Shown: positions 1 to 28,129 of the stretch, piece after piece
Layout of the letters: the number at the start of each line of letters is the position of its first letter
Position numbering within the stretch: the first letter of the stretch is position 1
From: Spirochaetaceae bacterium
GTDB lineage: Bacteria > Spirochaetota > Spirochaetia > DSM-2461
NCBI GenBank assembly: GCA_003246505.1
Contig: QKAI01000268.1
Span: 1 to 28,129 of the forward strand
Reading direction: 5' to 3'
DNA length: 28,129 nucleotides
The notes under the pieces: generated by a model
What the model saw: the letters and a program-made list of their open reading frames with translations, nothing else
What the model was told of the DNA's origin: nothing
Database searches by the model: none
Program-made: the position numbers and the translations under genes

Positions 1-8321: not shown

Positions 8322-9239
8322 TTATTTGATGGCCCCTTCCACCATGCCCTTTATGATGTAGCGCTGGGCGAAGAGGTAGAGGACGATGACAGGCAGAATC
8401 GCCAGCAGGGTGGAGGTCAGGATCAGGTCCCACTGCTTGAGATAGGCCCCGGCGAAGGCGGTGACGGCGATGGGTATGGTCTGGACGGCTCCGTTTGAGC
8501 CCAGCACCAGCAGGGGCAGCAGGTAGTCGTTCCAAATCCAGATGCCGTTGAGAATCAGCACGGTCACGATGATGGGTTTGAGCAGGGGGAAGACGATCTG
8601 GAAAAAGGTCCTCTGGTAGGAGCATCCGTCAATGGTGGCCGCCTCTTCCAGCTCGTAGGGTATGTTCTTGATGAATCCGTGGAAAATGAAAATGGAGAGG
8701 GAGGACCCGAATCCCAGGTAGGCGAAGACGATCCCCGGGATGGTTCCCAGGAGCTTGAAGCTCAGGAACTGCCCCAGCACCCTCATCCATTTGACCAGGG
8801 GGTACATGAGCACCTGGAAGGGGATGACCATGGCGGCGACGAAAACCATGAAGATCCACACGGACCAGTTCCTATGGTTTCTCACGAGGACCCAGGCCGC
8901 CATGGAGGAGAACACCACGATGATGAGCAGGGAGAAGAAGGTGATGAGGAAGCTGTCCGCAAAGGCCCCGATGTAGTCCACCGTCCTGTTGCTGAAGATC
9001 AGGGAGACATTCGTCAGGAGCTGGCCCCAGCTGGCGGGCATGGCGACGGCGTCGAAGATGATCTCCCTTGATGTTTTGGCCGAGTTCAGCACCACCATGG
9101 CAAAGGGGATCATGAAGAGTATGAACAGGATGATCGTGACGATCTCCAGGGTTATTCTGCCCCAACGGCGGGAGCGGCCCCCCACGCCCAGCTGTTTGGA
9201 TTTGGTTTTTATTTCCCTATTTTCGGCGATAGTGCTCAT
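8322..9239 (-). CDS. Carbohydrate ABC transporter (CUT1) permease, MalG/MsmG-like
   Basis: EAA loop ELEEAATIDGCS; WIWNDYLLPL; multiple TM helices. Confidence 0.92.
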   Translation of the reverse strand: MSTIAENREIKTKSKQLGVGGRSRRWGRITLEIVTIILFILFMIPFAMVVLNSAKTSREIIFDAVAMPASWGQLLTNVSLIFSNRTVDYIGAFADSFLITFFSLLIIVVFSSMAAWVLVRNHRNWSVWIFMVFVAAMVIPFQVLMYPLVKWMRVLGQFLSFKLLGTIPGIVFAYLGFGSSLSIFIFHGFIKNIPYELEEAATIDGCSYQRTFFQIVFPLLKPIIVTVLILNGIWIWNDYLLPLLVLGSNGAVQTIPIAVTAFAGAYLKQWDLILTSTLLAILPVIVLYLFAQRYIIKGMVEGAIK

Positions 9240-10126
9240 TACATTTCCACCTCTTTCTTTTTGTTCATGGCCACCTGGATCAGGGCCACCACGACCAGGG
9301 CCACGAAGAGAACGACCGCCTTGGCCTGGGCCTCGGCCATTTTGTTGGCCGTCGCCGTGTCGAAGATATTCATTGCCAGCAGCTGGCTCGCCTTGACGGG
9401 CACACCCATAAACCGGGTGGCCGGTCCGCCGTTGGTCAGGGTCAGGTTCATATCGAACTGCTTAAACGAAGTTGTCAGTGTTAAGAAGAGGGAGATGGTG
9501 AAGGCGTTTGCCATCATGGGGATGAGTATGTGGAATACCCTGGCGACGTACCGCGCCCCGTCCACCTCGGCCGCCTCCATCAGGGAAGCGGGGATGCTCT
9601 GGATCGATGCCACGTAGATGAGCATCAGGTATCCGGAATACTGCCAGGTATTGACCGCCGACATGGCCCATATGACCGTTTCCGGGCGGCTCAGAAAGGA
9701 CGCCTGCAGGAATCCCAGGGAAAGGGTTTTCCCCAGGGATATGAAAATATTGTTGAAGAGGAACTGCCAGATATATCCCAGCACGATTCCCCCGATCAGA
9801 TAGGGGACGAAAAAGCCGGCCCTGTAGAAATTGCGAAGCTTCAGATTGCTGGTGACGATGAGGGAGAGGGAGAAGCTAACCACATTCACGAGAACCACGT
9901 TGATGGCGGTGAAGGCGATGGTGATGACGAAGGAGTGCACGAAGTCCGGGGTGGTGAAGAGTTTGGCATAGTGCTTGAACCCGACGAAATGGATATTGGG
10001 GCTCACCCCGTTCCAGTCGGTCATGGAGTAGTAAAGCCCGAAGAAAAAGGGCACCACGATGATCATGACGAAGGCGAAGACCGTGGGGAAAAGGAAAAGG
10101 ATATTGACGAAACGTTTATTGTTCAT
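9239..10126 (-). CDS. Carbohydrate ABC transporter (CUT1) permease, MalF/MsmF-like
   Basis: EAA loop SLMEAAEVDGA; TDWNG; LTNGGP; TAATG stop/start overlap with the next permease. Confidence 0.92.
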   Translation of the reverse strand: MNNKRFVNILFLFPTVFAFVMIIVVPFFFGLYYSMTDWNGVSPNIHFVGFKHYAKLFTTPDFVHSFVITIAFTAINVVLVNVVSFSLSLIVTSNLKLRNFYRAGFFVPYLIGGIVLGYIWQFLFNNIFISLGKTLSLGFLQASFLSRPETVIWAMSAVNTWQYSGYLMLIYVASIQSIPASLMEAAEVDGARYVARVFHILIPMMANAFTISLFLTLTTSFKQFDMNLTLTNGGPATRFMGVPVKASQLLAMNIFDTATANKMAEAQAKAVVLFVALVVVALIQVAMNKKKEVEM

Positions 10127-10161
10127 CCTGGTAACTCCTGATATATCTTTCTCTTCCGCTA

Positions 10162-10192
10162 AAACGTGCGGCCCCGGTGGGGCCTCACGTTT
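10162..10192 (-). terminator. Stem-loop after the solute-binding protein gene (partial terminator or mRNA-stabilising element)
   Basis: AAACGTG-c-GGCCCC-ggt-GGGGCC-t-CACGTTT: 13 paired bases with one mismatch, ending in a T run on the minus strand. Confidence 0.6.
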
Positions 10193-10203
10193 ATATCAGA
10201 AAA

Positions 10204-11478
10204 TTACATGTTGGGAAGACCGGCGATAGCGTCCTTCATGTCGGCGACAAACTGATCGATGTTATCGGGGTTCTGGGCGAAAAGGTCATAGATGGGGCCG
10301 AAGACATTCTGTCCGGCGCCGTCGGGAAGCATCCCGAAGAAAACGCCGTAGTTTCCGCCGCGGGCGTTGGCTGCCATGAGGGCCTGGCTGAGCTGTCCGG
10401 AGGGTTTGAGGGTTACGGACTTGAAGGCGGGGATCATGCCGGCCTTGTTCACGATGTAATCCTGTCCTTCGGGGGTGGTGGCCATGGCGGCGAGGAAGGC
10501 CTTGGCCTGCTCGGCCCTGGGGCTCATGCCGTTAACCACATACCAGCTGGGAGCGAAGAGGTAGAGGCCCTTCTGGGGGGTGTTGGTAAAGGCGTGGGGG
10601 GCATATCCCATCTTAAAGGCCACGCCGAGCTGCTTCATGTTGGGATCAACCCAGTTCCCCTGGTGCAGGAACGCGGTCCGGCCCTGGGCGAAGGAACCGA
10701 CCTGATCGTCGTAGCTGCCGTTCAGGAGGATGTTCTGGTCCGCATATTTGAAGAGAAGCTGAACGTACTTGGCGTATTCCCGGAAGCGGGGCTCGTCCAT
10801 CTTGCCCTTAAGAGCGTCTTCGATCACATGGGTGTCGGTGAAAGCGAGACCGCCGCCCCAGTAAGCGGCCAGGTTGTGCTGGGCGGCTACCCACCACATG
10901 CCTCCGGCCACGGAAGCGGCCATGGCCACGGGCGCGTCGATTCCCAGTTCCGCCTTTTTGGCATCCAGGGTCTTGAAGGCCTTTTCGTAGGCGTCCCGGG
11001 TCGTCAGGGAAGCGGGATCGATACCGGCTTTCGCCAGGATGTCCGCATTGTAGGCGAGACCGTATCCTTCGATGGCAACGGGGAAACCGTAGGCTTTTCC
11101 GTCAACCATGAATGCCAGGTCCGTATCTTTCAGCCAGGATTCGCCCTCGAGGCTGGCAATGTAGTCTTTCCATACATTGTAACCGCCCAGACCTTCGATC
11201 TGGAAGATATCGGGCATATCATCGGCCTGGGCCTTGGCCTTCAGGGCGCCGCCGAAGTCGGCCCCGCCTCCGAGGGTTTCCACCTTGACCGTCACGCCGG
11301 GTGTGGCTGCGGAATACTGGGCGGCATATGCGTCCAGGGCATCCTTGATTTCTACTTTCAGCTGGAACATGGTGACAGTGACATCGCCGCCCGCCGCTGC
11401 CGCGGCATCCTTTTTACCATTGGCTGTAACCGTTACGGTCATCAATACCATCAGCAAAAACAACATGATTTTTTTCAT
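10204..11478 (-). CDS. Extracellular solute-binding protein, family 1 (MsmE-like, probably oligosaccharide)
   Basis: Signal peptide MKKIMLFLL...TANG; DMPDIF; YGFPVAIEGYGLAYN; FLHQGNW; AAGGAG RBS. Confidence 0.9.
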   Translation of the reverse strand: MKKIMLFLLMVLMTVTVTANGKKDAAAAAGGDVTVTMFQLKVEIKDALDAYAAQYSAATPGVTVKVETLGGGADFGGALKAKAQADDMPDIFQIEGLGGYNVWKDYIASLEGESWLKDTDLAFMVDGKAYGFPVAIEGYGLAYNADILAKAGIDPASLTTRDAYEKAFKTLDAKKAELGIDAPVAMAASVAGGMWWVAAQHNLAAYWGGGLAFTDTHVIEDALKGKMDEPRFREYAKYVQLLFKYADQNILLNGSYDDQVGSFAQGRTAFLHQGNWVDPNMKQLGVAFKMGYAPHAFTNTPQKGLYLFAPSWYVVNGMSPRAEQAKAFLAAMATTPEGQDYIVNKAGMIPAFKSVTLKPSGQLSQALMAANARGGNYGVFFGMLPDGAGQNVFGPIYDLFAQNPDNIDQFVADMKDAIAGLPNM

Positions 11479-11539
11479 TTCTTACTCCTTCGGCCAAATC
11501 GGCCATATATCTCATCGGCTTTCATGCCGAATCAATCCC

Positions 11540-12553
11540 TTATGTGGTGGACCTCTCTATCAGTTCCACTTGCAGCTTCACCTTCTGGATGGCTTTATTA
11601 TTGCTCCTGATCTGGCTCACCAGCAGCTCCGCCGCGATTCTTCCCGAATCGTTCAGATGCTGGGAGATGGTGGAGAGTTCCATCCAGCTTGCCCCTTCTA
11701 TGTCGTCGAATCCCAGAACGGCCATGTCCTGGGGAATCCTTATGCCCCTCTCCCGGGCCGCCTTGATGAGGCCGATGGCATGGATATCGGACATGGCGAA
11801 TACAGCCCGGGGGCGGTTCCCCCTGTCCAGGAATTCCCCCAGAACAAGCCGGGAATCCTCCACTGTGGTATAGGCCTGGATGAGCATCTCCTTCTGAATC
11901 GTCCTGCCGTTGCTTTCCAGACAGTCCCGGAATCCGCTCAGACGCAGTTCGGAGGGGTGAAGATTGTAGGGGTAGGGGATGGGCTTGTCCCCGATATAGG
12001 CGCAGGGAAAGTAGTCCTTCTCCAGGAAGCACCGGGCCGCCAGCTCCCCACCGCGGTAATCGTCCGCCAGAACCCGGGAGTAGTTGTCGTCATCCGATTC
12101 CACGAGGACCACCTGGAGTCCGGAGGATTTGAGGGTGCGGTGCTGCTCCGGGGAGAGCTTCACCGACATGAGGATGAGTCCGTCAATCCTCTTGGTAAAG
12201 GGCACCGAGGTCAGATATTCGTTAAGCTGCTCCGGCCCCTCGATGGTATAGATGACCATCTCATAGTTGTGTTCCTTAAAGACGGGGGTCATCCCCTCCA
12301 GACGCTCAATAAAGGAGGGGGCGGGGAAGAAGGGGGTCAGGACTCCCACCCGGCCCACGGTCCTGTTGGTGCGGGTTCCCGTATTGCCGTGGGGCACATA
12401 GTCCAGCACCTCGATGGCATGGGCGATTCTCTGCCCCGTCTTGGCGCTGATATTGCTGGAGTTGTTCAGGAAACGGGACACCGTGGTTATGCTGACGCCG
12501 GCCTTTTCGGCAACATCATATATGGTGGGCTGTCCCTTTCTGTCGTTTCCCAT
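11540..12553 (-). CDS. LacI-family repressor lacking the canonical hinge helix
   Basis: PTIYDVAEKAGVSITTVSRFLN HTH; C-terminal DMAVLGFDD...LSTI...LIERSTT. Start placed at 12553 behind a GAGGAG RBS; the ORF-track extension to 12628 runs through the operators and promoter. Confidence 0.92.
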   Translation of the reverse strand: MGNDRKGQPTIYDVAEKAGVSITTVSRFLNNSSNISAKTGQRIAHAIEVLDYVPHGNTGTRTNRTVGRVGVLTPFFPAPSFIERLEGMTPVFKEHNYEMVIYTIEGPEQLNEYLTSVPFTKRIDGLILMSVKLSPEQHRTLKSSGLQVVLVESDDDNYSRVLADDYRGGELAARCFLEKDYFPCAYIGDKPIPYPYNLHPSELRLSGFRDCLESNGRTIQKEMLIQAYTTVEDSRLVLGEFLDRGNRPRAVFAMSDIHAIGLIKAARERGIRIPQDMAVLGFDDIEGASWMELSTISQHLNDSGRIAAELLVSQIRSNNKAIQKVKLQVELIERSTT

Positions 12554-12565
12554 AGGCTCCTCGCG

Positions 12566-12593
12566 TGAAAATACTTTCATGAAAGTACTTTCA
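12566..12593. promoter_or_regulatory. Two abutting 14-bp operators, TGAAAATACTTTCA and TGAAAGTACTTTCA
   Basis: The second copy (12580-12593) is a perfect palindrome. Together they cover the predicted transcription start of the lacI-SBP-permease operon. Confidence 0.8.
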
Positions 12594-12599
12594 TGAAAC

Positions 12600-12628
12600 A
12601 TATTACCCTCACTTTCACCATCTGTCAA
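12600..12628 (-). promoter_or_regulatory. Sigma70 promoter TTGACA-N17-TAATAT of the lacI/CUT1 operon
   Basis: Consensus -35 at 12628-12623, 17-nt spacer, -10 at 12605-12600. Confidence 0.75.
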
Positions 12629-12636
12629 CTTTTTTC

Positions 12637-12650
12637 TGAAAGAACTTTCA
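12637..12650. promoter_or_regulatory. Third operator copy, TGAAAGAACTTTCA
   Basis: 13/14 match to the perfect palindrome; lies just upstream of the -35. Confidence 0.75.
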
Positions 12651-12662
12651 TAAGATCGGGGG

Positions 12663-12699
12663 TTGTCCGTTTTGTATTAATGTTTTATTATCATACAAT
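12663..12699 (+). promoter_or_regulatory. Promoter TTGTCC-N17-TATTAT of the FadR-type gene, overlapped by operator ATTATCATACAAT (12687-12699)
   Basis: The operator is the reverse complement of ATTGTATGATAAT and overlaps the -10, consistent with autorepression. Confidence 0.7.
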
Positions 12700-12702
12700 G
12701 GG

Positions 12703-13422
12703 GTGGGTGACAGGGTGGCGAAAATCAGACAGAAGACAGTAGTCGAGCAGGTTATGGAGCAGATCAAGGGATTGATCGCTTCGGGCAAATACAAGCCGGG
12801 GGATAAACTGCCCACGGAACATGAACTGGCGGAAAAGTTCGGGATCGGCCGCTCTTCCATCCGGGAGGCTATAAAAATTTTCAATTACCTGGGCGTCCTC
12901 AAATCCAAGGCCGCCAAGGGAACCTTTCTTTCCGACCGGGCGAATATTTCCGCGGAAGCCCTCTCCTGGTCCATTCTCCTGGGAAAGGATGAACAGCAGG
13001 AGCTGATCGAAACCCGGGGGGCCATAGAGCTCTGGAGCATCATCACCCTTACCGGACTCTTTCAGAACAATCCGGTCAAGTGCACCCCCATACTGGATGA
13101 GCTGCAGGTACAGGTCGACCTGATGAAGCAGGGCATCGCCGACGGGGAGCTCGAGAAGCTGGTGGAAGCGGATTACGCCTTCCACAACATCATCGTGAAG
13201 AGCACGGAGAACAGCCTTTTCTACTCCATATACAAAACGCTCAAGTCGTTCATGTACGAAGAGATCATACAGTCCCAGAACGATTATACCGATCCTGGGA
13301 TGATCGTTTCCGAGCACCAGAGCATCATCAATACGATCCGGTCGGGGGATATCAACCAGTCCGTGAAGACATTCAGCTCCCACATAGAGAATATCGAGAA
13401 CCGCCTGAAGATCCGGGCCTAG
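12703..13422 (+). CDS. GntR-family, FadR-subfamily transcriptional regulator (wHTH + FCD)
   Basis: YKPGDKLPTEHELAEKFGIGRSSIREA...GKGTF-like AAKGTF; FCD motifs ADYAFHNII, NSLF and EH..II. The start could be GTG 12703 or GTG 12715. Confidence 0.92.
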   Translation: MGDRVAKIRQKTVVEQVMEQIKGLIASGKYKPGDKLPTEHELAEKFGIGRSSIREAIKIFNYLGVLKSKAAKGTFLSDRANISAEALSWSILLGKDEQQELIETRGAIELWSIITLTGLFQNNPVKCTPILDELQVQVDLMKQGIADGELEKLVEADYAFHNIIVKSTENSLFYSIYKTLKSFMYEEIIQSQNDYTDPGMIVSEHQSIINTIRSGDINQSVKTFSSHIENIENRLKIRA

Positions 13423-13430
13423 GAGGGGGG

Positions 13431-13871
13431 ATGATTCTGGTCAGCGCCTGCCTGGCGGGAATCGCCTGCCGCTACAACGGGTCAGGGGCGGTCGATGAAC
13501 TTGTCCTCGCCCTGGTGCGGGAGGGGAAGGCCCTGCCCCTGTGCCCGGAAATTCTGGGGGGACTCCCCGTTCCCCGTACCCCCTGCGAGATCGTCCGTCG
13601 AGGGGGCGACTCCCTTGCCATTGCCGAGGAAAACGGCACGGACCGTACGGGCGCCTTTCTAGAGGGGGCGAGGAAGACCGCGGAGATCTGCCGCATCGCC
13701 GGAATAGGGGAGGCGATTCTCAAGTCGGGAAGCCCCTCATGCGGTTCGGATTGGGTCTATGACGGAACATTCTCGGGAAAGCACGTCCCCGGCCGGGGCG
13801 TGACGTCGGATCTTCTTCTTAAGGAGGGGATCCGGGTTTACTCGGAAAAAGGATGGAGGGAGAAGAAGTAA
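13431..13871 (+). CDS. DUF523 / 2-thiouracil desulfurase (TudS/YbbK)-family protein
   Basis: ILVSACLAG..CRYNG, CPE..GGLP.PR, LKSGSPSCG, G.GVT..LL; GGAGG RBS overlapping the upstream stop. Confidence 0.85.
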   Translation: MILVSACLAGIACRYNGSGAVDELVLALVREGKALPLCPEILGGLPVPRTPCEIVRRGGDSLAIAEENGTDRTGAFLEGARKTAEICRIAGIGEAILKSGSPSCGSDWVYDGTFSGKHVPGRGVTSDLLLKEGIRVYSEKGWREKK

Positions 13872-13940
13872 CACTTCCCCTCCCTCCGATATGAAAAACT
13901 ACCCTGCTGCTATGAGGGAGATTAGAACCTGAGCCGCCGG

Positions 13941-14834
13941 TCAGATGCCCGTATGCTTCTTAATATAGGCCCGGGCGTTTTTCGCGTAGACGAAGGGATT
14001 GGCCTTGGCCGGATCCTGCTCCGCTTCCACCACCATCCAGCCTTCGTAATTATTCTCATCCAGAATGGCGAAAAGGGAGGGGAAGTCCACACTGCCGTCT
14101 CCGGGGACGGTGAAGACGCCCGCCCTGACCGCATCCAGGAAGGAGGAGTCCTTCGCCTTTACCTCGGCGAAGACATCCTTTCTCATATCCTTGAGATGCA
14201 CATGGCCGACGCGGGAAATATACTTTTTGAGAGCCGCCACGGGATCCTCTTCGGAGAAGGAGAAATGGCCCGAATCGAACAGGAGGTAGACCTTGTCCGG
14301 ATCGGTGTCGTTAAGGAAGCGGTCCACCTCTTCCATGGTCTGGATGCCCGTGCCCATGTGGTGGTGGAAGGCGAGCTTCATCCCCTCACTTTTTGCTATG
14401 GCTCCCAGTTTGTTCAGCCCGTCGCAGACCGCTTTGAATTCATCCTTCGTAAATACGGCCTTACCGGAAAATACGGATTTCTTCAGGTCCCCCTGGCAGG
14501 AGCGGGTCTGCTCGGAGGGGCCGATGACGTCGGCGCCCATGGCCTTGAGGAACATGAGCTGTTCCCTGAAATCCTTCTCCACTTCCCCGTAGGGCTTGCT
14601 GGCCAGGAAGGAGCTGTACCACTGGTTGCAGATCTGAATGCCCCGGACCTCCAGCATCGGCTTCAGCACCGCCGGATCCTTGGGGTATTTGCTTCCCACC
14701 TCCGAACCGGTGTAGCCGGCCAGAGCCATCTCGCTGACGCACTGCTGGAAGGAGTTCTCCTTCCCCAGGTCGGGCATGTCGTCGTTGGTCCATCCTATGG
14801 GAGCCATCGCCAGTTTGACCTTATTCTTATCCAT
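13941..14834 (-). CDS. iolE: Myo-inosose-2 dehydratase
   Basis: APIGWTNDDMPDLG; FHHHMGT; LLFDSGH; HVHLKD; FTVPGDG; WMVVEAEQDP. Confidence 0.95.
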   Translation of the reverse strand: MDKNKVKLAMAPIGWTNDDMPDLGKENSFQQCVSEMALAGYTGSEVGSKYPKDPAVLKPMLEVRGIQICNQWYSSFLASKPYGEVEKDFREQLMFLKAMGADVIGPSEQTRSCQGDLKKSVFSGKAVFTKDEFKAVCDGLNKLGAIAKSEGMKLAFHHHMGTGIQTMEEVDRFLNDTDPDKVYLLFDSGHFSFSEEDPVAALKKYISRVGHVHLKDMRKDVFAEVKAKDSSFLDAVRAGVFTVPGDGSVDFPSLFAILDENNYEGWMVVEAEQDPAKANPFVYAKNARAYIKKHTGI

Positions 14835-14899
14835 AATTATCCTCTTTCAGCCCCAGGTTATACCGGGGATATTTTCGTTGTGAACCGGACTCGGGAGAA

Positions 14900-16834
14900 T
14901 CAGTACTGCCGGGCCCTCTTGAGCTCTTCCTTCTGCTCCGCCGTCTTCTGGACAATGGTTTCGCTCTTCGCCACTTCCGCCTGACCGCAGCGCCAGAACC
15001 CCTTGTACCCGTCGGTCATGGTCTTGGGGAGAACCTTCACGTCTATGACCGTGGAGACGGTCTGCCTGGCCGCATCGGCCAGGGCCGCGCGGAGCTCCTC
15101 TTCGGTCTTGGCGGTGTAGGTCTTGCAGCCGTAGCCCTCGCCGATCTTGGCGAAGTCCACGTAGATCAGGTCCCCGTCCAGTTTGCCCGTTTTGCTGTTC
15201 CTATGGCGGAATTCGGTCCCGAAGGTGCCCTGTCCCCGGTCCATCTGCAGGTTGTTGATGCATCCGAACTCGGCGTTGTCGAAGACGACAAGGTTGATCT
15301 TCTTCCCCTCCTGGATGGAGGTGGCCAGTTCGGAATGGAGCATCATGAAGGATCCGTCCCCAAGATAGGTATACACCTCCCTGTCCGGTTCGGCCAGCTT
15401 GGCCCCCAAGGCGGCGCTGACTTCGTAACCCATGCAGGAGTAGCCGTATTCCATGTGGTAGGAGCGGAGGCTCTTCGCCCGGAATACCCTCTGTAGGTCC
15501 CCGGGGAGGGAACCGGAGGCGCCCACCACGATGGCGTTCTTATCCACAACCTCATCCAGAATTCCCAGAATCCGGGTCTGTGTCAGTTTCGTCCCCAGGG
15601 CTTTGCTGTACTCTTCCAGGGCCGATGTCAGGCCGTCCCGGATTTCGGGCACGAAGCCGGGGCCGGTGTATTCCAGGGAGAAGAGACGGTTAAGCTCCCT
15701 GTCCCATTCCTCCCTGGCCGCTTTGATCTCCGTGGTGTAGGCGGACTTGTAGCCCTCCTTCTTCAGGGTCTCCCGAATGGCGGCAAGGGCCGTCTTCGCA
15801 TCGCAGGTGACCCGCACCGCATCCATCTTGTAGGAGTCGAAGGAGGCCACATTGATGTTGATGAAATCCACGTTCGGGTTCTGGTAAAGCCACTTGGAGG
15901 CGGTGGTGAAGTCGGTGTAGCGGGTCCCTACCCCTATGACCAGGTCGGTCTCCTGTCCCAGGGTATTGGCGGCGAGACAGCCCGTGGTGCCCACGCCCCC
16001 CAGGTTCAGGGGATGGGAGTAGAGGGTGGCGCTCTTGCCCGCCTGGGTTTCGGCGTAGGGGATGTTGAACTCCTCGCAGAATTTGAGCATCTCCTCCGCC
16101 GCTTCGGAGTAGCGCACGCCCCCTCCGCAGATGAGCATGGGCTTTTTCTTGGATTTGATCATCCTTACCGCTTCCCGGACCATGGCGTCGGTGGGGGCGG
16201 TCCTTTCCAGGCGGTGAACCCGCTTCTGGAAGAAATATTCCGGATAGTCGTAGGCCTCGCCCTGCACGTCCTGGGGAAGGCAGACCGCCACGGCCCCCGT
16301 ATTGGCCGGATCGGTGAGGGTCCTCATGGCGCCGATCATGGCGGACATGAGCTGCTCCGGCCGGTTGATCCGGTCCCAGAATTTGCAGACCGGCCGGAAG
16401 GCGTCGTTGGTGGTGAGGGTCAGGTCGTGGAACTGCTCCATCTGCTGCAGAACCGGGTCGGGCTGGCGGGTGGCGTAGGTGTCGCCGGGCAGAAGAAGCA
16501 CGGGGATGCGGTTGGCCGTGGCCGTGGCCGCCGCGGTGACCATGTTGGCCGCGCCGGGGCCGACCGAGGAGGTGCAGGCGTAGATCTGCCTTCTGTGATT
16601 CTGCTTGGCGAATCCCATGGCCGCGGCGGCCATGCCCTGCTCGTTCCGTCCCTGGTGGACGATAAGATCGCCCGGATCCTCTTCCAGGGCCTGTCCCAGG
16701 CCCACCACGTTCCCGTGGCCGAAGATGGTGAAGATACCCTTGACGAATTTGTGCTCTTCCCCGTCGAATTCCAGATACTGCTGGTTCAGAAATTTCACCA
16801 GCGCCTGGGCTACGGTCATTCTTATGGTTTTCAT
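14900..16834 (-). CDS. iolD: 3D-(3,5/4)-trihydroxycyclohexane-1,2-dione acylhydrolase (ThDP-dependent)
   Basis: [10 protein letters not shown]; IFGHGNVVG; RNEQGMA; [11 protein letters not shown]; PDPVLQQ; [11 protein letters not shown]; ThDP motif GDGSFMM...N. Confidence 0.96.
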
Positions 16835-17646
16835 TATTTAACTTCCTTTCCGTGTTTTAATTCGGGCCAGATGACAACATCCGGCTCCTTCAGCCATTCA
16901 TGCTCTTTGACGAAATACCTGGTGGTGGGGAGCCACCGGTCGTTCTCCAGGTGGGGGATCATCCAGATGTAGTACATGGCGTATCCCGCCCCGGCCACCT
17001 GGGAGTGGGTTCGGTCCGGCACGATGAGGCAGGTATCCCCGTTCTTGACGAAATGGGGATCCTCATCGATCAGGGAGACGCCGAAGCCGCAGTCGGGAAA
17101 GTGGCGGTAGTGGTAGATCTCCGGCTGGGGATGATGGTGGGGCGGGTAGCTGGACCATTTCCCCGGGTGGTTGATCACCTCACCCAGAACCATGTTGGAT
17201 TCGGGAGCGATCACCCCGTCGAAGACGGTCCTGACCGTTCTCTTCGCCGTATCGTTGAGGATCCCCCCGCCGAAAATATCGGAGCGGATATCCTCCTGCC
17301 GGTAAAACCGGGGAGCGAACTCCCGGGGATTCTTCTTTTTTTCCACCGCGATTTCCGAGTCCTCCGCCGCAATGATGGTCACGGGAATATTCCGGGGGAC
17401 ATGGAGGACCACGGGGTTTTCCTCAAAGCAGGACCGGCGGACCGCCTCTTCCGTCTTCCCGTCCCATTTGAACTGAACCCGGCCGCCCATGAGGAGCCAG
17501 GCCCTCTCCTTGCCCTCCTGGCAGAGCCAGGTCTCGCCCTTCTTCAGCCGGAGAATTCCGAAATCCAGGAGCATTTCCGAATGGATGCCCTCCTCTTCGG
17601 TGATTACCGTATATCCGGTTTCCCATATCTGATTCTTTATAATCAC
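16834..17646 (-). CDS. iolB: 5-deoxy-glucuronate isomerase (KduI/IolB family)
   Basis: GEV...[16 protein letters not shown]; YAMYYIW; GGAGG RBS with GTG start; TAATG overlap with iolD. Confidence 0.88.
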
Positions 17647-17672
17647 TTAAGCCTCCCTCGATCGGTGGTTTT

Positions 17673-17701
17673 ATTATATTGTAGTATTGTCTGATAATCA
17701 A
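17673..17701 (-). promoter_or_regulatory. Promoter TTGATT-N17-TATAAT of iolB-iolD-iolE, with operator ATTGTCTGATAAT (17686-17698) in the spacer/-35
   Basis: Consensus -10 at 17678-17673, -35 at 17701-17696; the operator matches the copies at 12687, 23541, 28058 and 28114. Confidence 0.8.
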
Positions 17702-17739
17702 GTGTTATTTTTCAAAAATCCGTCCCCGGAGGGGCACTG

Positions 17740-18762
17740 TCAGGTGGACTCCCGGGGGGACAGGTGGGGGGCGATGCTGATCCGGGTCCTGGGCAGCTCC
17801 TCCCCGTTCCTTTTCTTCTGGATCTGATGGATCAGGCGCTGGCAGGAGAGGTGGGCCAGCTCATCCCGGGGCTGGTGAACCGAGGTCAGCCCGGGGTTGC
17901 TGTAACGGGCCAGCTCGCTGTCGTCGTATCCCGCCACGGCGATGTCCCCGGGAATGGCGACCCCCCTGTCCTCCAGGGCCCGCATGGCCCCCAGGGCCAT
18001 GAGATCGTTGCAGCCGAAGAGGGAGTCATACCGGCCGATGCCGTCCCCCAGGCCGGACAGGGCCTCCTTGGCCGATTCGAAGGTGGAGTCGCTGTAGAGC
18101 CGTTCCACCCTGACCCCCGCATCGTCCATCACTTCGCAGAAGCCCTTCTCCCTCAGGCGGAATTCAAGGTGCTCCTGGGTCTTCGCCAGCAGGAGGGGAT
18201 TCCTCCGCCCCTTCTGCAGGAAATGGGAGGCCACCTGCCTTCCCCCCTCCCTGTGGTCGGTGAAGATCACCTCCTGGTTTTTCGTGGCCTCGTCCGGGGG
18301 GTAGTGGAGGAAGACGGAGGGGACCCCATGGAGATTGAGGTACTCGATGCTCTCCTTCTTCAGATGCTCGATGAGAATGAGAAACCCGTCCACCTTGTTG
18401 CGGGATACGAGGCGGATGATGTTGTTGCCCCGGTCTTCCTGATAGGTCTGGTGGGTGATGATGAGGTCCAGATCGGCCTCTTCCAGGGTCTTGCGCAGGC
18501 TGTTGAGGAGCATGCCGTGGTAGACGTTGACGCTGACCATATGGTAGTTCTCCGGCAGGACGATGGCCACCGTACCCACCTGGCTGGTGATCATGCTCCG
18601 GGCGCCCGCATTGAATTCAAAACCCAGGTCACCGGCAATGCGGTTGATTCTCTCCCTCGTCTTGTAAGCCACCAGGGGACTGTTGTTCAGACTCCTTGAT
18701 ACGGTGGCGAAACTGACTCCGGCGATTTCCGCAATGTCCTTAATGGTGACCTGGCTGCCCAT
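17740..18762 (-). CDS. LacI-family repressor, last gene of the importer-iolG operon
   Basis: VTIKDIAEIAGVSFATVSRSLN; hinge region FNAGARSM; IAVAGYDDS...LTSVHQP. Confidence 0.93.
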   Translation of the reverse strand: MGSQVTIKDIAEIAGVSFATVSRSLNNSPLVAYKTRERINRIAGDLGFEFNAGARSMITSQVGTVAIVLPENYHMVSVNVYHGMLLNSLRKTLEEADLDLIITHQTYQEDRGNNIIRLVSRNKVDGFLILIEHLKKESIEYLNLHGVPSVFLHYPPDEATKNQEVIFTDHREGGRQVASHFLQKGRRNPLLLAKTQEHLEFRLREKGFCEVMDDAGVRVERLYSDSTFESAKEALSGLGDGIGRYDSLFGCNDLMALGAMRALEDRGVAIPGDIAVAGYDDSELARYSNPGLTSVHQPRDELAHLSCQRLIHQIQKKRNGEELPRTRISIAPHLSPREST

Positions 18763-18771
18763 CTCTCTCTG

Positions 18772-19785
18772 TCAAAACCTTAACTGTTTGTTTAATTCGA
18801 AGGATTCCTTGCACTTGTAGGCGATCTCCGAAACCCGGGTTCCGTCGTAGACCGTGACCCCGGGCTGCCGTCCTTCCAGGATACAATACACAAATTCCTG
18901 AATCTCGTTAATATAGGAGGAACCGAATCTCTCCAGAAAGTTCTCGCTGCACTCCCGGCGGACGCCCCCGTTGTCCAGGATCTCCACCAGATTCTTCTGG
19001 GGGACCGAGGCGATGCGCAGGATGCCCTTCGTCCCGATGATCTCCGTCTCCACGTTGTATCCGTGGGGGGCGGTCCTCCCCGCGAAGAGGAAGACCATGG
19101 CGTCGTTTCCGAACTGCATGAGGCAGGAGACGTTGTCCCCGTCCTTGTACTGTCCGAATTCGGGATGGGCGTAGCATCCGCCCAGGGCGGTGACGGAGAC
19201 GGGCTCCGAGTTCAGGAACCAGCGGGCCAGATCGATGTCGTGGACCGCCATGTCCAGGAACTGCCCCCCCGAATGGCCGGCGAAGGCGATGGCCCCGTCT
19301 ATGAACTTCTCCGGGTCCTGGCTGTAGGAACGGAAGAGAACGGGCTTCCCGATCTCCCCGGCCATCACCTTTTTATGGGCGTACATGTAGGATTCGTCGA
19401 ACCGGCGCATGAACCCCAGCATGAAGACCCTGTCCCCGTGGGCTTCCACCGCCTTCTCCGCCTCCTTGCACTCCTCCACGGTCACCCCCAGGGGCTTCTC
19501 GGAAAAGACGTGCTTTCCCGCGGCCAGGGCGGCGGCGATCTGCTTCGTGTGCAGGCCGGAGGGGGAGGCGAGGCAGACCGCGTCCAGCTCCTCCAGGGCG
19601 ATCATCTCTTCGAAGCTGGAGAACCGGTGCTTCACCCCCAGCCTGTCCGCGGTTCTGTTGAGCAGATCCCCGTTCAGGTCGCAGAGGGCGGTCAGCTCGG
19701 CATGCATGATCTTGGTGGCGATATTCTCCGCATGGGCCAGGCCCAGCCGGCCCAGTCCCACCGATCCGATCCTGATCGTTCTCAT
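18772..19785 (-). CDS. iolG: Inositol 2-dehydrogenase (Gfo/Idh/MocA family)
   Basis: GLGRLG Rossmann motif; GKHVFSEKP; GFMRRFD; DMAVHDID. True start MRTIRIG at 19785; the ORF-track extension to 20427 is an off-frame reading of the permease gene. Isomer specificity (myo/scyllo/chiro) cannot be read from sequence. Confidence 0.8.
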   Translation of the reverse strand: MRTIRIGSVGLGRLGLAHAENIATKIMHAELTALCDLNGDLLNRTADRLGVKHRFSSFEEMIALEELDAVCLASPSGLHTKQIAAALAAGKHVFSEKPLGVTVEECKEAEKAVEAHGDRVFMLGFMRRFDESYMYAHKKVMAGEIGKPVLFRSYSQDPEKFIDGAIAFAGHSGGQFLDMAVHDIDLARWFLNSEPVSVTALGGCYAHPEFGQYKDGDNVSCLMQFGNDAMVFLFAGRTAPHGYNVETEIIGTKGILRIASVPQKNLVEILDNGGVRRECSENFLERFGSSYINEIQEFVYCILEGRQPGVTVYDGTRVSEIAYKCKESFELNKQLRF

Positions 19786-19790
19786 GGCGA

Positions 19791-20810
19791 TTAACCCTTC
19801 TTGGCGTTCTTGCGCATATCGATGATAACGGCTACCACGATGATCACACCTTCGGTGACCTGCTGCCAGTAGGCGTCGACTCCCAGAAGGGTCAGGCCGT
19901 TTCTCATGACCGAGAGAACCAGGGCCCCCACGAAGGCGCCCCAGATGGTTCCGATTCCCCCGGAATGGCTGGTACCGCCGATGGTGGTGGCGGCGATGGC
20001 GGTCAGCTCGTAACCGGTGGCGGCGCCGGGATGGACCGATCCTACCCGTCCGGCGAAAACGATGGCCGCCAGACCGGCGAGGAGCCCCGAGTAGGCGTAG
20101 ATGGCGATGAGGTTCCGGCCCACGTTGACCCCGGACACCTCCGCCGCCTTGATGTTGCCCCCGATGGCGTAGACGCTCTTGCCGAAGCGGGTCATGTCCA
20201 GGAGGACGTAGCTGACGCCGATCATGAGAAAGTAGATCAGAACGGGGATGGGGAGCCAGCCGAAGAGCTTGCCCCCCAGGACGGTCAGGGAGTCGGTGAG
20301 GGTGCTCACGGGCTTGCCGTCCGAGTAGATCAGGGCCATGCCCCGGGCCACGGTCATCATGCCCAGGGTGGCGATGAAGGCGGGGATGTTGGTTTTGGCT
20401 ATCAGGGCTCCTGAGATACCCCCGCACAGGGCGCCCACGGCCAGGGCGGCCAGGATGGGGACGATGACCGGCATGACGGGCAGGTTGGGAAAGAATTTGC
20501 CCGTGGCGTCGGCGGTCTGGGCCAGGGACGCGGCGATGACGCCGGAGAGGGCCAGAACGGAGCCGACGGAGAGGTCGATTCCCTTGGAAATGATAACGAA
20601 GGTGAGTCCCAGGGCCATGATTCCGAAAATGGAGGTCTGGGTCAGGACGTTAAAAAGGTTGGAGCGGCTCAAAAAGGCCGGCTCCAGAATGCTGATGCCT
20701 ATGATCATGATGAACAGAACGAAGACGATACCGTACTTCTGCAGGATCTGCTGGGTCTTCTGGCTCCGCTCTTTTTTGCCGGGCTGGGCTTTTTCCGCAA
20801 TGGTTGACAT
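19791..20810 (-). CDS. CUT2 ABC transporter permease (RbsC-like), probably for inositol
   Basis: GIDLSVGS; IPAFIATLGMM; RFGKSVYAIGGN..AA.VSG; YELTAIAA..IGGTS..GG.G. Confidence 0.92.
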   Translation of the reverse strand: MSTIAEKAQPGKKERSQKTQQILQKYGIVFVLFIMIIGISILEPAFLSRSNLFNVLTQTSIFGIMALGLTFVIISKGIDLSVGSVLALSGVIAASLAQTADATGKFFPNLPVMPVIVPILAALAVGALCGGISGALIAKTNIPAFIATLGMMTVARGMALIYSDGKPVSTLTDSLTVLGGKLFGWLPIPVLIYFLMIGVSYVLLDMTRFGKSVYAIGGNIKAAEVSGVNVGRNLIAIYAYSGLLAGLAAIVFAGRVGSVHPGAATGYELTAIAATTIGGTSHSGGIGTIWGAFVGALVLSVMRNGLTLLGVDAYWQQVTEGVIIVVAVIIDMRKNAKKG

Positions 20811-20814
20811 TGTT

Positions 20815-22329
20815 TTACTCCTCTCCTACAGCTTTACCCGTGGCGTAGGACATTAATTGTTCTTGGGTAAGATCGGGCGTATTGTCCACGACGGCCGTGA
20901 CACGGCCCTCGTGCATGACCATTATCCGGTCACTCATGCCCATGACTTCCGGCAGTTCCGAGGAAATCATGACGATCGATTTCCCCTCCCCGGCCAGACG
21001 GGTGATCAGCCTGTGAATCTCCGACTTCGCCCCCACGTCGATGCCCCTCGTCGGCTCATCGAGAAAGAGAATGTCCGGATTGGTCATAAGCCACCGGGCG
21101 ACCAGAACCTTCTGCTGGTTTCCTCCGGAGAGGTTCTGCACCTTCTGCATCAGGCTGGGGGTCTTCACCTGAATCTTCTTGACGTAATCGTCGCACTCGC
21201 TCTTAAGCGATTTGTAACGGATCAGGCCCACCCTGTTCAGGTATTTGGGGATATTGGTGATAGCCATGTTCAACCGCACCGAGAGCATGGGGAAGATTCC
21301 CGACATGCGCCGGTCCTCGGTGAGCAGAGCCATATGCCTGGCGATGGCGTCCCGGGGGGAGTTGATGGTCACCTCCTCCCCGTCGATGAGAATCTGGCCG
21401 GAAACCTTGGACCGGATGCCGAAGATCGTCTCTATGACCTCCGTCCTACCCGAACCGATAAGGCCGGCCACTCCCAGGATTTCGCCCCTTCTCACGTTAA
21501 AGGAAACGTCCCTGAAGAGCCGCTGGTGGGTCAGGTTGCGGACTTCCAGTTTCACTTCCCCTATCTCGCAGGGGACCTTGGGGAACATCTCGTCCACGTT
21601 GCGGCCCACCATCATGTTGATGAGCCTGTCCACGATGAGCTTGTCCGTGTCCTCCACGCCGATATAGGTCCCGTCCCGGTAGACGGTGATCCTGTCGGTA
21701 ATCTCATAAACCTCATCCAGCTTATGGGAGATGTATATGATGCTCTTGCCCTGCGCCTTGAGCTTGCGCATGATGGTGAAGAGCTGCTTGACTTCCTTAT
21801 CTGTCAGTGCCGATGTGGGCTCGTCCATGATGATCAGTTTGGAATCGTAGGAGATGGCCTTGGCGATCTCGATCATCTGCATCTTGGCTACGGTCAGCTG
21901 AGCCATCTCTGTCCGGGGATCCTCATCCAGATCGATCTCCTTCAGGACTTCGATGCTCATATCATACATTTTTTTATGGTCCACGAGACCGAACTTGTTC
22001 AAAGGCTCTCTTCCGAGCCAGATATTTTCCATGATAGGTCTGTGAAGTATGGGGCTCAATTCCTGATGTATCATGGAAATGCCCATATGAAGAGCCTGGG
22101 ACGTATCGTAATTCTCCCGAACCTCGCCATCGTACATTATGGTTCCCGATGTGGGACTGTGTACGCCGGCCAGACAGTTCATAAGAGTCGATTTGCCCGC
22201 TCCGTTTTCTCCCATAAGCGCATGGATCTCTCCCTGTTTCACCTTAAGTTCAACACCTTTGAGAGCCTTGACACCGGGGAAGTTCTTTACAATATCCTGC
22301 ATCTGCAGGAGATAGTTTTCCTCAGCCAT
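20815..22329 (-). CDS. CUT2 ABC transporter ATP-binding protein with two NBDs (RbsA/MglA-like)
   Basis: GENGAGKST; IIMDEPT; LSGGNQQK; LFLDEPTRGIDVGAK. Start MAEENYLL at 22329 behind GGAGA; the extension to 22389 crosses hairpins. Confidence 0.94.
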   Translation of the reverse strand: MAEENYLLQMQDIVKNFPGVKALKGVELKVKQGEIHALMGENGAGKSTLMNCLAGVHSPTSGTIMYDGEVRENYDTSQALHMGISMIHQELSPILHRPIMENIWLGREPLNKFGLVDHKKMYDMSIEVLKEIDLDEDPRTEMAQLTVAKMQMIEIAKAISYDSKLIIMDEPTSALTDKEVKQLFTIMRKLKAQGKSIIYISHKLDEVYEITDRITVYRDGTYIGVEDTDKLIVDRLINMMVGRNVDEMFPKVPCEIGEVKLEVRNLTHQRLFRDVSFNVRRGEILGVAGLIGSGRTEVIETIFGIRSKVSGQILIDGEEVTINSPRDAIARHMALLTEDRRMSGIFPMLSVRLNMAITNIPKYLNRVGLIRYKSLKSECDDYVKKIQVKTPSLMQKVQNLSGGNQQKVLVARWLMTNPDILFLDEPTRGIDVGAKSEIHRLITRLAGEGKSIVMISSELPEVMGMSDRIMVMHEGRVTAVVDNTPDLTQEQLMSYATGKAVGEE

Positions 22330-22342
22330 GTTTTCTCCGATA

Positions 22343-22430
22343 ACCGGAGCGGGAGAATTCCCGCTCCGGTGGGTAACGCGGATTCCCATCTATCCTATGG
22401 TTCCCCGGAGGGAACCCCTATGGGGAATCC
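22343..22430 (-). other. Two stem-loops between the SBP and ATPase genes
   Basis: Perfect 12-bp stem ACCGGAGCGGGA/TCCCGCTCCGGT (22343-22370). Nested hairpin 22380-22430 with outer GGATTCCC/GGGAATCC and inner GGTTCCC/GGGAACC arms, giving a C(UCCG)G loop on the mRNA strand. Confidence 0.7.
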
Positions 22431-22438
22431 TTTGATTT

Positions 22439-23389
22439 CTACTGGTAATCGGCCAGATTTTCCGGGGTAATGAGAACGAAGGGGATCCATACGAGGGAAA
22501 CGACCTGCTCGCCCTTGAGAACCTTGTGGATCAGCTCTGCGGAACCCTTGCCCTGACCTACGGCGTCCTGAAGGACCGTAGCCGCCAGAGAGCCGTTTCC
22601 TACGGCGACCTTAGCATCGGGGATGGCGTCAACGCCCATGACGGGGATGTCGGTCCGGCCGGCGGCCTTGAGGGCTTCCACGGCACCCAGGGCCATTTCG
22701 TCGTTATTGGCGCAGATACCCTTAAGGTCGGAGCCGTATGCGGTGAGCCAGTTCTCCGTAATGGTCATGCCCTGGTCTCTCTGCCAGTTGCCGGTTTCCT
22801 TGGCAAGGATCTTGATGCCGGGGAACTTGGCCTTGGCGGTAACTTCGTTACCCTCGGTTCTCTTCAGGGCGCCTTCGTTGTCGAGCTTGCCCATGAGGAT
22901 GGCCACGCCGCCCTTACCGTCAAGAAGCTTGCCCATGTACTCCATCTGCTGGGTACCGGCAATGATCTCCTGGGAACCGACGTAATAGACGTTGGCGGGG
23001 AGTTCCTTCTCCGCATAGGGGTTTCTGTTGACGAAACAGAGGGGAACGTTGGATTCGGCGGCAGCCTTAACAATGGGACCCATGGCGCTCGTGTCAACGG
23101 GAACCACGATAAGGGCATCAATTTTCTGGGCGAGAAGGGTGTTGACCAGATCCTGCTGGCGGATAACGTCCTCCTGCGCGTCCTGAAGAACCAGTTCTAC
23201 ATTGGCGACGCCGGCAAAATACTCCTTGGCCGCATCCATAACGTAGGTCTGAAAGGTGTCGTTAAAGTTGTTACATACGTAACCAACTTTGAAACTGTCC
23301 TTGGCCCCTCCCTTATCCGCCGATCCGTTGGCAAAAGCCACGGTAACGGCCAGAAGGGCCAGCAGTGTTACGAACAATACCTTTTTCAT
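22439..23389 (-). CDS. CUT2 sugar-binding protein (RbsB-like), probably inositol-binding
   Basis: GGAGGT RBS, then MKKVLFVTLLALLAVTVAFANG; DAQED..RQ; IDALIVVPVD; YVGS; NNDEMALGA; GVDA; ATVLQD. Confidence 0.9.
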   Translation of the reverse strand: MKKVLFVTLLALLAVTVAFANGSADKGGAKDSFKVGYVCNNFNDTFQTYVMDAAKEYFAGVANVELVLQDAQEDVIRQQDLVNTLLAQKIDALIVVPVDTSAMGPIVKAAAESNVPLCFVNRNPYAEKELPANVYYVGSQEIIAGTQQMEYMGKLLDGKGGVAILMGKLDNEGALKRTEGNEVTAKAKFPGIKILAKETGNWQRDQGMTITENWLTAYGSDLKGICANNDEMALGAVEALKAAGRTDIPVMGVDAIPDAKVAVGNGSLAATVLQDAVGQGKGSAELIHKVLKGEQVVSLVWIPFVLITPENLADYQ

Positions 23390-23419
23390 AAAATACCTCC
23401 ATAGATTTCGCTTGCATAA

Positions 23420-23435
23420 TTGCAAACGTTTACAA
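23420..23435. promoter_or_regulatory. LacI-type operator TTGCAAACGTTTACAA (proximal)
   Basis: 16-bp near-perfect palindrome with a central CG, at the predicted transcription start. Confidence 0.8.
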
Positions 23436-23442
23436 TAGTGTT

Positions 23443-23472
23443 ATTATCCTCCCTGTTTCCGGAATCTGTCAA
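23443..23472 (-). promoter_or_regulatory. Promoter TTGACA-N18-GATAAT of the importer-iolG-lacI operon
   Basis: -35 at 23472-23467, -10 at 23448-23443. Confidence 0.65.
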
Positions 23473-23540
23473 CAAAAAACTAAATAAAATTAAGTAAGAT
23501 CATTTAAAGTATTATATAATAAACAAATATAGCTAGTCAG

Positions 23541-23553
23541 ATTGTCTGATAAA
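23541..23553. promoter_or_regulatory. FadR-type operator ATTGTCTGATAAA
   Basis: The 12-bp core is identical to the iolB and transaldolase copies; it is adjacent to a possible second promoter (CTGACT-N18-TATAAT, 23540-23511). Confidence 0.7.
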
Positions 23554-23620
23554 AGAATGTCGGATTGTAAGATTTTTTTTAAAAAATAGGTAACGAAATA
23601 TCGATAAAAAAAGCTCTAAA

Positions 23621-23634
23621 TACAAACGTTTACA
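23621..23634. promoter_or_regulatory. Auxiliary LacI-type operator TACAAACGTTTACA
   Basis: Shares CAAACGTTTACA with the proximal site and lies exactly 200 bp from it. Confidence 0.65.
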
Positions 23635-23740
23635 GAATTCCTCCTCCCCGGGCTGCCTAGGGAATAATAACAGGGACGGGATCATGGGCATGTCCCGCAG
23701 AACAGGGGTGAGGCGGTTGGTGTTTTGTGGTGATAAAGAG

Positions 23741-23787
23741 GGAACCGGTCCGGGTGTTGCGATTGGATAAGGTCCCGGACCGGTTCC
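23741..23787. repeat. Perfect 14-bp inverted repeat with a 19-nt loop
   Basis: GGAACCGGTCCGGG (23741-23754) / CCCGGACCGGTTCC (23774-23787). Confidence 0.75.
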
Positions 23788-23959
23788 GAAGCGATTGAAT
23801 TATATGGAAACTATTTTTACTTCTTTCTGCTGATCCAGAGGGAGGCGTCCGAAAAGACCCCGGGGGTTTTGTCCGCGGGGATGTTCTCTCTGAGGCTCCC
23901 TCTCTTCTGTCTTTCACTTTTCCGGCGCTGCCGCCGTTCTCTAGTTTTTCTCAAATTCA

Positions 23960-25555
23960 TCATAGGGGCATGTTCCCGTGTTTCTTGGAGGGCCTGTCCT
24001 CCCGCTTGTCCGCGATGATCTCCAGGGACCGGATCAGCTCCTTCCTGGCCGATTCGGGGGAGATCACGTCGTCCACGATTCCCAGGGAGGCGGAGGAGAA
24101 GGGGTTCATGAATTTCCTCTGGTACTCGTGCATCTTGATTTCCTTGATCAGGTCGTGATCCTTGGCGGACTGGATCTCATTCCTGAAGATGATGTTGGCC
24201 GCCCCGGAGGCGCCCATGACGGCGATCTCCGCGATGGGCAGGGTCAGGACCCGGTCGTAGCCCAGGGCCCGGGAGGCCATGCCGATGTAGGCGCCCCCGT
24301 AGGCCTTTCTGAGGACCAGGGCGATCTTGGGCACCGTGGCCTCCGCAATGGCGTAGAGCAGCTTGGCCCCGTGGCGTATGATGCCCCCGTACTCCTGCTC
24401 CGTCCCGGGCATGTAGCCGGGCACGTCCACCAGGGAGATCACCGGGATGGAGAAGGCGTCGCAGAAGCGGACGAACCGGGCCGCCTTGTCCGAGGAGTCC
24501 CGGTCCAGGGCCCCGGCGAAGACCATGGGCTGGTTCCCGATGATCCCCACGGAACGGCCGGCCAAGCGGGCGAAGCCCACCACCATGCTCCGGGCGAAGT
24601 CCCTGTGGACCTCCAGGAAACTCTCCCCGTCGAAGAGAAGGGCGATGATCTCCCTCACGTCGTAGGCCCGGGTGGACTCCCCGGGGATGATCCTGAGGAT
24701 CTCCCCGGTCTCCCTGTTCGGGTCGTCGGTGCACTCCAGCCGGGGAGGGGCCTCCCGGTTGGAGGAGGGCAGGTAGGAGAGCAGTCTCTTCACGAGCCGG
24801 AAGCACTCCTCCTCGCTGGCGCAGTGGAAGTGGACGTTGCCGCTTTTGCTGGCATGGGCCAGGGCCCCGCCCAGGTCCTCGTGGCTAACCTCTTCCCCGG
24901 TCACCGCCTTGATGACCTCCGGCCCGGTGATGTACATATGGCTGGTTTTGTCTATCATGAAGACGAAGTCGGTCAGGGCCGGGGAGTAGGCCGCGCCCCC
25001 CGCGCAGGGCCCCATGATCAGGCTGATCTGGGGGATGACCCCCGAGGCCAGGATGTTCTCCCGGAAAATGCTGCCGTAGCCCTCCAGGGACATGACCCCC
25101 TCCTGGATCCGGGCCCCCCCGGAATCGTTGATCTGGATGAAGGGTTTCCCCGTCTTGAGGGCCAGGCGCTGGGTGGCGGCGATCTTGGAGGCGTGCTGCT
25201 CCCCCAGGGAGCCCCCCAGGACGGTGAAGTCCTGGGAGGAGAGCCAGATCTGCCTCCCCTCGAGGAGGGCGCTGCCCGTGATGACCCCGTCCCCGGATAT
25301 CTTCTTGCTGTCCATGCCGAAGTCGTCGATGCGGCTCAGCTCGTAGGGATGGTTCTCCACGAAGCTGCCCTCGTCGGTGAGGAGCCGGATCCTTTCCCGG
25401 GCCGTATGCTTGCCCTTGGCCTTCTGCCTGGCCTGGCGGTCCTCCCCGCCCCCGGCCAGCATGGCCTTGCGCATCGTCTCAAGAAGCTTCAGGCTCTCCC
25501 TGTGGCTGTAGGGCAGTTCGGGGGACGGGTCAGTTCCCTTTTCTGACGTGCTCAT
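23960..25555 (-). CDS. Acyl-CoA carboxyltransferase subunit (PccB / (methyl)malonyl-CoA decarboxylase alpha / transcarboxylase 12S family)
   Basis: GKHTARERI; GDGVITG; QDFTVLGGSLGE; DSGGARIQEG; GPCAGGAAYSPALTDF; DVPGYMPG; RKAYGGAY; C-terminal KKHGNMPL. GAGGAG RBS lies inside the upstream gene (26-nt overlap). Confidence 0.92.
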   Translation of the reverse strand: MSTSEKGTDPSPELPYSHRESLKLLETMRKAMLAGGGEDRQARQKAKGKHTARERIRLLTDEGSFVENHPYELSRIDDFGMDSKKISGDGVITGSALLEGRQIWLSSQDFTVLGGSLGEQHASKIAATQRLALKTGKPFIQINDSGGARIQEGVMSLEGYGSIFRENILASGVIPQISLIMGPCAGGAAYSPALTDFVFMIDKTSHMYITGPEVIKAVTGEEVSHEDLGGALAHASKSGNVHFHCASEEECFRLVKRLLSYLPSSNREAPPRLECTDDPNRETGEILRIIPGESTRAYDVREIIALLFDGESFLEVHRDFARSMVVGFARLAGRSVGIIGNQPMVFAGALDRDSSDKAARFVRFCDAFSIPVISLVDVPGYMPGTEQEYGGIIRHGAKLLYAIAEATVPKIALVLRKAYGGAYIGMASRALGYDRVLTLPIAEIAVMGASGAANIIFRNEIQSAKDHDLIKEIKMHEYQRKFMNPFSSASLGIVDDVISPESARKELIRSLEIIADKREDRPSKKHGNMPL

Positions 25556-26912
25556 CGAATAACTCCTCGTCCGAGGGCTGTCTGTTCGCGATGGGAGAGG
25601 ACACCCAGGTCGTGTTGATCAGGTGCTTCCAGGTGATGTTCTCGCTGGAAATGTTCCCTCCCCAGGTCCCGCAGCCCAGGGTCAGGGTGGTGGGCATGCC
25701 GTTGGTCCAGGAACCGCTGTTGGCCAGGCAGTGGGGCTGGTTCACCATGACCCGGGACACCTTCACCTGTTCCGCCAGCTGGAGGATCCGCTCCCTCCTG
25801 GTGGTGTGGATGCCGCAGGAGTGGCCCGCCCCGGAATAGGCGGTGATTCTGTTGACCATCCGCACGGCCTCGTTGAAATCGCTCCATTTGTACAGGGCCA
25901 TGACCACGGAGAGCTTCTCCCCGCTGAAGAGGTAGCCCTCTCCCGCGCCGGTCTCCTCCACGAAGAAGAAGCTTTTCCCTTCGGGGAGAGCGATGCCGGC
26001 GATGCCCGCGATCTTCGGGGCCGGCTGGGCCACCACGTCCCGGTTGAGGGTATGCCCGTCGGGCCACAGGGCCTTCTCCAGCTTACCCTTCTCCTCGGCG
26101 CTGCAGAGGTAGCCCCCTTCCGCCTCCAGGGCCTTCACCAGATCCCCGTAGATGGTGTCCTGGGCCAGGCAGGAGTTCTCCGCGGAGCAGCTGGTGGCCA
26201 TGTCGAAGGTCTTGGACCGCTTGATTTTGTCGGCCACCACCTTCATGTCCTGGGTATCGTCCACGATGGTCACCGCGTTGCCCGCGCCCACCCCGTAGGC
26301 GGGGGTGCCGCTGGAGTAGGCCGTCTTCACAAGGCCGGCGCCGCCCGTGGCCAGGATCAGGTCGCACTTGGCCATGATCTCCTGGGAATTCTCCATGGTG
26401 ACCTGGTCCACGTGGATGATCAGGTCCTCCGGGTAGCCCAGCTTCTTCAGGACCCCTCTCATCTTGTTGACCACCATCTCGTTCGTTTTTACGGAGCGGG
26501 GATGGGGGGCCAGGATAATGGCGTTCCTGCCCTTGAGGGCGCTCATGGACTTGAGGACCGGGGTCGCCTCGTTGTTGGTGGTGGGGACCATGGCCCCGAT
26601 GACGCCCACCGGCTTGGCGATCTTGATCAGCCCCAGGGCGGGATCCTCTTCGATGATGCCGGCGGACTTCTTGCCCTTCATGTCGAACCATCCGGCCCTG
26701 ACCTTGTTCATCATCTTGCCGTGCTTGCTCTCGAAGCAGCCCATGCGGGACTCCTCCACGGCCATGGTCGCCAGTTCGGTGACGAAGGGCTCCTGAACGC
26801 ACACCCAGGCGATGGTCTGGCAGATCTCGTCCACCCTCTCCTGTGAGAGGAACTCTATCTCTTTCTGGGCCTTCCGGGCCCGGTCTATCAATCCGTTTAC
26901 GTAATCCGACAT
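25530..26912 (-). CDS. CoA-acylating aldehyde dehydrogenase (AdhE-N/EutE/SauS-like)
   Basis: KPVGVIG..VPTTN; KGRNAII.APHP; LATGG.GLVK.AYSSG.PAYGVGAGN; catalytic Cys in ATSCSAEN; GEKLS; GHSCGIH; TLGCGTWGGN. Confidence 0.92.
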   Translation of the reverse strand: MSDYVNGLIDRARKAQKEIEFLSQERVDEICQTIAWVCVQEPFVTELATMAVEESRMGCFESKHGKMMNKVRAGWFDMKGKKSAGIIEEDPALGLIKIAKPVGVIGAMVPTTNNEATPVLKSMSALKGRNAIILAPHPRSVKTNEMVVNKMRGVLKKLGYPEDLIIHVDQVTMENSQEIMAKCDLILATGGAGLVKTAYSSGTPAYGVGAGNAVTIVDDTQDMKVVADKIKRSKTFDMATSCSAENSCLAQDTIYGDLVKALEAEGGYLCSAEEKGKLEKALWPDGHTLNRDVVAQPAPKIAGIAGIALPEGKSFFFVEETGAGEGYLFSGEKLSVVMALYKWSDFNEAVRMVNRITAYSGAGHSCGIHTTRRERILQLAEQVKVSRVMVNQPHCLANSGSWTNGMPTTLTLGCGTWGGNISSENITWKHLINTTWVSSPIANRQPSDEELFDEHVRKGN

Positions 26913-26933
26913 TTTTCCTATCCTTTCTCTATC

Positions 26934-28013
26934 TTACTTCTTATCCGGGTTGGGCAGCATGAAATCTTTGATGATCCCCAGAAGCTCATGGTAGCCGTCG
27001 ATGAATCCCCTGAGGGTCCGGGCGGTGGCGCCGTAAAAATCGAATTCCTCGGGCTTCATCGTGTAGGCCCCGTAGGCCCTGTTGAAATCGGGGAACTTAT
27101 CCTGCAGCTCCTTGAGAACGGCCGGATCGACGGGCCTGTCTATGGTCACTTCCACGGGAACGTCGCTGCCGTTGAACTTCTTCTGCCAGTCGCAGGGTAT
27201 GGTCTGAACGATATCGTCCCCTATGATCTGGGACCAGTGGAGATGGTTTCTGTAGGCGGCGGAGAGAAGCCGGGTCCGGAAACCCTTTTCCTTATATATT
27301 TTGTAGGCGTTCTTGAAGGCGGCCACTCCGGCCCAGTCCAGGACGCCGGGGGTCGTCACGATGCCCTGCTTGCCCGCCACGACCTTGAGCCAGTCATCCA
27401 GACGTCCGACCATGATCGTGCAGACCGGGGTCATTTTTGAAACGTCCTTTCCTTCCGCCTCCCTTCTCTTCAGGCCCCGTTCCACCGCTTCCGCCACGGC
27501 CACAGCCTGGGGTACGGTGAAACAGACGGTGGCGTTGATGTTGACGCCCCGGTAGGTGGCTTCTTCGAAGGCTTTGATTCCCGCGGCGGTGGTGGGCATT
27601 TTGACCATCATGTTAGGGGCCAGGGTACTGAACTTGACCGCCTGCTCGGCCATGGCGCCGGCGTTGCGGTAGAGCTGGGCATTGGTCTGGATGGATATAC
27701 GGCCCTTGAGTCCCTTCTCCCTGTCAAAGACGGGTTTGAGGATTTCCGCTCCCTTGACGGCCATCTCTTCGATGAGCTTCCAGGCGACTTCCACTTCCCC
27801 CGCTTCGGGCATCTCCGCGATAATTTCCTTGATTCTGCCTTCCCAGAGGGGCATCTCCTTCTTAAGTACGTTGAGAACGATTACCGGATTGGTGGTGGCT
27901 CCCGTGGCGCCGTGGCCTATGGAATATTCCAGTTCCTCCACGGAACAGGAATCATTCCACACCTCCATATTGCATATGGAAACGGATTTCCTAATAGGAC
28001 TCATATCACCCAT
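26934..28013 (-). CDS. Transaldolase-family protein with a non-canonical active-site signature
   Basis: WNDS; GATTNP; Schiff-base Lys in MVKMPTT; INATVCF; MVGRLDDW; AAYRN; AAGGAG RBS. Confidence 0.88.
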   Translation of the reverse strand: MGDMSPIRKSVSICNMEVWNDSCSVEELEYSIGHGATGATTNPVIVLNVLKKEMPLWEGRIKEIIAEMPEAGEVEVAWKLIEEMAVKGAEILKPVFDREKGLKGRISIQTNAQLYRNAGAMAEQAVKFSTLAPNMMVKMPTTAAGIKAFEEATYRGVNINATVCFTVPQAVAVAEAVERGLKRREAEGKDVSKMTPVCTIMVGRLDDWLKVVAGKQGIVTTPGVLDWAGVAAFKNAYKIYKEKGFRTRLLSAAYRNHLHWSQIIGDDIVQTIPCDWQKKFNGSDVPVEVTIDRPVDPAVLKELQDKFPDFNRAYGAYTMKPEEFDFYGATARTLRGFIDGYHELLGIIKDFMLPNPDKK

Positions 28014-28057
28014 ATCTTATCTCCTTAATGATTATCACTGCTTGGACGGATTGTCTA

Positions 28058-28070
28058 ATTGTATGATAAT
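28058..28070. promoter_or_regulatory. FadR-type operator ATTGTATGATAAT upstream of the transaldolase operon
   Basis: Exact reverse complement of the site at the FadR gene's own promoter. Confidence 0.75.
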
Positions 28071-28113
28071 CTGTTATCAAGTATTTGTAAAGAGGAAATT
28101 TTGAAAAAATCAT

Positions 28114-28126
28114 ATTATCAGACAAT
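28114..28126. promoter_or_regulatory. FadR-type operator ATTATCAGACAAT, second copy
   Basis: Exact reverse complement of the iolB site ATTGTCTGATAAT. Confidence 0.75.
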
Positions 28127-28129
28127 ATA

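Follow-up and report, generated by a model that had tools for sequence, protein, structure and literature searches.

IolR, the repressor of inositol catabolism, is a DeoR-type protein in Bacillus and an RpiR-type protein in Sinorhizobium and Salmonella. The C-terminus of C. glutamicum IolR is of the HutC/UTRA type. In B. subtilis, the inducer is a late intermediate, the 6-phosphate of 2-deoxy-5-keto-gluconate (DKG-6-phosphate), which parallels the DKG proposal made below for a spirochaete regulator. The first-pass annotation of the spirochaete locus described here had stressed a regulator unlike the DeoR- and RpiR-type IolR, which is true but less exceptional than it seemed, as a GntR-type IolR exists in C. 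glutamicum (PMC9603128) and a ROK-type one in Thermotoga (PMC3750489). In general, IolR represses the iol operon and is relieved by a pathway intermediate (PMC9603128). The same role is inferred for the spirochaete protein, which in contrast to the known IolR types is a GntR regulator with an FCD domain and thereby a member of another family or subfamily. Furthermore, its conserved core target is a transaldolase (TAL) operon, and a second regulator, of the LacI family, is encoded in the same cluster.

Operators of FadR-subfamily GntR proteins follow a dyad-symmetric consensus of the T.GT-N(0-3)-AC.A type. Those of PdhR (E. coli) and LldR (C. glutamicum CGL2915, PDB 2di3), ATTGGTnnnACCAAT and TGGTCTGACCA, are palindromes of the T.GT-N3-AC.A type, to which the spirochaete ATTGTCTGACAAT bears a partial resemblance. 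Both proteins share with the spirochaete regulator a FadR-subfamily winged helix-turn-helix (wHTH) and an all-helical FCD domain with an Asp/His/His/His set, and both are autoregulating repressors of carboxylate metabolism whose operators overlap core promoter elements. However, over its full length the spirochaete protein is only remotely similar to them (E 1e-12 to 1e-14; NCBIfam scores of 73-79 bits, with cut-offs at 311-330), and the spirochaete system is set apart by its half-site (ATTGTC/ATTATC), a phased third half-site, and an iol/TAL regulon.

NanR of E. coli, also of the FadR subfamily, is a repressor of sialic acid genes with a Zn-binding FCD domain and a sugar-acid-like ligand, and it provides the top NCBIfam match of the spirochaete protein (84 bits to a subfamily model, under its cut-off). 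Three NanR dimers bind cooperatively to an operator made up of three GGTATA repeats in phase (PMC8012715); more than two half-sites in one operator are thus not without precedent. Cooperativity in NanR involves direct repeats and an N-terminal extension of 32 residues (PMC8012715), whereas the spirochaete core is an inverted repeat, supplemented by a single further half-site, and the protein lacks a long extension at its N-terminus. The kind of inference drawn here is that of RegPrecise-style regulogs of sugar-catabolic repressors, as in a LacI-family study (PMC4052901), in which a local repressor has an autoregulatory site and an operator at each catabolic promoter; regulator family, motif and lineage (Spirochaetia) are different, as is a lower pathway lacking IolC, IolJ and IolA. 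The literature searched contained nothing relevant on a transaldolase-dependent inositol pathway, a FadR-type IolR, or inositol catabolism in spirochaetes.

The regulator and its transcription units

The window, i.e. the whole stretch of 28,129 nucleotides that was analysed, is one entire contig (C327) of the source genome, G000 (552 contigs, 3.59 Mb, 81% complete). The source organism is an uncultured MAG, and the sequencing runs matching the sequence are DNA metagenomes only (hydrothermal vent, marine). The genes concerned are the following:

12703-13422, plus strand: GntR-family regulator, FadR subfamily (wHTH and FCD; Pfam GntR 1.1e-16, FCD 6e-14)
13431-13871, plus strand: DUF523/2-thiouracil-desulfurase-family gene (Pfam PF04463, 4.8e-41)
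13941-17646, minus strand: iolB-iolD-iolE transcription unit (Pfam KduI/IolB, TPP enzyme, AP_endonuc_2)
17740-23389, minus strand: importer operon with SBP, ABC ATPase, permease, iolG and the LacI-family gene LacI_B (Pfam)
17740-18762, minus strand: LacI_B, LacI-family regulator encoded between iolG and iolB within the cluster (Pfam)
23817-28013, minus strand: TAL operon (Pfam)
23817-23963, minus strand: 48-aa ORF, conserved in G001, L036 and L037
23960-25555, minus strand: carboxyltransferase (Pfam; NCBIfam mmdA-like, 727 bits, below cut-off)
25530-26912, minus strand: acylating ALDH (Pfam; NCBIfam SauS-like, 516 bits, below cut-off)
26934-28013, minus strand: transaldolase, TAL (Pfam)

The wHTH of the regulator matches PF00392 over residues 15-75 (E 1.1e-16) and its all-helical C-terminal FCD domain matches PF07729 over residues 101-229 (E 6e-14), and the protein aligns in full length to the FCD structures 2di3, 6az6 and 9jpj. 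Pfam detected only GntR, FCD and a sub-threshold HTH_41, and no DeoR, RpiR or ROK homology. All NCBIfam scores fail their cut-offs (NanR 84 of 260, LldR 78.7 of 311, PdhR 72.9 of 330, and GlcC 58.9 of 301 bits). Orthologue alignments start at residues 4-8, and the true start is probably the GTG at 12715. Residues D157, H161, H205, H227, R105 and E109 do not vary among 14 orthologues, and the Asp-x3-His, His, His set (D157/H161, H205, H227) aligns to the D..H, H, H of 2di3 and likewise of PdhR; the regulator thus possesses the residues of the metal-binding FCD group, and metal binding is predicted. Among orthologues, conservation reaches 61-94% in the HTH and 31-80% in the FCD. The DUF523 gene, located 8 bp downstream of gntR, is probably co-transcribed with it; its position is kept in G001, and it is missing in L031.

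As to the enzymes, iolG (361.7 against a cut-off of 355) and iolE score above their NCBIfam equivalog cut-offs, while iolB scores under. The true start of the SBP gene is the ATG at 23389, as its SD and ATG are conserved in six genomes. The TAL operon had previously been tied to the iol genes by the shared boxes, which holds, and the gene order of relatives, with a TAL-iolB-iolD-iolE string and iolG-TAL pairs, ties it more strongly still. The regulon lends independent sequence-level support for grouping the TAL/acylating-ALDH/carboxyltransferase operon with iolG, iolE, iolD and iolB. IolC, IolJ and IolA are absent from genomes with the TAL/iol regulon, and this, together with the shared regulon, points to a possible, perhaps undescribed lower branch by which marine anaerobes would catabolize inositol. 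The contigs of the 81% complete source genome contain no OAD_beta (Na+-pump subunit) and encode three biotinyl/lipoyl proteins.

Being encoded in the iol cluster, with predicted operators at the iolB and importer/iolG promoters, the regulator would belong to the IolR class. As regulation, it is an ordinary local repressor and a conventional sugar-acid switch.

The box and its positions

All five copies of the box ATTGTMTGATAAW previously proposed as the operator were recovered, and each is intergenic by the gene map, as had been claimed. In 100 dinucleotide-preserving shuffles of the window the box had no match. Nor is it frequent elsewhere, the only exact matches across the source genome being the five of the window; with a relaxed 8-variant consensus, the same genome gave 4 exact and 9 one-mismatch matches against 0 and 2 with the reversed control. 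The pseudo-palindrome is genuine, since ATTGTC-T-GATAAT is identical to its own reverse complement at 10 of 13 positions. The operator had been given as 13 bp long; this core is genuine, but a third half-site phased exactly 8 bp away extends the element to ~21 bp. The predicted elements are listed below without strand, the strand of each GntR core being given in brackets:

12679-12699: autoregulatory operator; core 12687-12699 (minus), third half-site AATGTT at 12679-12684
17678-17698: iolB operator; core 17686-17698 (plus), third half-site ATTGTA at 17678-17683
23541-23553: importer-region GntR box (plus), the weakest copy, with a final A and the third half-site absent
28050-28070: proximal TAL operator; core 28058-28070 (plus), third half-site ATTGTC at 28050-28055
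28106-28126: distal TAL operator; core 28114-28126 (minus), half-site AAAATC at 28106-28111
23420-23435: proximal LacI-type box (TTGCAAACGTTTACAA), position conserved in six genomes
23620-23635: distal LacI-type box, at a spacing of 200 bp from the proximal box

The form ATTGTMTGACAAT, present in ~20% of orthologous sites, agrees with T.GT-N3-AC.A; in most orthologous sites and in all five window copies GATAAT is found, so that A.A replaces AC.A on one side.

The first-pass annotation had rightly seen an overlap with -10 or -35 elements, but at two promoters, where we find three. The autoregulatory operator overlaps a promoter-like -10 (TATTAT, 12686-12691), the iolB operator overlaps the -35 and spacer of TTGATT-N17-TATAAT (17701-17673), and the proximal TAL operator contains the -10 of TTTACA-N17-TATCAT (28091-28063). 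Because of this overlap, repression is the likely mode. The distal TAL operator lies 56 bp from the proximal one, centre to centre, and has counterparts at -115 in G001 and -106 in G024; in G001, the upstream neighbour of TAL is co-directional with it, and both boxes would therefore serve TAL. The importer box precedes the main -35 by 69 bp and the main transcription start by ~110 bp. Of five relatives, three have a counterpart with 1-2 mismatches 63-72 bp before the importer -35, another one has a box abutting the -35, and one has none.

Judged from sequence, the box is very probably the operator of the GntR regulator at 12703-13422, a ~21-bp element through which the gntR, iolBDE and TAL promoters would be repressed.

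Comparative evidence and alternative readings

Orthologues of the regulator from various Spirochaetia, and some from as far afield as Oscillospiraceae, are closely preceded by the box, the autoregulatory copy being found 12-170 bp before orthologues of 41-91% identity. Of 36 other genomes with an orthologue in a class-wide sample, at least 18 have an exact box within 400 bp of it. Genomes with an orthologue contain on average 2.2 boxes (reversed control 0.35) and the rest 1.0 (control 0.46), the genomes compared being related and hence not independent samples. Genomes scored as lacking the orthologue still have about twice as many boxes as the control, possibly owing to more distant paralogues, to candidates left unscored or to incomplete assembly, and the co-occurrence is to that extent imperfect. 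Of 11 genomes that encode the regulator, 10 have the box upstream of TAL, whereas none of the three that do not encode it has one there; in G039, where an unrelated GntR adjoins TAL, the box is absent.

Phylogenetic footprinting, which had been suggested earlier as a check, revealed the box as an invariant island within alignments of the TAL and iolB promoters whose mean column identity is ~55%: the proximal TAL operator does not vary across six genomes from two genera (alignment A1), nor does the TCAGACA core at iolB across 8 genomes (alignment A2). At TAL, this conservation could partly be due to the embedded -10 hexamer. The TAL footprint takes in the -35 too. The iolB box also occurs in a genome of family f2 (G025), and in G001, a complete genome of the same genus, three of four exact matches fall inside the syntenic cluster. 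Footprinting, autoregulatory sites, co-occurrence and genome-wide rarity together uphold the original proposal of a FadR/FCD-type GntR as the regulator of the box at four transcription units.

Orthologues of 47-57% identity with the same box adjoin a PDH/acetoin-dehydrogenase-like E1-E2-E3 operon in Oscillospiraceae and a split transketolase in Sediminispirochaeta. The box thus marks a regulator lineage, widespread in Spirochaetia and present in some Clostridia, rather than inositol as such, and a pathway-specific ligand is not guaranteed. It may be argued from these neighbours that the GntR protein binds the box but senses, like PdhR or LldR, pyruvate or another small 2-oxo/hydroxy acid, acting as a global carbon-flux switch that covers iol and TAL incidentally; the closest named families (NanR, LldR, PdhR, GlcC) and structures (the LldR-like 2di3 and PdhR) are in line with this. 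However, the best NCBIfam scores (73-84 bits) are far under the equivalog cut-offs (260-330), identity to the PDH-linked proteins is 34-37% in the FCD against 70-72% in the HTH, which fits diverged ligands, and in the source genus all strong sites except one fall within the iol/TAL cluster. We consider such a switch rather unlikely.

Much less probable is that the repeated word represents a promoter element (-10 or extended -10) or another non-operator signal of co-expressed genes. Such a signal would account for four copies out of five pointing the same way with respect to the gene that follows, for TATCAT or TACAAT within the box, which can act as a -10, and for the footprint at TAL covering the -35 as well. 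Yet its placement varies from the -10 (gntR, TAL) to the -35 and spacer (iolB) and to far upstream (importer, distal TAL), it has dyad symmetry and a phased third half-site, and it follows one regulator lineage across phyla while being absent upstream of TAL where the regulator is missing. Finally, it is very unlikely that the ATTGTMTGATAAT element is bound by a LacI-family regulator of the window (17740-18762 or 11540-12628), since despite the location of LacI_B within the cluster both LacI proteins have typical palindromes nearby (AAACGTTT at 23424 and 23624; GAAAGTACTTTC-type at 12581 and 12638), and the box and GntR occur with no LacI_B on the contig in L038, L040, L044, L045, L055, L060 and L061.

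Proposed two-tiered control and further sites

Missing from the first-pass annotation were the LacI regulator encoded within the cluster and its predicted operators, which are conserved at the importer promoter. The proximal LacI-type box is located just downstream of the promoter TTGACA-N18-GATAAT (23472-23443), and its spacing from the distal box is 200-205 bp in six of six genomes. As LacI_B has conserved boxes of its own there, control appears to be two-tiered.

In the model that we propose for the GntR operator, a regulator dimer, possibly more than one, would bind the ~21-bp element, composed of the inverted repeat ATTGTM-T-GAYAWT and the third half-site 8 bp off, and by covering the -10 or -35 would block transcription at the gntR, iolBDE and TAL-ALDH-carboxyltransferase promoters. 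The importer/iolG operon has a weaker GntR box upstream, and its main promoter is bracketed by the two LacI_B boxes. The LacI protein may sense incoming inositol (or inosose) and open uptake and the first oxidation, while GntR, through its conserved and presumably metal-containing FCD pocket, would sense a carboxylate further down the pathway. The likeliest effector would be DKG, the presumed TAL substrate, with 5-deoxyglucuronate (5DG) and malonate semialdehyde (MSA) as alternatives, and its sensing would derepress gntR itself along with iolBDE and the TAL operon. That the effector is DKG or a neighbouring carboxylate is a guess. Tentatively, and with more doubt than confidence, we hypothesize that this FadR/FCD regulator senses non-phosphorylated DKG (or MSA) and, in anaerobic marine spirochaetes, gates a lower inositol pathway that depends on transaldolase and needs no kinase, as a second tier under a DNA-looping LacI-type inositol sensor and with NanR-like cooperative binding to three half-sites. 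With a single protein of 239 aa, a 21-bp site and three ligands to try, the true intermediate of the pathway could be identified cheaply.

A candidate operator before an Fe-alcohol dehydrogenase gene on another contig (C525) probably extends the regulon beyond the window. Of the distant members that had been suggested, the biotin carrier did not materialize: the site before accB-accC (C406) has two mismatches and is not significant, with 150 such matches genome-wide. The other one-mismatch sites of the source genome were likewise set aside, several being intragenic or beside a sigma-54 activator, DAHP synthase, an MFS transporter or unknown genes. Additional exact sites in G020, G022, G013 and G002, genomes which carry paralogous regulators, are partly intragenic and partly located before MFS/SNF transporters or unknown genes.

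Operator copies and their rarity

The predicted 13-bp operator ATTGTMTGATAAW (hereafter, the box) has five exact matches in the window, at 12687 (-), 17686 (+), 23541 (+), 28058 (+) and 28114 (-), where an exact pattern search places them just as the first-pass annotation did, and none in 100 dinucleotide-preserving shuffles. The gene map likewise agrees with the annotation that every copy is intergenic and 5' of one of four transcription units, namely the GntR regulator gene, iolBDE, the importer and the transaldolase (TAL) operon.

Genes of the window (coordinates, strand, product)
11540-12628, -, LacI_A, LacI-family regulator
12703-13422, +, GntR regulator (Pfam GntR and FCD domains)
13431-13871, +, DUF523-family gene
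13941-14834, -, iolE
14900-16834, -, iolD
16834-17646, -, iolB
17740-18762, -, LacI_B, LacI-family regulator
18772-19791, -, iolG
19791-20810, -, ABC permease
20815-22389, -, ATPase
22439-23389, -, substrate-binding protein (SBP)
23960-25555, -, carboxyltransferase (CT), mmdA-like
25530-26912, -, acylating aldehyde dehydrogenase (ALDH; nearest model, sulfoacetaldehyde dehydrogenase SauS)
26934-28013, -, transaldolase

Across the source genome G000 (552 contigs, 3.59 Mb, 81 % complete, 58 % GC), of which the window is the entire contig C327, there is no exact match beyond these five. A relaxed consensus of eight variants (M at position 6, Y at 10, W at 12) found four exact and nine one-mismatch sites versus none and two for its reversed, non-complemented control; thus, the word is not common in AT-rich intergenic DNA, the possibility that the annotation had itself raised against its reading.

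The 13-mer is a palindrome at 10 of 13 positions, with halves ATTGTC and ATTATC. Among 79 unique sites from the window and relatives, 50 carry a further half-site (at most one mismatch) exactly 8 bp from one half, while offsets of 5-7 and 9-12 bp occur in only 2-6 cases each. Four of the five window copies possess this third half-site (12679-12684, 17678-17683, 28050-28055 and 28106-28111), and its fixed distance therefore points to a functional element of about 21 bp. A possible precedent is the NanR operator, in which three phased repeats are bound by three dimers (PMC8012715).

Assignment to the GntR regulator and conservation

Orthologues of the regulator are 85-91 % identical within the same genus and 77-81 % in a second one, and extend at 40-60 % across the class and to some Oscillospiraceae; nearly all have a box just 5' of their own start. 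The relatives that carry a name are MAGs of uncultured Spirochaetia, labelled as Oceanispirochaeta or Sediminispirochaeta. At E<=1e-50, 37 of 151 sampled genomes of the class bear an orthologue and contain on average 2.2 exact boxes (reversed control 0.35), versus 1.0 (control 0.46) in the other 114, where the excess may stem from more distant paralogues, from candidates left unscored or from incompleteness of the assemblies. By hand count from the tables, at least 18 of the 36 orthologue-bearing genomes other than our own have an exact box no further than 400 bp from the orthologue. Furthermore, a box with at most one mismatch occurs within 400 bp upstream of TAL in 10 of 11 relatives with the regulator versus none of three without it, all 14 having a TAL orthologue; the comparison overstates independence because the genomes are related. 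One genome lacking the orthologue (G039; L125, C80, 6277-9184) has an unrelated GntR (26 % identity) directly upstream of TAL and no box, which looks like replacement by a non-orthologous regulator.

The same-genus genome G001 (one 5.6-Mb contig) has a syntenic cluster with exact boxes before gntR, iolB and TAL, and a single exact match elsewhere. The second genus has a rearranged cluster, with TAL-ALDH-CT separate and gntR divergent from an SBP-ABC-iolG-lacI-iolBDE string, and boxes are retained before TAL, gntR and iolB. The TAL upstream alignment (A1, six genomes) shows three invariant features: CTTTACAAA, which is the -35, the box 11 nt further on, containing the -10, and a GACAAT half-site. 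Upstream of iolB (A2, eight genomes), the TCAGACA core is invariant against a background identity of ~55 %. At greater phylogenetic distance, gntR and TAL are direct divergent neighbours and the box lies between them, and G025 (family f2) has exact boxes at both iolB and TAL. The footprinting that the annotation proposed thus finds the box kept at all three promoters, and its link between the TAL operon and the iol genes gains from the boxes common to both, from a TAL-iolB-iolD-iolE string (L045) and from TAL adjoining iolG (L048, L069). Taken with the orthologue-linked boxes and the TAL co-occurrence, this conservation argues that the box belongs to the adjacent FadR-type regulator.

The nearest named families of this protein, all far below cut-offs, are NanR, LldR, PdhR and GlcC, and its nearest structures are 2di3 (LldR-like) and PdhR. 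Over 14 orthologues the HTH region remains 61-94 % identical to the window protein, whereas FCD identity drops to 31-49 % in distant members, which fits an operator in common and ligands that may have diverged. No variation is seen at D157, H161, H205, H227, R105 or E109; the first four align to the corresponding Asp/His positions of 2di3 and PdhR, the signature of FCD domains that contain metal, as described for NanR (PMC8012715).

Predicted promoters and a two-tier model

Consensus scans placed the box over the -10 of the gntR promoter (TTGTCC-N17-TATTAT, 12663-12691), over the -35 and spacer of iolB (TTGATT-N17-TATAAT, 17701-17673) and over the -10 of TAL (TTTACA-N17-TATCAT, 28091-28063), all promoters being predictions. 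The overlap noted in the first-pass annotation therefore holds, at three predicted promoters rather than two, and these positions indicate repression and autorepression. In mechanistic class, the regulator would be a standard local FadR-subfamily repressor. The two TAL boxes are 56 bp apart, and the distal, more upstream one has counterparts at -115 (G001) and -106 (G024, another relative). Since the gene upstream of TAL in G001 is co-directional, the distal box would also serve TAL rather than an unseen divergent gene.

The predicted importer promoter (TTGACA-N18-GATAAT, 23472-23443) has a LacI-type palindrome with AAACGTTT at its centre on either side, one at 23420-23435, on the predicted transcription start, and the other at 23620-23635. 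Their spacing is 200-205 bp in six genomes of two genera (including G001 L021+L022 and L034-L037), which suggests DNA looping by LacI_B; a conserved TTTATCGATA word follows the distal one. The GntR box here (23541-23553), between the two and 69 bp upstream of the -35, is the most degenerate of the five; among relatives, three have it at a similar place with 1-2 mismatches, one has it abutting the -35, and one lacks it. Because LacI-type boxes bracket this promoter and its GntR box is degenerate, we propose two tiers, in which LacI_B would mainly govern uptake and iolG, presumably responding to inositol or inosose, and GntR would govern iolBDE, the TAL operon and its own gene, presumably responding to a carboxylate further down the pathway. 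The most economical guess for the latter is 2-deoxy-5-keto-gluconate, as this is the presumed substrate of TAL, whose operon is the core target that is conserved.

Reach of the box and minor observations

Elsewhere in G000, a one-mismatch box AATGTATGATAAT (C525, L096, 2154-2166) directly follows TTGCCC-N17-TATACT, a good promoter as read by eye, at about +1, and precedes a divergent 419-aa Fe-alcohol dehydrogenase gene (~2194-3453, +). This box is identical in G003, whereas in G001 a related palindrome takes its place and in the second genus a different one; it is a plausible sixth operator. Speculatively, membership would make sense if the enzyme, as an aldehyde reductase, acted on malonate semialdehyde. 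A search of this 81 %-complete genome found no Na+-pump subunit, and at its accBC locus the sole site has two mismatches and is not significant. In Oceanispirochaeta (L088, G022:C4:1051605; L083, G020:C2:1651463), MFS transporter genes away from the cluster also have exact boxes 30-55 bp upstream; these could be more regulon transporters or targets of paralogous regulators.

In Sediminispirochaeta MAGs (L039, 5267; L041, 9000) an orthologue of 56-57 % identity is divergent from a split transketolase, which has separate N- and C-terminal subunit genes, and the box lies between the two. In Oscillospiraceae MAGs (L057, 4584 and 9878; L054, 4435) orthologues (47-48 %) and box flank an E1alpha-E1beta-E2-E3 operon resembling pyruvate/acetoin (2-oxoacid) dehydrogenase, reminiscent of PdhR, here in Clostridia. 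The box thus marks a regulator lineage, and its inositol link holds for the spirochaete clades with boxes at iol and TAL genes.

Known IolR types include DeoR- and RpiR-type proteins. There are also a ROK-type (PMC3750489) and, in C. glutamicum, a GntR-type (PMC9603128) IolR; our literature search found no report of an FCD-type IolR or of a TAL variant of the inositol pathway. With these refinements the FadR-type regulon of the first-pass annotation is supported, and its main value is to corroborate a candidate transaldolase-dependent lower inositol pathway and to provide an experimental handle on that pathway.

A 48-aa basic ORF (23817-23963, -) overlaps the CT stop codon (ATGA), keeps its C-terminal motif PGV(F/Y)SDA(S/M)LW(I/V)SRK in G001, L036 and L037, and may encode a small subunit of the decarboxylase/carboxyltransferase complex. 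Located 3' of both, a GC-rich 14-bp inverted repeat (23740-23787), missed by the terminator scan because of its long 18-nt loop, is likely the terminator between the TAL operon and the importer promoter; in the same place G001 carries a canonical hairpin with a T-run. Finally, three copies of the palindrome GAAAG-WW-CTTTC (12574-12653), of which two abut, lie over the LacI_A promoter TTGACA-N17-TAATAT (12628-12600), and the real LacI_A start would therefore be ~30 codons into the ORF that opens at 12628.

Follow-up and report, generated by a model that had tools for sequence, protein, structure and literature searches.

The question raised by this locus is how an organism whose inositol genes cover the upper half of the known catabolic pathway might complete the lower half. 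The window analysed here, a stretch of 28,129 nucleotides, comes from a marine spirochaete metagenome-assembled genome (MAG) of 552 contigs that is 81% complete. IolG, IolE, IolD and IolB convert myo-inositol to 5-dehydro-2-deoxy-D-gluconate (DKG), and genes for all four are found on the minus strand of the window. An iolB-iolD-iolE operon (13941..17646) consists of iolB (17646..16834), whose product passed the Pfam KduI/IolB model and scored 93 bits against a TIGR04378 cut-off of 205, iolD (16834..14900; TIGR04377, 939 bits, cut-off 715) and iolE (14834..13941; TIGR04379, 410 bits, cut-off 290), the last two being above their curated cut-offs. Family searches further identified, on the same strand, a LacI-family regulator gene within the iol cluster (18762..17740), an IolG-like inositol dehydrogenase of the GFO/IDH/MocA oxidoreductase type (19785..18772), and the permease (20810..19791), ATPase (22389..20815) and sugar-binding protein (23425..22439) of an ABC importer. 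The original prediction had listed iolG, iolE, iolD, iolB and an importer as present and iolC, iolJ and iolA as absent from the window; family searches agree, as the window yields neither a PfkB kinase nor a class II aldolase nor a dehydrogenase of the MMSDH type.

Upstream of the iol genes and importer, on the minus strand, lies an operon of three genes that encode a transaldolase-like TAL_FSA protein of 359 amino acids (28013..26934; Pfam TAL_FSA, 145 bits), a CoA-acylating aldehyde dehydrogenase (ALDH) of 460 amino acids (26912..25530), and a 12S/MmdA/PccB-type carboxyltransferase of 531 amino acids (25555..23960; Pfam Carboxyl_trans, 600 bits). The predicted spacing of this trio, a 21-nt gap followed by a 26-nt overlap between the ALDH and carboxyltransferase genes, is exact, and the overlap is identical in a relative (L010). 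A perfect inverted repeat with 14-nt arms (23741..23787) lies 3' of the carboxyltransferase stop codon and possibly marks the end of the transcription unit; it lacks a T-run, and a terminator scan gave no match.

The absence of the canonical lower-pathway genes extends beyond the window. In the MAG, 81% complete, neither iolC (best score 114 bits, cut-off 300) nor IolA (best score 25 bits, cut-off 448) was found above cut-off in the full-genome search that had been suggested. Given this completeness, absence of iolC and iolA from the organism rests mainly on the closest relative in which this gene order recurs, whose complete chromosome carries no iolC above cut-off. For iolJ the statement applies to the window, since genome-wide the housekeeping class II aldolases would confound it.

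The reading favoured here, and judged reasonably likely in its full mechanism, is that this locus specifies a modified form of myo-inositol catabolism whose lower half departs from the known one, the trio probably finishing the breakdown with no kinase involved. When DKG is read from C6, it would be a ketose that has the configuration of fructose and bears its carboxylate at the distal end. The transaldolase-like enzyme would form a Schiff base at Lys138, cut the C3-C4 bond of DKG and free malonate semialdehyde, while the dihydroxyacetone unit would pass to an aldehyde acceptor, likeliest glyceraldehyde 3-phosphate, giving fructose 6-phosphate. This single step would stand in place of the IolC kinase and IolJ aldolase. 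The ALDH, resembling SauS and SucD, would then convert malonate semialdehyde to malonyl-CoA, and the 12S-type carboxyltransferase would load the free carboxyl group of malonyl-CoA onto a protein-bound biotin and thereby yield acetyl-CoA; together these two steps would take the place of IolA. The carboxybiotin could be decarboxylated by OadB with export of Na+, or could pass its carboxyl group to pyruvate. No description of a transaldolase, acylating ALDH and carboxyltransferase acting in inositol catabolism was found in the literature searched.

The first line of evidence linking the trio to inositol is regulatory. An 11-bp operator, TTGTCTGATAA, occurs with at most one mismatch at positions 12688, 17687, 23542, 28059 and 28115, each within a promoter region, and is present in four of four promoters: those of the trio, the importer, iolB and a GntR/FCD regulator gene on the plus strand (12703-13422, identified by family search; operator copy at 12688-12698). 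Allowing up to two mismatches gives 10 matches where 3.75 would be expected, and none of 100 shuffles reaches 10. In a relative whose transaldolase is 84% identical, the operator lies at four equivalent places (4 matches, 0.18 expected), which bears out the claim that the trio and iol genes have an operator in common. The trio promoter region carries a pair of sites (28059-28069 and 28115-28125), and two sites in L017 and one in L015 are found 5' of the orthologous transaldolase-like gene; the copy 5' of iolB (17687..17697) is likewise kept in L017. The GntR/FCD protein, whose orthologous gene in L015 lies between the carboxyltransferase and iol genes, is a candidate regulator of the whole regulon, and as a repressor binding TTGTCTGATAA it would govern its own gene as well as the trio, iolBDE and the importer-iolG operon. 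The importer promoter region (23421..23634) contains, in addition to an operator at 23542-23552 and two promoter-like sites, LacI-type palindromes at 23421-23434 and 23621-23634, where the LacI regulator may add an extra layer of control. The sequencing runs with this sequence are DNA runs only.

The conserved operator common to the trio, iolBDE and the importer also weighs against the trio being unrelated to inositol, that is, a pentose-phosphate housekeeping, sulfosugar or other aldehyde module, with a non-orthologous kinase and aldolase encoded elsewhere. Such an arrangement would be compatible with an incomplete MAG that contains several PfkB kinases of unassigned specificity, and with the top family match of the ALDH, the sulfoacetaldehyde enzyme SauS. 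However, the match to SauS does not reach the cut-off, the window contains no sulfonate genes, and the transaldolase-like protein falls far under every curated transaldolase model (best NCBIfam transaldolase model 115 bits, cut-off 367). The occurrence of this transaldolase family inside iol operons in many phyla, described below, is a further argument against an unrelated module, which is regarded as highly improbable.

At least 579 species genomes, from at least 10 phyla, encode a member of the transaldolase family. In all five loci inspected individually the transaldolase-like gene lies within or adjoins an iol cluster; for instance, it is positioned between iolE and iolB in Mahella, and between iolB and iolD in another locus. 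Across 84 transaldolase loci, IolB, IolD or IolE is encoded within 7 kb in 48, the commonest immediate same-strand neighbours being IolB upstream (19 loci) and IolD downstream (19 loci), and for eight of ten loci with no nearby iolD the gene is present elsewhere in the genome. The proposal that the transaldolase is an enzyme of the iol pathway is thus consistent with its conservation across phyla, mostly beside or between iolB and iolD.

An expected anti-correlation with iolC is strong, though not absolute. In 50 carrier genomes iolD is present in 41-42 and iolC in eight, and four proteobacterial loci have iolC and the transaldolase in the same cluster; the transaldolase-like enzyme is therefore not always a replacement. 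Spirochaete genomes with iolD and no transaldolase have iolC in five of five cases, one of them fragmented, and among 200 Chloroflexota genomes iolC is present in 8 and the transaldolase in 13, with no overlap. No genome in either the Chloroflexota or the Spirochaetota sample carries both. Two observations from the Chloroflexota sample count against the proposal: at the threshold used, 7 of the 13 transaldolase carriers have no iolD, and 18 of the 33 iolD genomes have neither iolC nor the transaldolase. Taken across phyla, these gene neighbourhoods support the view that inositol clusters carry the transaldolase-like gene as a conserved member, mostly in genomes that lack iolC.

The sequence and predicted structure of the protein bear on which reaction it would catalyse. 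An AlphaFold model (pLDDT 93.5) matches the Corynebacterium glutamicum and Neisseria gonorrhoeae transaldolases with a TM score of 0.82 at about 21% identity, and the short transaldolase forms with a TM score of about 0.45; on this model, the protein is a divergent transaldolase with the long-type fold, not the short FSA type. The Schiff-base Lys138 is retained. Two active-site positions count against the favoured reading, since they leave the acid/base chemistry of the enzyme unaccounted for: Gln109 occupies the position of the catalytic Glu96 of TalB, and an invariant Met occupies that of TalB Phe178, where FSA has its catalytic Tyr. The glutamine is shared with fructose-6-phosphate aldolase, and the PDB includes engineered TalB E96Q/F178Y variants, reportedly built to shift TalB towards aldolase activity. 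The glutamine would suit an FSA-type aldolase that splits DKG to malonate semialdehyde and free dihydroxyacetone, the latter being phosphorylated by a separate dihydroxyacetone kinase and the rest of the pathway running as proposed, and gene context fits this equally well. The Met at the FSA tyrosine site and the long-type fold nevertheless argue against it. In addition, no dihydroxyacetone kinase gene recurs among the 84 loci, and Dak1 is missing from 28 of the 50 carriers, one of them the closest relative with its complete chromosome. The lack of Dak1 favours transfer of the dihydroxyacetone unit over its free release. Release by an aldolase is accordingly considered unlikely.

For the transfer reaction, the original prediction invoked the sulfoquinovose transaldolase route. 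The analogy stands in its logic, in that the 6-deoxy-6-sulfofructose transaldolase of the sulfo-TAL pathway (BmSF-TAL, PDB 8bc3) cleaves a ketose with a distal, non-phosphate anionic group without a kinase and passes the C3 unit to glyceraldehyde 3-phosphate, as proposed here. It does not extend to close kinship: the two proteins align with 33 bits over about 75 residues, and the enzyme acting on sulfofructose belongs to the short FSA/TalC group and has a sulfonate substrate, whereas the present protein is of the long type with a proposed carboxylate substrate.

Evidence for the identity of the released product comes from the second gene. The ALDH has SauS as its best NCBIfam match (516 bits, cut-off 600) and, among solved structures, comes nearest to the acylating succinate-semialdehyde dehydrogenase 8cei (324 bits). 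The substrates of these nearest characterised relatives are the anionic aldehydes sulfoacetaldehyde and succinate semialdehyde, and SauS and SucD (PDB 8cei) are of the same class as the ALDH, turning short aldehydes that bear an anionic group at the far end into CoA thioesters. Unlike SauS, the ALDH is found in an inositol context, and it would act on malonate semialdehyde, which is isosteric with sulfoacetaldehyde and has a carboxylate in place of the sulfonate. Malonate semialdehyde is also the substrate of IolA. Among the transaldolase loci, IolA (TIGR01722, above cut-off) is present in 28 and an acylating ALDH in 9, with none having both, and each is found directly 3' of the transaldolase gene in 7 loci. 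Moreover, ALDH orthologues of at least 45% identity occur in 22 of the 50 transaldolase genomes, and in none of these 22 is IolA in the transaldolase locus. That IolA or the acylating ALDH follows, and never both, points to malonate semialdehyde as a shared intermediate, and agrees with the original suggestion that the transaldolase would release this compound and the ALDH would make malonyl-CoA from it.

The fate of malonyl-CoA depends on the third gene. The nearest structures to the carboxyltransferase are 1x0u, 1vrg and the 12S subunit 1on3, and it scores 727 bits with TIGR01117 mmdA (cut-off 999). No second carboxyltransferase of the MmdA/PccB type was found in the MAG. Its top models, methylmalonyl-CoA decarboxylase alpha and propionyl-CoA carboxylase beta, would be in keeping with a role on another substrate, for example methylmalonyl-CoA, or with a carboxylase, in which case the transaldolase step would be kept and malonyl-CoA would enter fatty-acid synthesis or have some other fate. 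The operon encodes no partner subunits, and in three of nine ALDH-type loci no carboxyltransferase is within reach. The lack of a biotin carrier and pump subunit in the window also counts against the proposed decarboxylation, and makes the third step reliant on subunits encoded elsewhere. Set against such another role, the ALDH-carboxyltransferase gene pair and its 26-nt overlap are kept in spirochaete genomes, and the operator is that of the iol genes; the demand of lipid synthesis would presumably be far below a catabolic inositol flux. The motif GGAY-Ile, with Ile at what is presumably the Asp site of propionyl-specific PccB, offers a lead rather than a test.

Further context comes from two Anaerolineae loci. 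In L034 the orthologue leads a four-gene operon, followed by genes for a 109-aa protein, a biotin carrier and OadB, and this operon is divergent from iolB-iolD-transaldolase-ALDH, and in L036 the carboxyltransferase adjoins iol genes with OadB, the Na+-pump beta subunit, close past it. These arrangements are consistent with the predicted action of the carboxyltransferase on malonyl-CoA, and a different role for it is considered distinctly unlikely. For the decarboxylation favoured here, the biotin would probably be that of the OadA biotinyl domain, encoded elsewhere in the genome. OAD_beta is present in six of seven carriers of the ALDH-type route, and the closest complete relative has OadA-OadB. 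The MAG encodes an OadA (93% identity, with biotinyl domain) that is cut by a contig end; OadB was not found in the MAG, 81% complete, and is expected just past that contig end. With genomic context independently supporting each of the three proposed steps, the energy argument also holds as far as genomics goes, as a PPi-dependent phosphofructokinase is present in the MAG alongside OadA.

Compared with the canonical pathway of Bacillus subtilis and Salmonella, the upper half to DKG, the malonate semialdehyde intermediate and the predicted end products (triose or hexose phosphate, acetyl-CoA and CO2) would be alike. The proposed difference is that DKG is cut unphosphorylated, with the transaldolase-like enzyme for IolC and IolJ, and that ALDH and carboxyltransferase replace IolA, making decarboxylation a separate biotin-dependent step. 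Among anaerobic variants, two follow the textbook route as far as malonate semialdehyde (3-oxopropionate) and then diverge: the Anaerostipes inositol-to-propionate pathway, where a 3-oxoacid CoA-transferase is reported to yield 3-oxopropionyl-CoA (PMC8355322), and a proposed inositol-to-butyrate pathway of Dysosmobacter welbionis, where iolJ is missing and the steps are assigned to class II aldolases of a generic kind and to an oxoacid dehydrogenase complex (PMC13311982). In contrast to the present route, neither account mentions a transaldolase, malonyl-CoA or a carboxyltransferase.

For the final step, the closest systems are the Na+-translocating methylmalonyl-CoA decarboxylase MmdABCD of Veillonella and Propionigenium and the biotin-dependent malonate decarboxylase of Malonomonas rubra. 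In MmdABCD-type logic, a 12S/MmdA-type carboxyltransferase moves an acyl-CoA carboxyl group to biotin and an OadB-type subunit decarboxylates it and pumps Na+; the four-gene set of L034 represents a full system of this kind beside iol genes. In the spirochaete, by comparison, a lone alpha subunit in a catabolic operon would be fed by the ALDH and would borrow carrier and pump from OadA-OadB. No description of biotin-dependent Na+-pump decarboxylation coupled to inositol catabolism was found in the literature searched. If the proposed pathway is correct, its final decarboxylation may be used for energy conservation and, together with the PPi-dependent phosphofructokinase, the route would save the ATP spent by IolC while the energy of decarboxylation could be conserved.

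The locus is a single series of minus-strand genes running from 28013 to 13941, in a window that makes up one entire 28-kb contig of a metagenome-assembled genome (MAG) of 552 contigs and 81% completeness. By gene call and family, the first gene encodes a 359-aa transaldolase-like TAL_FSA protein (26934..28013), the second a CoA-acylating aldehyde dehydrogenase of 460 aa (25530..26912), and the third a 12S/MmdA-type carboxyltransferase of 531 aa (23960..25555). The tight coupling of this trio beside the iol genes is as first described, the 21-nt gap and 26-nt overlap being exact; a relative shows the overlap as well. An intergenic region of 534 nt separates the carboxyltransferase from a sugar ABC importer (binding protein, ATPase and permease), which is followed by an IolG-like GFO/IDH/MocA dehydrogenase, a LacI regulator, and finally iolB, iolD and iolE; a GntR/FCD regulator gene lies at 12703-13422 on the plus strand. 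A terminator scan 3' of the carboxyltransferase found nothing canonical, there being a hairpin without a T-run there instead. All of the genes named in the original prediction (iolG, iolE, iolD, iolB and the importer) were identified by family searches, with IolD at 939 bits (cut-off 715) and IolE at 410 bits (cut-off 290) against NCBIfam models; IolB passed the Pfam KduI/IolB model at 165 bits and did not reach the TIGR04378 cut-off. Oceanispirochaeta and other Spirochaetia supply the nearest named homologues, and a search of sequencing runs matched the window in hydrothermal-vent and marine metagenomes, all of them DNA runs, with no RNA run found to hold the sequence.

Other genes of the window lie outside this series. 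A 2-thiouracil desulfurase family gene (13431-13871, plus strand) sits between the GntR/FCD gene and iolE, and is apparently co-transcribed with the former. Just upstream of the inositol regulon, a second sugar ABC importer (8322-12628, minus strand) comprises two BPD_transp_1 permeases, an SBP_bac_8 binding protein and its own LacI regulator. The plus strand carries a gene for a 7TMR-DISM/LuxR-type membrane regulator (5099-6679) upstream of one for a 486-aa protein (6766-8226) with a weak MACPF/perforin match (E 3e-4, slightly below the Pfam cut-off), and, at 1-2070, successive ORFs of 236 aa (open at the contig start) and 442 aa, both with zero Pfam matches.

No kinase, no class II aldolase, no IolJ and no IolA-type dehydrogenase is encoded among the genes of the window, in agreement with the predicted absence of iolC, iolJ and iolA. 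The absence of iolC and iolA extends to the 81%-complete MAG, where a full-genome search found neither above cut-off: the best score for IolC (5-dehydro-2-deoxygluconokinase, TIGR04382) is 114 bits against a cut-off of 300, and that for IolA (CoA-acylating malonate/methylmalonate-semialdehyde dehydrogenase, TIGR01722) is 24.6 bits against 448.5. To offset the incompleteness of the MAG, the closest relative was checked as well, a genome with the same gene order; its complete chromosome (5.6 Mb) encodes iolD and no iolC above cut-off.

The trio was also claimed to carry the same operator as the iol genes, and this is indeed the case. Five copies of TTGTCTGATAA (at most one mismatch) occur in the window, all in promoter regions, at 28059 and 28115 (before the trio), 23542 (importer), 17687 (iolB) and 12688 (GntR gene). 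When two mismatches are allowed, the window holds 10 matches (3.75 expected), a number reached by none of 100 shuffles. In a genome with an 84%-identical transaldolase, the motif is found at four equivalent places (4 matches versus 0.18 expected), and a 75%-identical relative retains one copy before the transaldolase gene. Since the operator is common to the trio and the iol promoters and is conserved in relatives, membership of the trio in the inositol regulon is shown at the level of sequence and conservation. The importer promoter has, in addition, a separate LacI-type palindrome that occurs twice.

The locus observation is real and conserved. The transaldolase family is present in at least 579 species genomes, with 58-84% identity across phyla that include Spirochaetota, Chloroflexota, Acidobacteriota, Verrucomicrobiota, Actinomycetota, Bacteroidota, Calditrichota, Fusobacteriota, Myxococcota, Thermodesulfobacteriota and Pseudomonadota. 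Unbiased clustering of every ORF within 7 kb of the transaldolase gene at 84 loci returned as the most frequent partner families IolD (44 loci), IolG-like proteins (43), IolB (42), IolE (39), LacI (28) and IolA above the TIGR01722 cut-off (28). The most frequent adjacent same-strand genes at these loci are IolB upstream and IolD downstream, with 19 loci each. For instance, the operon of Mahella reads iolG-iolD-iolE-transaldolase-iolB-IolA, and that of another carrier genome LacI-iolB-transaldolase-iolD-ALDH. Even among ten genomes lacking iolD at the transaldolase locus, eight encode it elsewhere. At L013:11089-14419, the iolD gene call extends into an aldehyde-dehydrogenase domain (822-aa product) and is followed by a 301-aa Aldedh fragment, representing either an IolD-IolA fusion or an assembly frameshift.

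The original prediction had proposed examining across genomes whether the trio co-occurs with iol genes and anti-correlates with iolC, iolJ and iolA. For the transaldolase, co-occurrence is upheld, with iolD in 41-42 of the 50 carrier genomes, and the anti-correlation with iolC is strong without being absolute: a true iolC is found at only 4 of the 84 loci, all four proteobacterial, but iolC is present in 8 of the 50 carriers, ruling out strict mutual exclusion. In a control sample of 200 Spirochaetota genomes, eight further genomes with iolD were found, and all five tested have iolC (in one case fragmented at contig ends) and lack the transaldolase. Among 200 sampled Chloroflexota genomes, iolD is present in 33 and iolC in 8, all eight with iolD; the transaldolase is present in 13, six of them with iolD, and no genome has both iolC and the transaldolase. 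The seven Chloroflexota carriers lacking iolD are MAGs and tend to have less similar transaldolase copies. A further 18 of the 33 iolD genomes, also MAGs, have neither iolC above cut-off nor the transaldolase (E up to 1e-80), which hints at a third way of cleaving DKG (5-dehydro-2-deoxy-gluconate, the IolB product) or at more divergent forms of iolC or the transaldolase; several of the 18 encode PfkB kinases at 210-295 bits, slightly below the iolC cut-off. In the case of Propionivibrio and other Proteobacteria (L094, L076, L046 and L058), the transaldolase gene is first in an importer-iolG operon, and the clusters also hold IolA and a full-length IolC with a C-terminal aldolase-like domain, so that here the canonical and transaldolase routes seem to coexist.

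The window's transaldolase-like protein passed none of the curated transaldolase/FSA models, with a best score of 114.7 bits (cut-off 367); the orthologues at L034 and L011, loci in other phyla, likewise score far below the cut-offs (107-123 bits), and the best solved relative reaches only 71 bits. The predicted structure, a confident one (pLDDT 93.5), is a long-type TIM-barrel transaldolase fold, with TM scores of 0.80-0.82 to 3r5e, 3clm and 7oey and about 21% identity at TM 0.82. The Schiff-base lysine (TalB Lys132) is kept as the family-invariant Lys138, which aligns with the Lys of IKIPAT / IKIAAT in 3r5e, 3hjz and 3igx. Where TalB has its catalytic Glu96, the protein has Gln109, which aligns with the Glu of GRVSIEVD in 3r5e and does not vary among 12 members of the family; Met is likewise invariant at the Phe/Tyr residue by which transaldolase and FSA differ. 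The two TalB phosphate-site arginines, mapped by eye in the original prediction, are conserved and invariant across the family. A housekeeping transaldolase is rejected on the model scores, operon positions and operator. Direct homology to the sulfofructose transaldolase (SftT / SF-TAL) is also rejected, the match to 8bc3 being 33 bits over about 75 residues with a different fold type. That enzyme belongs to a short FSA/TalC-type clade, whereas the window protein is of the long type and a remote relative; short-type transaldolases align to it with a TM of about 0.45 (normalised to the query).

Relatives of the protein are found in other settings. A second, still more divergent transaldolase-like gene in the MAG (G000 contig C300:3321-4370; L120:1022-2071, minus strand) encodes a 349-aa protein that is 28% identical to the window's and scores only 42 bits with any transaldolase model; because it directly adjoins a TRAP transporter DctM subunit gene, it suggests a different sugar-acid role for the protein class. 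Sister clades with 39-46% identity to the family also lie in non-iol contexts. At L123:4500-11547, two tandem TAL_FSA genes accompany genes for a Zn-alcohol dehydrogenase, a LarA-N protein, an HpcH/HpaI aldolase, a 2-hydroxyacid dehydrogenase and a DHDPS-like protein, and at L124:862-4254 a TAL_FSA gene adjoins an IolG-like oxidoreductase gene. With 321 representatives at 50% clustering (E up to 1e-30), there seems to be a wider set of unstudied transaldolase-like enzymes.

The gene for IolB, which converts the aldose 5-deoxyglucuronate to the ketose DKG, is retained beside the transaldolase gene, and the gene for IolA, whose substrate is malonate semialdehyde, often directly follows it. Cleavage of DKG between C3 and C4 is proposed as the sole reaction joining the product of IolB to the substrate of IolA. 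Transaldolase donors need an unphosphorylated dihydroxyacetone end, which DKG has, and numbered from C6 it has the D-threo configuration of fructose, as follows from the cleavage of DKG 6-phosphate by IolJ, an FBP-aldolase homologue; its distal anion is a carboxylate in place of a phosphate. The enzyme would convert DKG and glyceraldehyde 3-phosphate to fructose 6-phosphate and malonate semialdehyde, a transfer that would require no extra enzyme. The main rival is release of free dihydroxyacetone, and the unusual Gln/Met pair is a reservation about transfer. Against release, no dihydroxyacetone kinase gene recurs across the 84 loci, and 28 of the 50 carriers, the closest complete relative among them, have no Dak1, so that we favour transfer of the dihydroxyacetone unit on these genomic grounds.

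Malonate semialdehyde may have two outlets, and the dehydrogenase/carboxyltransferase branch is the one that distinguishes this window. IolA, at 28 transaldolase loci, and the acylating dehydrogenase, at 9, are never found together, and the 22 carriers with a dehydrogenase orthologue (at least 45% identity) anywhere in the genome do not overlap with the carriers whose locus includes IolA; both enzymes appear to draw, as alternatives, on one intermediate. The dehydrogenase is of the acylating ALDH class, with strong matches to AdhE N-terminal domains and EutE-type enzymes, and scores 515.9 bits against the acylating sulfoacetaldehyde dehydrogenase SauS (NF047625), below the equivalog cut-off of 600. 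SauS and the acylating succinate-semialdehyde dehydrogenase SucD, its closest characterised relatives, act on short anionic aldehydes, sulfoacetaldehyde being the sulfonate isostere of malonate semialdehyde. In this enzyme class the thioester is made with no loss of CO2, and the predicted product from malonate semialdehyde is therefore malonyl-CoA.

The carboxyltransferase (Carboxyl_trans, 600 bits) has full-length matches to 1x0u and 1on3 and scores 727 bits with TIGR01117 (cut-off 999); its GGAY-Ile is at what we take to be the specificity-residue position. The dehydrogenase-carboxyltransferase gene pair is kept in several spirochaete genomes, in one case apart from the transaldolase. The window has no biotin carrier or OadB/MmdB pump subunit. 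Anaerolineae offer the most telling context: at L034, in a Pelolinea MAG, a four-gene operon for a carboxyltransferase, a 109-aa protein, a biotin carrier and an OadB-type Na+ pump subunit forms a divergent pair with iolB-iolD-transaldolase-dehydrogenase, and at L036, in another Anaerolineae genome, an OadB gene lies just past the carboxyltransferase gene. OAD_beta is found in six of seven carriers of the dehydrogenase-type route versus 2 of 14 control genomes. In the closest complete relative, OadA (5S-type domain with a C-terminal biotinyl domain) and OadB are encoded in one operon, and the MAG has a 93%-identical OadA orthologue with the biotinyl domain, cut by the contig end where OadB follows in the relative; this break is the most likely reason for the zero OAD_beta matches in the 81%-complete MAG. 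Besides the iol-linked enzyme, no MmdA/PccB-type carboxyltransferase was found in the MAG. The iol-linked enzyme would transfer the carboxyl group of malonyl-CoA to the biotin of OadA, and the carboxybiotin would then be decarboxylated by OadB with Na+ export, or the carboxyl group passed to pyruvate. The original prediction had also linked energy gain to a PPi-dependent phosphofructokinase (PPi-PFK), should the genome have one; it does (856 bits, cut-off 588), making it plausible that the kinase-free route saves ATP.

The proposed three-step interpretation is the best available, and genomic context supports every step. Taken as a whole, a kinase-free lower pathway of DKG transaldolase, malonyl-CoA capture, and a hybrid Na+-pumping malonyl-CoA decarboxylase (a dedicated 12S-type carboxyltransferase charging the biotin of the cell's OadA-OadB pump) is given somewhat under an even chance. 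The DKG transaldolase would probably be a new enzyme activity, and a malonyl-CoA-forming aldehyde dehydrogenase with biotin-dependent malonyl-CoA decarboxylation would be a new combination of known activities.

Inositol degraders are defined in surveys partly by iolC (PMC9430895). A large genomic survey of inositol clusters treats iolC as a core gene and mentions no transaldolase. In Dysosmobacter, iolJ is reported missing, and generic aldolases and an oxoacid dehydrogenase complex were proposed (PMC13311982); a laying-hen study describes Megamonas with iolG, iolE, iolD and iolB and without iolC or iolJ. Recent gut-microbiome papers describe inositol-metabolising organisms without iolC or iolJ and fill the missing steps by guesswork (PMC13311982, PMC13617567). 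Our full-text literature search found no description of a route joining a transaldolase with iol genes or DKG, and the papers containing both 'transaldolase' and an iol gene name are unrelated to it; subscription journals lay outside its coverage, so an earlier description there is possible.

Plant-derived carbon and phosphorus have major pools in inositol and its precursor phytate, and the iol pathway is a textbook route that serves in genome annotation. If the proposal is true, hundreds of species spread over ten or more phyla would have their pathway predictions corrected, and metabolic engineers would have a short route from inositol to malonyl-CoA. Cleavage of unphosphorylated DKG would be a new activity in a well-studied transaldolase family, and the clade, with its sister clades of other sugar-acid loci, would form an unrecognised class of non-phosphorylative transaldolases. 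The dehydrogenase/carboxyltransferase branch would exemplify anew decarboxylation-driven energy conservation in anaerobes, and each inositol would spare the organism one ATP, by way of PPi-PFK, and yield sodium-motive force.

Follow-up and report, generated by a model that had tools for sequence, protein, structure and literature searches.

In a marine Spirochaetaceae bacterium, a CoA-acylating aldehyde dehydrogenase (ALDH) encoded beside a set of inositol genes probably functions in inositol breakdown as a malonate-semialdehyde dehydrogenase that does not decarboxylate its substrate. Judging from its residues and the genes that accompany its relatives, malonate semialdehyde is very probably the substrate, and malonyl-CoA is likely to be the product that the enzyme releases. 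We found no description of an acylating malonate-semialdehyde activity for this family in the literature outside subscription journals. The gene lies in a three-gene operon of the window (the whole stretch analyzed, 28,129 nucleotides of contig QKAI01000268.1):

26934–28013, (−) strand: transaldolase-fold protein (TAL), 359 aa, first gene of the operon; PF00923, under every TAL/FSA cut-off
25530–26912, (−) strand: CoA-acylating ALDH, 460 aa, ATG start, intact ORF; proposed malonate semialdehyde:CoA dehydrogenase, malonyl-CoA forming
23960–25555, (−) strand: acyl-CoA carboxyltransferase (CT; MmdA/PccB/12S type), 531 aa; PF01039 599.6 bits, with PDB relatives

Family assignment and active-site residues

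The stand-alone acylating ALDH reported in the initial annotation is borne out by the intact reading frame, a full-length match to the acylating-ALDH profile and the catalytic residues C242 and H364, which together with S365 align with C242, H364 and T365 of SucD; the top Foldseek matches are acylating ALDHs without exception. As also stated there, no microcompartment or alcohol dehydrogenase gene occurs near it among the annotated genes of the window, and a search of the 81%-complete genome revealed no BMC domain. Among NCBIfam profiles the SauS family NF047625 ranks first (515.9 bits), followed by AdhE (401), EutE (328) and the PduP type (195), and all of these scores are below the respective cut-offs (600, 951, 620 and 403 bits), whereas context-defined SauS proteins used as positive controls reach 681–809 bits. 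The IolA/MMSDH profile TIGR01722 gave no match to the protein.

SauS (Cupriavidus necator, Bilophila wadsworthia; PMC10413351) is thus the closest named family, and like ALDH it is a stand-alone acylating enzyme of ∼460 aa, acting on an anionic aldehyde with two-carbon spacing, but identity is only ∼39–43%, and its partner is SauT or SauCD rather than a carboxyltransferase. The motifs originally taken as SauS-like hold in part: ALDH contains ATSCSAEN, with C242 as the catalytic residue, and GSWTNGMPTTLTLGCGTWGGN. The first corresponds to the ATSCS(S)EN motif of SauS and SqwD, with which ALDH also shares the K70/S243 anion site, but the SGSW segment reads GGxF in SauS, and LGCGxWGGN is found in AdhE and SucD as well. 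In trees built with FastTree (156 rows) and with a quick IQ-TREE (42 rows), which carry SH-like supports only and represent SauS and SqwD by context-defined proxies, the characterized SauS, SqwD and SucD sequences not being among the rows, ALDH groups with the SauS/SqwD-type enzymes and not with AdhE, EutE or PduP. The proposed SauS-like affiliation therefore stands as nearest kinship, but not as membership, since ALDH falls outside the SauS clade and outside the SqwD-like one. Proteins resembling SqwD of the sulfo-transketolase variant pathway (PMC12890257), which are acylating ALDHs of anaerobes and spirochaetes with 44–48% identity, are a sister group within the same radiation; their own 17-row clade, set by context and not by a characterized sequence, is accompanied by transketolase and RpiB as well as by an ADP-forming ligase, but never by CT.

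The closest solved structure is the succinyl-CoA reductase SucD of Clostridium kluyveri (PDB 8CEI-K; 324 bits, ∼40% identity), in which K70, T112, C242, S243 and H364 carry the same numbers as in ALDH, and where K70 and S243 are ligands of the distal carboxylate (PMC10249356). AdhE, EutE and PduP share the fold and the catalytic Cys/His at 30–38% identity, but they have GxICASEQ or similar motifs, Ala or hydrophobic residues at the K70 and S243 positions (mostly Ala at both), and a microcompartment context or a fused alcohol dehydrogenase. Because sulfonate and succinate enzymes also possess them, K70 and S243 indicate an anionic substrate and not specifically malonate. SucD, however, acts on a C4 substrate, carries G in place of S399 and F in place of W402 and occurs in a different context, and no succinate/4-hydroxybutyrate genes were found around ALDH.

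The clade to which ALDH belongs is marked by E115, S399 and W402, where SauS has A, G and F. G399 and F402 of the SauS/SqwD substrate-side loop are absent from ALDH; S399 and W402 are present in ALDH and in 120/120 nearest homologues, and S399 occurs in 46/46 CT-linked proteins vs. G399 and F402 in 22/22 sulfonate-context proteins. S399/W402 against G/F offers a two-residue marker separating carboxylate from sulfonate enzymes. The AlphaFold model (pLDDT 88) has a domain arrangement that conflicts with every solved relative (TM ∼0.49, rmsd ∼21 Å), and its loop 399–402 is modeled at low confidence, so that pocket geometry was not derived from it.

Inositol regulon and genomic context of the homologues

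The remainder of the window carries an inositol gene set and further copies of a putative operator:

22439–23425, (−) strand: sugar ABC substrate-binding protein, probable inositol importer (profile search)
19791–22389, (−) strand: ABC ATPase (20815–22389) and permease (19791–20810) (profile search)
18772–19785, (−) strand: iolG, inositol 2-dehydrogenase (TIGR04380 359.5 bits, over the cut-off of 355)
17740–18762, (−) strand: LacI-family regulator (profile search)
16834–17646, (−) strand: iolB-like, KduI/IolB family (PF04962; TIGR04378 93 bits, under the cut-off)
14900–16834, (−) strand: iolD, trihydroxycyclohexanedione hydrolase (TIGR04377 939 bits, over 715)
13941–14834, (−) strand: iolE, inosose dehydratase (TIGR04379 409.8 bits, over 290)
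12703–13422, (+) strand: GntR/FCD (FadR-type) regulator, which travels with the cluster in relatives
28058–28070 and 28114–28126: two copies of a putative 13-bp operator, ATTGT(C/A)TGATAA(T/A), upstream of the TAL-ALDH-CT operon, with promoter-like sites
23541–23553, (+) strand: putative operator copy upstream of the sugar ABC importer/iolG unit
17686–17698, (+) strand: putative operator copy upstream of iolB-iolD-iolE
12687–12699, (−) strand: putative operator copy upstream of the GntR/FCD regulator gene

The putative operator, found in five copies vs. 0.09 expected, is thus common to the TAL-ALDH-CT operon and the iolBDE and iolG units; it is kept upstream of TAL in eight related loci, lies directly upstream of ALDH in three other spirochaetes and is likely read by the GntR/FCD regulator. 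The overlap between ALDH and CT described in the initial annotation is real, but spans 26 nt rather than a stop and a start codon: the CT ATG (25555) and a GAGGAG ribosome site lie inside ALDH, and the ALDH TGA (25532–25530) lies inside CT. An identical overlap is seen in two further loci (L007 and L009).

The reading of the substrate as malonate semialdehyde, already put forward in the initial annotation, gains support from the homologues. Genes for proteins with 61–64% identity have iolC (422 bits, over the cut-off) on one side and a class II aldolase gene of the iolJ type on the other, in complete iol operons lacking iolA (Crassaminicella profunda, Clostridiaceae 35-E11, a Bacillota MAG and locus L154). 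Others adjoin omega-aminotransferase, nitrilase-family amidase, dihydropyrimidinase and PreA/PreT genes in uracil/beta-alanine clusters, where malonate semialdehyde would arise independently of inositol and which also hold CT, a biotin-carrier-like protein and a Na+-pump beta subunit. Across the 82-row clade, in counts drawn from related and hence not independent genomes, the loci contain CT (44), aminotransferase (25), TAL (15, operonic with ALDH), iol (14), Na+-pump beta subunit (13) and pyd genes (12), and 64 of the 82 have a malonate-semialdehyde source gene or CT. A SauCD-type sulfoacetate-CoA ligase occurs in none of these 82 loci. CT lies directly downstream of ALDH in 34/149 loci and is found in none of the sulfonate-context loci. 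No MMSDH above the cut-off was detected in any of the 44 carrier genomes, although iolD clears its own cut-off in 23 of them, nor in the genome studied here, where the sole weak TIGR01722 match lies on C279.

Proposed route and alternative readings

IolG, IolE, IolD and IolB would convert myo-inositol to 5-dehydro-2-deoxygluconate, whose C3–C4 cleavage would yield malonate semialdehyde. We propose that TAL, encoded in the same operon, probably supplies the aldehyde here, in place of the IolC and IolJ used elsewhere; a sulfo-transaldolase role for TAL was rejected, the match to BmSF-TAL being weak (E 3e-7) and sulfo partners being absent. With the carboxylate held by Lys70 and Ser243, Cys242 of ALDH would then attack the aldehyde; NAD(P)+ would accept the hydride and CoA the malonyl group, giving malonyl-CoA. 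CT, proposed as a malonyl-CoA decarboxylating subunit (TIGR01117 727 bits, below the cut-off of 998.8) and predicted to be translationally coupled, would transfer the carboxyl group to a biotin carrier, leaving acetyl-CoA and carboxybiotin. ALDH and CT together would thus stand in for IolA. What is shown directly is the sequence, the residues, the phylogeny, the synteny, the shared operator and the gene absences, whereas the substrate, the released product and any Na+ coupling are inferred.

In many relatives the carrier and Na+-pump subunits are encoded in the ALDH operon itself, so that the decarboxylation could power Na+ export. Of the MmdA-D-C-B-type set of CT, delta, biotin carrier and beta subunits the present operon has CT only, without a biotin partner; a beta subunit was not found in this 81%-complete genome, and in close kin the beta-subunit locus holds only oadG-A-B, a free MmdC being absent. 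The carrier would thus have to act in trans, most plausibly as the biotin domain of Na+-pumping oxaloacetate decarboxylase. The presence of the beta subunit in 44/44 carriers was discounted as weak evidence, because 42/60 non-carriers, and 9/9 within the family, have it too. Whether decarboxylation is coupled to Na+ in this organism seems to us nearly evenly balanced, if slightly doubtful. Only tentatively do we extend the scheme to a widespread malonyl-CoA-forming family that takes the place of IolA/MmsA in anaerobes, in the catabolism of inositol as well as of uracil/beta-alanine. In this extended scheme a biotin CT would harness for Na+ pumping a decarboxylation that is normally wasted; the lone spirochaetal CT would borrow from oxaloacetate decarboxylase both the biotin domain and the membrane subunits, and a kinase-free transaldolase step would provide the aldehyde.

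With the same substrate, ALDH itself might decarboxylate the bound malonyl group to acetyl-CoA as IolA/MMSDH does (EC 1.2.1.18), leaving CT another job. Its homologue does fill the iolA slot, several loci, such as those of Vibrio viridaestus and the clostridial iol operons, have no adjacent CT, and MMSDH performs such chemistry on an enzyme-bound thioester (PMC12041015); we nevertheless consider this unlikely, as ALDH belongs to the SucD/SauS acylating family and not to that of MMSDH, as CT follows it directly in 34/149 loci and is absent from all sulfonate contexts, and as a genome with an iolBDEG-ALDH locus lacking an adjacent CT (G209) still has a separate CT-delta-biotin carrier-beta operon. 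A different anionic aldehyde, made by TAL from another sugar acid or inositol derivative and yielding an acyl-CoA for CT, is quite improbable. The TAL reaction is a proposal, contexts in the wider family vary (coenzyme M clusters in L157; CoA-transferase/HMG-CoA-lyase/transketolase), and the TAL-ALDH-CT trio can stand apart from iol genes (L010), but there it keeps the iol operator in a genome with iolD, and the canonical iolC/iolJ and pyrimidine clusters converge on malonate semialdehyde.

Many homologues are named sulfoacetaldehyde dehydrogenase by JGI, spirochaetes have SqwD-type pathways (PMC12890257), and the SqwD-like proteins likewise score under the cut-off of SauS, the top family match. 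That ALDH is a SauS or SqwD of sulfonate metabolism is nonetheless extremely doubtful in view of its position apart from both clades and the divided residues at 399 and 402; SauT, SauCD and SqwKL partners are absent from the clade loci and none was found in this genome, and sulfoacetyl-CoA would give CT no role. PF00549 has no match in the 81%-complete genome. It is also very improbable that ALDH runs reductively, from acetyl-CoA through malonyl-CoA to malonate semialdehyde, for beta-alanine/3-hydroxypropionate synthesis or electron disposal. The family is reversible, with SauS and SucD acting as reductases (PMC10413351; PMC10249356), and aminotransferase-ALDH-CT loci can be read that way, but ALDH belongs here to a regulon for inositol catabolism, from which the aldehyde arises, its operon has neither aminotransferase nor reductase, and the partners elsewhere are subunits of Na+-pump decarboxylases and not biotin carboxylase.

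Comparison with known fates of malonate semialdehyde

In anaerobes, malonate semialdehyde is described as being decarboxylated by IolA, reduced to 3-hydroxypropionate or channeled by CoA transfer towards propionate (PMC8355322); the canonical enzymes are absent in some inositol fermenters (PMC13311982). If the proposed route holds, free malonyl-CoA would provide a further fate, which spirochaetes and clostridia would use in both the inositol and the pyrimidine pathway. IolA/MmsA (TIGR01722, ALDH6, EC 1.2.1.18/27) shares the proposed substrate, the step in both pathways and, after CT, the net product, but it belongs to another ALDH family, removes CO2 from the enzyme-bound intermediate and never releases malonyl-CoA (PMC12041015), and has no biotin step; decarboxylation by a biotin enzyme may, compared with one-step IolA, save energy through a Na+ pump. 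The chemical reaction is identical to that of the malonyl-CoA reductases (EC 1.2.1.75; the Asd/GapDH type of Sulfurisphaera and MCR-C of Chloroflexus), whose folds are however unrelated and which in nature serve reductive CO2 fixation. The engineered non-carboxylative malonyl-CoA pathway (PMC12799670) pairs the reaction with a beta-alanine aminotransferase, as do many of the natural loci; ALDH would be its natural counterpart and thus a candidate for malonyl-CoA supply. A large group now labeled sulfoacetaldehyde dehydrogenase would need reannotation. Among the hosts of homologues, Crassaminicella profunda is in culture and has a complete genome.

A three-gene unit in the inositol neighbourhood

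The acylating aldehyde dehydrogenase is the middle gene of a three-gene unit, and we consider it likely that it acts as a malonyl-CoA-forming malonate-semialdehyde dehydrogenase which, jointly with the carboxyltransferase, takes the place of IolA when inositol is broken down anaerobically.

26934-28013, minus strand: transaldolase-fold protein (TAL)
25530-26912, minus strand: acylating aldehyde dehydrogenase (ALDH)
23960-25555, minus strand: MmdA/PccB-type acyl-CoA carboxyltransferase (CT)

The ALDH reading frame is intact (460 aa) and carries both motifs quoted in the initial annotation, ATSCSAEN and GSWTNGMP. The overlap with CT reported there is present, but it is not one of stop and start codon: it spans 26 nt, with the ribosome site of CT lying within the ALDH gene, and is kept in relatives. 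As had been claimed, no microcompartment or alcohol dehydrogenase genes were seen near the ALDH, and a search of the source genome (81% complete) found no BMC domain; the window is the entire contig C327 of that genome, whose closest named relatives are Oceanispirochaeta.

Beyond a 535-bp gap from the trio lie a sugar ABC importer, iolG, a LacI gene, iolB, iolD and iolE, while neither iolC above cut-off nor MMSDH/iolA nor a class II aldolase was found in the 81% complete genome. Five copies of a 13-bp operator, ATTGT(C/A)TGATAA(T/A), are present where 0.09 would be expected; they lie upstream of the trio, of the importer, of iolBDE and of a GntR gene. Eight related loci keep the operator upstream of TAL, among them one whose trio has shifted to a site apart from the iol genes. 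In three spirochaetes whose loci are of the iolBDEG-ALDH type, the ALDH gene itself has the operator upstream, at a distance of 26-326 nt. By this shared motif the ALDH is part of the inositol regulon, and its regulation together with the iol genes is predicted.

A 2-thiouracil desulfurase family gene (PF04463) is located between the GntR gene and iolE (13431-13871), and another lies close to the trio of a related locus (L010). Elsewhere in the window, two Trp-rich repeat proteins are encoded in tandem (1-2070), the complete one without Pfam match, and a stretch of lower GC (about 50%; 5099-8226) encodes a membrane-anchored LuxR-type regulator and, after it, a protein of 486 aa that matches MACPF weakly (21.3 bits, cut-off 21.5).

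Phylogeny and active-site residues

The top NCBIfam match of the ALDH is SauS (NF047625), at 515.9 bits against a cut-off of 600, followed by AdhE, EutE and PduP-type models, each below cut-off; the nearest solved structure is SucD of C. kluyveri. In a FastTree phylogeny of 156 sequences, whose topology was the same in an IQ-TREE mixture-model tree of 42 rows, the ALDH is far from AdhE, EutE and one PduP-like protein, so that the grouping which would have spoken against the initial annotation was not seen. Proteins from sauRSTU or TTT-sauS-sauCD contexts form their own clade and pass the SauS cut-off (681-809 bits). Another sulfonate group, which matches the SqwD layout in having transketolase, RpiB and an ADP-forming ligase as neighbours, makes up a second clade, and the ALDH sits in a third clade of 82 rows (support 99 in FastTree, 83-96 at the corresponding IQ-TREE nodes).

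K70, C242, S243 and H364 of the ALDH are the SucD residues in identical numbering. In SucD the distal carboxylate is bound by K70 and S243; the corresponding PduP residues are Leu and Val (PMC10249356). K70 and S243 are both kept in all SauS-like, all SqwD-like and nearly all query-clade proteins, with K70 absent in five and S243 in all of six outgroup rows; this retention makes an anionic aldehyde a very likely substrate. The GSW segment, read initially as SauS-like, instead separates the ALDH from SauS: position 399 is Ser in 46/46 CT-linked versus Gly in 22/22 sulfonate-context proteins, and position 402 Trp/Tyr versus Phe, both comparisons drawing on few independent lineages. E115, S399 and W402 occur in 120/120 nearest homologues. 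The ALDH resembles SauS and SucD as an acylating enzyme with a predicted anionic substrate, but by score, clade, partners and loop it is not a SauS member. An AlphaFold model of the ALDH was unreliable, with low confidence in the 399-402 loop.

Genomic contexts and the aldehyde

Three kinds of context point to malonate semialdehyde as the predicted substrate, the proposed reading being supported by iol operons without iolA and by pyrimidine/beta-alanine clusters. In iol operons that lack iolA but are otherwise complete (Crassaminicella profunda, Clostridiaceae 35-E11, a Bacillota MAG and locus L154), homologues with 61-64% identity are flanked by iolC and an iolJ-type aldolase. Since IolC and IolJ are a known source of malonate semialdehyde (PMC8355322), this argument is independent of the transaldolase. 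Many other homologues (55-63%) accompany an omega-aminotransferase, a nitrilase-family amidase, dihydropyrimidinase and PreA/PreT, a gene set that leads by reductive pyrimidine degradation to beta-alanine and malonate semialdehyde (PMC7332683). A second copy in genome G178 (L013:5414-13001), 85-86% identical and accompanied by CT, lies behind FAD/Fe-S dehydrogenase genes and is a recent paralogue, the module having been redeployed to another aldehyde source.

Within the 82-row clade, CT is present in 44 loci, a source gene or CT in 64, and the sulfoacetate-ligase pair in none. MMSDH scores above cut-off in none of the 44 carrier genomes, 23 of which have iolD above its cut-off; iolC passes its own in nine, so the ALDH serves both with and without the kinase route.

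Several loci deserve separate mention. The L013 copy has a TetR-like gene and three FAD/Fe-S dehydrogenase genes ahead and no iol operator. The trio of L024 (G283) is joined by iolC and also by a class II aldolase, so transaldolase and kinase routes can coexist, which bears on the claim that TAL replaces IolC/IolJ. G209 and G223 (iolBDEG-ALDH loci L033 and L049) are iolD-positive, with iolC not found and no TAL at the locus. In L017, L018 and L076 an ALDH with 65-69% identity occurs with CT, a PEP-utilising-like neighbour and a transaldolase-fold protein different from TAL (28-31% identical). The cultured C. profunda has five clade paralogues (P0072, P0097, P0098, P0103, P0104) with near-identical active-site motifs, for one of which context was retrieved, the iol operon. 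A stand-alone homologue of Vibrio viridaestus (L180:8001-9380, 65% identical) has neither CT nor a source gene in its vicinity; it groups within the spirochaete sequences, which may reflect horizontal transfer. A second inositol-linked cluster type (L067-L070 in G277, G124, G037 and G001) combines an acylating ALDH (46-49% identical, with a different, AGCSCDN-like active-site motif), a CoA-transferase, an HMG-CoA-lyase-like protein and a split transketolase beside iol-like genes; here a transketolase route may yield a C4 aldehyde and an acyl-CoA cleaved by the lyase.

Proposed reaction and fate of the carboxyl group

By the ping-pong chemistry known for this acylating family (PMC10249356), Cys242 would form a thiohemiacetal with the aldehyde, NAD(P)+ would oxidise it, and CoA would free the acyl group as malonyl-CoA. 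The job proposed is that of IolA, but the MMSDH profile has no match to the ALDH, and IolA removes the carboxyl from the enzyme-bound acyl group (PMC12041015). The tight ALDH-CT pairing (CT directly downstream in 34/149 loci) argues that malonyl-CoA would be released and decarboxylated separately. The reaction itself is already known from malonyl-CoA reductases, which are unrelated to the ALDH, and is used in an engineered non-carboxylative pathway (PMC12799670); in the passages covered, a 2025 review of the ALDH superfamilies gives malonate-semialdehyde chemistry solely for ALDH6 and these reductases (PMC12041015). No description of this ALDH family or its route was found in the literature covered, two relevant primary papers being outside that coverage.

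A Na+-pump beta subunit is encoded in the same locus in 13 clade loci, often with delta-like and biotin-carrier genes; as 42 of 60 control genomes also have it, genome-level co-occurrence is uninformative. MmdA-type pumps accept malonyl-CoA, as in the Veillonella enzyme. The CT of this lineage stands alone, and the beta subunit was not found in the 81% complete source genome, which has accB and accC. Close kin have oadG-oadA-oadB, in which OadA bears the biotin domain and a free carrier is missing from the locus. The CT carboxyl group might be taken up by an OAD pump, by AccB or, through transcarboxylation, by pyruvate, this acceptor step being the least certain part of the scheme, and part of the malonyl-CoA may supply fatty acid synthesis.

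Follow-up and report, generated by a model that had tools for sequence, protein, structure and literature searches.

A transaldolase-fold enzyme with a Gln/Met/Ala active site, encoded among inositol genes of a marine spirochaete, that may split an inositol-derived keto-acid without the usual kinase and aldolase

The catabolism of myo-inositol (IolG-E-D-B-C-J-A) is a textbook pathway, used in genome annotation and in the description of plant-, soil-, gut- and marine-associated metabolism. In the transaldolase TalB of Escherichia coli, the Ser176 and Asn154 positions hold the C1 hydroxyl of the donor. Classical transaldolases (TAL) carry Glu and Phe at two catalytic positions at which fructose-6-phosphate aldolases (FSA) carry Gln and Tyr; Tyr131 of FSA has a proton-shuttle role and forms a water site together with Gln59 and Thr109 (PMC13259622). 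A further member of this group of enzymes, the sulfofructose transaldolase, uses a ketose that bears no phosphate and transfers its glycerone unit to glyceraldehyde phosphate (PMC7491151).

This report describes TAL*, the label used here for a transaldolase-fold enzyme encoded at positions 26934-28013 of a 28,129-nt stretch of DNA (the window, that is, the whole stretch analysed) from the MAG of a marine spirochaete (Spirochaetaceae bacterium, GCA_003246505.1, contig QKAI01000268.1). The stretch was detected in marine, hydrothermal-vent and sediment DNA runs, and the same sequencing-run search showed no RNA run containing it. TAL* is one of a large, unstudied family of enzymes, which most likely split an inositol-derived keto-acid in the absence of the usual kinase and aldolase. 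Full-text literature searches, whose coverage leaves out most subscription journals, turned up no account of an iol-pathway transaldolase, a negative result that does not prove novelty.

Fold and active-site residues of TAL*

The reading frame proposed in a first-pass annotation of the window was borne out, on the minus strand, and all the motifs quoted there are present in the translation: WNDS (residues 19-22), TTNP (40-43), ISIQT (106-110), VKMP (137-140), NAT (160-162), TIMVGR (199-204) and AAYRN (252-256). Translation starts at the ATG at 28013, with the ribosome-binding site AAGGAGA 7 nt upstream. The family profile PF00923 (TAL_FSA) matches residues 18-286 with 145.5 bits (cut-off 27), the AlphaFold (AF2) model is a confident TIM-barrel transaldolase fold (pLDDT 96.7), and Foldseek places it at a TM of 0.81 to 3r5e and 3clm. 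TAL* nevertheless lies under every NCBIfam TAL/FSA cut-off: its best transaldolase score is with PRK03343 (114.7, cut-off 367), followed by TIGR00876 (76.3, cut-off 233.75), talAB (66.9, cut-off 396.2) and the FSA model TIGR00875 (43.7, cut-off 245.95).

Residues were mapped to TalB by four methods, namely HMMER pairwise alignment with the Corynebacterium glutamicum transaldolase 3r5e, MAFFT alignment with TalB and FsaA from NC_000913.3, hhalign of the family profile against TalB, and strand positions in the AlphaFold model, which was used for strand positions only. All four gave the same equivalences (TalB residue first): D17=D21, N35=N42, E96=Q109, K132=K138, N154=N160, T156=T162, S176=T199, F178=M201, R181=R204, S226=A253 and R228=R255. 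The HMMER alignment, for instance, pairs gRiSIQtn of TAL* with gRvSIEvd of 3r5e, and vctimVGRlD with vasffVSRvD. The residues earlier read by eye as kept (Asp, Asn, Lys, Asn/Thr and two Arg) thus keep their places in all four methods. Within the phosphate site of TalB, Arg204 and Arg255 are retained and the Ser is replaced by Ala253. Met201, like Phe, is no proton donor. The gene and its four diagnostic codons are located as follows.

26934..28013, minus strand: TAL* gene, first of a three-gene operon, 359 aa, TAL_FSA match, with the Gln109/Met201/Ala253 signature
27687..27689, minus strand: codon of Gln109, at the site of the TalB general acid/base Glu96 (FSA Gln59); Gln in 80/80
27600..27602, minus strand: codon of Lys138, the Schiff-base lysine on strand 4 (TalB Lys132), from the alignments; 80/80
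27411..27413, minus strand: codon of Met201, at the site of TalB Phe178 and FSA Tyr131; Met in 80/80
27255..27257, minus strand: codon of Ala253, at the site of the phosphate-binding TalB Ser226; Ala in 80/80

Gln109, Met201 and Ala253 are invariant across 80/80 species-representative genomes from about 11 phyla, and full-length homologues down to ~30% identity (n=163) carry the Gln in 157 cases, the Met in 153 and the Ala in 148. Neither Glu nor Tyr falls at the two catalytic positions in any of the four alignments; either would have counted against the first-pass annotation. Its reading of a Gln/Met/Ala signature that fits neither the Glu/Phe of TAL nor the Gln/Tyr of FSA therefore stands, concordant between methods and family-wide, and the signature is not due to chance. 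Asn160 and Thr199 (TalB Ser176) are likewise found in 80/80 members, which points to a donor whose hydroxymethyl group is free and not phosphorylated.

A conventional pentose-phosphate transaldolase (F6P/S7P), linked to iol genes only as a means of balancing sugar-phosphate pools, would explain the clear transaldolase fold and the fact that the nearest structures are real transaldolases. It would also suit the genomes G252, G254 and G271, which have no TAL_FSA gene other than TAL*, and the spirochaete MAG, in which the only other such gene is a still more divergent paralogue on contig C300. This explanation is nonetheless very improbable: no member retains the Glu acid/base and the phosphate-binding Ser226 is lost as well, the E-to-Q change being known from laboratory variants in the PDB (TalB 4rz5, Neisseria gonorrhoeae 7oey); the scores are far under all NCBIfam transaldolase cut-offs; and the gene is tightly set between iolB and iolD in other genomes and has the common iol operator in the window. 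A housekeeping transaldolase was rejected on the loss of Glu, the sub-cut-off scores and the presence alongside TAL* of a conventional TAL-PGI fusion in G255 and of a small FSA-type protein in G251, the closest complete relative.

Genomic context of TAL*

The window contains, besides TAL*, genes for a sugar importer and for the conversion of inositol up to the step catalyzed by IolB, which makes 2-deoxy-5-keto-D-gluconate (DKG), the six-carbon keto-acid of inositol breakdown. Its features are listed below.

28114..28126, minus strand: second operator copy upstream of TAL* (motif search)
28058..28070, plus strand: operator copy ATTGTATGATAAT upstream of TAL* (motif search)
25530..26912, minus strand: CoA-acylating aldehyde dehydrogenase, SauS-like (AcylSulfactDhSauS 515.9 bits, cut-off 600)
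23960..25555, minus strand: MmdA-type acyl-CoA carboxyltransferase (Carboxyl_trans 599.6 bits; TIGR01117 mmdA 727, cut-off 998.8)
23541..23553, plus strand: operator copy upstream of the importer-iolG unit (motif search)
19791..23425, minus strand: sugar ABC importer (binding protein 22439-23425, ATPase 20815-22389, permease 19791-20810)
18772..19785, minus strand: iolG, inositol 2-dehydrogenase (TIGR04380 359.5 bits, over cut-off), its likely start being the ATG at 19785
17740..18762, minus strand: LacI-family regulator (profile match)
17686..17698, plus strand: operator copy upstream of iolB-iolD-iolE (motif search)
16834..17646, minus strand: iolB, 5-deoxy-glucuronate isomerase, which makes DKG (KduI/IolB 164.6 bits; TIGR04378 93.4, under cut-off)
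14900..16834, minus strand: iolD (TIGR04377 939 bits, over cut-off)
13941..14834, minus strand: iolE (TIGR04379 409.8 bits, over cut-off)
12703..13422, plus strand: GntR/FadR-type regulator (NCBIfam profile)
12687..12699, minus strand: operator copy upstream of the GntR/FadR-type regulator gene (motif search)

The operator ATTGTMTGATAAW has five matches in the window (0.09 expected) and, on the evidence of sequence, shows co-regulation of the TAL* operon with iolBDE and the importer-iolG unit; the GntR/FadR-type regulator is a candidate for the protein that binds it. The SauS-like dehydrogenase gene lies 21 nt downstream of TAL* and is itself overlapped by 26 nt by the carboxyltransferase gene. 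The former is a candidate for the conversion of malonate semialdehyde into malonyl-CoA, and the latter a candidate malonyl-CoA carboxyltransferase or decarboxylase subunit. Elsewhere in the MAG, ORFs with biotinyl domains lie on contigs C406 and C165, whereas OadB was not found.

A similar association recurs in other genomes, where locus counts were corrected with tblastn on account of high-GC loci, and the counts for IolB and IolE were taken from protein clusters, the window proteins being too divergent to serve as tblastn references. Among the 41 TAL* loci flanked by 5 kb or more on each side, 28 contain two or more of iolB/D/E/G, and a locus-encoded IolC is absent from 23 of those 28. The median distance from TAL* is 42 nt for IolB and 75 nt for IolD, mostly on the same strand, and the usual gene order is LacI-iolB-TAL*-iolD-iolA-iolE-iolG. 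In 35/80 loci, some of them lacking iol genes, there is also an aldehyde dehydrogenase of the acylating kind (IolA or SauS-like), and the SauS-like form adjoins TAL* in 9-10/80 (median gap 18 nt). This context (the iol operator, the proximity of iolB and iolD in many phyla and the general lack of IolC) backs the carboxylated ketose that had been suggested as donor from the window alone.

The other well-flanked loci include 11/41 (about a third) with none of iolB/D/E/G. Among them, L026, L032, L033, L050, L053 and L061 carry SDR or Zn-dependent dehydrogenases and ABC importers, together with an acylating aldehyde dehydrogenase and TIM barrels that resemble sugar isomerases; hence DKG may not be the sole donor, or even the ancestral one. 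TAL* could accordingly be a general module for kinase-free cleavage of keto-sugars or keto-acids, with inositol as one of several uses and another upstream product as the donor here, a view to which a more distant Gln-type paralogue beside a TRAP transporter in the spirochaete MAG also lends itself. It is an improbable account of the window, in which the TAL* operon has its operator in common with iolBDE and the importer-iolG unit, and DKG is the only ketose that those iol enzymes are known to deliver.

The usual kinase is missing from most carriers. IolC scores over the cut-off in 12/50 TAL* genomes and is lacking in 38/50, so that its replacement, together with IolJ, by TAL* is not strict. 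Among the IolD-positive Spirochaetota (12 of 251 sampled), eight have IolC only, two TAL* only, none both and two neither. In the spirochaete MAG neither IolC nor IolA was found over the curated cut-off, and the DUF2090 aldolase and DhaK gave no match; these absences are weak because the MAG is only 81% complete. G251 has no IolC at E <= 1e-40, and IolA, DhaK and an IolJ-type (DUF2090) aldolase were likewise not found in it at the thresholds searched, the class II IolJ not being separated from glycolytic FBA in this comparison.

These data bear on another earlier proposal, a hydrolytic aldolase that replaces IolJ only and would cleave DKG-6-phosphate, made by IolC, into DHAP and malonate semialdehyde. 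Such a role finds poor support here because it needs the kinase, which is absent from the MAG (cut-off) and G251 (E <= 1e-40) as well as from 38/50 carriers. IolC does occur within 10 kb of TAL* in 8/80 loci (L020, L031, L038 and five Proteobacteria), and in L020 and L038 it stands beside TAL* with no obvious class II aldolase. An aldolase domain usually accompanies it, however, as an IolC-aldolase fusion (5/8, in Proteobacteria) or as a separate DeoC/DUF2090 gene (L031), and in L031 the complete canonical set therefore coexists with TAL*. Furthermore, the residues for a free donor C1 hydroxyl (Asn160, Thr199) are invariant, and no characterised TAL/FSA-fold enzyme is known to use a 1-phosphorylated donor. 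Replacement of IolJ alone is thus highly unlikely as a general account, though it may apply in the minority of genomes with IolC beside TAL*.

Proposed reaction and its implications

These observations are best explained if TAL* is a class I (lysine Schiff-base) enzyme of transaldolase fold, adapted to a ketose that carries a carboxylate and no phosphate. The substrate, products and acceptor of TAL* are inferred, and so, from the residues, is the different proton-transfer chemistry suggested in the first-pass annotation. It is likely that TAL* produces malonate semialdehyde by cleaving DKG or a close analogue; the fuller statement, in which DKG is split without prior phosphorylation and its dihydroxyacetone unit is probably handed on to glyceraldehyde-3-phosphate, is favoured with less assurance.

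Imported myo-inositol would be converted to DKG by IolG, IolE, IolD and IolB. Next to its keto group DKG shares the D-threo arrangement of fructose-6-phosphate, from which it differs by ending in CH2-COO- where the sugar phosphate has CHOH-CH2-OPO3. An imine would form between Lys138 and C5 of DKG, the C3-C4 bond would then be cleaved, and malonate semialdehyde would leave a pocket that still holds Arg204 and Arg255. The bound dihydroxyacetone unit would most likely be taken by glyceraldehyde-3-phosphate to give fructose-6-phosphate, as happens with sulfofructose in the sulfofructose transaldolase, and neither IolC nor IolJ would therefore be needed. Downstream, the SauS-like acylating dehydrogenase would convert malonate semialdehyde into malonyl-CoA, from which the MmdA-like carboxyltransferase would remove the carboxyl group, yielding acetyl-CoA; the part of this pair would be played by IolA in most other phyla.

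Since Gln replaces the Glu acid/base and Met stands where FSA has Tyr, protons must be transferred by another route, which might run through a water held at a Gln109-Thr162 site together with Asp21, or through the beta-carboxylate of the substrate. As the acid/base of both characterised classes is missing, full activity of TAL* cannot be assumed.

The fate of the dihydroxyacetone unit distinguishes this transfer from an FSA-like reaction, in which DKG would be cleaved to malonate semialdehyde and free dihydroxyacetone, the latter being taken up by a kinase or dehydrogenase encoded elsewhere. At the Glu96 position TAL* has the Gln typical of FSA, part of the Gln59-Thr109-Tyr131 water site of that enzyme (PMC13259622), the context evidence for DKG as substrate counts equally for both reactions, and DhaK is present in 28/50 TAL* genomes. 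On the other hand, Met occupies the place of the proton shuttle Tyr131 of FSA in 80/80 members, searches of the MAG, G251 and 22/50 carriers yielded no DhaK, and the recurrent neighbours of TAL* include no dihydroxyacetone- or glycerol-handling gene. The same three points (no Tyr at the FSA position, DhaK missing in 22/50, no such neighbours) were counted for transfer, which, if DKG is indeed cleaved, is somewhat preferred to release; an FSA-like DKG aldolase as a whole appears unlikely, if less so than the other alternatives.

A conserved stand-in for kinase and aldolase across hundreds of species would change pathway predictions, since genomes that contain it are now scored incomplete for the inositol pathway. 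The anaerobic variant in the window further suggests that inositol may be converted to malonyl-CoA and acetyl-CoA by a route on which decarboxylation energy could be conserved. TAL* would also represent a third catalytic type for the TAL/FSA fold, which is well studied and a workhorse of biocatalysis, a field in which a natural enzyme that accepts carboxylated donors or acceptors would be useful. More tentatively, TAL* could be the best-sampled branch of a wide, uncharacterised radiation of long 'Gln-type' enzymes of transaldolase fold that cleave non-phosphorylated keto-sugars and keto-acids with no dedicated kinase, by a third catalytic solution that relies on neither the Glu of TAL nor the Tyr of FSA (the substrate carboxylate, or a water bound by Gln, Thr and Asp). 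In that case the textbook route of inositol breakdown would end differently in a wide range of bacteria, from at least 11 phyla, and in the anaerobes among them malonyl-CoA would be supplied to a carboxyltransferase that depends on biotin.

Comparison with known enzymes and pathways

The long transaldolases of the actinobacterial/Neisseria type (3r5e, and 3clm of N. gonorrhoeae; PRK03343, TIGR00876) resemble TAL* in fold (TM 0.80-0.86), length class and the insertion after strand 6, and they have in common with it the Schiff-base Lys, the Asp, Asn and Thr, and both Arg. Identity is only 19-24%, however, with the changes Glu to Gln, Phe to Met and Ser to Ala, and these enzymes belong to the pentose-phosphate pathway whereas the context of TAL* is inositol catabolism. 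The catalytic architecture of TalB aligns with that of TAL* residue for residue, except that the general acid/base Glu96 is absent and Phe178 and Ser226 are replaced by Met and Ala; TAL* thus bears naturally a substitution for which TalB offers only a laboratory-made counterpart, E96Q (4rz5). With FsaA, TAL* has in common the Gln (Gln59, Gln109) and the Thr of the water-binding triad (Thr109, Thr162), and it differs in having Met for Tyr131 and in its length (359 aa versus 220 aa).

The nearest system in proposed logic is the sulfofructose transaldolase (SftT / BmSF-TAL, 8bc3) of the sulfo-TAL pathway, which splits an anionic fructose analogue that bears no phosphate and sets free an anionic C3 aldehyde (PMC7491151); the aldehydes handled by its partner dehydrogenase and by that proposed for TAL* would be isosteric. 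BmSF-TAL is no close relative, being a short TAL whose structure matches residues 100-174 of TAL* only (E 3e-7). The Bacillus-type pair IolC and IolJ (DKG kinase and DKG-6-phosphate aldolase) acts at the stage proposed here for TAL*, after IolB and ahead of the enzyme by which malonate semialdehyde is consumed. It is unrelated to TAL*, uses ATP and makes DHAP, whereas TAL* would work with no dedicated kinase and its product would be a hexose phosphate; the two systems coexist in some genomes.

Family assignment and active site

26934-28013, minus strand: single ORF encoding the 359-aa transaldolase-fold protein termed here, with its close homologues, TAL*

A ribosome-binding site (AAGGAGA) lies 7 nt ahead of the ATG at 28013. 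Residues 18-286 match Pfam TAL_FSA (145.5 bits, cut-off 27), and TAL* is a member of the superfamily of transaldolases (TAL) and fructose-6-phosphate aldolases (FSA). It scores far under the cut-off of every curated NCBIfam model for these enzymes, including PRK03343 (the best, 114.7 vs. 367), talAB (66.9 vs. 396.2) and fsa_talC_mipB (43.7 vs. 245.95). In the very confident AlphaFold model (38 sequences; pLDDT 96.7, pTM 0.93), Asp21, Gln109, Lys138 and Met201 lie within or at strands of the barrel, the transaldolase arrangement. The model's top Foldseek matches are the Corynebacterium glutamicum and Neisseria gonorrhoeae transaldolases (TM 0.81, 20–22% identity) and the closest Swiss-Prot models are actinobacterial and cyanobacterial transaldolases of about 370 aa (19–24% identity); no reviewed or solved member of the family was found among PDB structures and Swiss-Prot models. 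Source annotations read only "transaldolase" or "transaldolase family protein," and a literature search found no published account of TAL*.

Escherichia coli TalB and FsaA (from NC_000913.3) were aligned with 163 full-length homologues. A second alignment (MAFFT L-INS-i) comprised representatives only, the family profile was compared with TalB by hhalign (probability 98.6), and a HMMER search of the PDB added, as the fourth, an independent pairwise alignment with 3r5e, the C. glutamicum transaldolase. The four were concordant on all equivalences.

Equivalent residues of TalB and TAL*
Asp17: Asp21
Asn35: Asn42
Glu96: Gln109
Lys132: Lys138
Asn154: Asn160
Thr156: Thr162
Ser176: Thr199
Phe178: Met201
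Arg181: Arg204
Ser226: Ala253
Arg228: Arg255

The motifs quoted in the first-pass annotation are all present in the translation, and its claim that TAL* has neither the Glu/Phe pair of TAL nor the Gln/Tyr pair of FSA is borne out by Gln109/Met201 in all four alignments: the diagnostic pair reads Gln/Tyr in FsaA, and proper alignment places neither Glu nor Tyr at the catalytic positions of TAL*. Among homologues down to about 30% identity, Gln occurs in 157, Met in 153 and Ala (position 253) in 148 of 163. In the TAL* proteins of species-representative genomes each of the three is found in 80/80, as are Trp19, Asn20, Asp21, Ser22, Asn42, Ser107, Lys138, Asn160, Thr199, Arg204, Asp207, and Arg255. 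To judge from this conservation, the Gln109/Met201/Ala253 signature is selected, not accidental. On the defining features tested, TAL* falls outside the classical transaldolases, FSA and the sulfofructose transaldolase clade.

The inositol regulon and the genome around it

On the same strand, 21 nt past TAL*, lies the gene for a 460-aa CoA-acylating aldehyde dehydrogenase whose best model is SauS (acylating sulfoacetaldehyde dehydrogenase; 515.9 bits, below the cut-off of 600), followed by a carboxyltransferase gene and, farther on, a sugar ABC importer, iolG, a LacI regulator, iolB, iolD, and iolE, all on that strand. The iolG, iolD, and iolE products exceed their equivalog cut-offs. The long ORF listed as iolG (18772-20427, 551 aa) overlaps a permease gene, with the IolG domain starting at residue 218; translation likely begins at an ATG at 19785, which has a ribosome-binding site, giving a normal protein of ~337 aa. 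The 13-nt operator ATTGTMTGATAAW noted in the first pass occurs five times in the window against 0.09 expected.

Carboxyltransferase gene and operator copies in the window
23960-25555, same strand as TAL*: MmdA-type carboxyltransferase, overlapping the SauS-like gene by 26 nt
28058-28070 and 28114-28126: operator copies, both ahead of TAL*
23541-23553: operator copy ahead of the importer-iolG unit
17686-17698: operator copy ahead of iolBDE
12687-12699: operator copy ahead of a GntR/FadR-type regulator gene

The operator joins four transcription units in one regulon and, given the copies before TAL*, importer-iolG, and iolBDE, the TAL* operon belongs here to the inositol regulon; the adjoining GntR/FadR-type gene (12703-13422) likely encodes the repressor.

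The window contains no iolC (kinase for 2-deoxy-5-keto-gluconate, DKG), iolJ (DKG-6-phosphate aldolase) or iolA (consuming malonate semialdehyde). In the whole MAG (81% complete, 552 contigs) neither IolC (best 113.8 bits vs. 300) nor IolA (24.6 vs. 448.5) exceeds its cut-off, and the DUF2090 aldolase, DhaK, and OadB have no matches. The closest complete relative (G251; single 5.6-Mb chromosome) shares the operon order and a TAL* 84% identical, and IolC, DUF2090, IolA, and DhaK were not found in it at the thresholds searched.

Neither a biotin carrier nor a membrane decarboxylase subunit for the MmdA-like protein was found in the window; elsewhere in the MAG, biotinyl-domain ORFs of 156 and 469 aa (C406:4348-4563 and C165:1486-1701) are candidate partners, with which it would act as a transcarboxylase, not a sodium pump. 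Another contig (C300; L004:1255-2304, minus strand) encodes a second, still more divergent paralogue of the TAL_FSA fold, 349 aa long (61 bits; 27% identity to TAL*), whose residues at the ten key positions are Asn/Asn/Gln/Lys/Ile/Thr/Ile/Ile/Gly/Arg. Its gene directly follows one for a TRAP DctM transporter, and the product may be a further kinase-free enzyme acting on an acidic sugar. The relative G251 also encodes a small FSA-type protein of 225 aa (L098, G251:C1:43242-43841) that has the diagnostic Gln/Tyr pair, although DhaK was not found in this genome.

Neighborhoods and distribution of TAL*

ORFs of 80 TAL* loci were clustered, recurrent clusters annotated and counts corrected with tblastn. 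The usual gene order is LacI-iolB-TAL*-iolD-iolA-iolE-iolG, and TAL* is separated from IolB and IolD by a median of 42 and 75 nt, respectively, usually sharing their strand. Where at least 5 kb flank TAL* on both sides, two or more of iolB/D/E/G occur in 28/41 loci (23 of these 28 without IolC at the locus) and IolA or a SauS-like enzyme in 20/41; the SauS-like + MmdA pair recurs in Spirochaetota and Anaerolineae.

No IolC exceeded the cut-off in 38 of 50 carrier genomes. Of the 12 IolD-positive Spirochaetota in an even sample of 251, eight have IolC only, two TAL* only and two neither; in none do both occur. Because the genomes share ancestry, these counts carry no test statistic. The carboxylated-ketose donor suggested in the first pass gains support from the iol regulon, the iolB/iolD neighbors and this shortage of IolC; its alternative, a hydrolytic aldolase replacing only IolJ, is poorly supported here, where the MAG has no IolC over the cut-off, but may apply to the minority of genomes in which TAL* lies beside IolC.

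Replacement of IolC/aldolase by TAL* is not strict: 12 of 50 carriers have IolC, and IolC lies within 10 kb in 8/80 loci, all eight with the full signature. Five of these have a proteobacterial IolC-aldolase fusion (L042, L052, L069, L085, L092), in whose clusters two routes for one step appear to coexist, and L031 has IolC, a separate DeoC/DUF2090 aldolase (the complete canonical set) and TAL*. The fused protein (NF047869, 958 bits) adjoins TAL* in alpha- and betaproteobacterial MAGs. In L031, an Ardenticatenaceae iol cluster, the next genes (11086-13299) encode pterin-binding and URO-D-family proteins and resemble a methyltransferase module that might demethylate O-methyl-inositols, for example pinitol.

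Roughly a third of the well-flanked loci contain at most one iol gene; these combine SDR or Zn-dependent dehydrogenases with importers, a xylose-isomerase-like TIM barrel and, again, an acylating aldehyde dehydrogenase, so the family probably serves additional feeders. Conserved operons without iolB/D/E occur in Anaerolineae (L026, L032, L033, L051), Desulfobacterota (L050, L053, L061), and Spirochaetota (L023, L024). One type contains GntR, a creatininase-family protein, an IolM-like Zn dehydrogenase, an ABC importer, DUF6282 (in some), the TIM barrel, TAL*, and a SauS-like dehydrogenase; another combines a Liv-type ABC importer with two SDRs and TAL*.

Scanning GTDB species genomes by pattern yielded at least 589 confirmed relatives, and an exhaustive representative search gave 321 clusters at 50% identity (E ≤ 1e-30). 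Going by record titles and the tree, the carriers among the matches listed belong to Spirochaetota, Chloroflexota, Acidobacteriota, Verrucomicrobiota, Actinomycetota, Pseudomonadota, Thermodesulfobacteriota, Myxococcota, Bacteroidota, Fusobacteriota, and Deinococcota. The TAL* clade is well supported (100/97), with partner type (IolA, SauS-like, IolC-aldolase) scattered inside. Metagenome runs from hydrothermal vents, seawater, marine and marine-sediment sources contain DNA near-identical to 23960-28129, so the source organism is marine; no match to an RNA run was shown.

Proposed reaction and known systems

TalB forms an imine on Lys132, with acid/base catalysis by Glu96, Asp17, and a Thr156-held water. 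In FSA, Gln59, Thr109, and Tyr131 hold the water and Tyr131 is the proton shuttle (PMC13259622); a passage there citing Stellmacher et al. has TAL and FSA activities interconvert when the diagnostic residues are swapped. TalB variants E96Q (4rz5) and E96Q/F178Y (4rz6) are deposited in the PDB. Judged by its residues, TAL* retains all that binds and activates the dihydroxyacetone end of the donor (Lys138, Asp21, Asn42, Asn160, Thr162, Thr199) and both arginines of the anion pocket, but has neither of the acid/base residues nor the phosphate-binding serine. DKG, the IolB product, ends in a short carboxylate where fructose-6-phosphate has CHOH-CH2-OPO3, and its D-gluco configuration should make it fructose-like at the two carbons beside the keto group. 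Cleavage of DKG is proposed from this likeness and the kept donor-end residues: TAL* would cut the unphosphorylated acid at C3-C4 and release malonate semialdehyde. Proton transfer could be water-mediated via Gln109, Thr162, and Asp21, or assisted by the β-carboxylate of the substrate, which would explain selection against an anionic Glu.

The remaining C3 unit would be handed to glyceraldehyde-3-phosphate or, in a less favored reading, leave as free dihydroxyacetone by aldolase action. Transfer is favored because Met201 should be unable to protonate the enamine, DhaK is missing from about half of the carriers and the sulfofructose transaldolase reaction offers an exact precedent (PMC7491151); among the 80 loci, genes for dihydroxyacetone kinase, glycerol kinase or glycerol dehydrogenase are not recurrent. 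A TAL* that cleaves DKG, probably by transfer, and so ends the inositol pathway without a kinase is given slightly better than even chances. Malonate semialdehyde and sulfoacetaldehyde are isosteres; in the window organism the SauS-like enzyme would convert the former to malonyl-CoA and the MmdA-type carboxyltransferase this to acetyl-CoA, a version that may represent the anaerobic branch of the route. In its proposed way of working TAL* comes nearest to the sulfo-TAL step, although sulfofructose transaldolase itself is not among its close relatives.
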